From a virus: a DNA stretch of 64,000 nt. The notes beneath the pieces were generated by a model that worked only from the letters and a program-made list of their open reading frames with translations, did not search any database and had not been told where the DNA came from. This document shows, in pieces, positions 1-64,000 of this stretch. Positions within the stretch are counted from its first letter, which is position 1. Each line of letters opens with the position of its first letter. The stretch is taken from positions 13,727 through 77,726 of the IMG/VR virus record IMGVR_UViG_3300006919_000043; one strand, given 5' to 3'. Both the position numbers and the translations under genes were made by a program.

Positions 1-2
1 AT

Positions 3-191
3 GAAGATTTCAATGGTGAAAAACTGGCGTGGAATGAACAGAAAGGCTGGACTGTCCAAGAGGTTCTTGATGCACAGGCCGAAGCCTATAATCAATTGAG
101 TGCTGGTAATGAAACCTTAGACAGATCTGACTTCTCCGATGCGGAATGGGCTGAATGGATTGAAGAGATTTTACAGGAGGAATCGGCATGA
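3..191 (+). CDS. Hypothetical protein, 5'-truncated (acidic C-terminus)
   Basis: Frame 3 is open from the window edge (EDFNGEKLAW...EESA*); its stop overlaps the ATG at 188 (ATGA coupling). Confidence 0.65.
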   Translation, partial: EDFNGEKLAWNEQKGWTVQEVLDAQAEAYNQLSAGNETLDRSDFSDAEWAEWIEEILQEESA

Positions 192-577
192 GTGATTCAC
201 CACAAGACACCAACATTTACTATGCCCGTATCAAGAAACTTCAAGAGTCTATTGACGAATTAGAACATGAACATCAGCGCATGATTAAATGGATGGAGGG
301 CATTGATGAAAGGCTCGGTGCGGTTGAAACAACCACCCATGATGAACAAATAGAGCGTAAATTAAACACGGCTGTTTGTGATAAGGTGGGAAAGACCATT
401 GAAGATGCCATAGATGATGCACTTTCTTTTATTGATGTCGGTTCTCTTATGGTTGAAACCGCCAAAGCGGTCGAGGAATTGCATGAGAAATTGACGGAAA
501 AATATCCCAATATGTATTTCGGCCAAGATCAGTTAGTCCGAAGGATGAATAAATGGAGGCGAGATAGTGTCCGATAA
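188..577 (+). CDS. Hypothetical coiled-coil protein
   Basis: 129-aa ORF coupled to its neighbours; heptad-like N-terminus. Confidence 0.7.
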   Translation: MSDSPQDTNIYYARIKKLQESIDELEHEHQRMIKWMEGIDERLGAVETTTHDEQIERKLNTAVCDKVGKTIEDAIDDALSFIDVGSLMVETAKAVEELHEKLTEKYPNMYFGQDQLVRRMNKWRRDSVR

Positions 578-881
578 TCGTTACAATCAATCCTTGCATG
601 GTAAGATTGAAACATCTTTCAGTGCTGGTGAAGAAGTCCATGTCTTGACACAAGATGCCCATGATAGCCGCATAATGAACATTAGAGTCTATCGTGTTGC
701 GCCAAACAGGACAGGTCATGTCGGTTACACAAAGAAGGGATTTTATCTTACAGAAGATGAAGCACTGGAATTGCGTGACATGCTCAATAAGTTACTAAGC
801 GAGGAAAACATGTCCGAATTGTTTGATAAGACGGACAAAAAAATGAAGCCAGTATCTAACAAATTGGAGGCTAAAGAATGA
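567..881 (+). CDS. PC4/YdbC-like ssDNA-binding protein
   Basis: RIMNIRVY...YTKKGFYLTEDEALELRDML matches the PC4 pattern (xDIRxW...KG+xLT.EE...L). Confidence 0.7.
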   Translation: MSDNRYNQSLHGKIETSFSAGEEVHVLTQDAHDSRIMNIRVYRVAPNRTGHVGYTKKGFYLTEDEALELRDMLNKLLSEENMSELFDKTDKKMKPVSNKLEAKE

Positions 882-1354
882 AGCCAAAGGCATTTTCTCA
901 AGAATGGAAAGATTCGTATTTAGAAAAGTGTTACGATCTTGCTAATCACTTAATCGCCAGCGAAGGTTGGCGACTGGCACCACCCATTGAAGGGGAATTA
1001 GATACATGGGTCGGGATATGCGATACTGCACACGACTTATGGCTGAATGCCGTTGGTCGCATAGGCAGGGCACCACAGCCGTTGCTTGTGGATTGCCTGT
1101 ATATATGTGCTAAACTGTCGGGCAACCGTGTTGGTATCAAGGCCATCAAGCGTGCGACTAAGGATTTGTGGGGCAAGAGCATAGAGGTATTGCCCCTTGA
1201 CAGGAGAAGGGATAACAGGCGTTGGGTATGGGCATATCGCTACGAGATACTACAACACTATCCCGATGAAGCCGCATGGGAGGATTTCGTAGGTGCGTGG
1301 AGAGATAAAGTAGTCGATCCTGCATACTTTGATGAGGGTGAAAATCATGATTAG
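878..1354 (+). CDS. TFB/TFIIB cyclin-repeat-like protein
   Basis: GRAPQPLLVDCLYICAKLSGNRVGIKAI resembles the TFB cyclin repeat GKSPxGLAAAALYIAxxxxGxxxTQxEVA. Confidence 0.55.
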   Translation: MKPKAFSQEWKDSYLEKCYDLANHLIASEGWRLAPPIEGELDTWVGICDTAHDLWLNAVGRIGRAPQPLLVDCLYICAKLSGNRVGIKAIKRATKDLWGKSIEVLPLDRRRDNRRWVWAYRYEILQHYPDEAAWEDFVGAWRDKVVDPAYFDEGENHD

Positions 1355-1400
1355 AGAATGGTTAGATCTGGTGTTTCGGCTCATAACATGGGATTGGTGA
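1347..1400 (+). CDS. Putative 17-aa Trp-rich micropeptide (MIREWLDLVFRLITWDW)
   Basis: GGGTGA RBS just upstream; fills the gap between two coupled genes. Confidence 0.4.
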   Translation: MIREWLDLVFRLITWDW

Positions 1401-1404
1401 TAGG

Positions 1405-1692
1405 ATGTTAGGTATTGACGAAGATGGATTTGAAATAGGCGCACGATGGGTGAACAATCACACTGGTGATGTAGCACGAATGGTGGGGGCTAACACTGTA
1501 TGTATCGGCAATCGTGGTGTTCGTGTCTTTCGCTTAGAGTATGAAGATGGTTCGATATACAAAAGGGAGGCTGTCAAGTATAAGTTTGATTTTATCAGCA
1601 ATTACGATGAGGAATCACTAAGAAAACATTTCACACATTTACCACCACTGGCCGAACATCTTGCCAGTATTTTACCGGATAGCGAGGAATGA
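1405..1692 (+). CDS. Hypothetical protein
   Basis: GGTGA RBS; stop overlaps the next start. Confidence 0.65.
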   Translation: MLGIDEDGFEIGARWVNNHTGDVARMVGANTVCIGNRGVRVFRLEYEDGSIYKREAVKYKFDFISNYDEESLRKHFTHLPPLAEHLASILPDSEE

Positions 1693-3137
1693 GCATGAGC
1701 GTCAATTTCCGCCACATCTCCGCTTGCTGTCGCCAAGCATACAATGGTGTTAGGCGACCTGCGGTTGTAGCGGAATCAGCGTTTGCGCTCTCTCCCCGTG
1801 ATATACCACAACTGATAGACTTCTTTTACGAGGATAGTCGCATTGACAGGAAATTGACTGATGAGGATTTGCGTGAGATATTTTATCATCTCACCGACCT
1901 TTACCCCGAAGAATGTCAAGACGATCCCGACATCGTTGATTTATTGTCAAACCTTGCACCAAAGGATAAGGAAACGAGAATGACATTTGCTTTTGCATAT
2001 CAAAGAATGCAAGACATACTAAATGAAACAGACAACCGTATTCGTGCATTTGCTGTTCGTGTTGTGTTGAAGCGTAGTGAACCTAAAGACGCATACTGGT
2101 TCCTCCTTCGTTTGACACGAACCGCCAACCCTTTCAAGAGGCGTGATATTATACACGCACTGGCTAAACACTACGACATACCGGCTGAAAGGTTGAAGCG
2201 TGAATCAATGTTCACTACATTGAAGGAATTGGCTGTTAGGGCTAATGAGGACAAACTGGTTGGTGTTCCCACTATTGGTGAGCGTATGCTATTACCGCTA
2301 CCAAGAAGGCACACCGACATAGAAAAGCCGTTCTCTAAGATGGCTATGGAGGTAATTCGTGGTGAAAGACTGACGCTACATACACACCCGACATTCTATT
2401 GTTTGACATACGATCCGCATGGTGAACAAATTGATACTGACGACATAGACACTACACAATTAACAGCGTGCTTGCCGAATGGAATATACATCGTTGAACA
2501 CACACCACAAGACGATTTCCCATTGAAAGTGTGTGATGCTTTGCATGTAGTGGACACTGATATTTTCGACAAAGACTACAATGCAAGAAGGGAATGGCTT
2601 GAGGAAACTGTTTCGGATTTACTACTCAAAGAAATAGAGCGTGTTGATAACATGAAGCAAGTGATAGGTGCCGCACCTAAGAATGGCGTTGTTTTCTTGC
2701 ATAACCTTGAGGCGAACACTACCTTCACTACTTCACCTAATGAAACTGTATTGTTCAGCACAAAACACAGGGGAGAGGTATTCCGTGTGTTGGGTGGTGT
2801 GTGGAGGCATGAGCCAGCCAAAGGTCTTGCATTGACTGGCTGGCGTATTGGTGCCCGTGATGGGATCGATGGTTACTATGAGGTTGGAACAATTACAGCC
2901 GAGCCGGATGTGCAAAAGCGTCTATTCCGTTTGACTGAAAAATCCACAGCCGCCGAAGGCACAAGGGTGGACATGAAAGGTGCTACCTTTGTTGAGGTTG
3001 AAATCCATACAACCGACTATGATGAGCGAGGAATACACCTTCAAGGTATTATCACTGATTTAGCACCGAGTATGGGTATATCCGATGTGGTTGCTGTGGA
3101 GGATATTGAGTATTTGGTTGGTGATGTTGATGAATGA
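1689..3137 (+). CDS. ATP-dependent DNA ligase-fold protein, probably catalytically inactive
   Basis: Helical N-terminal DBD-like region; motif I region MEVIRGERLTLH has no Lys (cf. EYKYDGER); IIIa-like VCDALHV...YNARREWLE; C-terminal OB-like region (VLGGVW...WRIGAR...YEVGTI...FVEVE). Confidence 0.7.
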   Translation: MSMSVNFRHISACCRQAYNGVRRPAVVAESAFALSPRDIPQLIDFFYEDSRIDRKLTDEDLREIFYHLTDLYPEECQDDPDIVDLLSNLAPKDKETRMTFAFAYQRMQDILNETDNRIRAFAVRVVLKRSEPKDAYWFLLRLTRTANPFKRRDIIHALAKHYDIPAERLKRESMFTTLKELAVRANEDKLVGVPTIGERMLLPLPRRHTDIEKPFSKMAMEVIRGERLTLHTHPTFYCLTYDPHGEQIDTDDIDTTQLTACLPNGIYIVEHTPQDDFPLKVCDALHVVDTDIFDKDYNARREWLEETVSDLLLKEIERVDNMKQVIGAAPKNGVVFLHNLEANTTFTTSPNETVLFSTKHRGEVFRVLGGVWRHEPAKGLALTGWRIGARDGIDGYYEVGTITAEPDVQKRLFRLTEKSTAAEGTRVDMKGATFVEVEIHTTDYDERGIHLQGIITDLAPSMGISDVVAVEDIEYLVGDVDE

Positions 3138-3498
3138 AAATGACATCGCTTTGTTGTATTTGGCTACAAATGCGAGGTTTAGAATTGCCTCACGCTTGAC
3201 CACAAGAAGCCAAACTGGCTACCAAATACGCCCCGAATGCGATATTATGGGAAGAAAGACAATACCCGCTAAAGTAAGCAAATTACTCAAGTCGCAAGGG
3301 CTACCAGTCCAGCAACGCTATACTAAACCCGAACATCTAACGAGGTTATTGCGTTTAGTAAAGCCATTCAAAGACTTCACTAAAGATCCCGAAGGCTATG
3401 AAAGTGTGGTGAATTGGGAACATTGGGATGAGGAACCTTTGAAAACTCATGCTGATGTGCTTGACATCTTAGGGAGGTTGGAAAATGAATCTGTTTGA
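3130..3498 (+). CDS. Degenerate LAGLIDADG-fold DNA-binding protein
   Basis: YLATNARFRIAS...TGYQIRPECDI...LLRLVKPF follows the single-motif LAGLIDADG topology without the acidic residue. ATG at 3130 with GGTGA RBS is preferred over 3085. Confidence 0.5.
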   Translation: MNENDIALLYLATNARFRIASRLTTRSQTGYQIRPECDIMGRKTIPAKVSKLLKSQGLPVQQRYTKPEHLTRLLRLVKPFKDFTKDPEGYESVVNWEHWDEEPLKTHADVLDILGRLENESV

Positions 3499-4054
3499 AG
3501 ATGAGTCATTGGACACAAACGACTGGTTCTCCGTGTGCCCTAATTCTGTGGATATTATATTTGAGGAAAAGAAGCATGGTTTGTTTTACACTATGCGCCA
3601 ATTTATGACAAACTGGGATAGGTTGGAGGTTGCTAAGATGTTGTTGAAAACACAATCAAGCGAGCGCATGATACTCGATACCATGAATTGCACAATCCCC
3701 AACAATCCAGTAATACAATTTGTAGCAAGGGAATTGACGCTTCGTGTTGACCCTAAGATCTTATTCACTATACTGGCACTGTCAAACGACGGCACCAGTC
3801 GAGGTAAGATATTGTTTCCCGATAAGCAGAAGGCTGTGCCAAAGCACCTGCTGAAAGTGTTTGGGTTGCGGCCAACCGAAGGTGAGTGGTTTGAGCCAAT
3901 TACTGGGAGAATAGAGAATGTTCGGGCTGTCGTTTCACTGTTGAAAGACAGCGATTATGAACACATCATACATGATAAACCAACGGTCTTAAATTTTGAA
4001 GAAGAACAGGGCACTGCGACCCTGTTTAGCGGTGAATGGGGGTCAAGACAATGA
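3485..4054 (+). CDS. Hypothetical protein, possible clamp-loader accessory (RFC-L/gp62-like) subunit
   Basis: 189-aa helical protein directly before RFC-S; C-terminal QGTATLF resembles a clamp-binding tail. Confidence 0.45.
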   Translation: MNLFEDESLDTNDWFSVCPNSVDIIFEEKKHGLFYTMRQFMTNWDRLEVAKMLLKTQSSERMILDTMNCTIPNNPVIQFVARELTLRVDPKILFTILALSNDGTSRGKILFPDKQKAVPKHLLKVFGLRPTEGEWFEPITGRIENVRAVVSLLKDSDYEHIIHDKPTVLNFEEEQGTATLFSGEWGSRQ

Positions 4055-4056
4055 CA

Positions 4057-4071
4057 CCGAATCTTTTATAC
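4057..4071 (+). promoter_or_regulatory. Archaeal BRE/TATA-like promoter upstream of the RFC-RPA-PCNA-PolB operon
   Basis: CCGAATCTTTTATAC in one of the few intergenic gaps, about 40 nt before ATG 4112. Confidence 0.5.
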
Positions 4072-4111
4072 CCAAGCCCCTATTGGGTTGAACCCTGCGA
4101 GAGATGATACT

Positions 4112-5071
4112 ATGACGCAATTATGGATGAAACACAGACCCGACCGATTGAACGATATGGTTGGGCTTGAGGAATTGAAACTTGATGTTCCTAACTGGGT
4201 TGTCTATGAGCAAAACAAGCACAAACTCCGATGTGGTGGTGTTATCTTCTTTGGGTCAAGCGGCACTGGTAAATCCAGTGGTGCGAGAGCCATAGGTATG
4301 GATCTTTTGGGCGATTCATTCTCGCAGAACTTTCACCCCTTCAATGCCTCCGATGATAGAGGAATACAATTTATCCGTAACAGGTTGAAGCCTCTTGCTG
4401 AACAGCGAGCCGTTGGGCATGATTTCAAGATTATATTCCTTGATGAAGCCGATGGGTTGACTAATGATGCTCAAGACGCACTTAGAGAAATCATTGAGTC
4501 AACGGGCACACATGTCCTTTGGATATTGGCGTGTAACCGTATTGGTCGCATTATCCCAGCCTTGAGGTCAAGGCTACCTGCATACAATTTTACTCCCTTG
4601 AACGGTGATGATGCCGAAGGTTTCATCTTGCGTATCATAGAACAAGAGGACTTGCCTCAAGAATGGCTTGACTCCGTTCCACAATTGGTGAAGAAATACA
4701 AAGGTGATATGCGTGCCTGTTTGAAACTTCTCCAAACTCTCAATCCAAAAGACGCTGATGCTTTGAGTCGAAGCGTGGAGAAAGATACAGACGGGATTAG
4801 AAGTCTTTACTCGGCTATGGCTGGTGCTGGTGAATTGATTGAATTATCAAGCGATTTAGTAATACAGCGAGGTTATTCCCGTGATGATATTATTGATGGT
4901 ATGCACGATGCGATTATCCATCATTACAATGAAGGTGATGTGGGGCAAGCGGTTGCCCTCAAGCACCTTATGATACTGGGTCAGTGGGCGGCAAGATCTT
5001 CCGACTGGCTATCAAGCGATGTCCTATTCCTCCAATCAATGGTTGGGGATTACAGACAAAGAGGTTTTTGA
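4112..5071 (+). CDS. rfcS: Replication factor C small subunit (clamp loader AAA+)
   Basis: WMKHRP, Walker A GSSGTGKS, FNASDDRGI, Walker B IFLDEADGLT, ALRSRL (SRC-like), GDMRA. Confidence 0.93.
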   Translation: MTQLWMKHRPDRLNDMVGLEELKLDVPNWVVYEQNKHKLRCGGVIFFGSSGTGKSSGARAIGMDLLGDSFSQNFHPFNASDDRGIQFIRNRLKPLAEQRAVGHDFKIIFLDEADGLTNDAQDALREIIESTGTHVLWILACNRIGRIIPALRSRLPAYNFTPLNGDDAEGFILRIIEQEDLPQEWLDSVPQLVKKYKGDMRACLKLLQTLNPKDADALSRSVEKDTDGIRSLYSAMAGAGELIELSSDLVIQRGYSRDDIIDGMHDAIIHHYNEGDVGQAVALKHLMILGQWAARSSDWLSSDVLFLQSMVGDYRQRGF

Positions 5072-5072
5072 A

Positions 5073-6413
5073 ATGAGCGAAAATAGAGAATTAGGTAACG
5101 AATGTATTGAAGAAGCGAGCAAGATATTGGGTATCAGTGTTGAAGAAGCACGGGCATCCTTTGGTTCGTGGATGAACGAAACTTTCCCCGATATGTGGGA
5201 TATGGTCGGTAAAACGATTGATGGTCTTGATGATGATGATTACAATGACTTTGCTGATATGTTCGTTTGTGCAAACCGCCCAACAGGCGGTGGCGGTGGT
5301 TCCGGTGAGGAATGGGTCGGTGCATTCATTGGTTTTGATAGAAGAATTGACTTGATGAAAAGAAAGCGTGAAATGGCTATTGACATAGCCACTGCTGATT
5401 TATCGGGTGCTATCAATAACGGTTTCACTTACAATGGTAACAAGGTCGGTATAGGTCGAGCCTTTACTGCTGATGGTGTTTGGCGTGCTGAACACAGTGC
5501 GGGCACCTTCGTGTCCACTGTGGCTTCCGATACTACACCGGACTGGGTTATCCCTCTCAATGAGAAACTATCTATTTGTATGCTCAAGCCGGACAATACC
5601 CCACAGCGTGCATCAGCACTGAAATCTGTATGGGCGTTTCATGGCAATACCAAAGAGCAATTCCTTGAGATCGGTCCGATCACAATCGCTGTTGAGGGTG
5701 CCTTTGAGGCCGCAAAGCATGACTGGAAACTATTTACTCCTGTAACCATTAAAGGTAAATTCGATGAAGAAGGTTGGAAGGGTAGCGGTGCTACTCTCAC
5801 TGTTTCATCACCAAACGCTGAATATGGCCTTGACTGGGTTCCCGATGGCAAAAAGCGTGAAACCTGTGAAAAACTATTCCAGCCCGACCAGTATCTTACT
5901 ACCACTGGTGAATGCGCTGTGAATGTCAAGGATTTACTACAACACCACTTAGATAACCGAAGGGAATCTTATGTTGACCGTAATGGTGTTCAGCGATATG
6001 ATGGTGCTTTGGTTGCTGTTGTGGGTGGTGTCATGGACATCAACCATGAAGGCCGTGAAACCGAATGGGATCCAACAGGCCGTGATTACTACTTATCTAT
6101 CAGCACACAGGTTCTAAGGCGGGAAAATCCAAACGCTCGCATTGGTATCAAAGTCGGTGGATTACTCAAAGAGAATCACAATGGGCTATCTGTGCTGAAA
6201 GGTGGAGAATGGGTGCCGTTTGCTAAAGGCTCAAGAATTTGGGTTGTTGGCCGCACTGATTCATACATGAACCAAGACGGTGATGAGGTAGTCAGCATTC
6301 AAGCGCAGGGTATCTATGCCATCCCACACAAATCTATTCCAGCACGCAAGCCAAGCGAGGACAGCAACGATCTCGGCAACCTAAGTGGCTTCGGTGTCGG
6401 GGGTGATGAATGA
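5073..6413 (+). CDS. Replication protein A-like OB-fold ssDNA-binding protein
   Basis: OB-like strands (VAVVGGVMDI; IWVVGRT...VSIQAQGIY), acidic tail, located in the replisome operon. Confidence 0.55.
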   Translation: MSENRELGNECIEEASKILGISVEEARASFGSWMNETFPDMWDMVGKTIDGLDDDDYNDFADMFVCANRPTGGGGGSGEEWVGAFIGFDRRIDLMKRKREMAIDIATADLSGAINNGFTYNGNKVGIGRAFTADGVWRAEHSAGTFVSTVASDTTPDWVIPLNEKLSICMLKPDNTPQRASALKSVWAFHGNTKEQFLEIGPITIAVEGAFEAAKHDWKLFTPVTIKGKFDEEGWKGSGATLTVSSPNAEYGLDWVPDGKKRETCEKLFQPDQYLTTTGECAVNVKDLLQHHLDNRRESYVDRNGVQRYDGALVAVVGGVMDINHEGRETEWDPTGRDYYLSISTQVLRRENPNARIGIKVGGLLKENHNGLSVLKGGEWVPFAKGSRIWVVGRTDSYMNQDGDEVVSIQAQGIYAIPHKSIPARKPSEDSNDLGNLSGFGVGGDE

Positions 6414-7609
6414 TGGGAACAGGATTCTTAGACGGCTTCAAAGAAAAGAAGGGTAACTACGAACCACCAACCAAAGAGGCTGGTGGTAACAAGAAGGCTA
6501 AGGCGAAGCCAAAGGCCAAACCTGCACCGAAGAAGCAAGAGCAAATTCCTATCGAGGCATTGGTTGACGATGCACCGCCAGTGGTTGACCACGAACCGGA
6601 GGAACCGGTTGAGGAACCTATGCCACAGCCACCTGCAAAGCCTAAACCTTCACCGAAGGCCAAAGGCGACTCTCACCTTGACCGTGTTAATTCTTCTATT
6701 GCTAACATGATTAGACAGGCAAGAAACAGCGTTCCAATCCAAACCTATGTTATGTGTGGTATCGCTGGTATGCCTAAGACTGGTAAGACTGGTATGGTTC
6801 TTGACAGCCTTACAGAACAAGAAGTGCAAAATGGTGCTGAAATATGGCATATTGATTTTGATTTGGGTGGAGAAACTACAAAGGCGGCTCACCATCAAGA
6901 CAAGATGGACAACCTTGTGGTGCTTAATCCGTGGGTTTTCAATTACGGACAAAGCCGTGTGCCTTACGATTTCCCAGCCACATTCCAACAGACTATTGAC
7001 ATACTAAAGACAGCACAGGCTCAAATGCAAGCACAGAATGATTACTATGCTGAACATGGTAAGATGCCTAACCCGTATCTAAAGACTGTCGTGTTCGATG
7101 GTGCCGACCATTGGTTACATATCACTGAAACCTGTATGAAGGTGGATGATTTGGATTTGGGTGTTGACGGTATTGCTGTATCAAGCAAGAAGGCTACTAC
7201 ACAGATCGGTCGTTTCAATTGGAATATCCGTGCTACACGATACCAAACCGCTATGGTTGCTCTCCGTGAGTTATGTCGTGGTGGTGTTCACTGTTATGTC
7301 ATTACACACATGAAGCCAGCATACGATTCATCGGGTAATGAATTATCCGGACAGCATTCTCCAAAGTGGCTCAAAGATACCGAAGGACATCTTCAACAGG
7401 TTATTCATACCGAGTTAGAAGAAGAAAGGAATGAGCAAGGTGAATTGACTGGTGTAGTGCGTGGCTACGCTGTTATTGTTGCCGACAGGACTTCACTGCA
7501 AGCCAGTGGTCGTGTTCTGTTGTTTGAGCGCAACCAAGACGGTGGTGTTTGGCACGGATGGCAAGGACTCAAGACTGGCGATTTCAATGTTTTAAGGGGC
7601 GATGAGTGA
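6410..7609 (+). CDS. Sak4/AAA_24-like RecA-fold ATPase (recombination)
   Basis: Walker A GMPKTGKT, IDFDLG, Walker B VVFDG, VITH; Pro/Lys-rich disordered N-terminus. Confidence 0.75.
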   Translation: MMGTGFLDGFKEKKGNYEPPTKEAGGNKKAKAKPKAKPAPKKQEQIPIEALVDDAPPVVDHEPEEPVEEPMPQPPAKPKPSPKAKGDSHLDRVNSSIANMIRQARNSVPIQTYVMCGIAGMPKTGKTGMVLDSLTEQEVQNGAEIWHIDFDLGGETTKAAHHQDKMDNLVVLNPWVFNYGQSRVPYDFPATFQQTIDILKTAQAQMQAQNDYYAEHGKMPNPYLKTVVFDGADHWLHITETCMKVDDLDLGVDGIAVSSKKATTQIGRFNWNIRATRYQTAMVALRELCRGGVHCYVITHMKPAYDSSGNELSGQHSPKWLKDTEGHLQQVIHTELEEERNEQGELTGVVRGYAVIVADRTSLQASGRVLLFERNQDGGVWHGWQGLKTGDFNVLRGDE

Positions 7610-8403
7610 TGGTGGTTGCTGTAACTTTACATCAACACACAATCAAGCATTTCCTAAATGCGTTCAAAGGCATGGATGATTTGGTTATCAGCATAGGTGA
7701 AAGCGGTATTAGTGCGGCTGGAACAATGGACAAAGCATACTTTGTATCTCGCCACTTTCAATATCGTAACGAAGAAGAATGTCACACTGCTGGTGACATA
7801 GCACTGGGTCAATTGTCCACCTTTGCCGCACTTGTTGAAGAATGTGGTAATGGTGGTGAATTGGTTAAGATCTCCTTAGACGACAAAGGCGTGTTAAGGG
7901 TGGTTGGTGACAGTCAAGATTTCAAAATGCCGACAATCCAAACCGCTACATCACAGGCCGGTGTATCAGTAATCAAAAAACAAATTGCCCTGTCAGCCGA
8001 CACGGAATACAAGACATTTGGTAACGATGAAATACCGTTTGACTTTGGTATGTGGTTTTGGGCACATGACTTTACGACTTTACAGACGACTGGTAAATCA
8101 ATACAGAACGGTGCATTGTTTTGCCTATCGGTCGAAAGCGACAACACACTCAATCTCGGTGTTCAGCGTGATTCTATCCGTATGAATGCCAACCTTGAAC
8201 CCGAACCTCCACACACTGTGTTAAACGACACAGTAATGTGGTTTGGAAAGTGGCTGATGGATGCTCTTAGGGCTATGCCTAAGACTGGGGTAATCCATTT
8301 GCACGGTGGTAACAATACGCCTTTGCTCATAAGACATGAGTTAGACGGCATCATGTCCACCACCGCTATCATCGCACCCCGCCAAGAGGAAAGCGGGGAG
8401 TAA
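7606..8403 (+). CDS. pcn: Sliding clamp (PCNA-like)
   Basis: 265 aa; DLVISIGESGI...; C-terminal GNNTPLLI...IIAPRQEE matches the PCNA end; immediately precedes PolB. Confidence 0.75.
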   Translation: MMVVAVTLHQHTIKHFLNAFKGMDDLVISIGESGISAAGTMDKAYFVSRHFQYRNEEECHTAGDIALGQLSTFAALVEECGNGGELVKISLDDKGVLRVVGDSQDFKMPTIQTATSQAGVSVIKKQIALSADTEYKTFGNDEIPFDFGMWFWAHDFTTLQTTGKSIQNGALFCLSVESDNTLNLGVQRDSIRMNANLEPEPPHTVLNDTVMWFGKWLMDALRAMPKTGVIHLHGGNNTPLLIRHELDGIMSTTAIIAPRQEESGE

Positions 8404-8405
8404 TT

Positions 8406-10733
8406 TTGATTGTCACAACATACGATACCGAAGATCAAGATTGTCCTTCAATCCACATTCGTTTCCGCAACCAAGACGGAAAGGTGATGGAGAAGGTTGT
8501 GGATAAATACTATCCATACTTCTCCATTTCAGCCGACAGTGATATGGCACATATCACCCAACTCTTTGACGAAAGGTGTCATGGTTGGTATGTTGGTGCT
8601 GTTGAGGCAAACTCACTGCCCACGAAGGAATACCCCGAAGGGAGGAAATTGATACAGGTGGTTGCACCCGACTTGAAGGCACTGAAACAGATGCGAGATG
8701 TTTGTGATGAAACATGGGAGGCAGACATTGGTTATGCCGACCGGTATTTGATAGATGAGATCGCACCCGAAGATTTCCCCGACTGGTTTCCGAACATGGT
8801 TCGTGCCGGTGGCCTTGACTTAGAATGGAATAAAGACGGTGAGATTACTGCTATGGGTTTCACCACAGATGGTGTGGTTGTAAAGCAGTGGGCGTGGCAT
8901 CCAACTATGCCCGAAGTCGGTCTTATGCGATTTTCGCCAACCGATGATGTAGCCAGCGTGTTCTCTAATGAAAGGGATATGCTGGTTTCTTTTGCCAACG
9001 CATTTCAAGAATTAGACCCCGACCTAATTACAACATGGTCGGGGAACCGTGCCGATTGGCCTAAGATATACGAAAGATACAAACACCATGACATCGGTTT
9101 AGATTGGATTTCGCCGTTGGCTGGGGTCAGTGCTTCGCCACCAATGATGCACTTGCCGAGAGATGGTCGCTACAATGATGGTAGCCAAATCATACTCGGT
9201 CGCATGGTTTTAGACTTAGCGGATCGAAATCATGGTTTTGAGCGTGTATGGAAAGACAGTGGCAACGGCCAATTATCCGACAGGCGTTTAGGTGCTGTTG
9301 GTAAAGTGGCGTTCCCTAATAATCCCGAATTGTGGAAAATAGATACGGGTGGTTTTACGCATCACGAATTGTGGCTTGACCACTTTGCTCACTTTTTGAA
9401 GTATCACCGTGCCGATGTTTTACTAACAGACAAATTGGATAGAGAGTATCATGTAGCACGCTTCTTCATGGCATTACAACGAGTATGTGGCGTTTCTTTC
9501 TCATCAGTATTTACTGTCAGCAAATTCGCAAGAGGACTATTGCGAAGGCGTGCCACATGGGCGGCACCCACTGGAACATACAAGAAGGGCGTTGGTGATT
9601 CATACGGTGGTGGCTTTGTTCCGCACCCAAAGACTGGGCGTTTCTATGATGTAGCCTGTTTCGATTTCCGAGCCATGTATGCTGAAATACAACGTGGTAA
9701 CAACATCAGCCCCGAAACCATACGCTTTGGCACAGGAGATGGAATCCGTGAATTGGGTAATGGCACTTATTGGTATCAAGATGAGCGTGGGGTATTGCCC
9801 CAACTGCAAATGGATCTTGCCGATGCGAGGAATGCCGCCAAAGCGGAGATGAAAAAACATGCACCGGAATCATCCGAGTATGCCGGTTTCAACACACTAC
9901 AATTGGCCTTCAAGCGTGCCGCGGCGAGCGTATATGGCCTAATGGGTCATACTGGGCACGGTGAGTCGCACAAGACTGTTGCCTCAACAATTACCTATGT
10001 GGGTCGCCAATTGACATCACGCTTGATGGAGATATGCGAGGACATGGGTTTTGAGCCATTGGCTGGACATACCGACAGCGCATACATACAAATTGGCGAT
10101 AACGATGGTGAGAATATCGCTGATGCTTTGACACAAACCATACAGAAGGAGTTTGACTCCGATAGGTTTGTTGTCGAGTATGAGAAGCACATGAGGGCGT
10201 GGGTAGCGGCTAAGAAGAATAGAAACTTTGGCTGGGTTACTTGGCCGAAAGAAGGACTACACTGCACAGGCTTTGAGATGAAAAAGTCAAATGCGGCACA
10301 GATAACAAAAACAATACAAGAAAATTCCTTTGAGGCTATGTGTAAAGACAATGCCGATGAGTCATACATACAAGGGCTGGTCAATGATGCAATCGCTGAT
10401 GTCCGAAATATGAACCGCAAGGATCTTGTTATGCGCTCTCGCTTAGGTGCGAAAGCCGAATCATATTCACAAAACGGTGGTTTTCAAGGTGCCGCTAAGA
10501 AATACAACCGCTTGAACCCCAACAATCGCTTCGACAAAGGCGATGGTGTTCCTCATGTATATACCACAAAGGGCATTGAAGCGTTCAAGACCGACGAAGA
10601 ATTAAGCAAATTAGACATAGATTTCACCACAGTGATAGAAAAGCAAATTATAGCACCCGTTTCCCTTATCTTTGAGGCGATGGGTTGGCGTTTGCCGTCA
10701 GCCGATGGTGCTAAACCACAGGAGTGGTGGTAA
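8406..10733 (+). CDS. polB: Family B DNA polymerase with 3'-5' exonuclease
   Basis: Exo I DLE, Exo II WSGNRAD, Exo III YHRAD; Pol motifs DFRAMY..NISPET, KRAAASVYG, AGHTDS, KKNR, GFEMKK. TTG start. Confidence 0.95.
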   Translation: MIVTTYDTEDQDCPSIHIRFRNQDGKVMEKVVDKYYPYFSISADSDMAHITQLFDERCHGWYVGAVEANSLPTKEYPEGRKLIQVVAPDLKALKQMRDVCDETWEADIGYADRYLIDEIAPEDFPDWFPNMVRAGGLDLEWNKDGEITAMGFTTDGVVVKQWAWHPTMPEVGLMRFSPTDDVASVFSNERDMLVSFANAFQELDPDLITTWSGNRADWPKIYERYKHHDIGLDWISPLAGVSASPPMMHLPRDGRYNDGSQIILGRMVLDLADRNHGFERVWKDSGNGQLSDRRLGAVGKVAFPNNPELWKIDTGGFTHHELWLDHFAHFLKYHRADVLLTDKLDREYHVARFFMALQRVCGVSFSSVFTVSKFARGLLRRRATWAAPTGTYKKGVGDSYGGGFVPHPKTGRFYDVACFDFRAMYAEIQRGNNISPETIRFGTGDGIRELGNGTYWYQDERGVLPQLQMDLADARNAAKAEMKKHAPESSEYAGFNTLQLAFKRAAASVYGLMGHTGHGESHKTVASTITYVGRQLTSRLMEICEDMGFEPLAGHTDSAYIQIGDNDGENIADALTQTIQKEFDSDRFVVEYEKHMRAWVAAKKNRNFGWVTWPKEGLHCTGFEMKKSNAAQITKTIQENSFEAMCKDNADESYIQGLVNDAIADVRNMNRKDLVMRSRLGAKAESYSQNGGFQGAAKKYNRLNPNNRFDKGDGVPHVYTTKGIEAFKTDEELSKLDIDFTTVIEKQIIAPVSLIFEAMGWRLPSADGAKPQEWW

Positions 10734-10734
10734 G

Positions 10735-11682
10735 ATGATAACATATAGAGAACCCCGACCATATCCCGTGCCCGACCATGACGATTTATTCTCATGTTAC
10801 AACTGGCACCCCGATATGCCGGACAATGTTATTCTCCGTGCGAGTAAATCATCGGTGGGTGACTTTACCTTCTGTAAGCAACAATACGCAATCAGCAGGG
10901 TTCTCGGCATGAAAGAGCCACAGAATGAGAACATGCTACGAGGAACAAATGTCCACGATAGTGTCGAATTGTTTTACCAGCGTGTTGATGTTGACAAGGC
11001 AAGTGAAGAACACGACCTTGAAAGATACTTTCGTGATTGTATTCCACATTCCAGTGAGATACGCTCGGCTCAAGATAATTTCTTCTTAGAAGAGGACTTA
11101 CACATTGACAGATTCTTAGAGAAAGAGATTCAGCGTTTTAACGCAAGCGACCCACAACACTTCTTACCAACTGGCAACGAATTGGTAATTAACCATGTTC
11201 ATGAAATAGAAGTGGATGGTATATCACAAAGGGTGCATTTCACCGGTATCATAGATAGGATATTTACCAACCCCGATGGGTCATTACACATACACGAATT
11301 GAAAACTGGTGCATGGAAAGATAGCGCAAGTAAATTTAGAAACATGAGAAAGGAAATGGCTTTCTATGTATGGTTGCTAAGAAAGTCCGACCCAACCAAT
11401 GCAATCACACACTGGGGTTGGGATCACACTAAAGGTGTCAAGAATACCGACACCTTTGACGCTGAAATGTTCCGTTATGTTGAGGCTGTCCGTGCAAAAG
11501 AGATAGGCGAAATGCTGGGCGACATACAGAATCTAATCCGCACGCACAGGAAATACAAAGGTGATGATGATATTAGCATGTTCCCCTTGTTACCATCGGG
11601 TGCCCAATATATGATATGCGATCCGTGGTGTGGCTTGAAAGAATTTTGCCCACGCTACCACCAACACATAGGAGATGAGTAA
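10735..11682 (+). CDS. Cas4/AddB-like PD-(D/E)xK exonuclease with probable Fe-S cluster
   Basis: SKSSV...FC, GTNVH, GIIDRI, HELKTG and C-terminal CDPWCGLKEFCP (1+3 Cys). Confidence 0.85.
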   Translation: MITYREPRPYPVPDHDDLFSCYNWHPDMPDNVILRASKSSVGDFTFCKQQYAISRVLGMKEPQNENMLRGTNVHDSVELFYQRVDVDKASEEHDLERYFRDCIPHSSEIRSAQDNFFLEEDLHIDRFLEKEIQRFNASDPQHFLPTGNELVINHVHEIEVDGISQRVHFTGIIDRIFTNPDGSLHIHELKTGAWKDSASKFRNMRKEMAFYVWLLRKSDPTNAITHWGWDHTKGVKNTDTFDAEMFRYVEAVRAKEIGEMLGDIQNLIRTHRKYKGDDDISMFPLLPSGAQYMICDPWCGLKEFCPRYHQHIGDE

Positions 11683-12895
11683 TATGACACGAAACACGGA
11701 CAAGGACTTCGGACATGGCAAGCATATTGACATTATGGTTGGCGATTGTGTTGAAAGCATGAAATCACTACCGGATAAGAGTGTGCAAACTTGTATCACC
11801 AGCCCACCATACTGGGGGTTGCGTGATTACGGTCATGAAAAACAGTTAGGTATGGAAAAGACACCCGAAGAATTTGTGGCTAATATGGTCGAAGTGTTCC
11901 GTGAAGTGAGGCGTGTCTTGCGTGATGATGGCACGCTATGGCTCAATCTTGGAGATAGTTATGCCAGTGGTAAAGCAAGATATTCCACGAAAGAGCAATC
12001 ATTTCTTGGTGGTAAAAGAAATGACGCTAAGTTAGGGGCACTGCAAGACGGTAAGCGTGCTTGTGTTAAACATCACGATTACTTGAAGGATAAAGATCTT
12101 GTTGGCATACCGTGGCTTGTGGCGTTTGCATTACAGCGTGATGGCTGGTGGCTAAGACAAGATATAATTTGGCATAAGCCAAACCCAATGCCCGAATCGG
12201 TAAAGGATAGATGCACTAAATCTCACGAATACATTTTCTTGTTGACCAAATCGCCAACATACTACTATGATGATGAAGCGGTCAAAATTCCAGTCAATGA
12301 CCCAAGCCGAAAAAACTACCAAAGTGGTGCGAGGACTAACGGTTTCAATTTAGATAGGAATGATAATGACATGGCCGAGCGCATGAAAGGCGTAATCTTC
12401 GACAAAAAGAAAAAGCGTTCTGTATGGTCGGTAAAAGTAAAACCATTCAAGGAGGCGCACTTTGCCACTTATCCCCCCGAATTGATTGAGCCGTGTATAT
12501 TGGCATCAACATCGGAACACGGGTGTTGCGCTGAATGCGGTGCCCCTTATGTTAGAGAAATAAAAACCACTTACCCTAAGATGAGAGGTATAGAAGCAAG
12601 AGATGTGCCGGGTCAAAACAAGCATGGCTCATTTGGTGCCACAAGGTTTGACGACCCAATAGTAACCGAAACTACGGGTTGGAAACCATCGTGCGATTGT
12701 AATGCTGAAATATCAAGATGCACCGTATTAGATCCGTTTGGTGGTTCGGGAACCACTGGGGCGGTTGCGCTAAAGCATGGGAGAAAAGCAATACTGTGTG
12801 AGTTAAACGAAGAATATGCAAAGATAATACCAAAGAGGATAGAATCTATCACTGGTTTGTCGGCAACACAAAAGACATTCGATGATTGGTGGTGA
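11675..12895 (+). CDS. Beta-class N4-C/N6-A DNA methyltransferase
   Basis: TSPPY, HFATYP, LDPFGGSGTT; Cys-rich insert (CCAECG...CDC); C-terminal PIP-like QKTFDDWW. Confidence 0.93.
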   Translation: MSNMTRNTDKDFGHGKHIDIMVGDCVESMKSLPDKSVQTCITSPPYWGLRDYGHEKQLGMEKTPEEFVANMVEVFREVRRVLRDDGTLWLNLGDSYASGKARYSTKEQSFLGGKRNDAKLGALQDGKRACVKHHDYLKDKDLVGIPWLVAFALQRDGWWLRQDIIWHKPNPMPESVKDRCTKSHEYIFLLTKSPTYYYDDEAVKIPVNDPSRKNYQSGARTNGFNLDRNDNDMAERMKGVIFDKKKKRSVWSVKVKPFKEAHFATYPPELIEPCILASTSEHGCCAECGAPYVREIKTTYPKMRGIEARDVPGQNKHGSFGATRFDDPIVTETTGWKPSCDCNAEISRCTVLDPFGGSGTTGAVALKHGRKAILCELNEEYAKIIPKRIESITGLSATQKTFDDWW

Positions 12896-12899
12896 TACA

Positions 12900-13136
12900 A
12901 TGACAATGAGTGACCATCAAGACAGTGAGCATTTTGCCGGTGTGCGAAATGAAGATGCTATTCTTAAAATGCTGGACAAGGCCGAGCGCAAGCAAAATAT
13001 ACACTACACTAAAATGCAAGACGGGAGAAGATCCGAGCGCATTTTTCACATGAGAAACTACAAAGCGTTGGAGGGTGTGGTCAAAGCCCTGCGATGGACA
13101 TTAGGTGATAAAGAAATAGACCATCCGTTGGAGTGA
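12900..13136 (+). CDS. Hypothetical protein
   Basis: GGTGA RBS before ATG 12900; coupled to the primase start. Confidence 0.7.
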   Translation: MTMSDHQDSEHFAGVRNEDAILKMLDKAERKQNIHYTKMQDGRRSERIFHMRNYKALEGVVKALRWTLGDKEIDHPLE

Positions 13137-14206
13137 ATGAAATGGCGCACATGTTTAGACACTTTCCCCGTGAGATAGACATGCGTAAGCGTAAGGTGGT
13201 TCATTCAATGGATGAATTACAGCACTATGTTACAGCAACAAACGGTGCTGACAATCTAACCACTACTGTGTATGGCTTTAGACAATTGAAGCCGAATGGT
13301 CATAGAGGGGAATACAACACTGCTGTGATACCACACTTTGTCATGGACTTTGACTATGAACGGGCACTGAATGAAAATACATCAGCGAAGCAAGCAGGTG
13401 AAGAGTGTTTCAAGCAAGTCTATGCTTTGCATCAGCATCTTGTGTCAAACGACTGGCGACATGCTATGTTCTTCACTGGGGGCGGTGTCCACATTTGGGT
13501 TAGCCTTGACAAGACATACGAGCCTACACCGGCTGAATTGGGCGACTTCTTATTCAGTGGGCGTAAATTGATTGAGAAGTGGGTCAAGACATGGGATTTG
13601 ACCACGCTTGACCCTGTTGTTTCTTTCCGACCCGACCGGCACATTCGTATTCCAAACACATACAATTTCAAGCGTGGGCTTTGGGGTATGCCTCTTTCGA
13701 CACAAGACATAGAGCAGGGCTGGGAGTATGTATTGAAGAAGGCTCAAGAACCACATGGTGGTATGACCATGTATGGCAAACATGGCATGGCTATGAAAGT
13801 CAAGAAGCGTGATCCTAACCAGCCATTTGCGGCTGAAAAGATTGATGTGAACATGAAGCGTATTGGTAAAATGACAGTGTTACCCTGTTTGGCATCAGCC
13901 GCATGTGAGAAAGGTAGTAACCCCACCCATGAAGCAAGGGTGTATTTGGTTCAGTATCTTCAAGACAGACTACGCTCATTTGCACGCCCTCCTTCTTCGT
14001 CACCAATTACCAAGTCAAGTATCAAGAATACAATCGCATCTTTCATAGCCGACTTACAATGGTCGGACTACAATGAGGAAACTACACGGGGCTACATCGA
14101 ACACAGCGTCAACAGGGCATACATCACACCCTCTTGTCGCACCCTCTATGAGAAGGGGTATTGTATAGGGAGATGTCCGTTTTACGACAGGAGTGGTGGA
14201 CAGTGA
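13133..14206 (+). CDS. Archaeo-eukaryotic primase, fused PriS catalytic domain + PriL Fe-S domain
   Basis: DFD, FTGGGVHIW, RHIRIPNTYN; C-terminal LPCL...THEARVYLVQYL...PSC..L...GYC...C. Confidence 0.88.
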   Translation: MNEMAHMFRHFPREIDMRKRKVVHSMDELQHYVTATNGADNLTTTVYGFRQLKPNGHRGEYNTAVIPHFVMDFDYERALNENTSAKQAGEECFKQVYALHQHLVSNDWRHAMFFTGGGVHIWVSLDKTYEPTPAELGDFLFSGRKLIEKWVKTWDLTTLDPVVSFRPDRHIRIPNTYNFKRGLWGMPLSTQDIEQGWEYVLKKAQEPHGGMTMYGKHGMAMKVKKRDPNQPFAAEKIDVNMKRIGKMTVLPCLASAACEKGSNPTHEARVYLVQYLQDRLRSFARPPSSSPITKSSIKNTIASFIADLQWSDYNEETTRGYIEHSVNRAYITPSCRTLYEKGYCIGRCPFYDRSGGQ

Positions 14207-14270
14207 ATTTTTCAATTGGAAATTTGATTTTTCAATTGGGAAATTCAATATCAATTTCCAATTGGATAAT
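14205..14270. repeat. Three AT-rich quasi-palindromic ~20-bp repeats with a CAATTG core
   Basis: AATTTTTCAATTGGAAATT / ATTTTTCAATTGGGAAATT / AATTTCCAATTGGA in an intergenic gap. Confidence 0.75.
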
Positions 14271-14288
14271 GAAAAAAAGGTGAAAAAT

Positions 14289-14411
14289 ATGGCGAGATTA
14301 ACAGCAAGATTTTGTGTGAAGAAGGACTGTAATAAAATAGCATTAAGCGGATTCCGTAAGTGCGGTGATTGTATGTTTGGGAGAACCAAAAAGGTCGGTG
14401 AAGAAGAATGA
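14289..14411 (+). CDS. Small Zn-finger protein (C-x4-C...C-x2-C)
   Basis: AGGTGA RBS before ATG 14289; CVKKDC...CGDC. Confidence 0.6.
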   Translation: MARLTARFCVKKDCNKIALSGFRKCGDCMFGRTKKVGEEE

Positions 14412-14728
14412 GTGAAGATATAGAGAAGATCCGTGCTGAAAAGATAGCGGCACTACAAGCAAAGATGAAGAAGGCTGATGAAGAAAACGAAGAAATAACC
14501 GCCATGAAGCAAGAATTTACATGGTCGGATTTCGGATATGAAGAACCACCATTCGGTTTCCGTGAAAGCGAAGAAATGGCGGGTGCATTCGATATTTGCC
14601 AAGAGCGTCAATCCGTTGCCATAACTGGCGACCCAAGATTCGCTATGCTTGTTACGGACTTACTGAACAGGGCTAAGAAAGAAGAACTCATCGTTAACCA
14701 CAAAGCAGGGGAGATAAAGGATGAGTAA
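14408..14728 (+). CDS. Hypothetical protein
   Basis: Coupled ORF with GGTGA RBS. Confidence 0.7.
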   Translation: MSEDIEKIRAEKIAALQAKMKKADEENEEITAMKQEFTWSDFGYEEPPFGFRESEEMAGAFDICQERQSVAITGDPRFAMLVTDLLNRAKKEELIVNHKAGEIKDE

Positions 14729-15425
14729 GATACTATACATTGACAACCGTGAAAGGTCGGGTCTTGAACAGGCAGTGAAAGATAAGGCCGACAAAGCCGG
14801 TATCAAGTGGGAAGTAAATCAAAATCTTATCACTGATTACTCATACGGGCAAATTGGCATTGAGGCCAAAAGCATAGATGATTATTTTTCCTCACTACAA
14901 GGCGGGCACCTTGCCAGTCAATTAGCGAGCATGGATGAAAACTACAACCACATGATACTGGTCATTCACGGTAAGTTAGACGCTTACATATCCCGTTTGA
15001 AGAAGCGTGGTAATAGAACACCATACGCACGCATACAGGCTCAATTTGTGGGTTCGCTTGCGAGGCTTGATGTGGACTATGATATGACCATCATGCACTT
15101 TCCTACGCCCTCCACAGCCGCCTATTGGATTGTTCAGCGTTGTGCTAAAGACGGCACACTGGGTAGTATATCCACATACAGAACAATGAGGCGAACATCA
15201 AGCGAGGATATACGCATTGATGGGCTAAGGGCACTTGGTTGTAGCGAAGCGATAGCGAAGCGGTTGCTCAAGGAGTTTGGTTCAATCACCGAGATCGCTG
15301 GTGCTAATGCAAAGGAATTGATGGCTCTTGAAGGCATAGGAAAAATCCGTGCTAAGGCAATTGTAAATGCTCTAAATAGTGAGTCGGCTGTGTCAAAAGA
15401 GAAGGTAAAAATCACCAACGCCTAA
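14721..15425 (+). CDS. ERCC4/XPF (Hef-like) structure-specific nuclease with HhH domains
   Basis: IDNRE, DY, IEAKSIDDY..S...G.L..Q; tandem HhH (GCSEAIAKRLL; GIGKIRA). Confidence 0.9.
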   Translation: MSKILYIDNRERSGLEQAVKDKADKAGIKWEVNQNLITDYSYGQIGIEAKSIDDYFSSLQGGHLASQLASMDENYNHMILVIHGKLDAYISRLKKRGNRTPYARIQAQFVGSLARLDVDYDMTIMHFPTPSTAAYWIVQRCAKDGTLGSISTYRTMRRTSSEDIRIDGLRALGCSEAIAKRLLKEFGSITEIAGANAKELMALEGIGKIRAKAIVNALNSESAVSKEKVKITNA

Positions 15426-15440
15426 GCGTTGATATATGAG
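15426..15440 (+). promoter_or_regulatory. TATA-like element upstream of the helicase
   Basis: GCGTTGATATATG in an intergenic gap, about 40 nt before ATG 15476. Confidence 0.35.
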
Positions 15441-15475
15441 AGGCAAATAGGGCAAAGTCCAACGGAGGTAGTGAG

Positions 15476-17014
15476 ATGGGAATATCAGTTAATAGTGACA
15501 TGAATGATATAATGGCGCAACAAAGACAGTGGGATGATTACCAAGTCGTAGCAAGTGAAAACGAAGGTTCAAGGTTTATTCGTGGATATATTGAGCGTTT
15601 CAATACTGTATCGTTTTTCAACGAATACGCTGGCCTGTTGTCCTTCTTTTTCGTCATGGGTCAATTGTGTGCCCCATACATGAGAATACCCATACACGGC
15701 ACTTTCATTGATTGCAGGGTGCATATTTATTGGATTCAACAATCAAGGACTGGTAAATCAATTGCATGGGAATTTACGGACAGGTTGTTAGATGCTTGCG
15801 GTATTGAGAGCGATACTTTCACCGCAGGTTCGGATGCTAAACTCATAGGAACAGTCCAGCAAACACCCGTTGTTGATGAGAATGGTCGCCCAACGGGTGA
15901 AGTCAATCACATCACTGTGCCGGGTTTGCTGAACGGCTACAAGACACTACTGTTCGATGAGGCTTCTATATTGTTAAATGACTCAAAAGCGCACTTTTCC
16001 GATAAGATCCTTTACCTTCAACAAGCGATGGCACCTTTAGGTTCACGAACCAATGTATTGGTTAAGCACCTTGTTGGTGGCGATGTGAGAACACCATCGG
16101 GTGTTTCACTGTGGATGACAACATTCCCGCCAAAAGACATCATGGCACATGTGCTGGACAAAGGTTTCTTTCAGCGTGTATTCTTATTCCAAAACGACAT
16201 ATCCAGTGAACAGCGACAAACCACCAGCGAACACCGTGTGGGTGGTGCTTATGTCCGTGTGCGTGAGGAAATCATGGACTACGGCAATTTGGCTGAATAT
16301 CTTACAGCGTGTGTCAATGATGTAAGAGAACGCCTGTTTGATGCTATGGGTCTTTCGTGGCAAACTGTGGAGATTAGAAACGAAGAAGGCGAGTTAGAAG
16401 AACGCCGTATAAGCCGTGAAGATGTGTGGGCACAGATGGAAGATGGTGAGCGTGAGCAAGCCGCTATGAGGCACGCACACGACATATTCACCGTATCATC
16501 GGGCTACCACCCAGCGATACTCAACGCTGTTGACGATTACTATGGCTTGGTCAACAACATAGCCAGTGAGAATGTCCGTGAAACAGCACTGTCATTCTTG
16601 CCTAACATAGAAAACTATACTATGATTTTCTCCAACTTGATTGCGGTTCTCATGCGTTCACCACAAATAACTGAAGATCATGTGATGATGGCGAGCGAGA
16701 TAATCTTCGATAACTTACACAATCTAACTATTTGGCTTGAACAAAAAGAATCGGCTAAGGATAGAAAGAAGGTTAGTGCCGAGCGTGCGTCATGGATGGC
16801 CGCATTCCGCCAGTGTCAAAAGTATGTCAATGAGGCTGATGGTATCGAGAGAGTCATGCAATCCGATCTTCTCAAGGTGTATGCGGCACAACAATCGGTT
16901 GCCGATATAACAGCACAGCGAAGATACAACGCACTGCGTAAAGGTGGGCAGGTTGAGGTTGTCAAGCAAGGAAAAGGCGGTCGCAATTATGTATCTTTCA
17001 AGTGGGGGAATTGA
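15476..17014 (+). CDS. MCM-like AAA+ replicative helicase
   Basis: Walker A QQSRTGKS, GSDAKLIG, PGLL, Walker B LLFDEAS, FFQR Arg finger, C-terminal wHTH-like region. Confidence 0.7.
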   Translation: MGISVNSDMNDIMAQQRQWDDYQVVASENEGSRFIRGYIERFNTVSFFNEYAGLLSFFFVMGQLCAPYMRIPIHGTFIDCRVHIYWIQQSRTGKSIAWEFTDRLLDACGIESDTFTAGSDAKLIGTVQQTPVVDENGRPTGEVNHITVPGLLNGYKTLLFDEASILLNDSKAHFSDKILYLQQAMAPLGSRTNVLVKHLVGGDVRTPSGVSLWMTTFPPKDIMAHVLDKGFFQRVFLFQNDISSEQRQTTSEHRVGGAYVRVREEIMDYGNLAEYLTACVNDVRERLFDAMGLSWQTVEIRNEEGELEERRISREDVWAQMEDGEREQAAMRHAHDIFTVSSGYHPAILNAVDDYYGLVNNIASENVRETALSFLPNIENYTMIFSNLIAVLMRSPQITEDHVMMASEIIFDNLHNLTIWLEQKESAKDRKKVSAERASWMAAFRQCQKYVNEADGIERVMQSDLLKVYAAQQSVADITAQRRYNALRKGGQVEVVKQGKGGRNYVSFKWGN

Positions 17015-17015
17015 T

Positions 17016-17561
17016 ATGAAAGGAATGGCTGTATTGTATGATTTTGAATTTGAAGATGGCTACCGTAAAGATGCCGATATTTGGCTCATCGCCACATGGG
17101 ATGGCAACAAAGCGGTTGTTTATACCGATGCGTCTATGAGCGAAAAGATCCTAAAGGCTGAATTAAAAGACTTATCGGAATGGGATATTAATGATGATGA
17201 ATATGTTGGTCACAATTTGCATAGCCTGTTTGACGGCAAGGCATTTGATATTCTCAAAGCAACCAAACAGGCCAGTGCGCCTGTGCTTCAAAATGAAGGT
17301 AAGCGTTTTCAATTATATGATTTAGCAAGGTGGAACGGTGTGCGTGGCATACCCATTGAGTTTGTTACACGAATGAGGAAAGCAACCGCATGGTTTAGAG
17401 GCCAGCACATAAAGTCGGCAAGATGGGCAATCGAAGATGCCATAATGTGTCATGACCTGTTCAATAAAGTGAAAAGGAAAGGACATGTTAGATTTCTTGA
17501 CGCAAAGACCGGCAAACGGCCTTCGGCCAGTGTTTCGTGGTCAATTGCAGAAGAGGAATAG
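17016..17561 (+). CDS. RNase H-fold DEDD-like exonuclease homolog (divergent)
   Basis: YDFE...YVGHNL..FD...EDAIMCHDLF. Confidence 0.55.
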   Translation: MKGMAVLYDFEFEDGYRKDADIWLIATWDGNKAVVYTDASMSEKILKAELKDLSEWDINDDEYVGHNLHSLFDGKAFDILKATKQASAPVLQNEGKRFQLYDLARWNGVRGIPIEFVTRMRKATAWFRGQHIKSARWAIEDAIMCHDLFNKVKRKGHVRFLDAKTGKRPSASVSWSIAEEE

Positions 17562-17563
17562 GA

Positions 17564-17788
17564 ATGCCTTACCAATGGTGGGAATGTGGCACCAAGAAGT
17601 GCGACAAGAAAAAAAAATGGTCAATTGCTAAAAGGCCGGGATGCCGAAACTGTGGTCGAAAAAAGAATATGGAGATAATGGAACCTCAACCTCCACCACC
17701 GAAAGACTTTTTCAAGCAAGACCGTATAGAGGCCGCAGATCGTGTGTTAAAGGGCTGGATTGATACCTTCAAGGGTCGCTCAAAATAG
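17564..17788 (+). CDS. Small Zn-ribbon protein
   Basis: ECGTKKC...CRNCG; last gene of the + arm. Confidence 0.6.
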   Translation: MPYQWWECGTKKCDKKKKWSIAKRPGCRNCGRKKNMEIMEPQPPPPKDFFKQDRIEAADRVLKGWIDTFKGRSK

Positions 17789-19135
17789 ACGCTGTTGTAG
17801 TGTAGTCGGCATTTGTAGTCCTTTCAACCCGAACATCTCCACCTGTGGGAATTTGTTTGATTTTGGCTTACGAAGCCACGGATATAAAGTGTAGCCACTG
17901 TCTAACGCATCTTTGATATATTCCTCTAATGGTTGGTTCTTATCCTTAGCATACATGTAGTTAGACAGTATAGATGGTCCGGAATGTTCCCTGCCTAAGC
18001 GCAAAATACCACGCTGGAAATCATCGTATGTTCTCCCCAACTGCTGTAAGCCCGTAGCACCATAATCCATATCACGGGATATGTAAGGCGGATCTAGATA
18101 CAACAGGTCGGTGGGTCGTAACAAATCACCGATGTCTAACGCATTACCCTGTGTAATATCCACGCCTTTGTAGCGTGGTGCGTAAGCATCGAGATTTATT
18201 TTACGACTCATAAAAGGAAAAGCACGGAAGTCCTTTGCTTTCTTTTTCTCCGCTTCACTGAACCCATCCCACGAACCCTGTGCGTGGTATCTGTTGAATT
18301 GTTCCATAGTGGCTTGACTGTTATCTCGGAATTTTTGGTTGGGGTATCGGCCTTCTGTATATGGCACACGATAATCGCCTTCAAAATTCTTCATGGGCAC
18401 TTCTTTGCCTTTCTCGTTCATTTCGGTGCGACCCTGCCAATCTGTGCCTCTCCAATCGGTGCGGAAACTTGCTAAGTTATTTCCTACAAACAAGCGAGCC
18501 ATTCTCAACATTTCCTCATCGGTCATGTCCTCTCCATGCACATCACGCCTCATTCTCAAATGGTTCAATTCGGCAAAGTTATCATCTAACTCCTGTTGAT
18601 TTTGAGGAATTACTACATCACCCATGCCTCTCTTGGCCTGTCTATGTATGTTCACTATATCGGGATTCATGTCATTAATCAGCCCAGTGCCACGATTCAT
18701 ACCTAACACGAATGAACCACTACCACCCATAGCCTCAACGGGTCTATCCCATTCACCTAACTTTGATGCCATTACACGAAACTTAGGCATCTCACTGGTC
18801 TTACCCCCCTCCCAATTGATGAAACTTGTGAGCATATTGTTTTCCGAATCAGTAAATCCTCTCATAGCATCAAAGATAGGTTGAGGGTCTTGTCCGGCCA
18901 GCACTGCGTTACGCATAGCCATGAGGGGCGTTCCCTCACGCCTACCAATAGAACCCTCTCTTTGCGCCTTTGTGGGCTTGAAAGGCGGGGCTGGTAGTGC
19001 TTGCCCTTCTTCTGTGAGTAAGCGCAAGGATTCGACAATCATAGGGTCTAATTCGTCTATGTCCTCATACTCAACTCCGTTGAATACAATACCTTTCATG
19101 ATCGACCACGCTTCGGAGAACGCATCACGATTCAT
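17780..19135 (-). CDS. Dam-like (D12 class, alpha) DNA adenine methyltransferase with N-terminal extension
   Basis: FINWEGGKT, EAMGGSGSF, INDMNPDIVN, YLDPPY, ILSNY. Confidence 0.88.
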   Translation of the reverse strand: MNRDAFSEAWSIMKGIVFNGVEYEDIDELDPMIVESLRLLTEEGQALPAPPFKPTKAQREGSIGRREGTPLMAMRNAVLAGQDPQPIFDAMRGFTDSENNMLTSFINWEGGKTSEMPKFRVMASKLGEWDRPVEAMGGSGSFVLGMNRGTGLINDMNPDIVNIHRQAKRGMGDVVIPQNQQELDDNFAELNHLRMRRDVHGEDMTDEEMLRMARLFVGNNLASFRTDWRGTDWQGRTEMNEKGKEVPMKNFEGDYRVPYTEGRYPNQKFRDNSQATMEQFNRYHAQGSWDGFSEAEKKKAKDFRAFPFMSRKINLDAYAPRYKGVDITQGNALDIGDLLRPTDLLYLDPPYISRDMDYGATGLQQLGRTYDDFQRGILRLGREHSGPSILSNYMYAKDKNQPLEEYIKDALDSGYTLYPWLRKPKSNKFPQVEMFGLKGLQMPTTLQQRLF

Positions 19136-19146
19136 AAACCAACGCC

Positions 19147-19308
19147 TCACTTTTTCGTATGCCTAAGACCCGACCAGCATATCTCTTGTAATTCGGCATC
19201 ATCTTCAAAGATAGTGAAATTCAATTCATCGGTGTTAATTGTATCATAAGCAATCCAAGTCACAATAAAGCCAACTATCATTCCACCTACAAACAAATAT
19301 CCTATCAT
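19147..19308 (-). CDS. 53-aa single-pass membrane protein (not in the ORF track)
   Basis: MIGYLFVGGMIVGFIVTWIAY followed by an acidic tail; ATGA overlap with the upstream gene. Confidence 0.6.
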   Translation of the reverse strand: MIGYLFVGGMIVGFIVTWIAYDTINTDELNFTIFEDDAELQEICWSGLRHTKK

Positions 19309-19580
19309 CTATCTCTCGCCACCCTTTGTCCACCTGCACCTAATTGCCTTCGCATCTTAGGTCTTGCGCCCGAACCGCTACCTCTCTTCTTACTTCTCTT
19401 GTATCGGTTCGCTGTTCGCTTGGATTTGTTCTTGCGTGATACACCCCACGCCCTTCTTTTTGCCTGTCGTTCAGCACGGCCTGTGAGAGTATTCTTAGAA
19501 TAACCTCTAAAATTGCCTTTAATTACTGACCATCCGACATCTGCGGCACGCTTTTCAACTTGGGATTTGCGTTCCGCCAT
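19305..19580 (-). CDS. Highly basic protamine-like protein with N-terminal leader
   Basis: Very Arg/Lys-rich after GWSVIK|G; GGTGA RBS. Confidence 0.7.
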   Translation of the reverse strand: MAERKSQVEKRAADVGWSVIKGNFRGYSKNTLTGRAERQAKRRAWGVSRKNKSKRTANRYKRSKKRGSGSGARPKMRRQLGAGGQRVARDR

Positions 19581-19759
19581 ATATCACCGCACGATGGACA
19601 TTCCCATAAAAATATCCTATCACGACTACCCGCATAGAACCCATTTATGCGTATTGCCAGCACTTCGGAATTACAGGATTTGCATACTTGTGTTACCTTA
19701 GACTTGTATGTTCGTGACTTTATACCAATCAAATCTAAATCCACTTCAATACCCCGCAT
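19523..19759 (-). CDS. Zn-ribbon protein
   Basis: CKSC...WECPSCG. Confidence 0.65.
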   Translation of the reverse strand: MRGIEVDLDLIGIKSRTYKSKVTQVCKSCNSEVLAIRINGFYAGSRDRIFLWECPSCGDIWRNANPKLKSVPQMSDGQ

Positions 19760-20861
19760 GTGTGTAAGTTACTTGAACCAATTGGGATGGCATATTCACC
19801 AGCGTAGTTATCACTTTACCCGAAACGGAATAGTCAACTCCTTCGGTCAAAAGCCCACCGGAAAAAGGGTCGGGATTTTCTATTGAAATTAAATGTAAAT
19901 TGTTGACTTGAGATAATAGTGGTTCAAAGGCCAGTGGTGCTATCGGACCGGCTTGAGCAGGGGTGGTAATGTGTTCCTTTTCCATTCGATGAACCGGTGT
20001 TATTTGATACGAACCACCATTACCTACACCCACCGCTTGGTCGGACTGGAAAAACAAATGCGTTTGCCCAGCCCCATGTGGTTGAGTATTGCTTGGTGAA
20101 TGCCCTGTCGGATCTCTCGTATAGAACATACCAAGTCCGGCTATCGGTAAGTTTCCAGCGTTCAATGCTGGTGTCAAAGAATAATCATTCAATGGATCTG
20201 TTCCAGCACCGCCAGCATTCACCAACTTAGTCAACGGTATCGGACCACCACGAATGAACATGCGCTTATCTTCTATGGCGGCTACATTCAAAGGATTAGC
20301 AAAGGTAACACGCACTGCACCCAACACAACTGATTGTTTGACAAGGTGTGAATACGGCATCTGTGGATATACACCAGTGCTTATGTCAACAATATCTCCA
20401 CAAACCAAACCAATGTTGTTGCTGTTTTGTATTTCGGGGTCAACTATCACAAGAACCCAGCATTCTTGGTTTGCTTGTGTTGGTAAAACCATACCTGCGG
20501 CATTGAACCGTGAATTGTAATAACTCGCTGTGTCAATGTTGAAAGCGTTAGCCGAGCCAACATTGTAAAAACAGCCGTCAAGACAAGCCACACCTTGATC
20601 GACAAAGATTGAGTTAGTGCCACCACCACTGTTTGGTCTTACCACACAATTTCCAACAAGTGGATTATTCCTATCACTACCACCACTATCTTGAGAATAG
20701 TTTGTTAGCGTTATGGGCACAACCCCGTTGTGAATACCACGCTCAACCATGTTGGTTAGTGTGGCTGATGATAGGACATCTGTATCTCGCAAGCCATCGG
20801 CTTGCCATGTAGCACCTGTTCCCGTCTTTTCGTGCCCTTCATTCAGTCCTGTCGTGCCCAT
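19746..20861 (-). CDS. Putative tail tip/baseplate protein
   Basis: Beta-rich 371-aa protein at the distal end of the tail cluster. Confidence 0.55.
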   Translation of the reverse strand: MGTTGLNEGHEKTGTGATWQADGLRDTDVLSSATLTNMVERGIHNGVVPITLTNYSQDSGGSDRNNPLVGNCVVRPNSGGGTNSIFVDQGVACLDGCFYNVGSANAFNIDTASYYNSRFNAAGMVLPTQANQECWVLVIVDPEIQNSNNIGLVCGDIVDISTGVYPQMPYSHLVKQSVVLGAVRVTFANPLNVAAIEDKRMFIRGGPIPLTKLVNAGGAGTDPLNDYSLTPALNAGNLPIAGLGMFYTRDPTGHSPSNTQPHGAGQTHLFFQSDQAVGVGNGGSYQITPVHRMEKEHITTPAQAGPIAPLAFEPLLSQVNNLHLISIENPDPFSGGLLTEGVDYSVSGKVITTLVNMPSQLVQVTYTHAGY

Positions 20862-21202
20862 TATCTCACTTCCATTACTACATCTATTCTTACTTCATTG
20901 GTAGCGTTCTTACTTATTGGTATGAAAGAGGATCTAAACGCTGGGTCGTCTAACGGTGTGCTACCGTGTATCACGACTTCTTTGATTGATTGCGAAGATA
21001 CTTGGTCGGTTCCAAATATTGCATTGACCGATATGGTTCTATCATCAACACGCTGAACCACAGGCGTTTTAGTCAATGCAACATTACCTACACCGTTGTT
21101 CCTTCTTGACGCTTCTCCACCTGTTGTTCCAAGACTCATGTTTTTCATAAGAGTCTGTAAATGGTCTGTTAATTTTGCTTTTATTGAATCTAATATTGGC
21201 AC
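20861..21202 (-). CDS. Putative tail collar/baseplate small protein
   Basis: MSLGTTG...IKEVVI...FIPISK...VRIDV pattern typical of fibre-attachment proteins. Confidence 0.5.
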   Translation of the reverse strand: MPILDSIKAKLTDHLQTLMKNMSLGTTGGEASRRNNGVGNVALTKTPVVQRVDDRTISVNAIFGTDQVSSQSIKEVVIHGSTPLDDPAFRSSFIPISKNATNEVRIDVVMEVR

Positions 21203-24200
21203 TATCTCACCTCGTAAAACACCGACTTAGAATGACCCAGTGGGTCTGCCCTGTTAGAACTTACCCTAAATTCTGCCCCATCGGGTATGGTTACTAAATT
21301 ATTGGCTGTAAGCGTGAATTGAAGAACCGATACTGGGTCAACTGCTACCACCCCAACAAATTGCCCATCGGTCAAATACACACGGTCATTGGCTTTTATT
21401 CGTGTTCTCACATCAACACCATTGACCGCAATAAACGGTGTTGTATTAGCGTTTATACCACCGTTCTTTAGCACACCAGTAAGACCACCCTTGACACCAA
21501 TAGCACCCAACTGACTGGTTTGCTCGGTGTTTCGCCACCTACCACCAATCAACAGCCTGTTGTTAAGGACAAGCCTTGTCAATATTCTTTGTGCTGATAG
21601 TATGCGAACAGTGTCCGACATACTTACTGATACTTGTTCACTAAATTCTCCCGTTGGTTTCTCACTGGTGGTTTGTAATGAAGATAATATATCCGCCAAC
21701 AATCCTTCAATACCCTTTTCATACTGTCCTATGACCATAGATGTCATTCCGGTAGTGCTATCGTGCGTTGTTTCAAACACAGCGAACAGTCCTTTGATAC
21801 CTTCATTTGTAAAGTCCACCGCTATGATTTCACCGGGTTCAATATGGCTGGCACTTACTAAACCATCAACCTTAATGAGCGAAGCACCTTGCTCACTTCT
21901 ATTCATAATTCTCTTAGCCATTTTCTTTGCTACGGAGTTAGATGTCAAACCGGCTACAATATTTGTTGAAGTCCTTGTTACGCCTTCTTCATTACCAGTG
22001 CCGCCCATTTGTTTTATTTTCTCTAAATCTTTTATCTCGGAACGCACCTTTTCATTCTCCGCCAACCTTTCACCTTCAACAATAACATGGTTAGCCATTT
22101 CTAACATAGCACTTATCTCTATGTTTTGAGGACCACTACTTGTTCCAAGTCGCTTCTCCTTTGCTACAAAGGCATCGTTTGAATACAATATAATTCCGTT
22201 GCTATCCATTACCAACTGCTTGTCGTCAAACTGGGATAGCGTTCTCAAAACCTCCATCAAACCAACACCATTGACATCTCGATCTGTAAATACACTGCTA
22301 TGTTCAACGGTGGCATACAATGAAGGGTGTGCGTTCAAATACGCTTCTTGTGATTGTCCACCCATAGACCCACCCAAATCAGTAACAAGAGCATTTTCAA
22401 CAACCTTTTGCGATAATACCGACTCATAAGGTAGTAAATCGGCACCGGCAATTGTTTGTTCAACATCTTTCAATAACATCAAAGCGGCATCACTGGTTCT
22501 TACACCAACGCTCATGTAGTGTGCAAGCCTAACATATCCATCTAAAGAAATACCGGAGTCTGCCAGTGAGTTTTCTTTTAGGTTACGGAATTTCAATGTG
22601 TTGTCAACAGCACCCGATACTCTCCACCGGTTTCTTGCGGCATCGAGTAAATATGGGGAGAAGTGATTTGACGAAAGAGCCTTACCATCAACATATACAG
22701 TGGTTAAACCGCCTGTTCCCGGCTTGCGTATGTAAGACAATGAACCCTCTTTGTTTCCATCGTTTAGCACAAAACGCTGGGGAGTTAGCATTGTGAAGTC
22801 CGAAGGTTCGTAATGACCCAAAGCACGATATGAGAGTGCTGTGGATATTGGTGTGTCATTAAGTGTGTTTGTCGCCTCCCACTTTTCAGCCTCATAACCA
22901 GCCATCGTGATAGCATTATCAACAAACGAAGGCAACACTACCAGCGAATGCCTTGATGGATATGTATTCGCTATTGTGGATTTTACAGTAATTGATGCGT
23001 TCTTTCCAAATATTACCTCCCTACCGGACAAGTCGTTAATCGAAAGACAATCTCCGGTTGAATTATAAACAAAGAAATGGTTTTCATCTCGGCTGTTGTA
23101 AAATAATGACCCACTCAAACCAATAATAACCAGTGAACCCGAATATGGGAAGCCTGTTGCATCTTCAACAACTAACATATTCCCAGCATCAACTTTGATG
23201 GTAGTCCTTGAGCCAAGCGTAGTCATTGTATGATCTGGTTGGGCACGCACAGCAATCTCATCGTTTGCCATTCTCAAATACGGTCGCATTCTCTTGAATT
23301 GATTTGTATAATTCAATCCCGTTTGCACTTCTGTTTGTGATACAATATCACCACCACCGGGGTGTGTGCTTTGAGAATATCTTGCATCAATCTTGGTGTC
23401 TAATTGTCCGTCTTGATTTCGTCTTGCCGCATCGGATTTGAAGTGTTGAAGCATGTTAGCACTGGGTATTAGATGCCAAACTTCATTTCGATTGTTCCCA
23501 TCCGGCCATGTCATGACTGGTGATCTATCTTCACTTGCTGTAATAGGTTCAATGTTACCATAGGTTTTGTTGCTGTTTAACTCAAACATGCCGTATCTCT
23601 TATCACGGGTGAATGGCTGGTGGGTGTTACCCGTTTGCGACAGTGTGCTAAACCCACCAAGCAACCATCCGTCTTGACCCAAATCAATGCCACCACCTTG
23701 TTGCCTTGACGACCAGCCAAAGACTTTCAATGGCCTTACCATACGCATGATGTAGTGTGCTTCTTTACGCACTGGTTGTAAAGTCGCTGACGACTGTGGT
23801 GCATTGAATCCAGTGTTGCTAAGGGCACCGCTTATATCTCCAACTGGCGTAATTGAGCGAACCCTGTTACTGTTTTCTTCATACTCTAACCATTCTCGCT
23901 TCAAAATATACACACCACCCCACGGTGGTAAATCACCACAGCCTCTTACAGCCCAATGGTCTTTTATGTATTCAGTAAAGTTAGATACTGTATCGCTCAA
24001 TGTTGGACTACCTAGATCGGCTTTACCATTCAAAATCCATTCGGGATAAGATGTCCTTTGGTTAGTGCCCAATCCATCCGGACCTCCGTATGTTCGTTCA
24101 AAGGTCGAAGCATTGGTTCTTGATGAACCAGCGTTCTTTGACATAACAGTTTCAGTAACATAAGATGGAGTCAATGGGAATTGCTGTCCTACCGCTAAAT

Positions 24201-27200
24201 CACTGTGTAAAGAAACAGCCTTTGTGCTGGTAACAAGATATTCTTCATTCTTGTTGTCTTTCCTTTCGCTATTAGTTTCGACAACCATACCAAGTCTTGG
24301 CGATAAGTCGGATTGGACTTGTCTGTGATCGGCTATCTCGGATAATGGAATTGGCATTACGCCTCTTTCAGCACTTGTTCCGCCCGTAGCGTCTTTCATG
24401 TTTAATGACCGACCCCAATTGTTGGCTGGATAGTGGATTAAATCTCCACTGCTTTGAGCATTGTCTGTTGGGTGTGCGTTGATATGCAGGTTGTTTCCTT
24501 TAGGTGTGGCTTGACTAATTGGATCGGAACCTTTATTCAACACTTTAGCATGTAAGAATTTAGCATTCGCACCTGTTAAATCCGTTTTGTTTGTTCTTTC
24601 AGCAGTGATTATACCTGCTGGCATCGCTTTGGGAGATACCATACCTAAACTTTCAATTTCTAATGTCCTACCCATACCGACCTTTCTTTCCTTTGGAGTC
24701 CACTTATCGTTAGACAACCTTGTGTAGCCTTGTAAATCAAATGCTTCGTTAGTGTGTTCGCTCATTACTACACCAATAGGAACGGTTCTATGTATTCCAT
24801 CATTCAGTGCTGATGTTTGCCAATCGCCACCAACAGGCAATTTGTTCATGGTGTCATGTATTCCTCCGTCAAACCTACCCGAAGCCTGTATCTTTTGTTG
24901 ATTGACGGCATCAACATTGGGCTTACCGGCAAGCATGTTCAAAGCATCGCTACCGCTTCGGAAACCAAAGGCTCTTACTGGCAACCTACGACTCCAATCA
25001 ACAGCAACCATAGGATTTCTTACTGATGTTACCTCATTCCAAACATCATTGTTTTGACTATTATCCATGTCCAAAATAGAACGGAGAATGTTCTTTGTTG
25101 GGTTTAAGCCATCACCTATGCCCTCACCACGACTCTTTCTCCTTGTGTAACCGTAGTAAGAAAAGTGTGGTCGCAATTCAAGTGTTCCTTCGGCTTCATT
25201 AATACCATCATGCCCCATCAAAACTGCACCTGCGGCTCTTTGACCCAAAACACTGCCGTGCCCTGCGGCAAGGAGTCCGTTGTAGCCGTAATTCTGTAAC
25301 CACTGGAACGCATATAGCCTCTCAAACGGCATAGAAACCTTTGGTGTTCCTTCTTGTTGGTTTCCACCCGCCTCAACATTTGCATTTCTTAACATCAAGC
25401 CCCGTAGTGGAGGACTGTTGATACCCTTCGGCATACCTGCACTTCTATACCGGAATGTCATGTAATGCTCACGGCTTGTGCCAAACAGTGCAGGGTGGCT
25501 ATACTCCGCAAGCCATGTGCATAGGAAAGCATCGGGGGTAGCACCGGAGTTAGTGCCATCAGCCTTGACTAAAGCCAAGTCATTGTGTTCAGCATTTCTA
25601 TCAAAATCACTTGACGATGCCAAGACTTGTCTTTTTGGTATTGGTGAAGCGGAGGCATTCACAAGATCTGGGTCATGTGCTATAAGAGGCGGCACCGTTC
25701 CTAACTCCGTTCCTACACGGGGTTGTAACCAACCAGCAGGGTGTCCATAATATGTGTTAGTGCATCGGATTTGCAGACCGCCGCTTTCTTTCTTTTGGAA
25801 GTTTTGTAAAGAAGGCTGTGGGCGACCGCCCATCAATAAATACTGACTTACGATAAAGCCATTTAATGTAAATTCTTCACCTGCGTTGTGTCTATTTCCT
25901 ACAACTCTTGATGTTGCTAAATCTAAAGCCACAGCCGCATTGTGAGAGGCATTACCATACCCACCAAAATTCTGTAATTCTTTTCCTATAACGCCTTGAA
26001 CAAAGTGTTGTTGTTCTTTAGCACCTTCTGTGTTAGTGTGTTCTTGACCCGGTGCGAATAAAATGTCATAGTTATCTTTTGGCGCACTACCGAAATACTG
26101 ATGATGGCGAGGCAAAGTGTTATTTTTGATTTCACCATGTGGTAATCCATCAGCCGAGAAAGAACCTGCGTTAGAAGAATGACCCCTTACTTCTAATGTA
26201 TCAAGATAATAAGATGTTGCACCTTGATTGCTATTTGCTGATTGGAAGCCCCAGTGTTTGTTCTCGGACTCGGCTTCAAACATCAAGGAATAAGCCGAAC
26301 CACTTGACCGATGCAATTGCCTACGCATAGAAATTGGTGTTCCTCTTACCGTCATTGGCGTTACGAATGAATGCCCCTGCCTACCAAATCTAATTCGGTG
26401 GTGTGCTAATTTGTATGGTGCTAAACCTGCATTACCATCAAGCACTGAACCCCTTTCCACATGATCTGATAATCTATGAGATGCAAACAGTCGTGTGGTG
26501 CCGCTTGGTTTAGCACCGGGTGTATTGTTCAAGTCTAAACCAAATTTGCTGGTCAAAGTATCGTGAAGAATACGAACAGGATGGAAATGGAGAACCATAT
26601 CGTTTGTGTCAAACTGTGAGGCTTCGTCTATTGTTGAATATGGACTTAGCCCAGCCTCAATTACCCCCGCTTTATCGGGTCTTGGTATGCTCAAACCACC
26701 CATTCCCCAAGATAAGTGTCGCCATGCTTGCACCCTATCATGACCGGAATATACAATTATGTTACCCGGTATCTCATCTTGACTTGGCAAGCGCAATTGC
26801 AGGTTCGATTCTATACCACTGTTTGGAGATGAAGGCAGTGTAGTTTCTTGTTTGGTTGCAGGATCTATTCGTGATTGTTTGTAATTGTAATCTCTAATGA
26901 CTGTGCCAAAAGGTGAGCCACCTTCAAGAATTAACTGGGCACCAGTATCGTCAACTACTGGTAGTGAATCAAAGACCATTTCTTCATTTGGTATCTGTAA
27001 TCCTTTGATTTGTTCAGTGTTGACATCCCTTACAATTCTATATGGCCTATGCACATACCCAGCGTTAAGGTGCGGTTGTCCGTTTGTTGATGTTAATGTT
27101 GACAAAACGCCCGATTTCAAACTATATTGACGCAGTGCTTGATGTTTGTCTATATCACCCGTTGTCATGTTTGTAAATTCGGTGTGTTCATCAGCGTTTC

Positions 27201-30200
27201 CGTCACGCAACTCGGAGAATCGTGAATCTAAAACCCCACCATCTTCAAACGCAACTTTCCATTTACTCGTTTCTTTACCTTTGAAAAGCATCTCACCGTG
27301 TCGAAGCGTGGTGGCGACATTTTGGGTTAATGTTATTGTCGGTGTCGCACGGAACAAAAGTGTGTCTGTTGGTATATCTTCAACAAGACTGGAAAACAGT
27401 AATCGTGAAAATGTAACACCGTTGACTACTCTTTCATCTAACACACCACTAATGACACCATACAATTTACCTTGAGAATCAACTAATTGACCCAAATTCC
27501 CTACGGTTCGGTTGACATAATCCGTCAATTCCATGTCGCCGCCAAAGGTTTGATTGTCAATACTTTTGATACCTACACTGGATTTCACAACCAAATGTCT
27601 GTTAGTCGTAGCGTGTTCAGTGGTATAGGATTGTAATGTGCTTGTAGCATTTTCATAATCCATCGTTGGCTTATACAATGACATCCCTTTAGTCAAACTT
27701 GTTTGGTTAGTGCCGGGTGTTAGGTTCTCAAGGTTGGCGGGATCGCCAAATGTAAGTGACTGTGGCGTAAGTGATTCTCCGTATATTGGTTCACCGGGTG
27801 TTAATCTTAAATTAACATTTTCAACACCACTCATTCTGTAAGTATGGGTGCTGGTGCTTAGGTTGCTTGCTAATGATATTGTCCATTGACTGGTTTTTCT
27901 TGTTCTAAGACCAAACTGATAAGGCACTATTGTCAAACCAATTTGGTTTTGTTCAGCAAGGGTTATTCGTGTTTTTGTTACGCTTGATACCGTGCCCACT
28001 TCCGTTCCAGTATTTGTTTCTAAGATAGCACCCGGAACAACCCCTATTTGCCTTAAATCTTGCATAATTGTGTTAGGCTCAAATTCCAACTGTGTGGTTG
28101 ACAACTGCGGAACAACAGTGCCCGCACCTAAACCCATAGAAGCCTGTGACATAAAAGCGTTAAGAGGCCGAGAATAAGATGTTTGTTGAATTTCCGATAT
28201 TGTTCCAATGTATGCCGGTGTGTATAACACTTGACCATTAGCCAAACCTTGATTGGTTGCTGAATGTAGCACTATTGTTGTAGTGTTGACGCTTTTCACA
28301 ATTCCTAACAATATGTTGGTTTGACCTGCGACTTTGTATAGAGGTTCGCCTACCTTGATACGGTCGCCATACTGACCTGCTGATGTTGGATCAGTGGTTC
28401 CGAAACCAGTGTTCACTGTAATTGTGTCCGAGCCGTTAAATGAATTGACTGTAACGCCTGTGCTATACAATGTGTGTGTTGAATATATCCTTTCACCTTC
28501 ATGAAACAACAAGTTAGGATCAGTGTTCGCCACTGCTATGGTGTTTATGTCTTGCTGACTACTTGGCTCTATCGCATTACCGGATTCTGCATAAATTAGA
28601 CAACCATTATTCGATATACCCGGTGCGTATCGCTTTACAATATTTGTTATAGGTATTGTTCCAATTAAAGCATCATTATCCTTTCTAACTTCATCTCCTT
28701 GATTGAAAACAGCATTCGCTTCACCACCTTCTTGGTCGGCCACTATTGTGCTTAAATCCCCAACTGAATGGCTATTACCGCTTGGGTTTGGGTTGAATGT
28801 TCTGCCTTGTGTTCGGTAATGATGAGTGCCGACATTCATACTACTGTCTATGTTTTTCGGTCCTACTGCTCTTAAACCCGTTGGTGTAATTTCGCTAATA
28901 GATGATATTGTTCCTATTTCAACAGCATCGGAATTGTAAATTTTGTCGCCATCTTCAAAATGGGCTTTGATGGTGGTTGAAGGTGTTAAGACTGGAATAC
29001 TTGTGCCGGTTGTTATGTTGGCATTGGCAGAAACCACACAGTTTGTGCTGAACGGTCCGGCTGTGTCCAATTCGGTGCCGTGTTCATTGTCTGTAATATA
29101 CAAGGCATCGTTATTGATAACTGCGTTATCTGCTTGATTGGTTCCTCGCCATTGATACGGATCGATTTCGCTTGAACCCATGATATTGGGTCCGTCGAAT
29201 GGCATATCGGGTGGTGGCATGTCGGGCATAGTGCATGAGTTAAGACCCTCTATGGAGAATCGAGAATATCCATGCCCTACGCTGTGAGTTTGAGGCTGTG
29301 CCCCCCTTGAATCAGCATTTACATTTGGCAACCCCATGTTGCCTCCATCCATTGGCTTTGCTGTCAAATGCCATACTGGTAAATCAACACCAAGACCTTG
29401 AACAATCGGACCTCCGTTTGCTGTTCCCCAATATCCACCACCTGTTGGAGTATCTTGTTCCCATGAAACGACAACAGTGTGTTGTTCACTGGTTTCATTA
29501 TCAATCAAGAATACTGGTTGTGAAGATCCTATATTGATGTGTTCGACATTTCCTACTACTCCGGTAGTCGTTTCTATTTTCGTAATGTTGAATGAAATGG
29601 TTGTTTCGCTGTCTATTTCATATCCATCGTATGTTAGCGTATAGACACTAACTGGTTGACCACCATCATCTTGAATTGGTGAATTAGGATTACCTCTAAT
29701 CGTGCCACGCTTAGGAATGTCGGTTGGCATATTAAGATTGTAACCTGTAAATGTTCGCCTGTTGGGGGTGCCTATTTGTAGCATACGCAATAAGCCGCCT
29801 CTAACCGGTTGAGCGTTGCTCAAATCCACTGCAATCGGCTCATAGAACCTAATTTCTCCACCTTGTATTTCCATTATCTTTCCTATGTATTCATTGTTTA
29901 GTGTATATAGGCTGGTGTTTGGTGACAAATAACCACCAATACCGTAATTGAAAGTTAATGTTGTTGTTGAACCAGCAACATGGTTTCCGCTTACCTGTAA
30001 TACACCTTGACCAACATCCAAACCAGCACCCCATACCTTAATCGGTGCATTTCCAATACCGCTACCATACGCACCATATTGCTTATTGCCGGACATTTTT
30101 GTATATCTTGCTCTAAGATACCTACTGACAGAATGCTGGCCTATTTGCCTGTGCCTACTTGAATTGATATGTGATGCGATAAGTCGTGCCGCTTCTTCTG

Positions 30201-30555
30201 TTCCTAAATTAAATGTTTTTGCTGGTATGGATGAACCGTTTGCTCTTGCTGTTGCGTTAGCCTCCGCCGCCCTTTTCAAATCAATCAACTGAAAGTTTGT
30301 TCCATTCCTGTTGTCCTCTCCATTAGTTTGACCAGCAGTGCTGTCATTTGCTAAAGGTGTTCTAATCAAGAAATTAATACCCAACTGATTGGTTCCGTTC
30401 TTAGCGAATGTCATGTCGGTTGGATCTTCATACGCAGTATCGGGATAAGTGAAATGGAGGCTGAAATAACCACTGGCCGTAACACCATTGTCTGTTCCTA
30501 CTGCTGTCAATTCAGCCGGAAACTCCCGCTTCATGAAAGACAGTCTTTCGCCCAT
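21202..30555 (-). CDS. Giant (~3100-aa) tail tip/adhesin protein
   Basis: Repeated beta modules (GD.IY...IGTI.S...ITL...L..G..LY); hub-like C-terminus (NHVIVEG...IEPGEIIAV...F.VFE). Start 30555 has a GGTGA RBS. Confidence 0.75.
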   Translation of the reverse strand: MGERLSFMKREFPAELTAVGTDNGVTASGYFSLHFTYPDTAYEDPTDMTFAKNGTNQLGINFLIRTPLANDSTAGQTNGEDNRNGTNFQLIDLKRAAEANATARANGSSIPAKTFNLGTEEAARLIASHINSSRHRQIGQHSVSRYLRARYTKMSGNKQYGAYGSGIGNAPIKVWGAGLDVGQGVLQVSGNHVAGSTTTLTFNYGIGGYLSPNTSLYTLNNEYIGKIMEIQGGEIRFYEPIAVDLSNAQPVRGGLLRMLQIGTPNRRTFTGYNLNMPTDIPKRGTIRGNPNSPIQDDGGQPVSVYTLTYDGYEIDSETTISFNITKIETTTGVVGNVEHINIGSSQPVFLIDNETSEQHTVVVSWEQDTPTGGGYWGTANGGPIVQGLGVDLPVWHLTAKPMDGGNMGLPNVNADSRGAQPQTHSVGHGYSRFSIEGLNSCTMPDMPPPDMPFDGPNIMGSSEIDPYQWRGTNQADNAVINNDALYITDNEHGTELDTAGPFSTNCVVSANANITTGTSIPVLTPSTTIKAHFEDGDKIYNSDAVEIGTISSISEITPTGLRAVGPKNIDSSMNVGTHHYRTQGRTFNPNPSGNSHSVGDLSTIVADQEGGEANAVFNQGDEVRKDNDALIGTIPITNIVKRYAPGISNNGCLIYAESGNAIEPSSQQDINTIAVANTDPNLLFHEGERIYSTHTLYSTGVTVNSFNGSDTITVNTGFGTTDPTSAGQYGDRIKVGEPLYKVAGQTNILLGIVKSVNTTTIVLHSATNQGLANGQVLYTPAYIGTISEIQQTSYSRPLNAFMSQASMGLGAGTVVPQLSTTQLEFEPNTIMQDLRQIGVVPGAILETNTGTEVGTVSSVTKTRITLAEQNQIGLTIVPYQFGLRTRKTSQWTISLASNLSTSTHTYRMSGVENVNLRLTPGEPIYGESLTPQSLTFGDPANLENLTPGTNQTSLTKGMSLYKPTMDYENATSTLQSYTTEHATTNRHLVVKSSVGIKSIDNQTFGGDMELTDYVNRTVGNLGQLVDSQGKLYGVISGVLDERVVNGVTFSRLLFSSLVEDIPTDTLLFRATPTITLTQNVATTLRHGEMLFKGKETSKWKVAFEDGGVLDSRFSELRDGNADEHTEFTNMTTGDIDKHQALRQYSLKSGVLSTLTSTNGQPHLNAGYVHRPYRIVRDVNTEQIKGLQIPNEEMVFDSLPVVDDTGAQLILEGGSPFGTVIRDYNYKQSRIDPATKQETTLPSSPNSGIESNLQLRLPSQDEIPGNIIVYSGHDRVQAWRHLSWGMGGLSIPRPDKAGVIEAGLSPYSTIDEASQFDTNDMVLHFHPVRILHDTLTSKFGLDLNNTPGAKPSGTTRLFASHRLSDHVERGSVLDGNAGLAPYKLAHHRIRFGRQGHSFVTPMTVRGTPISMRRQLHRSSGSAYSLMFEAESENKHWGFQSANSNQGATSYYLDTLEVRGHSSNAGSFSADGLPHGEIKNNTLPRHHQYFGSAPKDNYDILFAPGQEHTNTEGAKEQQHFVQGVIGKELQNFGGYGNASHNAAVALDLATSRVVGNRHNAGEEFTLNGFIVSQYLLMGGRPQPSLQNFQKKESGGLQIRCTNTYYGHPAGWLQPRVGTELGTVPPLIAHDPDLVNASASPIPKRQVLASSSDFDRNAEHNDLALVKADGTNSGATPDAFLCTWLAEYSHPALFGTSREHYMTFRYRSAGMPKGINSPPLRGLMLRNANVEAGGNQQEGTPKVSMPFERLYAFQWLQNYGYNGLLAAGHGSVLGQRAAGAVLMGHDGINEAEGTLELRPHFSYYGYTRRKSRGEGIGDGLNPTKNILRSILDMDNSQNNDVWNEVTSVRNPMVAVDWSRRLPVRAFGFRSGSDALNMLAGKPNVDAVNQQKIQASGRFDGGIHDTMNKLPVGGDWQTSALNDGIHRTVPIGVVMSEHTNEAFDLQGYTRLSNDKWTPKERKVGMGRTLEIESLGMVSPKAMPAGIITAERTNKTDLTGANAKFLHAKVLNKGSDPISQATPKGNNLHINAHPTDNAQSSGDLIHYPANNWGRSLNMKDATGGTSAERGVMPIPLSEIADHRQVQSDLSPRLGMVVETNSERKDNKNEEYLVTSTKAVSLHSDLAVGQQFPLTPSYVTETVMSKNAGSSRTNASTFERTYGGPDGLGTNQRTSYPEWILNGKADLGSPTLSDTVSNFTEYIKDHWAVRGCGDLPPWGGVYILKREWLEYEENSNRVRSITPVGDISGALSNTGFNAPQSSATLQPVRKEAHYIMRMVRPLKVFGWSSRQQGGGIDLGQDGWLLGGFSTLSQTGNTHQPFTRDKRYGMFELNSNKTYGNIEPITASEDRSPVMTWPDGNNRNEVWHLIPSANMLQHFKSDAARRNQDGQLDTKIDARYSQSTHPGGGDIVSQTEVQTGLNYTNQFKRMRPYLRMANDEIAVRAQPDHTMTTLGSRTTIKVDAGNMLVVEDATGFPYSGSLVIIGLSGSLFYNSRDENHFFVYNSTGDCLSINDLSGREVIFGKNASITVKSTIANTYPSRHSLVVLPSFVDNAITMAGYEAEKWEATNTLNDTPISTALSYRALGHYEPSDFTMLTPQRFVLNDGNKEGSLSYIRKPGTGGLTTVYVDGKALSSNHFSPYLLDAARNRWRVSGAVDNTLKFRNLKENSLADSGISLDGYVRLAHYMSVGVRTSDAALMLLKDVEQTIAGADLLPYESVLSQKVVENALVTDLGGSMGGQSQEAYLNAHPSLYATVEHSSVFTDRDVNGVGLMEVLRTLSQFDDKQLVMDSNGIILYSNDAFVAKEKRLGTSSGPQNIEISAMLEMANHVIVEGERLAENEKVRSEIKDLEKIKQMGGTGNEEGVTRTSTNIVAGLTSNSVAKKMAKRIMNRSEQGASLIKVDGLVSASHIEPGEIIAVDFTNEGIKGLFAVFETTHDSTTGMTSMVIGQYEKGIEGLLADILSSLQTTSEKPTGEFSEQVSVSMSDTVRILSAQRILTRLVLNNRLLIGGRWRNTEQTSQLGAIGVKGGLTGVLKNGGINANTTPFIAVNGVDVRTRIKANDRVYLTDGQFVGVVAVDPVSVLQFTLTANNLVTIPDGAEFRVSSNRADPLGHSKSVFYEVR

Positions 30556-30559
30556 GTTA

Positions 30560-33500
30560 TCACCAAGTGTTCCTCGCATTATAGAGATTGGTGACTTGTT
30601 GTGATGTCATACCGTAATTCCACATAGCCATCTCACTAAGCACACCTTTCCAATATCTTGGGTCGTCATTACCATTACCTGTGGTTCCTTTATAGTAACC
30701 CGGAAATGATGTCGGGTGCAAAAGATCTATACCAACACAGTGCATGTATGAGGCTTTACCAAAAAGACCACTTGCTAACGCATTACCGACACCAATAGTT
30801 TGTGGCAAGTGCCTTCCACTATCCAACCCTAACGGTTCCGATAAAGTCCACGGTGCATCTGCTGGAATTGCGCCGTTAACATAAAGGATAGCCTGTGCTG
30901 ATGTCGGACTTCTTGTGATAACTATGTGTTGATATTCGTCTTTTGGTCTATCAGTTATTTCGGCTGATAGCCTAACAGTGGTGCCGTTAGTATGCGGTGT
31001 CATTACTATAACACGATAAGAAAATACCCCACTTGAAGAACCCTGCTTTGAAAGTATTGACACACCTAACCCTTTGTAATCGGTTGCCCCTGTGTTAATA
31101 AAACCGTGATACACCGGACCGTTACCCCATGCTTGATTAGACCAATTGCCAGTGTTACCCGGCTTGAAAAAGAAAGAAAAGGTATATTGTGATTCCGTAT
31201 TGTCAACCCATTCTCTTTGCATGGGCACTAAACTTGGCACTTGAACCGTGTTAGAATTATTATTCGTTACCAAGTCTTTGTCGTGCAAAGCAATTGCGAA
31301 TGCTGATGTGTGACCGTTGGATAACACCCCTTTACAACTCGGATCTGCTGTTGGTCCGGCCACTAATGCAACACTGTCGCTTCGATTGACATACACTTTA
31401 GAGCCATGAATTGTGTCTATGGCTAACTTCTTTCTTGCCTGTGGCTGTCCTAATTCCTCTTGGCTCATTGGCAAATACCAAACACATGTATTCCTTGCAT
31501 CTAATTTATTGGCGGCATCGGGCAAAGCCCCAGTGACAACTGTGTTCACTTGATGGTGCATCCCACGATATGTGTTGGAATTTACAGTATCTTCATTCTT
31601 CAACTCACTAAAGTCAAGCACTGCGGCTGATGTTTGCACACCTTCTAAGTTTTGGAAACCACTGTGCCCAGCCGGACCTTTAGAATAGTGGTGTGTATAG
31701 AAGTCGCTGTAATCATTATCGGTTCCGTCGCTAATGTCGAATGTTACGCCAGTGTGCCCACCACCAAAGAATAGAATACCATTAGCATCAACAAGTGGGT
31801 TCAATAGTTTGATAGGCACTTCTTTCAATGCCCCTGTGTTATCGTAAAACAAATCTTTCCACTTCTTGCCTAATGTTTTATCCAAAGGCTGTGTATTGAA
31901 CAAACCAATACAAGAACCAACTCCGGAAACTTTGCTGGGTGGGTTGTTTTGAACACCTGTAACTATACCATCAAACTCTCCTAAATATTCATTATCAACT
32001 AAAATCAACGCTTTACGCTCTCTTGTAATTTTTCCTTTGATTCTATACAATATATCCAGTGCTTTGCGCTCAACCATGAGAGTCGGTTGCGATTCGGGGT
32101 CATACAACGGCATTGGATTGCCATTTTCAAATTTCGGCAAAGCCACTGTATTGAAACTAAACTCTTGTCCTACACCTTCATAGGTGCGAAGATTGTTGTC
32201 GCTATCACTTACTGCCCCATGCACACCGCCTTGAAATGTGGTTATTGGTATATGCGTTTCTCCATCCATTCCTAACGGTAATGGCGCAGGGAATGAACCT
32301 GCTTGATAAGAACGGCTGTTGGTAGCCAATAGTCCACCATGCCCTACTGCTTGTATTGGCCTATATGGGTATGGGCTGTTGTTATTCAACCACACTGCAA
32401 AATTTCGCCCCGATGCACCCGGCACGGTGCTATGAATTACAATTGACAATCCTTCTTCACCATCCCTGCTTTCAACACCTTGTCCTAAGAATGCTCTCAA
32501 ATACCCCATGTGAGAGCCAGTGTCAACACTTGCTGGTGCGTCATGATTACCTTTTGCGTTAGTGAACAATGGCGGTGGGTCGAATGCACTACCGCCCTGT
32601 AAATTCTTTGCGTTAGGATGTCCGGCTTGGTTTATGCGCCTTATCAATTCATTAACAGCATCTTCAAACTTGCTTACCGTTCCAGCACTTGCTACATCAC
32701 CTAATTTAATCTTCATTGGCCTAACCCAATCAAGACTAATGCCGTCGCTTCTTTTACCTTTTAATGACAAATAACCACTGCGGCATTCAACGGGCGGAAC
32801 CAATGGTTTGGTATCTTGCGAATATAGATAATGTCCGGGGTCGAAGGCGAAACCCTCCATATTCGGACCATCATATATTAATACGGTATTTGGGTCATTG
32901 GGATCGAGATGTATTCCGCTTCTATCCACCACACCGTTTGTTGTTGTTTTACCAAGTGCAAATGTTTTTTCTAACGGTCCAATAAAAGACTGTGCTACGG
33001 TGCTTTCCGTGCTGTTCGCACCTACTGGACCAGCGTTTAGTGCGCTAAAAGTGCCTTCAAGCAAAGTGTTAGTATTAGGAATAACATAATTAAGTGGCGG
33101 AAAACCTACTCCAATACCACCTGCGTTAGTCAACCAACTACCCATAACAACAGGCAATCCAGCCGTAATAATACTCTTCAACCCAGCATAATTTAAGTTA
33201 TCATCATCAAAGTCTTGGTATGCGTTAAAGTATAATCTGCTTTCGGTGCCGACTGTTAGTGCTTGATGTATGTGTAATCGTATGCCTTTTTCACTGATGA
33301 TGCCCTCCCCTACGGTTACTACAAAACCCGTATTGTCAAATGGTTCTGTTGCTAAGGGGGCAGTGACATAATTCCCACTGGTAGTGCCGTCAAATCCACC
33401 TTCTCCATGCAAATTGCCTTGTATGAAAGGTAAGATTGAGTCAACTAAAAGGTATGTGCCAAAGTGCGAAAAGTCGGCATTGTTGTTACCTCCACCAAGC

Positions 33501-35887
33501 ACAACTTGTGTGTCGCTGGCCGCACCACTGTATGATGCGGCACGGGTGAAAGTGGATGATGATTCACGCATGGCTCTTATCCAAAAACCACTTACAACTT
33601 CATTGATGGTTAATGCTTGGACTTTATTTTTAGCCCCCCAATCAATAGCGTTTCGGCTTTCATAGTCTTTCATCTGTGGTCTATTCATAGCCGTCATTGT
33701 GGCATCCAACACCAATTCCATAGATCTGTTAGCGGGTAATGGTGAACGCTTTTTAGTGCTGGTCGCTAAACGCTGTTCAACATCGAAAAACATTGATGGG
33801 AATAGTGGCAACTCAACTAAAGCACGGGTGGATGCGTAATAGGTTGATGTTTGCTTATCATTTCGCACCGATGGGTTATCCGCACCAATCACCTTATCTT
33901 TCCATACAGGCAAGAAAGAATGCTCGGTTCTATCGGGCTTGATGTCAATACCACCTTGCCCTAACCCAGCCATCGTTAGGCTCACTGACGGTGAACCCAA
34001 ATCACCTATCTCCTTGATAGCATACCCATCAGTCAATCCAAAATCTCTTTCGGCTATTCTATCTGTTATGTCCATCAATTGTGATTTACCACGAATTAAT
34101 ACACCACCAGTGTTAGACTCACTGTTTGGTGCTATTTCCTCAACACGCCCTTTCATTGTAAGCAACTTGACTTGACATACATGTGGACTATCGCTATTTT
34201 GTGTAGTGGAAAGCGATTTGAGAATACCACTTCGTTTGCGGTTCTTGGGGTGTATTAATAATAAATTCAAATCATTATCTTTAACATTGTCAATGATGTC
34301 AAATTGTTCAAAGGCTACTGCTCTTACGGATGTTCGGGTTCTATTTATGGGTTGAACAGGGTGATTGCCGTCAACATTACCCGTTGCGGCTGGCACTTTT
34401 TCTTTCTTAGGTGAAAGAACGGACAGTGTATGATATGACGATTCACTTTTCTTTACCGGACTAATGGTATTTGCTATCGCTTTCGGTCGCCCGTATGCAC
34501 TAAACTTAGGATTCAGTTTTACATCTCTTTGGTTTTGAAAGAAAAAACTGTCGTAAATAATTGTGTGAGGGCAATTAGATATGTCAATGAATGGAGAAAG
34601 TGTTTGGTCGCCTGTTGGGTTGACCCTCATAACATGGTCTTGAGGGGGCTTGTTGAAATTTGCGGAGGGTAACGATATAAGCCCACCGGGTGCTTCGATG
34701 CGAAGAATATCGGGCAACGGTATTGTTGATTCAGGATCGGTTGGGTCGCCCCCGTCTGCGATAAAACGGGCATCTGTGAACGGTCGTTTCAACCAATCAG
34801 CAAGTGTTCTATTGCGGATTGCTTGTGTTGAAGTATCTGTAAAAACAGTGTTTGAGTCCGGCACTGTCTTTTCGACAATCAACCAAGATGGTCTTTTCTT
34901 GTAAAAACGCTGTGAAGAATTGATACTTACGATGTCATTATGAGCATTTTGAAACTGTGTCCATATTGTTGGGTCAACAATTGTTAGCCAATCCGGTGCA
35001 TCTTTGTATGCGGCCATCACTTCACCGGTCAAATCTATGGCATTGTAGTGAACCTCAACCACTTTTGGCAAACCGCCTCCAAATTGACATTCATCGGGAA
35101 TAAATATTTTGGCGATTCTTGACTTCTTTTCGGGTGTCAAGTGTCGTATGTATTCTTGGTTTGTGGGTTTTGTTGGGTCGTTTGTGTCAAACAACGCAGT
35201 GTGTTCTGTGTCAAGACCCTTTAACAAAAACGGCCTTATGTCCTCAACAGCGATTGCCAAAATCGAATCAGCAGTGCTTGAAGGATAACTACCGGTTTGG
35301 TCGGTAAGTCCTTGACCACCCTGCACAATTATTGATGAAGCATTCTGTCCATTGAGGCTTTCATAACTTGATACAATACTTTCAGTAATCACATCTAAAG
35401 CCTCTCCTTGATATACTGTTTCAGTAACATTGATTTTATCGTTTAATGAAACAACACTACCAATAGAAGCATCTTCATAGGTTGACTCAAATCTATCAGC
35501 AATACCTTGAACCGTGCGTGTAACCACTTCTTTGTTAGGCTGGGGTAATTGTGCTAAGAAAAAGTGCCCTTCGACCTTATTGTATGTGGTGAAACCACAT
35601 TGTCCGGCAAAATCGCTAACTGGTTCGGGTAATGTCGTAGCCATACTAAAAGCCGAACCTTCACCAGCCCGCCTTTGTTGGTTGCCCCCATCAACTCCAC
35701 CCCAATTCAAACCTTGACCCGGTCGTGGTTCTTCGGGTCTTTCGGGTTCTTCGGGTGGTCTTTCGGGTTCTTCGGGTGGCCTTTCCGGTTCTTCTTCTCT
35801 CGGCCTTTCCGGTTCTTCTTCGGGCGGTCTTTCCGGTTCTTCTTCTCTTGGCCTTTCCGGATCTTCTTCATGCTCATGCTCGGACAT
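30560..35887 (-). CDS. Large tail protein with N-terminal PEEPER repeats and C-terminal LamG/ConA-like domain
   Basis: YTFSFFFKP...YQHIVITR...LYVNG...WKGVLSEMAMWN...VTNLYN. Confidence 0.75.
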   Translation of the reverse strand: MSEHEHEEDPERPREEEPERPPEEEPERPREEEPERPPEEPERPPEEPERPEEPRPGQGLNWGGVDGGNQQRRAGEGSAFSMATTLPEPVSDFAGQCGFTTYNKVEGHFFLAQLPQPNKEVVTRTVQGIADRFESTYEDASIGSVVSLNDKINVTETVYQGEALDVITESIVSSYESLNGQNASSIIVQGGQGLTDQTGSYPSSTADSILAIAVEDIRPFLLKGLDTEHTALFDTNDPTKPTNQEYIRHLTPEKKSRIAKIFIPDECQFGGGLPKVVEVHYNAIDLTGEVMAAYKDAPDWLTIVDPTIWTQFQNAHNDIVSINSSQRFYKKRPSWLIVEKTVPDSNTVFTDTSTQAIRNRTLADWLKRPFTDARFIADGGDPTDPESTIPLPDILRIEAPGGLISLPSANFNKPPQDHVMRVNPTGDQTLSPFIDISNCPHTIIYDSFFFQNQRDVKLNPKFSAYGRPKAIANTISPVKKSESSYHTLSVLSPKKEKVPAATGNVDGNHPVQPINRTRTSVRAVAFEQFDIIDNVKDNDLNLLLIHPKNRKRSGILKSLSTTQNSDSPHVCQVKLLTMKGRVEEIAPNSESNTGGVLIRGKSQLMDITDRIAERDFGLTDGYAIKEIGDLGSPSVSLTMAGLGQGGIDIKPDRTEHSFLPVWKDKVIGADNPSVRNDKQTSTYYASTRALVELPLFPSMFFDVEQRLATSTKKRSPLPANRSMELVLDATMTAMNRPQMKDYESRNAIDWGAKNKVQALTINEVVSGFWIRAMRESSSTFTRAASYSGAASDTQVVLGGGNNNADFSHFGTYLLVDSILPFIQGNLHGEGGFDGTTSGNYVTAPLATEPFDNTGFVVTVGEGIISEKGIRLHIHQALTVGTESRLYFNAYQDFDDDNLNYAGLKSIITAGLPVVMGSWLTNAGGIGVGFPPLNYVIPNTNTLLEGTFSALNAGPVGANSTESTVAQSFIGPLEKTFALGKTTTNGVVDRSGIHLDPNDPNTVLIYDGPNMEGFAFDPGHYLYSQDTKPLVPPVECRSGYLSLKGKRSDGISLDWVRPMKIKLGDVASAGTVSKFEDAVNELIRRINQAGHPNAKNLQGGSAFDPPPLFTNAKGNHDAPASVDTGSHMGYLRAFLGQGVESRDGEEGLSIVIHSTVPGASGRNFAVWLNNNSPYPYRPIQAVGHGGLLATNSRSYQAGSFPAPLPLGMDGETHIPITTFQGGVHGAVSDSDNNLRTYEGVGQEFSFNTVALPKFENGNPMPLYDPESQPTLMVERKALDILYRIKGKITRERKALILVDNEYLGEFDGIVTGVQNNPPSKVSGVGSCIGLFNTQPLDKTLGKKWKDLFYDNTGALKEVPIKLLNPLVDANGILFFGGGHTGVTFDISDGTDNDYSDFYTHHYSKGPAGHSGFQNLEGVQTSAAVLDFSELKNEDTVNSNTYRGMHHQVNTVVTGALPDAANKLDARNTCVWYLPMSQEELGQPQARKKLAIDTIHGSKVYVNRSDSVALVAGPTADPSCKGVLSNGHTSAFAIALHDKDLVTNNNSNTVQVPSLVPMQREWVDNTESQYTFSFFFKPGNTGNWSNQAWGNGPVYHGFINTGATDYKGLGVSILSKQGSSSGVFSYRVIVMTPHTNGTTVRLSAEITDRPKDEYQHIVITRSPTSAQAILYVNGAIPADAPWTLSEPLGLDSGRHLPQTIGVGNALASGLFGKASYMHCVGIDLLHPTSFPGYYKGTTGNGNDDPRYWKGVLSEMAMWNYGMTSQQVTNLYNARNTW
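35726..35870 (-). repeat. Coding tandem repeat (18-24-nt units) encoding (P/R)EE(E)PERP
   Basis: About 7 degenerate units, e.g. TTCTTCGGGTGGTCTTTCGGG. Confidence 0.9.
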
Positions 35888-38664
35888 CAAATCCCCCACT
35901 TATCTTCAATGTATTGTCTTACATCTGCTATCTCAACATTAGTCAATTCCTTTTTGTAAAACAAAATTTCATGAATTAAAAAGCCACTTGGGGCAGTGCC
36001 TTGAAAGCCAAATTCTCCCCTTCCCCTGCTGGCAATAGAACCAAATAAGTTTATTCCAGCATTAAATACTTCGGAGAATGATTGAGGGTTTCCTGTCGGC
36101 CAATTGCCTTGCGGATCTTCTAAAACAGGGTGAAACTTAAATTTACTTTGACCGGGATTGCCAGCAAAAAAAGCATTAAAAACTGCCGGATTACCACCTG
36201 CTTCGGTATAAAAACGCCATTCACCGGAAAGATTTGTTTGTTGTGGATTACACCGAATAGCGACCATTGTTGGTGTTCCGGCTACTGGTGTTCCAGCCGA
36301 TGGTAATGCAACCGGACCGAAACCATCAGTCGTCAAGTCCGGACCTGCGTTAGCGTTAGGAAATCCAGCGTTTATTTGCTGGGTTCTCGCACTCAAATCG
36401 GGCGTTGTGGAATTATGGAGATTTGACGGTGTTTGGTCGCTGTAAGGCGATGGTGTTATGACAAAAATGAATGTGTATTCACCGTTGGTGTGATTTACTT
36501 CATGGTGAAATGCACTAAACTGTTGCTTTCCTTGAGGCACTAACGCAGGGAGGCTTGGAATATAGCCATAATAGCCATTTGGATTATTGGGATCGAACGG
36601 TGTCATACCAAATCTGCTACCAAACTTGTTTATCCAACCACTAAGCGCACCTGCACCCCTTCTAATTCTCGGTGGGATCCACATTAATGGGTTTTCATCG
36701 GGTTGTAGTGGTGGATTTTCTTCGGAAAATTCATCCGCCCATGCTGAAAGCATCTCATTACTGTGTAAAAAAGGCACATTAGGTTGTCCGTTTTGATTAC
36801 TGGTGTAATCGCTTAACGCCGCCGCTTTGAGCGAACCCAATCCGTTAGTGGAGGGGTTGTTAGGCACAAAGATCCACGGAAACATAAACATTGGACCGGA
36901 ATAGAACACTACTTCGGGGTGAAGCGTTGATTTGCTTTTCCACCATGATACTTCATTTACTTGCTTTAGAACAGTTTGACCTTGAGCGTCAAACATATAT
37001 CGTGGGTCATTACCGTCTAACCAAAGAATCAACTCATCCATAAAAGGTGCGGTGACATCGGCAGGGTTGAATATACCAGTCTGTGCTGTCGGGGTTGTCC
37101 TATTTGCTTCCGTGTTTCGTGATGTTTTACTGACCCAATACGCATCGTTTCCAAAGCCCGACTTATCAGTAAAGAATTGACCTTGAGTAAATCTCGCTCT
37201 TGTCATTTGGCCTTTCTTTCTCAACTTACCACCGTTGTCAATAATCAAATCGCCATTACCTAATGTGAACCAAACAAGTGTGTTATCGGTATGCTCAAAC
37301 AAGAAGCCTTGAGTATGAGGTTCAGCATCGGTATCAGCATCACGCAATATACTGTTTTGCACAATTACCAATCCATTAAGAAAATCCAGTGCTACGATTC
37401 TCACCCTTTCGATAGGATTTCCTATTGGCTCTAACGATATTCCACCATCGGTATCATCATCAATAGGGTTGTAAGAATATGAAGTGAAGGGCAAACCGGT
37501 GATAGGGTCGGTGCCCGATGTGTTGACTATTGCATTTAGGTTGGTCACTGGCAAACCATCTGTATGATAAGTGGCCTTTGTCACAATGGTGCCGATGTCT
37601 AAAATTTTACTGTTCCACCAAGTTTGAAGCGGCAATTCTTCGACGGGTATTTTCAACAAGTAAGATGCAATCAATTCTAAAGCGGTGGCTTTGCCGGAAA
37701 AATGATTTCTTATTTTGAATGTTCCATAGTCCATACCTGTGGCTAAAGATATGGGGTTGGTTATCGGCTGTGTTACTGATATATTGGTGAAGTCGTAAGC
37801 CACGCATACCATCGGTATTGGCATATTGCTATCCTCATCACCTGCCCCATCAACAAGTGGTGTGCTAAAAGCCGGTGCTTTGTTATTGTAAAAATACAAG
37901 TCCGGAACATCAATTTCATCTTCAAAATCCCATAGTCCTATCGTATCTTGTGTTTTAGTAAATGGTTGTAAATTCGGTGCAACAATACCCCTGCTAATAC
38001 GGACACTTTCAATAATTCCTCTATACTGTCCTCCTGTTCCACCAATGTAAAGATCTGATGAGAAAGACTGTGTGGTTCGTGTTTCTCCGCCAAAATCCAA
38101 TTCACCAAACAACTCACCGTTGACAAATACTCTTAGCCCATCCCCTGTAAATTGAGCATTGATGTAATACATTGGGTTTTCACTTAAAGCCAAATCATGG
38201 GGCATAGTGCCCCCATTGTTGTAACCGACTACACTATATTGGTCTGTTCTTGGCGACCAAAGGTGCGGAATTGTTAATGTTTCAGTGACTTCATTATTCC
38301 CAGCGTTTCGTGTCAAAACACTGAAAATAAGATTATCGCTTTGTCGTATGCTACCGAATTTCAGTGTATAGCAACCCTCTTTATGCACTATGACACCACC
38401 ACTATCGGGTATAACATAGGCTTCTATGGTAAATGCACCAATCAAATTGTTTAGCGGATTACCTTCGTTTGGTATGTGTCTTTGTCCTATCTTTGGCTCA
38501 TCGCTGTTATACGAAGTAACCTTGTTAGTCAAGCCCTTTTTTTCCGGATGGCGACTTGAAAATAAATCAACACCGGTTTCTCTAAATGACCCAGTGGGAA
38601 CCACTATACCATCGGTATAACCGTTTAGCCTAACGGCCTGTGTTTTTACCTTCTCCACCGCCAT
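35887..38664 (-). CDS. Tail protein with two LamG/ConA-like domains
   Basis: FTIEAYV...VFVNG...LYIGG...YRGIIESVRIS...GLWDFE; second domain LWLDGND...IHEILFY...YIEDKWG. Confidence 0.8.
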   Translation of the reverse strand: MAVEKVKTQAVRLNGYTDGIVVPTGSFRETGVDLFSSRHPEKKGLTNKVTSYNSDEPKIGQRHIPNEGNPLNNLIGAFTIEAYVIPDSGGVIVHKEGCYTLKFGSIRQSDNLIFSVLTRNAGNNEVTETLTIPHLWSPRTDQYSVVGYNNGGTMPHDLALSENPMYYINAQFTGDGLRVFVNGELFGELDFGGETRTTQSFSSDLYIGGTGGQYRGIIESVRISRGIVAPNLQPFTKTQDTIGLWDFEDEIDVPDLYFYNNKAPAFSTPLVDGAGDEDSNMPIPMVCVAYDFTNISVTQPITNPISLATGMDYGTFKIRNHFSGKATALELIASYLLKIPVEELPLQTWWNSKILDIGTIVTKATYHTDGLPVTNLNAIVNTSGTDPITGLPFTSYSYNPIDDDTDGGISLEPIGNPIERVRIVALDFLNGLVIVQNSILRDADTDAEPHTQGFLFEHTDNTLVWFTLGNGDLIIDNGGKLRKKGQMTRARFTQGQFFTDKSGFGNDAYWVSKTSRNTEANRTTPTAQTGIFNPADVTAPFMDELILWLDGNDPRYMFDAQGQTVLKQVNEVSWWKSKSTLHPEVVFYSGPMFMFPWIFVPNNPSTNGLGSLKAAALSDYTSNQNGQPNVPFLHSNEMLSAWADEFSEENPPLQPDENPLMWIPPRIRRGAGALSGWINKFGSRFGMTPFDPNNPNGYYGYIPSLPALVPQGKQQFSAFHHEVNHTNGEYTFIFVITPSPYSDQTPSNLHNSTTPDLSARTQQINAGFPNANAGPDLTTDGFGPVALPSAGTPVAGTPTMVAIRCNPQQTNLSGEWRFYTEAGGNPAVFNAFFAGNPGQSKFKFHPVLEDPQGNWPTGNPQSFSEVFNAGINLFGSIASRGRGEFGFQGTAPSGFLIHEILFYKKELTNVEIADVRQYIEDKWGI

Positions 38665-38668
38665 ATCA

Positions 38669-39928
38669 TCAAATCCCTATCAACTGTTCAACTGCGGCAA
38701 ATCCTATGTTAAATGTATATACCGAATCACCTGCCGCATAGGCTGGGGTGAAAGTCTGTATTACACCGGGTATTGCCACCTTTTGCCGGAAAAAGGGATT
38801 CGGTCTATTCGGCACGCCTCCTTCAACAGTAATAGGATCAAAGGGTTCGGTGTTTTCTTCGGAGGGATAGTCCGTGCCCGGTCCGGAAGGTATGATAAAT
38901 TGCCTCAAAACCTCACCACTTGCCCCAGCAGTTATCATGGATTCGTAAGGCACCCTTAAACCAACGATATACTTCTTTACCGATGCGGATTCATCTATGT
39001 TTAACAATTTAGAAACATCTAACGATGATAGCGAATCGGGCAATTCAACTAAATCACCAGTCAAGGCTTGCGGAGAAATCATACCACCACCAGCCGAAGC
39101 GTTCATGGTCATGTTTAGTAAATCTTGAACCTTATCGCCTTTGCTTTTTCGTGAACCGCTTACACCGCCAGTAAAAGCCGATACAAAGAATGAGTCAGTC
39201 CACACGCTGGTATTTGCTATCGTTACATCAGCCCTCTTTATCACTGGCCTATTGCCCTTTTCGCTTTTTACCTTATTTGTGATAGTGACCTTAGCGTTGC
39301 CCTGCCCTACTGAAAAATTGTTGCTCAATATTTGGTTTGCACCTGCGTTTATTGACACATCAACAAGGGTGTTTATCGCTACTCCCCCTCCATTGACAAG
39401 AACATTTGAAGCACCACCAAGAGCCGTTTGTATGGCTGTGGCAACAGCCCCTATGTTATTGGCCGCTTGTATGTTGATAGGGATCATAGATTCATTACCA
39501 ACTACCGGTGATATTGCGCCAGTCTTGTCGAACCTCAAAACAATTGATTCGCCATTCCCTGCATCAACTTGACCAGCAGTGCTGAACACTATTTCTTTAC
39601 CATGCAATTCATCTCTCAAATTTTGCCCAGTGGGAGATGTAATCGAAAGTGTGTTGCTCAATTGTGAAGCCCATGAAGTGTAATTACCTGTTGCTCTTGT
39701 CATATCAACAACGCATGATGCGGCACTACCAGCCGAAGCAAACTCATCATCAGTAATTATACCATCAATGGTAATCGCCAGCATATTACTATTGAGATCT
39801 AATGCGGCACGGGTGGCAACAATCGGTATAGGCCATGTCGCTACACCCCTTGTAACAGCAAAGGATATTGCCGAGGCTTTCAATTCAATAACTTGCCCAT
39901 CTTTACGAATCAATTGTATCATTGGCAT
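38669..39928 (-). CDS. Distal tail/baseplate protein with inserted domain
   Basis: Immediately follows the TMP; ITIDGII...GVIQTFTP...YTFNIGF. Confidence 0.55.
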   Translation of the reverse strand: MPMIQLIRKDGQVIELKASAISFAVTRGVATWPIPIVATRAALDLNSNMLAITIDGIITDDEFASAGSAASCVVDMTRATGNYTSWASQLSNTLSITSPTGQNLRDELHGKEIVFSTAGQVDAGNGESIVLRFDKTGAISPVVGNESMIPINIQAANNIGAVATAIQTALGGASNVLVNGGGVAINTLVDVSINAGANQILSNNFSVGQGNAKVTITNKVKSEKGNRPVIKRADVTIANTSVWTDSFFVSAFTGGVSGSRKSKGDKVQDLLNMTMNASAGGGMISPQALTGDLVELPDSLSSLDVSKLLNIDESASVKKYIVGLRVPYESMITAGASGEVLRQFIIPSGPGTDYPSEENTEPFDPITVEGGVPNRPNPFFRQKVAIPGVIQTFTPAYAAGDSVYTFNIGFAAVEQLIGI

Positions 39929-39930
39929 GA

Positions 39931-41505
39931 CTAAATCCCCCTACTAAATCCACCTTGTCTTGAACGGTTCTTGAACAATCGCCCAACTTCTTCGCCCACC
40001 ATTCGTGCTATCTTACGGGGGTCGCCATTCGCACCGCTTACATTGATGTTGACTGTGGTTTCTCCGCCTCCCAAGCCGCCCGCACTTTGTATTGTCACAG
40101 GTATGGTTCGACCATCGGGTAGTGGCACTACTGCTTCTGTGCCGTGCAATTCAGCAGGGTAGCCGGACTTAGGACCACTTACCACACCACCTTTTGCCAG
40201 TTTGAGTCCACCGATGTCAATTTCCGGAATATCCTTAAACGGATTGATTTTGTTAAATACACCAATTACTTTGTTCAATAACTTCAATGCTGGTGAAACA
40301 AAGTCAATTATGCTGTTAATAAATTGCTTGAAGAATGCTTTGACTCCGCCTAATACATCTTTCCAAACATCACCAATTGATATTAGAATCTCCTTGACCT
40401 TACCAAAGTCACCACGCAGTAATGCTACAAACGCACTAACAAGTTTCATGGCGGTTCTAACAATACCCATGAATACGGTCAGTATCATACCAAATGCGGC
40501 CATCAGCATTTTGTAGTAAGGTGCAACATACGGATATACGAAACGCACGATCCTAATTACAATAGAAATGATAGCCGCCGCAAGGAACACTACGGTTGCT
40601 ATAATCTCACTTACTAACTGGATTATGTCACCTATGAAAGCAAATATGCCGGAATTGACCAAGAAATCCATAAGATATTGGAATAATCCGACAACCATAT
40701 CGAAGAATTGTTGAACACCACCGTCACCAAGCGCACCCATTATCATATCCCATGCGTCAGCAAACCCTTCGTAAATTGTAACAATTCCGTCAAGCACTGC
40801 TTGTAAGAAACCGGACTCGGCTAATGCTGTAATTAAAGACATGATAACTTCGCTTATCATTGTCCAATAACCCATAAACAATTCAACCACAAATGTTAGC
40901 CCCTCAACAACCTTATCCACTACTGTTTGGAAATCAAGACCTTCGGGCAGTGTTAAATTGTCTTTGAGGGTTTGCCATGTTTCCTTTATTCTCGCAATAG
41001 CATCATCAATTGCACCCATCAGTCCACCGATGATTGGCAGATCTTCCAACCACTTTCTAAGTGAACCTCCACCTGTATCGAAAGCGGCGACGAGTAACAT
41101 AACGACACCTACCACCCCCATCATTAGCCCCATAAGCGGTAGTATAGACATCAATAACCCCTTGAAGAAACCACCAACCCCTTTGACTACACCGCCAAGC
41201 AACAAAAATGGTGCGGCAAGGACTGTGGCCGCTACACCCATGCGCTCACTGGAATCTTCGGTTTTGTCAGCCGATTCTTCCATAGTGTTGCCTAAATCTT
41301 GTGCTGGCTTGTTGGCATCTGTGAAGGTTGAGGTTAGACTCTTTACGGCCATATCCACTTTCATATATGTTTTCATCAAAGGACCGAATACTTTGAGCAA
41401 TACACGGGTTTTGTCCGGTAAAACTGTCAAGACATCGTTAAATTCTTGATAGGTAGCAATCAAATCCGCCATAGCGTAATTGTTTTGCTTTAACGAATTA
41501 GCCAT
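39931..41505 (-). CDS. Tape measure protein
   Basis: Amphipathic/hydrophobic helical repeats; C-terminal LAKGGVV.GP...HGTEAVVPL; follows the tail chaperones. Confidence 0.88.
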   Translation of the reverse strand: MANSLKQNNYAMADLIATYQEFNDVLTVLPDKTRVLLKVFGPLMKTYMKVDMAVKSLTSTFTDANKPAQDLGNTMEESADKTEDSSERMGVAATVLAAPFLLLGGVVKGVGGFFKGLLMSILPLMGLMMGVVGVVMLLVAAFDTGGGSLRKWLEDLPIIGGLMGAIDDAIARIKETWQTLKDNLTLPEGLDFQTVVDKVVEGLTFVVELFMGYWTMISEVIMSLITALAESGFLQAVLDGIVTIYEGFADAWDMIMGALGDGGVQQFFDMVVGLFQYLMDFLVNSGIFAFIGDIIQLVSEIIATVVFLAAAIISIVIRIVRFVYPYVAPYYKMLMAAFGMILTVFMGIVRTAMKLVSAFVALLRGDFGKVKEILISIGDVWKDVLGGVKAFFKQFINSIIDFVSPALKLLNKVIGVFNKINPFKDIPEIDIGGLKLAKGGVVSGPKSGYPAELHGTEAVVPLPDGRTIPVTIQSAGGLGGGETTVNINVSGANGDPRKIARMVGEEVGRLFKNRSRQGGFSRGI

Positions 41506-41838
41506 CTTGATACCCCAGTTTTGCGTTCATGCGTTCAAAGAAGTCAGCGTCACTTGTTGTTTTTACGCTACGCCCCTTATTACCGCCCACATCGTTCTCA
41601 CGCTTTAATTTCTCCATCTCATTGGCTTCGATTTCTTTATATGTGGACAAAATATAGTAATCCATGATTACCTGTTCGGGTGGCATGTTATCCCACGCTT
41701 GTGGAGAACACTTGAAAAAATGGGCGAGAAAAAACACTGGTAATCTGTGTGCAATCACTGGGATTTTGTATTCATCAATTGGCGAACCGCCCTCTCCATC
41801 CCAAGTCATGAATGACCGAACATCGTCAAGGGTTATCC
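41498..41838 (-). CDS. Tail assembly chaperone, frameshift-extended (gpT-like) part
   Basis: The -1 frame is open from the slippery site into MTWDGEGG...; lies just before the TMP. Confidence 0.8.
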
Positions 41839-42204
41839 CAAAGGGGCTGAACCGCCCGCAATACCACGCATCAAATCCTCAAACGAAGGCAGTAAAGATT
41901 GTAATGCTTCACCGACTTCGGGCTTGATGTTTAGCAATTGAGATGTTGTCAATGATGGTTCGGTCTTTTCAATACATGTTGTAATTACGAATTTCCAATA
42001 CCCACCAAAGTCAATTTTTGGTGTCATATCTCCACCATCAGCACTAATACTAACGAATTTTGTCAAAGCGTTTTGACGCTCAAGCCAAGTCAATTGCTTG
42101 ACCCACACTTTCATTTCGCCAAATGGCGTTTCAATTGTATGTTCGTCTGCTTCGTTTCCAATCAATAAATCATTCGCTGTCGCTTTCTCCGCCATCTGTT
42201 TCAC
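41833..42204 (-). CDS. Tail assembly chaperone (gpG-like)
   Basis: Between tail tube and TMP; ends in the slippery sequence. Confidence 0.8.
   Translation of the reverse strand: MKQMAEKATANDLLIGNEADEHTIETPFGEMKVWVKQLTWLERQNALTKFVSISADGGDMTPKIDFGGYWKFVITTCIEKTEPSLTTSQLLNIKPEVGEALQSLLPSFEDLMRGIAGGSAPLG
41839..41845 (-). promoter_or_regulatory. Programmed -1 frameshift slippery heptamer C CCT TTG
   Basis: XXXYYYZ in the correct phase, one codon before the stop; the -1 frame continues GITLDDVRSFMTW. Confidence 0.8.
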
Positions 42205-42535
42205 CTTCGGTTACTGGCTCGGCTTCACCTGCATCATCTTCGCTCAAGCGAGCGATAAGATCTGCTTTCAGTCCGGTAGTATCAAGACCACGCTGGCTAC
42301 ACAAGACCTGCAATTCGGTCTTGTTCATATCGCCATATTCTTTGCTCTCCACTACCGGTGCCTCAACAGCCACTTCCGGTGATGATGTCGGTTCAACAAC
42401 AGGAACAGTGCTTGCGGAAACTTCTATGCCTTGTGCTGAAACACCAACGCCTTCAATAATCCGGCCATTGGCAATAGTCCAATTCAAAAATTCCCTGCGC
42501 CCTGCGATTTCAACATATCCTGTTAGCCTTACCAT
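42170..42535 (-). CDS. SAP-domain protein
   Basis: MNKTELQVLCSQRGLDTTGLKADLIARL is a SAP motif. Confidence 0.75.
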   Translation of the reverse strand: MVRLTGYVEIAGRREFLNWTIANGRIIEGVGVSAQGIEVSASTVPVVEPTSSPEVAVEAPVVESKEYGDMNKTELQVLCSQRGLDTTGLKADLIARLSEDDAGEAEPVTEGETDGGESDSE

Positions 42536-42572
42536 TATTCTCACCCTTGTCATGCTTGTTAATTAACTTTAT

Positions 42573-44852
42573 TCAAATGATGTAATACGGGTTATGCTCT
42601 TGAACCTTTAGATGTCGGACAGCAAACTCCACGCTTGCAGTTACCGGTCCTTTATCGTCGGGCATTGGATGTTCCGCTTTCATCAAAGTATAATCTTCAA
42701 GTGTAATTGTGCCTCTTTGTCTTGTGCCAGCCGAGCCGGGTTTGTTCAAAACCAGTGTGCAATCGTTTGTATTTATGTTGTGCTTACGGGTTCTTAATTC
42801 CTCAAAGAACCTATCATCTTCAACCAGTGCGGTGAATGTGAATGTGTATTCTCTTGCCGCCTCCGTGATTTCCGAAGCATACTGTGTAGCGGCTTCTTGC
42901 ACCTGATCTGCATCAGCATACGCACCATCTGTGCCTCTAATGTAAAACTGTGCGGTGTTACCATTAGCAATACTGATGTTGACATCTTTTGCTCGCAATA
43001 CGGTAGCACCAAAGGCACTGAATAACATGTGCTGGAATAGGTATGGCTTTTCGCCATTGACAGCGATACCGGACACACTACGCTTGGTTATGTCATTTGC
43101 AGTGTTCTCAAACATACGGTGCGGTGTAATGAATTGGTTGTTGGTGTCTTTGAACATGCGTGTTGCTTCAAAGTTAGTGGTCATTTTTAACTCACCTTCA
43201 CTGTCAGCAGTTAGACTCAAATCACTCACTTTACAACCGGAGAACACCCGTAGCATTTGGTTTGTGCCCGGTGTTGTATCGGTGGTGCGGAATGATTGCT
43301 CAAAGCAAAAGGTCGGTAGTGTAGTGTAACCAAAGAAATTATGCTCAACACCATTCTTTAATTCGCCAGTGGACAATAGTGCTGGTGAGCCACGCTCATG
43401 CGCTACTGTGCCGTCAAGAGTATATTGTAGTCTTTCCACACCACATGATGCGGCTACATGGTCGAATAAGAATGGTTCTTCGACATAGATGTAGCCATGA
43501 TCTTGACCGTTAGCACTACCCTTTCCGATAACCCTACGGATTTCATGTTTGTTTAATGTGGGTGCTGTAACATCAGCACCCGGCACTTGAACAGTATCTT
43601 TGTCGAAGATTTGAATGTAATCACCAAGAGTAAATTTGTCGGCATTGGTTGTTGAAAGTTTGATGCGTATATCGCCAGCAGTTACAGCAAGGGTTGGTTG
43701 AGCCAGTAAGTAAAGTGGCACACCGACAGTCTGTGCCCTTAGTTTAGCATCTGTATCAATGTCAGCCAAGCCATCTATTTGTGCGTTAGCCAGTGATGTA
43801 TATGAGCCAAGTAAAGGCGCACCTGCGGCACTTAGCACCTTGAACAGCCCTGCGGCTGGTGCATCTTCAAAGATTGAAGCAAAGCCAGTGATGTTTCCAC
43901 CAGCAGTGCTGATTTGTGCATCGGTAGCACCTGCCGCCGCAACGGTCAATCCACCTATCAATACATCTTTGCCAACATGTCCAGCAGTGTCAAGACCTGC
44001 TACACCTGTTCCAGCATTGTCAATAGCCGTTATAGTGGTGTCAAGAACCGGTGTGTCAAATGTGTTTTGTGCGGCGTATGTCATGTCGGTGACATTTGTT
44101 TTGAGATTTAATGGGGTTGCTGTTATAGTTTCCGAAGCATCACAGTGAGCAAACTCACCTACGCTCTTTGCAGTGTGCCCACCCAAAGCATATTTCCACA
44201 TCTTCAATGAATGTGCATTCAAGTCCATAGAACCACCAGCAAGAGTTTCCTTGCCCGATGTTAGAACATTCACATCACGCCCCATGCCGATGATGTGTTG
44301 CTTTCTAACATCTATCTCCGGTTCGGGTAGTGTGAATGAGTTAAGCAATCCTAAGAATTGGTCGGTTTTGACTCTTTCATCGCCACCACTTGCTACTGCA
44401 CCTGCTGTGCAATTGTGGTCGTATGTTGGAACACGCAGTGAATCAATAATGAAGAAATCGCCTGTGTTTGCAGTGGCCGGATTGGTTGCCAATCTCGGTG
44501 TGACGGTTATGGTAGCATCATCGTTTGCAGTGATGTAGTATGTTCGCTTTGTTGTTGGAAAGTGATCGGCAGTGAAAGCGTTGCTACCGCCCGATGAATA
44601 GATACGCAGTGTAGCACCAATCAACATACCATTGGGCACCATCATGTGCCCATCGGTGTCAACCCAATACATGGCTTCACCGATAGTAATTATACTACTG
44701 TTCTCGGTGTTGCCGTTGGCTGTTGACCAGCCCGATGTGGCACTACCTCCGCCCGCTACATTGGTTCCTTGTCCTACTAATCCGGTTTCTTTGCCCATAG
44801 ATATTTCAATTAAATCTCCCTTGAATACTTGATTTACTGGCATATTTATCAT
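42573..44852 (-). CDS. Major tail tube protein with large inserted domains
   Basis: FLGLLNSFTLPEPE...GGSMDL; LPTFCFEQ...FSGCKVSDLSLTA...VNISIANG...REYTFTF. Confidence 0.75.
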   Translation of the reverse strand: MINMPVNQVFKGDLIEISMGKETGLVGQGTNVAGGGSATSGWSTANGNTENSSIITIGEAMYWVDTDGHMMVPNGMLIGATLRIYSSGGSNAFTADHFPTTKRTYYITANDDATITVTPRLATNPATANTGDFFIIDSLRVPTYDHNCTAGAVASGGDERVKTDQFLGLLNSFTLPEPEIDVRKQHIIGMGRDVNVLTSGKETLAGGSMDLNAHSLKMWKYALGGHTAKSVGEFAHCDASETITATPLNLKTNVTDMTYAAQNTFDTPVLDTTITAIDNAGTGVAGLDTAGHVGKDVLIGGLTVAAAGATDAQISTAGGNITGFASIFEDAPAAGLFKVLSAAGAPLLGSYTSLANAQIDGLADIDTDAKLRAQTVGVPLYLLAQPTLAVTAGDIRIKLSTTNADKFTLGDYIQIFDKDTVQVPGADVTAPTLNKHEIRRVIGKGSANGQDHGYIYVEEPFLFDHVAASCGVERLQYTLDGTVAHERGSPALLSTGELKNGVEHNFFGYTTLPTFCFEQSFRTTDTTPGTNQMLRVFSGCKVSDLSLTADSEGELKMTTNFEATRMFKDTNNQFITPHRMFENTANDITKRSVSGIAVNGEKPYLFQHMLFSAFGATVLRAKDVNISIANGNTAQFYIRGTDGAYADADQVQEAATQYASEITEAAREYTFTFTALVEDDRFFEELRTRKHNINTNDCTLVLNKPGSAGTRQRGTITLEDYTLMKAEHPMPDDKGPVTASVEFAVRHLKVQEHNPYYII

Positions 44853-44853
44853 C

Positions 44854-45285
44854 TCATAATGTTGGTAATGGTTGGGCGAAAATTATACATTCGGCTTGCA
44901 TCGTGTATCGGAACAACCTCTTGCTACGGTCCGACAAGTCGGTTCGGGTCTTGAAGATTACCCTATCAAAGTTAACATTATCGCCCTTTCTCACCAAATG
45001 TAGTATGCGCCGAACCTCATCTCTAAGCGTGCTAAGACGCTTACGACTTTTTACGGTGCGTATGTCAATGGTAAGATTGATGTGTTCATTAACGAAGTCA
45101 AACAGCAATTCCGGCTGTGCTTCGTTATGTGCTGTTTCAAAGACACGAATAATGTCATGATCTTGTAGTCGTGTTCTTTTACCCTCGCCAGCCTCAAGGG
45201 TAGCAATATCCAAGATAGAAGGCTTGGGCGAAACATTCCAATTACTGTTCAAAGCAGTAACAATACCATCAATAGCATCGGTCAT
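44854..45285 (-). CDS. Tail terminator/completion protein
   Basis: Position before the tail tube; LTIDIRT...DEVRRIL...LFRYTM. Confidence 0.6.
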   Translation of the reverse strand: MTDAIDGIVTALNSNWNVSPKPSILDIATLEAGEGKRTRLQDHDIIRVFETAHNEAQPELLFDFVNEHINLTIDIRTVKSRKRLSTLRDEVRRILHLVRKGDNVNFDRVIFKTRTDLSDRSKRLFRYTMQAECIIFAQPLPTL

Positions 45286-45560
45286 TGTTTCATCGCCTCC
45301 ATAAATTTAGACTCGGCGGCCTTTACATCAAGTGCGAAAGGGCTTGCCTTTTTATGTGCCTCCATTACAACCGCTAATTCTTCTTCGGATTTAGGTTCAA
45401 CGGTTTCAGCATCTTCACTATCCATGTTCTTTTCTTCTATCATTAGCCTCTCAAGGTGTGCTGGCTCACTGGCCTCTTGTGTTCGCATAGCGACAAGCAA
45501 CTCTTTCAGTGCTTTACCAGCATCGTCACCAAACTGTATGAGATCTTCCACATCAACCAC
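45282..45560 (-). CDS. Hypothetical neck-region protein
   Basis: Coupled acidic ORF. Confidence 0.6.
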   Translation of the reverse strand: MVDVEDLIQFGDDAGKALKELLVAMRTQEASEPAHLERLMIEEKNMDSEDAETVEPKSEEELAVVMEAHKKASPFALDVKAAESKFMEAMKQ

Positions 45561-47196
45561 CCATACCTGCTACAATAATTGACTCTTGGAACGGCACCAA
45601 TAACTTAGCAACCTCCGCTTCTAACTTTTGGTGCTTGGTGTTAATGTCCATGTTTGATGTTCCTTCGGGGAATAGCACCGAATAATCATCGGACATCAGT
45701 ATATCCATGACTACCAATTTGGTGCAAGCCTCTTGTATTGAACCCTCAACATATCTCTCACCGTAAATATATGCACATCTCAAAGAATGGTTTTCAAAGA
45801 AAGGATATTCATTGTTGAATGCAATCATGCCGTTCTCTTCGATAGACCACCATGACTTTTGCCTTTCTTCGTCTGTGATGTCGCACTTGAATCTATTTTG
45901 CCTAATTACTACATCTTGAATTAGTGTGGCCGCATTGTCAAAGTCATTTTGTTCATCATTGACAATAGTGAATGTGTTGCCACTGCGAGTTACCAACGCT
46001 ATCTTATTTTGATTTCCTACCGTATAATACACCAATGAATGACCCTTGACGAACCCTGTTCCATCGTCAACAGTAAATGATGTAACCGGATTTCCTGTTA
46101 CTGAAACAACCTTGCTTTGTTTGGTGGTCGTTAGTCTTGCATCAATGACCACTGCTGTGTCGTTTGTGACAGCCAGTGTGGCATTTTCTCCACCTTCAGT
46201 GCTACGCATACTGCTAATCTCAATTACACCATCTCCCATATCGCTGTTAGCAAGTCCTAAAAATTCATTATGAACATTCAATGTGCTGTCGGAGGCTGAT
46301 TCCGATTCAACGGTCAAACTACCTATTGGAACAGCCGCCTTGCTAAACGCAGGGTCTTTATTGACCAAAGCCGATAGGTTTTCAGCCGCACTTTTGTTAT
46401 CAAAGTCGGCTCTCCATTTTGTTTGTGCATCACTGCCTTCGGTTAGGGTGGCTACACCATTAGCACCCGGACATAGCAGTATTGATTCGCCAACCATAGC
46501 CGTATGATCGTTGAATCTTAATGCCGCACGGGCACCAGCCATCTCACGATAATAGTCGCCTTGCCAAGCCCCCAACTTCAACACACGCTGGATAGCCCCC
46601 CTTTTCATGAATACTGCACCTACATAATCAGTATAGTATCGCCTTCGGAATGGCTTGAAAGTGGTAAAGTTTTGATATTCTTCGGCCACCAATCGGGGTC
46701 GCCATGAATGTCTTGTAACCTTGTCAATGTAATCTTGCCTGTTAGCAATTAAGTGCTTCACATGGTCAAGTTTTATGCCACGCTCATTACTGTTAGTGAA
46801 CGCTGATTGGTGTTGAACATAGGCTTGGTTGTTTGTGGTAAAGGACTCCGGTGTTGTTTGGTCAGCCGCAACAGCCACCAAATATACCTGTCCGGCTGAA
46901 CCGACTGATTCAATCCCTGTCAATTTGTATATGTTGCCGACAGCGTTTGCATTATCATACACAAGAACGCTCTCCCCTGCCGCATAGCCCCAGCGTCTAA
47001 AGTCAGCACCGGTTATTGGAAATTTGATGTAGTCCACTGTAAGGACTGTGGCAACAACAGTATCACCTGCTAAGGCCACAGGATCCGGCAAAGGCAATTG
47101 AAGATACTCGCTAACCTTTTCCGGTGTTGTATATACCGTTTCATAAGGGTATAACGGTGAATCGGGTCTATGTCCGGGTGAAAAGGACTTTGGCAT
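45553..47196 (-). CDS. Head-tail adaptor (neck) protein with insertions
   Basis: YTTPEKVSEYL...IDKVTRHSW...Y.YG...IQEACTKLV pattern of gp15/gp6-like adaptors. Confidence 0.7.
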   Translation of the reverse strand: MPKSFSPGHRPDSPLYPYETVYTTPEKVSEYLQLPLPDPVALAGDTVVATVLTVDYIKFPITGADFRRWGYAAGESVLVYDNANAVGNIYKLTGIESVGSAGQVYLVAVAADQTTPESFTTNNQAYVQHQSAFTNSNERGIKLDHVKHLIANRQDYIDKVTRHSWRPRLVAEEYQNFTTFKPFRRRYYTDYVGAVFMKRGAIQRVLKLGAWQGDYYREMAGARAALRFNDHTAMVGESILLCPGANGVATLTEGSDAQTKWRADFDNKSAAENLSALVNKDPAFSKAAVPIGSLTVESESASDSTLNVHNEFLGLANSDMGDGVIEISSMRSTEGGENATLAVTNDTAVVIDARLTTTKQSKVVSVTGNPVTSFTVDDGTGFVKGHSLVYYTVGNQNKIALVTRSGNTFTIVNDEQNDFDNAATLIQDVVIRQNRFKCDITDEERQKSWWSIEENGMIAFNNEYPFFENHSLRCAYIYGERYVEGSIQEACTKLVVMDILMSDDYSVLFPEGTSNMDINTKHQKLEAEVAKLLVPFQESIIVAGMGG

Positions 47197-47528
47197 TACC
47201 TAAGCCCCCTACTCAAACCATGACTACCAAGATTGAATCCCATAGGCGCACCACACGCACCACACTGGGGTGTCCAACAAAAGTGTAAGCAACCGCAAGT
47301 TAAGCACCGTGTTCCGGAACCTATGTTCTGTATGTCTTTGCGATCTTTGGATTTGAGCATAATACGCTTTGTTGTAGCATGTTTCATGTTTTCTTTGGAG
47401 AAAGGACTCTCCGATTCATGGATAGATGATTTGTTTGCATTGGCGATTTCCGCCATACGGACACGCCTACGCTTTTCAATGTCAATGACTTCTCCTAAGT
47501 CAATGTCCTCAATTTCCATGCGTGCCAT
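47196..47528 (-). CDS. Zn-ribbon protein
   Basis: CLTCGCLHFCWTPQCGACG. Confidence 0.7.
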   Translation of the reverse strand: MARMEIEDIDLGEVIDIEKRRRVRMAEIANANKSSIHESESPFSKENMKHATTKRIMLKSKDRKDIQNIGSGTRCLTCGCLHFCWTPQCGACGAPMGFNLGSHGLSRGLR

Positions 47529-47552
47529 TTGATGCCACCCCTTGAGGCAACA

Positions 47553-47939
47553 TCAGCGACCGCCAGTAATAATGATTTCAGCCGTTGCACCGTCTAAATC
47601 ACTGCTGTTGTTGGCTAATTGAATCAAAGCAAGTCCACCTGCCGCCGCCGCAGTGGGCTTGTCAACAGCGTTACCACTGGCTTCTGTGCTACTGGCAAAC
47701 GCCATTATTTTCTTATTTGCATAATCGTATCTTAGTAAGAGTCCACCAATTCCTTTGTTTGGTATGGTTTTTACAATAATATCAACGCTATCGGGCGTTC
47801 CGACATACGCTGTTGCGTCAAATTCTTCTCCGCCTGTTGGATAAGAATTGTCAAATGTTACATTAACAAAAGAGGTAATTCTAGATCCTACTACATTGTT
47901 TCTTTTCGACTGTGTGATAGTTAGTGCCATGTTGCTCAA
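47553..47939 (-). CDS. Putative capsid decoration/minor virion protein
   Basis: FDNSYPTGGE...YDYANKKIMAF; downstream of the MCP. Confidence 0.55.
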   Translation of the reverse strand: MSNMALTITQSKRNNVVGSRITSFVNVTFDNSYPTGGEEFDATAYVGTPDSVDIIVKTIPNKGIGGLLLRYDYANKKIMAFASSTEASGNAVDKPTAAAAGGLALIQLANNSSDLDGATAEIIITGGR

Positions 47940-47973
47940 CTCAAGGGAATGTGTCAGTGGTCATAAAGGTTGC

Positions 47974-48549
47974 TCAAGAATAAAGGATTGTCATACGGAT
48001 TGCACCAGTGTCAGCCGCCCATGCGGCTTGACACGCAATAGTGAAACCAACTTTACCACAGACCCTACCAGTCCACGGTTGATTTTTGTTAATTACGGTT
48101 GCCGTGCCGCCTGTGTTAGTAACCTTTGGTGCGGCTGGTGTGCTATGTCCACTTAGTCCAACTGATACGGATAAAGCATGTTCCATAGTGCCTTGAGCCG
48201 CACCTTCATTGGTTTGAAATTTATACACACGGTTTGAGCCTTTGTTGGTAAAGTCCAGTGATGTAATAACATTACAGTATAGGTTTGAACCCCCGCTTAG
48301 AAGGGTGTAGTCTTTGTTGTCAATACCAAAAGAACCTTTTACAGTGTCAGCGTCATTGTTAGAAGTCAGTTTAGATTGACTCACATCTAAAATTACCATG
48401 TGTATGTCGCCATTCAAATTAACTTGTGCTGATGCGGTGGTGTTACCAGCAAGATCTTCTTGTGTGAAATCATAGACCAATCTATTGACACGGGTTCGAC
48501 CAGCGTATCGTGCTTCGCCATCAAAGATAGTAAAGTCGCTTTGACCCAT
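47974..48549 (-). CDS. Putative virion protein
   Basis: Beta-rich ORF in the head cluster. Confidence 0.55.
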   Translation of the reverse strand: MGQSDFTIFDGEARYAGRTRVNRLVYDFTQEDLAGNTTASAQVNLNGDIHMVILDVSQSKLTSNNDADTVKGSFGIDNKDYTLLSGGSNLYCNVITSLDFTNKGSNRVYKFQTNEGAAQGTMEHALSVSVGLSGHSTPAAPKVTNTGGTATVINKNQPWTGRVCGKVGFTIACQAAWAADTGAIRMTILYS

Positions 48550-49016
48550 TACTGCTCACCCGCCGCATTTTCAAGAAGGGCGTGAGCCATTTCGGTGATT
48601 GCGGCCTTTGTAGCAGATCTTGGAACGCTTTGTCCTCTTGCTTTCATCCACTTGACCATCTCATTTCGTGTCCAAGATTCATTGAAAGCGGAGTCAGCAC
48701 TGCTTGAATCGTCATTCGCTATGGCTTCGACCATTTGCTCGGACTTTTCAACTTCAACCACTGGTTCTTCAACCACTGGTTCCTCAACTACCGGTTCCTC
48801 AATCACTGGTTCAACTGCCTCAACCATCTTTTTGGTTTTCTTTTCAGTTTCAGTTTCTTCAAGAATAACTTTCCACTGCGGGTAGTTATCTCCTTTGAAT
48901 CTGTCAGCCAATTCTTGAGGCACTTCTTGTATGGTTCCTCTTGCGAAACCACGCATTGTGCCGTTAATGGGAAATTCCACATACGCCCTGTGGCCTATGT
49001 ATTGCAGTTTAGGCAA
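48549..49016 (-). CDS. Protein with EEPVV linker and C-terminal HeH/SAP-like domain
   Basis: (EEPVV)n; WTRNEMVKWMKARG..VPRSATKAAI. Confidence 0.65.
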   Translation of the reverse strand: MPKLQYIGHRAYVEFPINGTMRGFARGTIQEVPQELADRFKGDNYPQWKVILEETETEKKTKKMVEAVEPVIEEPVVEEPVVEEPVVEVEKSEQMVEAIANDDSSSADSAFNESWTRNEMVKWMKARGQSVPRSATKAAITEMAHALLENAAGEQ

Positions 49017-49032
49017 CTAAAGCCCCCCAGCA

Positions 49033-49452
49033 TCAAGCACTTGGTCCGTAGTATAACAGTGTAATTCTGTGAACATCATCAGCAACCGAAGCATCGTTAG
49101 CGGTCTTGAATAATACTCTTGCCGCCGCATGACCCACTTCTGTTGGTGGGTGGTCGTTTTGTGTGGTGTTGACGACTGATAGAACGGATAGAACACTACC
49201 GCCCAATCCGTCAGCACCAGTTATTGCGTTGTTGTCAACTGCACCATTTTTATCTGCAAGGTCGAATACTGTTGCGCTGTTGTGAGAACCAACTACTACA
49301 TCAACCACAAGCATTTGAAGGCCGCCTGTTGGGGCGTTAGAGCCAATTGGTGCTTGTAGCCAAGAAGTGTTATCGGTGTTGTTAGACCCCGACCACATTC
49401 TAATTACGCTTACGATTTTACTGCCTGTTCCTTTTACATTTGTGTTAGCCAT
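49033..49452 (-). CDS. Putative capsid decoration protein
   Basis: Directly after the MCP; strong AGGTGA RBS. Confidence 0.55.
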   Translation of the reverse strand: MANTNVKGTGSKIVSVIRMWSGSNNTDNTSWLQAPIGSNAPTGGLQMLVVDVVVGSHNSATVFDLADKNGAVDNNAITGADGLGGSVLSVLSVVNTTQNDHPPTEVGHAAARVLFKTANDASVADDVHRITLLYYGPSA

Positions 49453-49484
49453 ATTATCACCTACTTATTATCTCCTATTTAACC

Positions 49485-50651
49485 TCAACTCAAGTCACGG
49501 ATTTTACCGCTTGACTTGAAGAACGCTTGCCATAATTCACCCATTGTGTGGAACATACCCATTTGACCGAGCCTGTTGATTCCGAATGGATCGCCTGTTT
49601 CAATACCGGACTCATGGTAAAGTGTTGGTTTTGCAGTGCAGAACCACATGTAGTCAGTATCAAGGAAATATAGTCTTGAAGAACCGCCAGTGCCCTTGTG
49701 GACATCCTTAGATGGGATAATTGGAACACCATTGTATGTTGCTACCATGAATCCACCTTGAATACCCGGAACACCTTTGACACCATTGACACCCGGCACA
49801 ACTCTCTTCATTTCCATAAAGCGTTGTTGAGGCTGTAACAATTGTTGGATTGTTTCAAGAGTATCGTAGCCAGTTAAGATAACCTTTGGCTGGCCTCCGG
49901 CTTCCCAAATTTGACGGAACATTCCGTCAAGAATATTGAGAGTTAGTGGCCTATCGGTTCCGTTGCTTGCACCTGCATCAACTTGAGCATCATACCATTG
50001 AGCCGAACCTGCACCTGCACCATCTCTTGTTAGGTTGTAAATGTTGTGAACGCTTGCCCCATCAATGTCACCGAAAGCACTTGTTTCAGTAAATGATGAA
50101 GAAGTGATACGGTCAAGAGATTCAAAGTCATTTCCAGCCACAGTGTTAACATCGCTAAGAAGCATCTTGTTGATGTGTTCTGTGTGGTGTTTTGCCATTT
50201 CCATCTTCATGACAGCCCTTGCATCGCCAAGTCCATCGTCTTTGTCAGCAAGGAACATAGCAGTTTCAGTCAAGTCAAAGGTGTGAGCCACAGTCTTTGG
50301 CTTGGTGCTTACATGCTCAAATGTTGGCTTGCTTGTTTCCGGAATTGTTGCGTTCTCCGGCACACCGCCACCCTTGTTGAAGTCGGGTTTAGCGGTGGTT
50401 ACACGCCATCCGGACTTTTCCCACGGTTTCTTTGGTAGTATAGAGAATGCGTTAAACTCTTGATTCAATTGTGACCATACTTTACGACCAAAAATCGCTT
50501 GGTATGTTCCAGCAGTGCTGGACATCAACGGTGAGTCAGCCTTCAACAGATCTGTTCCGGAATACGCCCATGCGTTTTGTCCGGCACCTGCACCGTAGTA
50601 TAGTCTTTCCATATCTTCAATTGTTCTAATATATCCTGTGCTTCCACTCAT
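49485..50651 (-). CDS. Major capsid protein (HK97 fold)
   Basis: 388 aa after protease/scaffold; GVPENA.IP...KPKTVAH...PKVILTG...YNGVPII...LYFLDT. Confidence 0.9.
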   Translation of the reverse strand: MSGSTGYIRTIEDMERLYYGAGAGQNAWAYSGTDLLKADSPLMSSTAGTYQAIFGRKVWSQLNQEFNAFSILPKKPWEKSGWRVTTAKPDFNKGGGVPENATIPETSKPTFEHVSTKPKTVAHTFDLTETAMFLADKDDGLGDARAVMKMEMAKHHTEHINKMLLSDVNTVAGNDFESLDRITSSSFTETSAFGDIDGASVHNIYNLTRDGAGAGSAQWYDAQVDAGASNGTDRPLTLNILDGMFRQIWEAGGQPKVILTGYDTLETIQQLLQPQQRFMEMKRVVPGVNGVKGVPGIQGGFMVATYNGVPIIPSKDVHKGTGGSSRLYFLDTDYMWFCTAKPTLYHESGIETGDPFGINRLGQMGMFHTMGELWQAFFKSSGKIRDLS

Positions 50652-50664
50652 CTTAAATCACCCC

Positions 50665-51987
50665 TCAAAGGTTTCCTCCGCCATATAGCGCACGCTGTCC
50701 TAATTCCTCAAGCGCACGCCATCCGTCTAATTCATTTCCAAGTGCCGCAAATTCCTCATGGGTTGGCACACGGATTTGGCTTTGTTCCGGCATAGGAACA
50801 GCCGATTTTGTAATAGTGGAGTTTTCTTGCTTTAGGCTTTCAATTTCATGCTTTAGCATTTCAATCTGTGAAGAATAGTCTTTGGACTTTTGAACAGCCA
50901 ATGCTTGTTGTGTTTCAGCCTCATATCGGTTTGACCATTCTTTCTCGACCAGTGCCTTTACCGCTTCTTCATCACGAATTGCGGAGTATGCTGAATATCC
51001 ACGCTCAAGAGATTGTGGAGATAGGTCAAGTCCGGACTTAATTACATGCTTGCCACTGCTTGGTGCATTCATGTTCATTCCCGGAACCTGTGGTTGCTTG
51101 ATAACATATTTGTTAGACACAGCGTTAGGTAGTTTAGGTGCTGGTGCTAATGTTGCATCTTCACCACTGCCGTATAGGTCGCCTTGTCCTCGATGGTTAA
51201 ATCCGTGATTTCCGTCAACGCCAACCATGTAAGCCTTTCCAAGTCCGAAGTGGTCACGAAGTCCATCAAGGTCAACGCCCTGTTCGTGAGCGAATTTCTC
51301 AAGGGAGTCAATGTATGCCACTGCCGCCTCTTCTTCTTTAGCAAGTGTAGTTTCCTCCATTACTGGCGGTGCTTCCACTGCTACTTCTTCTTCCATGTGT
51401 TTGTTTATGCGTGCGAGCGCATCTCGTATTTCCGTCAATGTTTCTGCTTGTTCAGTCATAATATCATCATCCATTTTCAATAGTGTATAGGTTGATTCGG
51501 GGTTTATTCCTTTTTTGCACAGGGTAATTTCATGCAACTCCATATCCGTGATTTCACGGTGGGTTCCATGTTCCGGTGTTGTTTTACTAACACGGAATAG
51601 AGCCTGTCCTCCGATGGAGAAGGCTCTTAACTCTCCTGTGCGAATTTGTTTTTGGACTTCACGGGCTTTCTCGATGTCATTCCTAATTCGGCAAATGACA
51701 AACAAGCCGTGATCGTCAACAGTGGATTTCCATACTCGGCCATCACTGTCTGTGTAACTGGGCAAAACCTCGCCCACTTGAATACCACTGTGTGCTAATT
51801 GCACATTACGGTATGCTGGGTCAGCCATAAAGCCACTAAATGCTTTCTTTAGTGCTGATACTGGGATTCTATCTCCCTGCTTGTCAACCATATCAACCGA
51901 AGCATAGCCCGCTATAACAAGGTCGTTGCCAGCATCCGATTTCAAGATGAAATCGCTACCAACTGCTGTCCATGTTGCGGTCGCCAT
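50665..51987 (-). CDS. Prohead protease fused to a scaffold-like C-terminus
   Basis: IAGYAS...DKQGD...QLAH...VG...FSIGG...EITLC..GINP (HK97/U35-like); coiled-coil tail. Confidence 0.9.
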   Translation of the reverse strand: MATATWTAVGSDFILKSDAGNDLVIAGYASVDMVDKQGDRIPVSALKKAFSGFMADPAYRNVQLAHSGIQVGEVLPSYTDSDGRVWKSTVDDHGLFVICRIRNDIEKAREVQKQIRTGELRAFSIGGQALFRVSKTTPEHGTHREITDMELHEITLCKKGINPESTYTLLKMDDDIMTEQAETLTEIRDALARINKHMEEEVAVEAPPVMEETTLAKEEEAAVAYIDSLEKFAHEQGVDLDGLRDHFGLGKAYMVGVDGNHGFNHRGQGDLYGSGEDATLAPAPKLPNAVSNKYVIKQPQVPGMNMNAPSSGKHVIKSGLDLSPQSLERGYSAYSAIRDEEAVKALVEKEWSNRYEAETQQALAVQKSKDYSSQIEMLKHEIESLKQENSTITKSAVPMPEQSQIRVPTHEEFAALGNELDGWRALEELGQRALYGGGNL

Positions 51988-52014
51988 TGACTCACCAATT
52001 TTATGTCAAGGTAT

Positions 52015-55000
52015 TTAACCGCTTTGGGGAGGCGGTGGTAGTGGAGGCATCATTTCATCTTGCACTGAATCATCCATCGGCACTTCAACCTCTTCTTCAT
52101 CTTTCATTTCCTGTTTAGTCTTTGAAGGTAAGCGGATAACGGCTCGGTTGCCTTCAACCTCTAATTCGCCTTCAACATCTTCGCCCCTGCCGTCTTTGGT
52201 TTTGATACGCACATGTTGTGCCCCGCCTGTTGGTATTGTATCTTCGGGTTGGTATGGGTCATAGAAAGGCGTGGCTTCTTCGTCAACCAATTCGGTCGGT
52301 CCTCTTGGGTTGGTGTGCATATCCATCATGCCCGACCAGCCACCGCCAGTAATACTACCTGTTATTCTTGCTAATGGTGAACCTTGCCCTTTCTCGGTAA
52401 CATCATCGTCAATTGCTTCATTGACAGTCCACTTACCATTCTCATCACGCTCAAGTCCGTATTCTGTGCCAAACTGCTCAACATCTTTTTCGGTTAAACC
52501 GTCAACAGCACCAGTCAATTGGTCAATAGACATAGACTCGTCTTTCTCGGCAATAAGCCTCCTTGCCATCACTAACTTTTCTTCAACCGGTTTAGGATCT
52601 CCATCAGCATCTAACAAAGATGCCTTGTATATTGTTGAGCCAACCGTGTTTAGTTTTGGCGGGTATGGTGTCAATTGTTTCATATCATACTTCAACAAAT
52701 GCACACCGATAGCACCCCATACTGGTATTTGTCTTTCAGCGTGCTGTGCCAAAGGACTGGCTGGTTCTATGGTTTCAATGTCAAAACCTTCACCATCCCA
52801 TTCACCCTTTACTACCAGTGGTGCAGGGTGTCCACTATACTCTAACACAATGTTGTCATTACGGATAGAAACGGTTGGGAATGGTGCATACATCTTTTTC
52901 ATGTCACCGTTTGGCGCATAACATATCCACTTATGGTGAGTTTCTTTACCCTTCATGAATGTTGAAGTGGCATCACGCAACCACAAATCCCCGCCCAAAG
53001 CGTCTATGTTTGAGCGCAAACCACCAGCATCACTGAATTTACAGTCGGCTGGCATAGGGAATGAAATGCCTTCATCGGTTTCATACAAAGTGCGTAGTAT
53101 GGAGAGTCTATCCTCTAATTTTTCCATGTGTATATCATCGCCCTTATGCACTAACAAGTCAATCGCACGGTAGTGTCCATCTCTTAGAACACCGTCAAAT
53201 ACACAATCACCTTCTTGCTTTCTAACTCCTTCTTTTACTTTCAAAGGTAGTGAAATGTCTTTGCCTTTACCATTTGTCGCTTTTACATGACCGCCTTTCT
53301 TTACAACAAATACCCTTTTGCCTTCGGGTTTCTTTTGCACCACCCAATCGCCAGTGAATCCTTTAAGATCTGCAATAGATGAGAAATCATATATTGTGTG
53401 TGCTGGTATTATTGTTCGCTCAAATACCCCAGTGGCTTTGTAATCATCGGATTTGAATAAATCACCACTTATGATAGAGTTTGCACCCATCATGTCCGTA
53501 GCCTCAAGTGCTGGTATGCTGTTGACTTTTTCTTTGATTTGATAGTCTTGGTATGTTGGGTGAACCATTCCTACATGCCCTTCATGTGCGGTTCTTTGTA
53601 ATGTTTCAAACGGTTTGTCCTTCACATCAAAGCGTATTGCATTGTTTTTCCTATCCCAATTAAAAGCCAATGTTGCTGGCATTTTATGACCCCAAGCGTC
53701 TTTATCTCCTGTTAGATATATTGGCGGCATTGTAGCCATTGATGTTGGCGATACCGGACCAATTGGCACATCACGCTGTGCTAATCCTAAGCCCATCACC
53801 ATAGGCGCAAATGTTGTCATTTTATCATCACCACCAGCCCTCATCAATTGCATGTTGGCCGCTTTAGCCAATTGTTGAATGTTCGCTCTTGCTATTGTAT
53901 TACCTAAGACATCGTTAGGATTTTTACCGAATAACAACTCCGGACCATGTTCTTTGCTCAATTGTGCCGCCATTTGTTGCATCATTCGGCCTAAATGTGC
54001 ATCGGTCTTTTCATAGTGGTCATTGTGATATGTATGAAATTCCTCATCACCGGGATGTCGCTCTCTTGTCGGTCCGATTCTTGGTTGCCCTGCATCTGTA
54101 TGTGATGCAATAATTCTCCCTAACCCATTAGGGTCGGTAGCAAAAGCGTAAGAAGGAATAATCATGCGCTTACCAGTGCCTACAATTTCACTTGGGTGAT
54201 AATGTGCCCCGTTTGATATTGTTGACCACAAAGCCCTTCGTCTATTGAAACCACGCACATAAGGGTGTTCCGAACCTGCCGCCCACCCTGTCGAGATGGC
54301 TGAACGGTGGGGATGCCCCTTCATCATTTCATGGTTTGCTGTTTGAGGAAAGAATGACGAACCACTGCTATGCCAAGCATCTTCACTATCATTTAGTGGG
54401 TGGTTGCGGTCGGCTAACCAACCAAACAATTCATCACCAACCCAACTCTTGAATGCGGCAGGGTATGAATCTCGCATCATCGTTTGAAGTGATTGAGCAT
54501 CACGACCAACGCCTCCCCAATATTGGAAAGGTTGCCACCAATGATGAGTCATGGATGGCTCAATGGTTGTATTATCGCCCATAACAAACGGGCTTTTCAA
54601 ATGAGTTAGACCCGAAGCCATATCTTCGGCTGATACAGGACCGTGTCGATCTGATGGGCGTTCCCACCAACGGGCTATCGGTAAGAAACGCTCAAACCAA
54701 TTACGCTTTGCTCTATCCCAAGATATACCCGATGTTGCTTTGAAATCGTTTATTATTTTCCTTGCCTGTGCATCGTTTGGGCTTTCGGTTTGTCCTAACT
54801 TTTTGAGCGTGTTCATAAATTGTTCACGCTCATCAACGCCTTGCCATTCTAAACCAAACAAGTATGATAACATACCGAGCCTACCCTGTTTGCCAGCCCA
54901 CTGCTCTTTCTTTTGGTCAAGATATTCTTCATCTTCAAGATATGAGAACCTATTGTTTCTATCAGCCATATACAAGTCATGTAATGACTCCGTTGGCCTA

Positions 55001-55518
55001 CCTACAATATCAGCATACTCTTTGGGTATTTTGCCCAACCTTTGAGCCTCTTTCATTGATTTGATGATTGATTGGCCTTCTTCATCTTCCTCAATCAAAT
55101 GTAAAAGATGGTCAACAAATGATGGCTCACCATGTTCAGCCCCATGTAGTAAAGGCATTGTCGGCAATTCGTATGATAGTGGATGCCGTTTGCCAAACCG
55201 GTTATCTTCATTTGCTACCGGCCAATCCTGTGCGTATGTGCGTGAGAACCTTCTTTGACCGGATATATAGTCCTCATACCCCTGCGGTAAATTGAGCGTG
55301 GTCATTGGTGATGGCTTGTCCATGTCAAGCATTGAATACTGTGGTGGTGCTGTCATTGGTAGCATACCAAGTATTGCCTGATCTTCTTTCTCTATTTGTG
55401 TGCTATCGCCATAGTAATCGTCTAACGCTTTGAGATAGATGTCGTGGTCTATGTCTTGATTTTGAACAATAGACAAAAATGTGTCTGTTCTAATCCTTAC
55501 AAATTCTTCACGGTTCAT
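52015..55518 (-). CDS. Large head-module protein containing an ATP-dependent ligase adenylation domain
   Basis: WVVQKKPEGKR...VFDGVL...YRAIDLL...LEDRLSIL...LWLRD...KW at 52918-53360. Confidence 0.7.
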   Translation of the reverse strand: MNREEFVRIRTDTFLSIVQNQDIDHDIYLKALDDYYGDSTQIEKEDQAILGMLPMTAPPQYSMLDMDKPSPMTTLNLPQGYEDYISGQRRFSRTYAQDWPVANEDNRFGKRHPLSYELPTMPLLHGAEHGEPSFVDHLLHLIEEDEEGQSIIKSMKEAQRLGKIPKEYADIVGRPTESLHDLYMADRNNRFSYLEDEEYLDQKKEQWAGKQGRLGMLSYLFGLEWQGVDEREQFMNTLKKLGQTESPNDAQARKIINDFKATSGISWDRAKRNWFERFLPIARWWERPSDRHGPVSAEDMASGLTHLKSPFVMGDNTTIEPSMTHHWWQPFQYWGGVGRDAQSLQTMMRDSYPAAFKSWVGDELFGWLADRNHPLNDSEDAWHSSGSSFFPQTANHEMMKGHPHRSAISTGWAAGSEHPYVRGFNRRRALWSTISNGAHYHPSEIVGTGKRMIIPSYAFATDPNGLGRIIASHTDAGQPRIGPTRERHPGDEEFHTYHNDHYEKTDAHLGRMMQQMAAQLSKEHGPELLFGKNPNDVLGNTIARANIQQLAKAANMQLMRAGGDDKMTTFAPMVMGLGLAQRDVPIGPVSPTSMATMPPIYLTGDKDAWGHKMPATLAFNWDRKNNAIRFDVKDKPFETLQRTAHEGHVGMVHPTYQDYQIKEKVNSIPALEATDMMGANSIISGDLFKSDDYKATGVFERTIIPAHTIYDFSSIADLKGFTGDWVVQKKPEGKRVFVVKKGGHVKATNGKGKDISLPLKVKEGVRKQEGDCVFDGVLRDGHYRAIDLLVHKGDDIHMEKLEDRLSILRTLYETDEGISFPMPADCKFSDAGGLRSNIDALGGDLWLRDATSTFMKGKETHHKWICYAPNGDMKKMYAPFPTVSIRNDNIVLEYSGHPAPLVVKGEWDGEGFDIETIEPASPLAQHAERQIPVWGAIGVHLLKYDMKQLTPYPPKLNTVGSTIYKASLLDADGDPKPVEEKLVMARRLIAEKDESMSIDQLTGAVDGLTEKDVEQFGTEYGLERDENGKWTVNEAIDDDVTEKGQGSPLARITGSITGGGWSGMMDMHTNPRGPTELVDEEATPFYDPYQPEDTIPTGGAQHVRIKTKDGRGEDVEGELEVEGNRAVIRLPSKTKQEMKDEEEVEVPMDDSVQDEMMPPLPPPPQSG

Positions 55519-55532
55519 CTAATCCCCCCTAT

Positions 55533-56594
55533 TTAGAGGCGATTAGCAATTGACTCCATGAGGTTAGCAATCTCATCAACAAGTCCGGGATTTGTAGCCC
55601 CTTTTTTCAATTCCGTTAGCCTTTCTTCAATTGGTGCAATATTCCAATTGCCATCTTTACGGTCGCCCCCGTTAGTCAAGTGCATGTGTAAAGATGAGCC
55701 TTTGACATCGTAGCCAGTCTTAGCAAATGCTGGCATCTTTGCCTTTTCGCTAATTGCATTAATACTTTGTGCGTTTTCTTCATAGTGTGGTATGCGCCCA
55801 TTGGTTTGGTAATTGACCGCCCTAATTCCATAGTGGTCAACAAACTGTGGCACACCATTATCGCTGATTGACTCTTGCTCATACTTTACTAAGTCAACCC
55901 CAGTCTTTTGTGATATAAAGCGAGAAGTGAAGTCCTCTTTCATGACAGGTTTCTTTGTTTCTTCTTTGAATGGTATTTTCTTATTACCCCTGTCGGATTT
56001 GTAACTGCCTGTTTGTTTGCCTTTCTTGGACTGTTCGATATTCTTGCCAACAGTTTTCTCCCAACTTGACAACTTGCCGTCTTTATCTCGGTCAGCGAGT
56101 TTTGGATTTTCTAATTCTTCATTCATCATGTAATTGCCCTTCTTAACTTCGCCATCACACTGTGCTTTTTGACTTGGTGAACATTCGGAATAATCCTTAC
56201 CAAAGTGCTTTTGACAATATCTATTCCTTTTACTTGTCCGAGCCATCTCTTTCATTTCATCTGCTTCAATAGGACCGCCTGTGGTATCTTCATACATATC
56301 ATCGTCACCTTTCTTTAATCCGGAACCACAGCCTTCATCCATGCAATTTTTTTTGCACATAGCACCCTTGCACATGCCGCCTTTGCCCATTTTTTCACCC
56401 TCGCCTCTATCTTTGGCACGGGCTTGTTCGTAGTTTTTGTGCGCTGTATCTTTGTCACCATCGCCCATAATATCAGCAAAGACTTGCTCATTGTCTTTCT
56501 CTTTCTTGGCCTTTACTATGCTTTCCAACTGCAAAACATGTTGTAGCAATTCTCCTTCGGCTGATTTCATAGGGTCTTTCCATCGTGGTTGCAT
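55533..56594 (-). CDS. Head-module protein with Cys clusters and an EF-hand-like loop
   Basis: CKGAMCKKNC..C; YCQKH..C..C; DRDKDGKLSSWE. Confidence 0.65.
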   Translation of the reverse strand: MQPRWKDPMKSAEGELLQHVLQLESIVKAKKEKDNEQVFADIMGDGDKDTAHKNYEQARAKDRGEGEKMGKGGMCKGAMCKKNCMDEGCGSGLKKGDDDMYEDTTGGPIEADEMKEMARTSKRNRYCQKHFGKDYSECSPSQKAQCDGEVKKGNYMMNEELENPKLADRDKDGKLSSWEKTVGKNIEQSKKGKQTGSYKSDRGNKKIPFKEETKKPVMKEDFTSRFISQKTGVDLVKYEQESISDNGVPQFVDHYGIRAVNYQTNGRIPHYEENAQSINAISEKAKMPAFAKTGYDVKGSSLHMHLTNGGDRKDGNWNIAPIEERLTELKKGATNPGLVDEIANLMESIANRL

Positions 56595-56598
56595 TGTA

Positions 56599-56949
56599 TC
56601 ACCTGTATTTTATTGAGGATGGTGTCGAATGCGACGGCATGGAATTTTCCATTTGTCGCCATTCTTCTAATTCCGCCATGCCTTTGTTTAGCATCTCGGA
56701 TTTGAAACCGCTAACGAAATCGGGGCTGTCGCCAACTTCACGGTTTAGGGGGTCAAATACTTCGGCTGATAGTGGTGTAACTGCTTTGAGCCACCCTGCC
56801 TTCTTCATCAATGATTCGGGATCGTCAACTGCTTTTGCCAAAATGCTGTTGTCGCTTTCTAACTGTTCAACTCGCTTTCTCAAATGGCGGATTTCCTCAA
56901 CCATTTCTTTTAACAAGTCTGCTGTTGCTTCACCTGCATTTTCGCTCAT
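56599..56949 (-). CDS. Small coiled-coil head-module protein
   Basis: Heptad N-terminus. Confidence 0.65.
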   Translation of the reverse strand: MSENAGEATADLLKEMVEEIRHLRKRVEQLESDNSILAKAVDDPESLMKKAGWLKAVTPLSAEVFDPLNREVGDSPDFVSGFKSEMLNKGMAELEEWRQMENSMPSHSTPSSIKYR

Positions 56950-56950
56950 A

Positions 56951-57511
56951 TCACATGCCTCCCATCATTGGTCCGGGCATAGGCATACCACCCGGTGGCA
57001 TACCTGCTGGTCCGGGTGCTGGCATGTTTTGTAATCCCTGCGGTGGCATCATTGGAGGCTCACCGTGATTTACCATACCTGCGTCTTTGAGTCGAACCAT
57101 CTCAACAAAGTTTCTTGTTTCTTCGATTTGAGAACGGAGAGCCATAAGTGTTGAAGCGTGTGTCATTACTGCATCGCCATCAAGACCGTCTGTGTATTTT
57201 GCTTGACCAATTGTGCCAATGTGGGCAGTAATGTCGGTAGCCAAGTCGCTAAGTCTTTGTTCAGCATCAGCCAGTGCTTCTTTACTGGATTTATACACCT
57301 TACCGCTTGTTACCATAGCGTTCATTTCTTCGGGTGTCGGACCACCGGACATCTCCGGTGGTGTGCTAAGTGGTGCCGATGGCATACTTACTTGATCGGG
57401 ATTGCTTACCATTTGGCCGGACTTGCCGCTATCGGTGTCTTGCTTCTGTAATGACTTAGCAAAATCTAACACTCGCATACGATCTGCGATTGAAGCACTT
57501 TGCCTATACAT
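56951..57511 (-). CDS. Head-module protein with Pro/Gly/Met-rich tail
   Basis: ATG 57511 follows the stop of the upstream gene. Confidence 0.6.
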   Translation of the reverse strand: MYRQSASIADRMRVLDFAKSLQKQDTDSGKSGQMVSNPDQVSMPSAPLSTPPEMSGGPTPEEMNAMVTSGKVYKSSKEALADAEQRLSDLATDITAHIGTIGQAKYTDGLDGDAVMTHASTLMALRSQIEETRNFVEMVRLKDAGMVNHGEPPMMPPQGLQNMPAPGPAGMPPGGMPMPGPMMGGM

Positions 57512-57519
57512 GTCTAACA

Positions 57520-57891
57520 CTACTCCGATTGTGGTCGCCACGGTGATTGTCTGCCATATCTTGAAACACCCAATACTACTGCCCCTTCGGTTCCGTCATA
57601 GTCCGAAGAAGTATTCTTGTGCTGGTGGATATTACCAAGCACTTGATTTCCTTCCCCTGTTGGGGTATCATCGCTCTTTGACAGCATGGCTGTTCTCTCA
57701 AAAGACTTAGCAAGGTTCATGTCACGCTCAAGAATTGCCAAAGCATTCTTAGCCTCTTCAATGTGCTTTGCTACATCATCTAAATTGTTATGAGCAATAG
57801 CCTGTTGCATGGCTTCCATGCTTGCTGTTGCTCTCCTTGCCATAGGATCCATCTTTGCTATAATTCCGAAATCAAGAAAGCCATTACTCAT
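57520..57891 (-). CDS. Hypothetical head-module protein
   Basis: ORF directly after the portal. Confidence 0.65.
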   Translation of the reverse strand: MSNGFLDFGIIAKMDPMARRATASMEAMQQAIAHNNLDDVAKHIEEAKNALAILERDMNLAKSFERTAMLSKSDDTPTGEGNQVLGNIHQHKNTSSDYDGTEGAVVLGVSRYGRQSPWRPQSE

Positions 57892-57940
57892 CTTAACCAG
57901 TCTATCCCATAGCCTCCCATTAAATGAAGGTTATGGAGAA

Positions 57941-59737
57941 TTACAGCCCTAAACGCCTATCTAAATTCTTCATTCGCTCATCCACATTCTTAATTCCTTG
58001 TGGTGCTGTATCACGACTATCACGCTCGGTTGAAGATAAATGATGTTCACCCTCAAAGCGGTTTATGTCCTTCGGACTCTTGCCCTTCGCTGATGTCCTA
58101 CGACTGTTGAGATTCAATTGACTTAGGCCGACCCTTCGTAGTGGTTTCAAATCTGTGCCATGTGTGGTTCGCATGGCTTCGGGCACCACTTCTTGCCCAT
58201 GAACAGAATCACTCTCCCTGCGCTTTAAGATTTCATCCATTGTTGGTGGCATTCTCCAATCACTGGTTTGCACTGGCGCACCGCCTTGTGGATTAGGTGC
58301 CGGAGGGGCACCGGGTGGGGGCGGTGGTGCTGGTGGTGCTTCTTTGTATGTGAATTGTAATACGCCCAAATCATCACGCAGTTTTGCATCATAGCCCGCT
58401 TGCTTCATTTGTAGCATGTTGCGAATAGCCATTTCATCTCTTCGCATGACCATAATTTCATCTTCCTCTTCGTGTGGGTGTAACGATATATCCCATTCTG
58501 TGATTTGAAGTGCCTCAAGCAAAAGCGGGAATAACCTTTCATTGTATAGTGTTTGACTTGCCGCAAGGGCACGGTTTGTGACAACAATTTGCATACCCTC
58601 ATTATTCAGTCCTCCACCGGACACATCATTCATGAATACATTTGACACACCGTAAAATGATGATATACGCTGTCGTATGTCGTCTTTGATAGGTATGTAT
58701 TGTAATTCTTCAAGGGTGTCCATCATACGGACATACTCAAGTCCACCACGCCCACTCTCCGTTTCAACACCAACAGTGGGGATATATTGCGGGTCACGCT
58801 CAAGGTGTTCCTGTATGTTTCGTGCTGTCCTCTCGACAGTTTCAAGGTTAGATGATTTGATAACCATAACGCCTCTTGGCATTCTTCGTTTTTGGTATGC
58901 CGCATAAACATAATTATCCATAGCAATCAATGTATTGACTTGTCGCCAAAGCGTAGCGACAGGAGAGCGACCATAGAGTTTAGATGGCGACCATTTGCTT
59001 ATGTGTATGACTTCGCCTTCGGTATATACTTGACCTGTGCCTACACCTGCTAAATTCATGTAATGAACAGGCACTACTGGTAGTCCAGTCTTAGGACATT
59101 TTTCGTCTTTGTTGCCTGTTCGGAATGAACGGTCAAGGAGGCTGGTATATTGCTTACCACCACGCACACCACGCTTATCAGCAACAATACGCATGAAGAT
59201 AGGGTCGGCACGGGTCACTTCTTTGATTCTGTAAAATTGTGGTTGACCGGTTGCAGGATCGACAAAGTATTCTTTTGTCAAGATAATGTAAGCATCGTCA
59301 ACAATATTCAAGTCCATTTCTATTTCACGCAATATTTCAAGGAATGATTGACCCATTCGATTCTGTGCTTTTAGTAATGCGTCAGCATATTCATATTCGC
59401 TCTTATCGGCTGGTCGGACTTCACCACCGCACTTCAAACATGTTTCCACTTCTTTTTGATAAGTTTCATCACATTCTCGGCATTTTGACACAAACTTTGG
59501 TTTCCAGTGCCAACCTTTACGGAATGTTTCAGTGGCAAGGTGATTCAAGATAGAACGCAACACAAGCGATTCGTATGCCGCCGCATACAAGGCTGGGATT
59601 GTAATACCCTGTAACAGTGGTGGTTCTTGCACACCACTGGTGAATAATGGCATCTCCGGTGTGGGTGTGCTATGTCTTTCCATGTCCACACCCAGTGCGG
59701 AAAACAAACGATCTATTCGTTTCTTATCAGCACTCAT
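57941..59737 (-). CDS. Portal protein
   Basis: DLNIVDDAYI...EVIHI...YGRSPV...PRGVMVI...ISSFYGVS; between TerL and protease. Confidence 0.9.
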   Translation of the reverse strand: MSADKKRIDRLFSALGVDMERHSTPTPEMPLFTSGVQEPPLLQGITIPALYAAAYESLVLRSILNHLATETFRKGWHWKPKFVSKCRECDETYQKEVETCLKCGGEVRPADKSEYEYADALLKAQNRMGQSFLEILREIEMDLNIVDDAYIILTKEYFVDPATGQPQFYRIKEVTRADPIFMRIVADKRGVRGGKQYTSLLDRSFRTGNKDEKCPKTGLPVVPVHYMNLAGVGTGQVYTEGEVIHISKWSPSKLYGRSPVATLWRQVNTLIAMDNYVYAAYQKRRMPRGVMVIKSSNLETVERTARNIQEHLERDPQYIPTVGVETESGRGGLEYVRMMDTLEELQYIPIKDDIRQRISSFYGVSNVFMNDVSGGGLNNEGMQIVVTNRALAASQTLYNERLFPLLLEALQITEWDISLHPHEEEDEIMVMRRDEMAIRNMLQMKQAGYDAKLRDDLGVLQFTYKEAPPAPPPPPGAPPAPNPQGGAPVQTSDWRMPPTMDEILKRRESDSVHGQEVVPEAMRTTHGTDLKPLRRVGLSQLNLNSRRTSAKGKSPKDINRFEGEHHLSSTERDSRDTAPQGIKNVDERMKNLDRRLGL

Positions 59738-61049
59738 TTACAATATCCCTCCGCCATTGTTCAATAGTTTCTTGCGAAGCATTCCAAGACTTCATCAATT
59801 CAACCTGTAAGTCTTGATTAGAATTGTCGAAAGCCAACACACGCCCTGCGTTTTCGTCACCTTCTAAAGCGGAAACGACAATAGCCGCATCGGCCTTTTT
59901 GATAGTCAAATATGGCATGGCTTCTTTTGCGGCTTTGAATATAGCACCTTCACCTTCTAACACGAATTGCCGACCCTCCCATGTAATACGCTCGACACCA
60001 AGTTTGCTTTTCAATACATTGGCATAATCTTCCCCACGCTTTGTGTCAAACGGCAGGGTCAATCGTGGTGTGCCATTTTTCAGTAATTCCAAATTACCGC
60101 CAACCTCCCATAGATTACCTATGAAAGAGTCAACATGTTTGAGAAAAATAGGTGGTTTTGTTGTTCCATATTGTAATGTCCGGTTATCTTTTGTTGTGCC
60201 TTTACCCACTACCACTGTGTCGTATAACCAACCGTATGTCTTAATCAAACCGGCTAATTCCGAAGGTGTTGCGTCAATTCCATAAGATGTTAAATTGGAG
60301 GCATTCATATCTTCGTTCTTTCTCAACACTTCATGGCTCTTTTCCAACAGGTTTCTCTCCCTACGACTCAAACGCATTTCAGCATTTAGCCTGTCGTGCC
60401 ATTCTTTCCAAATACCATCAACATCTTTATCACTGGCCTTCTTTACCTTAGCAACTGTCTTTCGCAATTGATATTCTAACCTGTTCGGATGATTCAATAT
60501 TACATTGAAGTCATTGTCGTGCAACTGTAACAAATCCCAATCATCATCTTGCCACCAATCAAATTGTTTGAGGACAGCCCTTTGCTCTTGGCGTAACAAC
60601 TCAATTACGCTTGGAACCACATGACTTTCTCCCGCTTTATGTAACATGTCTATGAGATCTGAACCACTAATACCAAACTCATCTCGGAAAAATGATTTGC
60701 TAACCGGAACCTTTGGTGGTGCGGTAGCCATTGTGCCGGGTTGTTCGTTTGGATTAGCGACTTGCTCTCCGCCTTTGAAGCCAGTTATTTCAGCACCGCT
60801 TGTTGCTTCGGGTGGTTGTTCCTTTGTGTTTTCTTCAACAACCTCTTGCTGTTCCTTACTGGCTTCTTTTTGTTTCTCGGCTTCTTCAAGTTTAGATTCG
60901 GCTTGTTGTAATTCTTGCTCTTTCTTTTTCTTATCGTCAAGCAAATTGCCGCCAAACAAACCACCGACTGTGCTAACCTCCGGTGGTAAAATTTTGATAA
61001 TCGCATCTTCAAAAGACCGCACTTCGGGGTTCCACAATATGCGTGTCAT
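59727..61049 (-). CDS. Multidomain protein with C-terminal wHTH-like and degenerate LAGLIDADG domains
   Basis: FIGNLWEVGGNL...PRLTL...LKSKLG...MPYLTIKK..A. Confidence 0.55.
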   Translation of the reverse strand: MTRILWNPEVRSFEDAIIKILPPEVSTVGGLFGGNLLDDKKKKEQELQQAESKLEEAEKQKEASKEQQEVVEENTKEQPPEATSGAEITGFKGGEQVANPNEQPGTMATAPPKVPVSKSFFRDEFGISGSDLIDMLHKAGESHVVPSVIELLRQEQRAVLKQFDWWQDDDWDLLQLHDNDFNVILNHPNRLEYQLRKTVAKVKKASDKDVDGIWKEWHDRLNAEMRLSRRERNLLEKSHEVLRKNEDMNASNLTSYGIDATPSELAGLIKTYGWLYDTVVVGKGTTKDNRTLQYGTTKPPIFLKHVDSFIGNLWEVGGNLELLKNGTPRLTLPFDTKRGEDYANVLKSKLGVERITWEGRQFVLEGEGAIFKAAKEAMPYLTIKKADAAIVVSALEGDENAGRVLAFDNSNQDLQVELMKSWNASQETIEQWRRDIVNEC

Positions 61050-62482
61050 ATATCAGCCCACCCTATCCTCTTAGTCCATGTAGCACTGTCAAGTATTACA
61101 ATGTTATCACGGTATTCTTTTGTGGCTTGCACAGCCAATGCTAACGCAATAACTGTATCGTCATGCGCCCCCAATGACTCCATTTTGCCATTAGGCAACA
61201 TGGTGAACATTGACAATTCATTGAGCAAAGTATCTATCATTCTCCGTGTTCTCCCTTCTTCCTTGTATGGCAACAACAGGTGTCGCTGTTCAAAATGCAA
61301 TTGAAGGCTGTGTATAATTGCTTCCTTCCTCATACGGCTCATAGTGAACGGTTTGATAGGTAAATCAGTAATCTCCTTCAATACTTGATGGAACGCCTGT
61401 GCGAAATTGTTGGTTTCCAATTCGACAACAACTGGGTTGAATCTTGCATTCAACTCTATGATTTTATCAATCTGTGAATTGAAGTCCATTCCTTTTTCGT
61501 GGTGCATCCATACTATACGCTTATGCCTATTCTCATCCATAGCGATAACACACATACAGGTATAGTCAGCCTTTCTATCGGGGCTAATTGCAGGATCCCA
61601 ACCAATGTAATAATTGACATTCTCATCAAAGTCGCCCGCATACGGGTCAAAAACAAATGCGTAATCTTCATCTTTACACGGCTCGGTCATTTCAATTGGG
61701 AATAAACTTGACTCGCTGGCTATCGGCTTACATAAATATTCACGGGTAAATGCTATTGATGTCATTTCTCCCCTTCTTTGTTGCAGTGCATCAAGCGACC
61801 AGCGTTCCGGCCAAAGTGGCTTACCTGTTTCTTCATTAATAGCAGGGTATTCTCTAACTTGATACCCTTTGAGTCCTTTCAACTCTTGATACAGGTCAGT
61901 GTATGAAAATGGTGTTCCGACGATACACAACTGTGCTGTGTGGTGAAGCACTGGCAATAGAGCAGTATAGAACCAAGAAGCAACATGTGTCAACTGTGTT
62001 GCCGCTTCGCTGGACAATATATCGTCAAGCACTACGATGTCGGGGTGGGCACCACGAACCGCTTTACCAACGGACATAGCCGATATAGATGATTTATTTG
62101 TGAATTTGAATTTTTGCTTCGCCCACCCACGCTTAGGTTTCAAGTGCTGTAATGCTGGCACTGTTTCAATCAACTCATTCATTTTAGCCATGTGTTCAAT
62201 TGACTGGTGTTGGCTGTGTGAGAAAAATAGGACTTCTGTGCCGGGATTGTAAGCCATTTTCCAAAGTAAATATACCCTGTAAAAAACGGACTTACCGTGG
62301 TCACGGGATGCAATCACACAAGTCTTGTTATGGTTCTCGGACATGTCGAACCATTCTTGATGAAAGTCAGCAACCATGTAGTTTTCGTGTTTTCCGCAAA
62401 TGTCCTCAAAGAAATACTTGAAATCCCTGCGACCCATCTCCCAGTCAACATTCTTCGCTAACTCATGGATGCCATTACTCAT
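61046..62482 (-). CDS. terL: Terminase large subunit
   Basis: ASRDHGKS, RGAHPDIVVLDD, VGTP, nuclease GWDPA...D, HDDTVIALALA. Confidence 0.95.
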   Translation of the reverse strand: MSNGIHELAKNVDWEMGRRDFKYFFEDICGKHENYMVADFHQEWFDMSENHNKTCVIASRDHGKSVFYRVYLLWKMAYNPGTEVLFFSHSQHQSIEHMAKMNELIETVPALQHLKPKRGWAKQKFKFTNKSSISAMSVGKAVRGAHPDIVVLDDILSSEAATQLTHVASWFYTALLPVLHHTAQLCIVGTPFSYTDLYQELKGLKGYQVREYPAINEETGKPLWPERWSLDALQQRRGEMTSIAFTREYLCKPIASESSLFPIEMTEPCKDEDYAFVFDPYAGDFDENVNYYIGWDPAISPDRKADYTCMCVIAMDENRHKRIVWMHHEKGMDFNSQIDKIIELNARFNPVVVELETNNFAQAFHQVLKEITDLPIKPFTMSRMRKEAIIHSLQLHFEQRHLLLPYKEEGRTRRMIDTLLNELSMFTMLPNGKMESLGAHDDTVIALALAVQATKEYRDNIVILDSATWTKRIGWADI

Positions 62483-62488
62483 TTAGCA

Positions 62489-64000
62489 TCAACCCGTTAT
62501 TTCATCTATTTCATCGTCACTAAATCCGTGATGATCGACTAAATCTCCTTTATCATTCTTCAAACGACTAATGGCTGATGCGTTTCCATTCCTTGCCGCT
62601 TCAACCACTTCATTGACATAATCTTTATCGCTTGAACCGGAGATGTATTTTGTGTAGTTTTTTTCCTCCGGCTCACTTACCGCTTCTTTTTTTTTAGCCT
62701 TAGCCTCTTGGCGTTTTTCGCTTCGGGCTTTCGCCGCCGCTTCATTACCCTCATTGACCTTTGCCTTCTTTTCATTCTTAGGGCGTTGCCTTGCCTTTTG
62801 TGTTGGCTTATTTGGGAATGGTTTTACGCCTTGACCTTTTGTTTCTTTTCCTTTAGTGGTGTTCTCAACAAGTTTCTTTGCCGATGCCTTCTTTGGCTTG
62901 GCTGGCTCTTGCATAACTTGGGCACCTTCTATGTTCTCTTTTACTGGCTTCTTACCTCTTTGGGCTTTGGTGCCAGTCTTTTTCTTAGGCGGTGCTTCTT
63001 CTCGCATTTCTTGGGTGCCTTCAATTGCGGCTTGCTTGTTTGCTTCGGCAACTTCTTTACCCTTTTTTGTATTGCTCACAGCCTTTGCGGCTGGACCTTT
63101 CTTAGCCTTCTTAGGTGCGGCCTTCTTAGGCGGTTTCGGTTCATCCTCCGGTGTTCCCTCGTAACTGTATTTTTCTCTTATCTTATTCCTACGATTTTTT
63201 TGCTTCAAACGACCATCTTCGTATCTTGCTTCGGGGTGTTGATCGGTTATTTGTTGTTCGGTTCTTTCATTGGCGGTAGTGAATGTCCTTTTCCTTCTTC
63301 CACTATCGGCCATAGGTTGGGGTTCACGGGATTCCACCTTTTCCGGTAGCAATCTTTCATCCCGTGTTTCAATGTTTCCCATTGGTAATGCCCTTCTTGG
63401 TATTGGCGAACCTCTTTTTGTGGTTGCCACTTCGTCAGCCGAAGGCTTGTCAGTCATAGGTTCTGTTTCCTCCATTTCCTGTGGAGGCTCAACCCTTTGG
63501 CCTCGGCTATCAATACCAAATTCTCTTAACTCGTTATCTAAATCTCGCTTTGGCTGTGCAAATTCTGTGATTTTCATTTGGTTAAGCCCTGCCTCCGTTG
63601 GAGATGTCTGCTGTGGCTCAATTGGTTTCATATCGTTATTGATTCTATCATATATGCTTTGCATTGATGATGGGGTTGTTGGGGCGGCTCGCCCTCCCAT
63701 TTCTTCACGCATTTCGGCCAATCGGCTTGATGGACTGTCGGGGTCAACATCTCTATACTTGTTAGCAATTGATGGCGGTGTTGATGTAATTTGCTGTTGC
63801 TCTTGCCTTCGCTGTAATTCTTCGGGGTCATTTTGCATAAGCCACTGTTCATCCGGTTCTTTGCCCCATGTTCTCCGGTAAGATTCAGCCGCACCTAATG
63901 GTTCTTTTTTCGGCTTTCTTTCTTCCATCGTTGGTGGTGAACCACTGGCACTTTCCACTGTTCCTTGAGTCGTTTCCTGTTCAGCAGGTTGTCGTCTAAA
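62489..64000 (-). CDS. Low-complexity Lys/Glu/Pro-rich protein, 5'-truncated
   Basis: Frame is open to the window edge; histone H1-like KKA-rich C-terminal half; contains QMKITEF. Confidence 0.7.
   Translation of the reverse strand, partial: FRRQPAEQETTQGTVESASGSPPTMEERKPKKEPLGAAESYRRTWGKEPDEQWLMQNDPEELQRRQEQQQITSTPPSIANKYRDVDPDSPSSRLAEMREEMGGRAAPTTPSSMQSIYDRINNDMKPIEPQQTSPTEAGLNQMKITEFAQPKRDLDNELREFGIDSRGQRVEPPQEMEETEPMTDKPSADEVATTKRGSPIPRRALPMGNIETRDERLLPEKVESREPQPMADSGRRKRTFTTANERTEQQITDQHPEARYEDGRLKQKNRRNKIREKYSYEGTPEDEPKPPKKAAPKKAKKGPAAKAVSNTKKGKEVAEANKQAAIEGTQEMREEAPPKKKTGTKAQRGKKPVKENIEGAQVMQEPAKPKKASAKKLVENTTKGKETKGQGVKPFPNKPTQKARQRPKNEKKAKVNEGNEAAAKARSEKRQEAKAKKKEAVSEPEEKNYTKYISGSSDKDYVNEVVEAARNGNASAISRLKNDKGDLVDHHGFSDDEIDEITG

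Follow-up and report, generated by a model that had tools for sequence, protein, structure and literature searches.

Purging of short DNA words, and their retention at GATC, in the genome of a marine archaeal virus

Restriction-site avoidance, as described for phage and archaeal virus genomes, is the closest known counterpart of the pattern reported here, in that palindromes and Type IIS-like words are lost through synonymous recoding, in sets that are lineage-specific, and the host genomes sampled here are without the purge. The scale and completeness are different in the magrovirus considered below, where about 50 words stand at or near zero in one genome, and each sampled host genome has just a few methylases. 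Dam methylation provides a second point of reference. Where it overlaps a recognition site it blocks such enzymes as TaqI, Hpy188I, BspHI, XbaI and ClaI, and in the known cases of such blocking the methyl group lies within the recognition site. BclI-type enzymes (TGATCA) are blocked by Dam methylation, and PvuI-type enzymes are insensitive to it and are blocked by CGATm4CG. The magrovirus sites resemble these in escaping just where they share bases with GATC, and Hpy188I TCNGATC and magrovirus GATCWGR both place the A:T pair of GATC within the site; unlike the digests, the magrovirus effect is read from genome evolution and includes one-base overlaps (CTAG, CTGAAG, CYCGRG). Finally, the CCWGG systems (EcoRII, PspGI and Dcm, and the persistent archaeal CCWGG m5C methylase HG2, PMC10609329) have a target that is purged in every relative analyzed here, but the purge in the shielding clade reaches TCWGA and CCWGA/TCWGG too. 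The magrovirus papers that we searched make no mention of a purge, and our search found no publication describing the pattern.

The window, i.e., the whole stretch of DNA that was analyzed, is 64 kb out of a 77,726-bp (77.7-kb) genome (G000) of a magrovirus, a tailed virus of ocean archaea; its genes include those for PolB, for an RFC-like clamp loader and for two nucleases, one XPF/ERCC4 and one Cas4-like. The host population is presumed, from the magrovirus literature, to be Poseidoniales (Marine Group II). The genome was compared with four relatives (G001 to G004) and with the G003-type contigs L023, L024 and L026, and a pooled sample was drawn from 17 related YCWGR-avoiding contigs (426 kb). 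The relatives in which the pattern recurs have PolB identities of 59-93% at the amino-acid level. The null model consisted of 200 synonymous-codon shuffles of 67 ORFs, with proteins and codon usage preserved.

A preliminary description of this DNA had listed a small set of YCWGR sites, each overlapping GATC. That list is exact and complete: a scan of the window returned the same 11 places and zero extra. The other NCWGN types are abundant in the window (YCWGY 558, RCWGR 413, RCWGY 414), and CCAGG, CCTGG, CCAGA and TCAGA each number 0. CTAG occurs three times, and all three copies overlap GATC. The features are as follows, in window coordinates and with no strand assigned; "shielded" denotes overlap with GATC.

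1 to 64,000: about 50 short words purged; GATC evenly spaced, with 102 sites in the window and 129 genome-wide
124 to 130: GATCTGA; YCWGR (TCTGA) starts at 126 and has TC in common with GATC
1365 to 1371: GATCTGG; shielded YCWGR from 1367; the orthologous place in G002 is without GATC and without the site
23232 to 23238: GATCTGG; shielded YCWGR from 23234
25665 to 25671: GATCTGG; shielded YCWGR from 25667; in G002 the corresponding place reads GATCAGG
26463 to 26469: GATCTGA; shielded YCWGR from 26465
34731 to 34738: TCAGGATC; YCWGR from 34731 with a one-base GATC overlap, one of two such in the 17 contigs; in G002 both the GATC and the YCWGR site are absent
38052 to 38058: GATCTGA; shielded YCWGR from 38054
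42902 to 42908: CCTGATC; shielded YCWGR from 42902, in mirror orientation
54648 to 54654: GATCTGA; shielded YCWGR from 54650
55377 to 55383: CCTGATC; shielded YCWGR from 55377
60656 to 60662: GATCTGA; shielded YCWGR from 60658
18091 to 18097: GATCTAG; CTAG from 18094 with just its C common to GATC, within the Dam-like gene and kept in G002
24012 to 24018: CTAGATC; shielded CTAG from 24012
47881 to 47887: CTAGATC; shielded CTAG from 47881
16671 to 16679: CTGAAGATC; one of two CTGAAG/CTTCAG sites left in the genome, with a one-base GATC overlap (G000 position 30397); these words are also shielded in G002 and G003
36591 to 36599: GATCGAACG; sole CGAACG/CGTTCG in the genome, with a one-base GATC overlap (G000 position 50320)

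The count against a codon-shuffled null and the overlap test of residual sites, both proposed in the preliminary description, bear out its claim that YCWGR and CTAG survive solely where they overlap GATC. In the whole genome there are 14 YCWGR sites as against 423±15 expected (shuffle minimum 382) and 3 CTAG sites as against 122±9, and 14/14 and 3/3 of these, respectively, overlap GATC; among YCWGR sites in the shuffled sequences the overlapping share is just 7.9% (maximum 11%). The same holds for the pooled contigs, where the overlapping share is 93 of 96 for distinct YCWGR sites and 9/9 for CTAG; the 3 sites away from GATC all lie in one contig end that is probably chimeric. It holds too for the individual genomes (14/14 in G000, 16/16 in G002 and 29/29 in G003). 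GATC is also the 4-mer with the most overlaps on leftover purged words (20/30, 24/36 and 36/47). The shielded copies themselves are judged to be neutral, because their frequency per GATC (0.11-0.17 in the shielding genomes) matches that in two relatives where avoidance of the full YCWGR set is lacking (0.10-0.16). Turnover between sister genomes points the same way: between G000 and G002, 0/7 cases showed a site that had outlasted its GATC, and 7 times the GATC had outlasted the site. These observations support strong selection against YCWGR and CTAG that is fully lifted by overlap with GATC. The shield extends to CTGAAG, CYCGRG, CGAACG, CGTCC and CGCG.

YCWGR is no special case but one among about 50 purged words. 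In the genome 49 word classes have observed/expected ratios of 0.12 or less, among them CCWGG, the wider YCWGR, CTAG, AGCT (0 vs 251 in the codon-shuffle test), GTAC (0 vs 219), ACGT, CGCG and GCWGC (also 0). Five of the sixteen 4-bp palindromes are purged, and degenerate families that real enzymes are known to recognize are missing in full (CCWWGG, GWGCWC, CYCGRG and GRGCYC). ACGT is purged too, yet it is missing from the archaeal orphan methylase list (PMC10609329). The purged sets vary by lineage, with G000/G002, G003, G004 and G001 each having their own. The selection is confined to the virus: in the two Poseidoniales genomes that were sampled (2 x 200 kb) no word is purged, and YCWGR is near expectation.

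Two genes of the window encode DNA methylases, and each has a candidate target.

17780 to 19150, minus strand: Dam-like DNA adenine methylase of the D12 class, 456 aa, DPPY motif IV; candidate GATC writer
11675 to 12895, plus strand: beta-class N4/N6 DNA methylase, 406 aa, SPPY motif IV; candidate GGWCC methylase

The Dam-like protein scores 37.6 bits against PF02086 (cut-off 22) and 43 bits against TIGR00571, under the 115-bit cut-off of that model. Its LDPPYISRD motif and glycine-rich SAM loop (MGGSGSF) are conserved among 19 homologues, and the nearest solved sequence is DpnM. The predicted structure (pLDDT 85.3) matches GATC-specific Dam enzymes only, the top ~20 PDB matches all being EcoDam, DpnM, T4 Dam or Mcbe1 (E 4e-9 to 1e-6; target-normalized TM-scores 0.57-0.66). 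With E. coli Dam, T4 Dam and DpnM it has in common PF02086, DPPY, the alpha-class motif order and the fold, and it differs from them in its low identity (13-20%), an N-terminal extension of ~100 aa and a larger insert. The family is small (18 clusters, on virus-sized contigs), and its close homologues (>=64% identity) are confined to the shielding clade: the gene is present in G000, in G002 and, at 64% identity, in the G003-type L023, L024 and L026, is absent from G001, and has only a distant homologue (32-38% identity) in G004. General shielding is missing in G001 and G004, where shielded one-base overlaps number 2 vs 35.5 expected and 2 vs 21.2 expected, respectively. Comparison among the relatives thus supports a link between shielding and the viral Dam-like gene, for which GATC specificity is putative. 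The link is not one-to-one, because in G004 the 6 remaining TCTGG are all GATCTGG despite the distant homologue, and host GATC methylation could therefore contribute. The preliminary description had tied genome composition to this gene; the distribution of the gene and its predicted fold agree with that proposal, and the 6/6 in G004 runs against it.

We consider it the most likely mechanism, with a probability of roughly 0.6, that host restriction has been combined with viral Gm6ATC shielding. Restriction enzymes of the host population would cut the virus, so that about 50 words have been removed by synonymous recoding; the virus would retain GATC and mark it as Gm6ATC with its own Dam-fold methylase (17780-19150); and wherever GATC and a purged word have bases in common, this mark would lie in or next to the recognition site and block cutting. 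Shielded copies would be neutral because the proposed mark blocks cutting, and would persist at the expected frequency as all other copies are lost. The two-base overlap found in 89/91 GATC-overlapping YCWGR sites, which puts the A:T pair of GATC within the site, fits m6A, and the purge of CGATCG in all five genomes fits m6A better than methylation of cytosine. Several observations sit less easily with this mechanism. One-base overlaps are shielded in CTAG (observed 3, with expectations of 4.4, 4.9 and 5.5 across three genomes), CTGAAG, CYCGRG, CGAACG and CGTCC, where the m6A of GATC would fall just outside the site; TGATCA numbers 0 vs 10-11 expected in G000 and G002, though BclI-type enzymes are Dam-blocked; and G004 shields TCTGG with only its distant Dam-like homologue. 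On the host side, a profile-based search of Poseidoniales genomes, in which restriction enzymes are poorly covered, found no cognate endonuclease for the purged words. An EcoRII-C domain was detected in 1/301 genomes of this presumed host, its gene lying beside a C5 methylase gene, and most Poseidoniales carry few methylases beyond a conserved orphan of the SPPY type. The host activity blocked by a GATC mark that had been put forward at the outset is favored by the lifting of selection at overlaps, but a YCWGR enzyme to match it was not found among these genomes.

Whether the activity would have YCWGR as a single specificity is a separate matter. YCWGR may be composite, because one relative (G004) purges, beyond CCWGG, CCAGA/TCTGG alone and retains 205 CCTGA/TCAGG and 99 TCWGA. 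By this account, to which we give somewhat less than even odds, YCWGR is the union of separately purged CCWGG, asymmetric CCAGA/TCTGG and TCAGR/YCTGA, each lost to a different enzyme, with GATC shielding still valid. CCWGG is at 0 in every relative, including the YCWGR-rich G001 (540 in total) and G004 (310), kindred words are purged elsewhere (CCAGC in G004 and CCAGT in G001), and with ~50 purged words chance unions resembling a degenerate palindrome are to be expected. Against this, five of the 16 NCWGN classes are purged in G000, namely GCWGC and the four that together make up exactly YCWGR, and by our estimate only ~6 of 1820 four-class subsets would yield a palindrome of this sort; where other degenerate palindromes are purged in G000, the whole family is gone; only three states occur among the clades, with a TCWGA-alone or CCTGA-alone state never seen; and shielding is identical in kind for all classes. 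A system limited to CCWGG (EcoRII, PspGI, Dcm) is ruled out for G000, G002 and G003, in which TCWGA and CCWGA/TCWGG are purged as fully as CCWGG. YCWGR had been called an unfamiliar specificity, and a full-text literature search for the word indeed returned no restriction enzyme that recognizes it, only the MspJI dyad and a CCWGG methylase whose off-target activity yields an apparent YCWGR motif (PMC8112702); the possibility of a composite qualifies the claim.

The protective mark could also lie not on adenine but on the C:G pair of GATC (as GATm4C, for example, or as some other modification of cytosine or guanine), which we regard as unlikely. Every shielded word does contain the C:G pair of GATC and not always its A:T pairs, m4CTAG and methylation of the internal C in CCWGG-type sites are typical cognate protections, and the virus encodes the SPPY methylase, which by its motif is of the N4-cytosine type: it matches PF01555 at 168 bits, has TSPPYW (residues 42-47) ahead of motif I DPFGGSGTT (353-361) and ends in QKTFDDWW, and for its N-terminal part the best alignments are those to the SPPY protein 2zie and to PvuII and N4-cytosine methylases. 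This enzyme is probably not the GATC enzyme, however. GGWCC is unavoided solely in genomes with an SPPY methylase homologue, so that its presence follows GGWCC and not GATC, and it was not found in the shielding G003 and G003-type loci, whose records are incomplete. CGATCG is still purged in the five genomes, where GATm4C would be the cognate protection of PvuI-type sites; GATCCWGR, in which Y would be the modified C, stands at roughly a tenth of its expected frequency (2 vs 89 two-base overlaps); and a Pfam scan of the ORFs in the left arm and in the 13.7 kb that precede the window found no hypermodification genes.

It is more doubtful still that the purge evades methylation by common archaeal orphan methylases, and thereby Type IV restriction when the virus changes host. 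AGCT, GTAC, CGCG, CTAG and CCWGG are persistent archaeal orphan methylase motifs (PMC10609329), modification of CGCG, GTAC and AGCT is reported from marine Euryarchaeota and Poseidoniia (PMC8919816; PMC9516812), and both the orphan SPPY methylase of most Poseidoniales and the off-target CCWGG methylase noted above would suit such a scheme. Most of the ~50 words, however, are typical Type II or IIS cutting sites without a known orphan methylase, the relief at GATC overlaps would require GATC methylation to block another methylase, and the virus itself would add methyl marks. A protein bound to GATC that occludes adjacent bases, with methylation not the direct cause, would account for the one-base overlaps, and the even spacing of GATC (CV 0.34-0.59 across every relative vs 0.99 for random placement) suggests a reader; this is nevertheless very improbable, as CGATCG and TGATCA lie fully within the footprint and are purged, G001 and G004 have equally even spacing with almost no shielding, and no candidate binding protein was identified. 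That the virus avoids the target of a nuclease of its own that cuts YCWGR in host DNA is hardly credible: YCWGR avoidance is clade-specific and coincides with the clade's gene set, and a PD-(D/E)XK nuclease gene adjoins the SPPY methylase gene, but PF12705 places the product with Cas4/Dna2-like nucleases, YCWGR is just one of ~50 avoided words in lineage-varying sets such as varied host enzymes predict, and no precedent is known among archaeal viruses.

Returning to host restriction with Gm6ATC shielding, we put forward only tentatively, as a doubtful extension, that magroviruses record the restriction repertoire of Marine Group II, including an undescribed YCWGR palindrome, and that GATC may be a maintained, evenly spaced methyl mark with a function of its own, bound by a reader, of which shielding would be a by-product. 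If that were true, the population-wide restriction repertoire of the uncultured Marine Group II archaea could be read from magrovirus genomes. GATC spacing in the genome analyzed here has a CV of ~0.5.

The pentanucleotide YCWGR (Y = C/T, W = A/T, R = A/G) occurs exactly 11 times in the 64,000-base window, whose G+C content is 44%, as compared to 558 copies of YCWGY, 413 of RCWGR and 414 of RCWGY. A word count places these 11 sites just where a preliminary description had listed them, and CCAGG, CCTGG, CCAGA and TCAGA, which it had reported as missing, indeed number zero. Its rule that the surviving sites overlap GATC holds throughout the window for YCWGR (11 of 11) and CTAG (three of three). 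The window spans bases 13727-77726 of a single virus record of 77,726 bases (G000), and all 14 of the YCWGR sites in the whole record overlap GATC. In 200 shuffles in which synonymous codons were permuted within each of the 67 ORFs, with proteins and codon usage kept, YCWGR was expected 423±15 times (minimum 382), so that the ratio of observed to expected, which the same description had proposed as a check, is nowhere near 1. The corresponding expectation for CTAG is 122±9, with three left in G000, and an average of 7.9% (maximum 11%) of the YCWGR sites in the shuffled sequences overlapped GATC. The observation is thus confirmed and chance is excluded: Markov and synonymous-shuffle nulls rule out chance or base composition, and recurrence of the pattern in independent metagenome contigs rules out an assembly artefact.

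Sites away from GATC, which should be few if the described pattern is real, are rare in the relatives as well, since 93 of 96 distinct YCWGR sites and nine of nine CTAG sites overlap GATC in a pool of 17 contigs (426 kb). Among the contigs that avoid YCWGR, the fraction on GATC is 16/16 in G002 and 29/29 in G003 (two of the larger related IMG/VR records, G001-G004), and 11/11, 13/13 and 10/10 in the shorter contigs L002, L008 and L023. The only exceptions are three unshielded YCWGR sites, accompanied by two copies of ACGT, at L006:7271-7476, within the last ~260 nt of a 7.5-kb contig. ACGT and unshielded YCWGR are otherwise absent from the clade, and the end of this contig is probably chimeric. 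At orthologous places of shielded sites in G000 and G002, GATC alone persists in seven cases, both words have been lost in seven and both are kept in the rest; a site without GATC is never seen. Counted per GATC, overlapping YCWGR sites are about as frequent in G000 (0.11), G002 (0.11) and G003 (0.17) as in relatives that do not avoid the whole YCWGR set (0.16 in G001, 0.10 in G004), and therefore the overlap lifts selection completely. The possibilities that less than the full GATC acts as the shield, or that the enzyme itself obeys a flank rule, were rejected because G precedes every ATCWGR and GA precedes all surviving TCTAG. Among the shielded sites of the 17 contigs, GATCTGR (66) outnumbers GATCAGR (23); a general depletion of GATCA in G000 and G002 hints at a further purged word containing it.

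YCWGR and CTAG belong to a much larger set of missing words. With a purged class defined as one expected at least 12 times by maximal-order Markov expectation and observed at no more than 0.12 of that number, 49 reverse-complement classes are purged in G000. These include the 4-mers AGCT (0 left), GTAC (0), ACGT (1), CGCG (1) and CTAG (3), 31 classes of 6-mers, and 13 classes of 5-mers, namely GCWGC, GTAGA, GAGAC, GGAGC, CTCAG, GGGAC, GGCCC, CGTCC and CAGAG (all zero), AGTTC/GAACT (three copies left) and all YCWGR classes (three of four) but TCAGA/TCTGA, which was missed because its Markov expectation is deflated. Complete degenerate families of real enzymes, e.g., CCWWGG, GWGCWC, CYCGRG and GRGCYC, are missing. 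Each of the five larger records (G000-G004) has purged 40-60 classes, in sets that overlap partly: 15 classes, including AGCT, GTAC, CCWGG and CTCAG, are common to all, and others are confined to one lineage. The PolB identity of these records to G000 is 93% for G002, 73% for G003, 62% for G004 and 59% for G001. Other purges include GGATCC, AGATCC and AGATCT in G004 and CASTG, TGACA, AGACT and CGWCG in G001.

The shield extends over much of this repertoire. Of all copies of purged words that are left, GATC overlaps 20 of 30 in G000, 24 of 36 in G002 and 36 of 47 in G003, more than any other 4-mer does. In addition to TCWGR and CTAG, words such as CTGAAG/CTTCAG (five copies in three genomes), CYCGRG (two), CGAACG, CGTCC, CGACG, CACGAG and CGCG are shielded. 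Some overlaps are not shielded: GTAGATC is absent as compared to 4.4 copies expected in G000 and 4.9 in G002, GATCCWGG is absent from all five genomes (the expectation, 3.3, was computed for G001 alone), and GATCCWGR is found at two distinct sites, with ~20 expected, as compared to 89 for GATCWGR. Shielded one-base overlaps are almost absent from G001 (2 observed, 35.5 expected) and G004 (2 observed, 21.2 expected). Within the clade of G000, G002 and G003, the GATC shield is general.

Two methylase genes of the window bear on these patterns:
17780-19150, minus strand, Dam-like methylase of 456 aa, with a PF02086 match and LDPPY and GGSGS motifs
11675-12895, plus strand, SPPY methylase, beta-class PF01555, with motif IV SPPY, which is typical of N4-cytosine enzymes

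The nearest solved sequence to the Dam-like methylase is DpnM, and its structural model (19 homologues, pLDDT 85.3) matches only EcoDam, DpnM, T4 Dam and Mcbe1. The family is small, consisting of 18 clusters on virus-sized contigs with no cellular members among them. Identity to the window's protein is 94% in G002, 64% in the G003-type contigs L023, L024 and L026, and 32-38% in G004; G001 has no homologue. Close homologues thus occur only in shielding genomes, and general shielding therefore tracks them, which supports, by comparison of five genomes, the tie to a viral Dam-like gene that had been proposed earlier.

We consider it probable (about 0.6) that the mark on GATC is m6A, on the basis of the Dam fold, the DPPY motif, the agreement of the gene's distribution with shielding, and the purge of CGATCG. 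This last word contains GATC and is nevertheless purged throughout the five genomes (0, 0, 1, 0 and 0 copies, with 6-13 expected); enzymes of the PvuI type are indifferent to Dam methylation and blocked by CGATm4CG, so that the continued purge counts for an adenine mark. The purge of TGATCA, seen in G000 and G002 only, counts against it. A mark on the C:G pair of GATC would explain the one-base overlaps, which share only that pair with GATC, above all those of CTAG (9 observed, 14.8 expected in three genomes), and known Dam blocking involves a methyl group within the recognition site; we nonetheless regard such a mark as a rather improbable alternative to m6A. A Pfam scan, which covered ORFs of the left arm and of the 13.7 kb preceding the window, detected no genes for hypermodification. 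Occlusion by a protein bound at GATC is unlikely, given that sites wholly within the GATC footprint are still purged. Under the m6A reading, the divergent viral Dam is predicted to write Gm6ATC.

The SPPY gene, with homologues in G002 and G004, can be set against a different word. GGWCC is unavoided in exactly these three carriers (observed/expected 35/78 in G000, 43/80 in G002 and 72/94 in G004) and purged in G003 and G001 (1/71 and 1/96), and an SPPY homologue was not found in G001, G003 (61% complete) or the G003-type loci. Given this distribution, and a report of m4C at GGWCC in marine viral genomes (PMC8919816), we propose GGWCC as the target and the SPPY protein as a candidate m4C GGWCC methylase, with the prediction that it would write m4C there; like the link between the Dam-like gene and shielding, this one rests on five genomes. 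G001 has instead a 603-aa C5 methylase (G001:15253-16971). The SPPY C-terminus, QKTFDDWW, is similar to a PCNA-binding box.

Whether YCWGR is one specificity or a composite of several can be weighed from how its parts are purged. YCSGR words are at expectation, so the centre is W rather than N, and YCNGR and TCNGA were rejected as the purged set. A single enzyme is favoured by the fact that the exact palindromic set accounts for four of the five NCWGN classes purged in G000, by the purge of other degenerate palindromes as complete families, and by the lack of any lineage with the TCWGA part alone or the CCTGA part alone. Against it, CCWGG is absent from all relatives, even those with hundreds of YCWGR sites, and in G004 only CCAGA/TCTGG is purged beyond CCWGG (six left, all GATCTGG), with 205 CCTGA/TCAGG and 99 TCWGA sites kept. 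CCAGN words have been purged piecemeal, CCAGA and CCAGC in G004 (L037-L040), CCAGT in G001 (L011-L015) and CCAGG everywhere. On balance, we lean towards a true YCWGR activity, which is predicted to cut YCWGR and to be blocked at GATCWGR. A full-text literature search on the word YCWGR found no restriction enzyme of this specificity; an apparent YCWGR methylase motif in N. meningitidis is due to a CCWGG methylase acting off target (PMC8112702). YCWGR is also the symmetric MspJI dyad (PMC10954476), but an MspJI-type reading (symmetric mCNNR dyad) was rejected because that family cuts at a single half-site and RCWGR is abundant.

The abundant archaea of Marine Group II have not been cultured, so that their defence systems are beyond direct assay. 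On its left arm the virus has genes for a B-family DNA polymerase, an RFC-like AAA+ protein, a Cas4/Dna2-like PD-(D/E)XK nuclease and an ERCC4-HhH nuclease, with a UvrD-like helicase upstream of the window, and on its right arm long minus-strand ORFs. A set of ~five tandem 24-nt repeats (TTCTTC..GG..CTTTC.GG; 35747-35887) lies at the 5' end of a 1779-aa minus-strand ORF. By PolB, the cultured viruses closest to it are haloarchaeal tailed viruses (~24% identity), and IMG/VR relatives reach 59-93% PolB identity at the amino-acid level; neither a megablast search of known phages with 20 kb of the sequence nor a PolB profile search of the genome collection gave a match. Magroviruses, presumed viruses of Marine Group II, have the same gene content (PMC5434244), and by analogy this group is the presumed host. 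Of the 115 contigs with a match to the Eury806 probe sequence, nearly all are from Poseidoniales.

Two host samples of 200 kb each, from the CM001443 MG-II chromosome and one Thalassarchaeaceae genome, show no purge of any word; YCWGR classes are near expectation and CCWGG is at 0.6-0.7 of it. Of 151 Poseidoniales genomes, 12 have PF02086, 31 have PF00145 and at least 89 have PF01555, mostly as one conserved orphan enzyme of ~320 aa, which may correspond to the reported MGII enzyme for CGCG m4C; the copy examined (L259:4362-5318; G005:C1:378362-379318) has an SPPY motif and adjoins a phosphoglycerate kinase gene in housekeeping surroundings. An EcoRII-C domain occurs in one of 301 Poseidoniales genomes, adjoining a C5 methylase gene: at L258 (G049:C17:46403-49651) this gene and a 282-aa EcoRII-C-family gene are convergent and 240 bp apart, which makes them a candidate restriction-modification pair of CCWGG/CCNGG type within the presumed host order. 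The few methylases per sampled host genome, set beside so broad a purge, point to a defence repertoire distributed over the host population. The ~50 erased words, differing by lineage, can then be read as an indirect list of the specificities met by the virus, and the survivors on GATC as a naturally occurring assay of sensitivity to methylation, one that would point to a functional role of the putative viral GATC mark and indicate the host activities blocked by it. Modification of GATC, CGCG, GTAC and, weakly, AGCT has been reported in Poseidoniia/marine Euryarchaeota (PMC8919816, PMC9516812), and persistent archaeal orphan methylases target CTAG, GATC, AGCT, GTAC, CGCG and CCWGG (PMC10609329). 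All of these orphan-methylase motifs except GATC are purged by the virus, a coincidence that fits a rival, less likely reading, in which words were shed to avoid being methylated and so to escape Type IV restriction.

Restriction avoidance and Dam-overlap blocking are textbook principles; the scale of the purge, the strict overlap-shielding footprint, a possible YCWGR specificity and a GATC lattice in magroviruses were not found in the papers searched. This lattice is evident from the placement of GATC itself, which occurs about half as often as expected (129 in the genome, 102 of them in the window, as compared to 241±11 in shuffles). The coefficient of variation (CV) of its spacing is 0.53 in G000, 0.46 in G002, 0.59 in G003, 0.55 in G004 and 0.55 in G001, with random placement giving 0.99±0.09, and the evenness (0.46-0.59) is seen across G000-G004, L002 and L008, including relatives without the viral Dam gene. 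TCGA in G001 excepted, no other 4-bp palindrome is evenly spaced. In the two host samples GATC is likewise at about half of expectation, and its evenness is weak (CV 0.77-0.92). Pure mutual repulsion was rejected, as a hard-rod equilibrium model predicts a CV of 0.69-0.86, above that observed, and 2.7-12.7 gaps exceeding the observed maximum. The mean spacing is 599 bp and the longest gap 1560 bp, and because the model's long gaps are missing, it appears that selection also acts against long GATC gaps.
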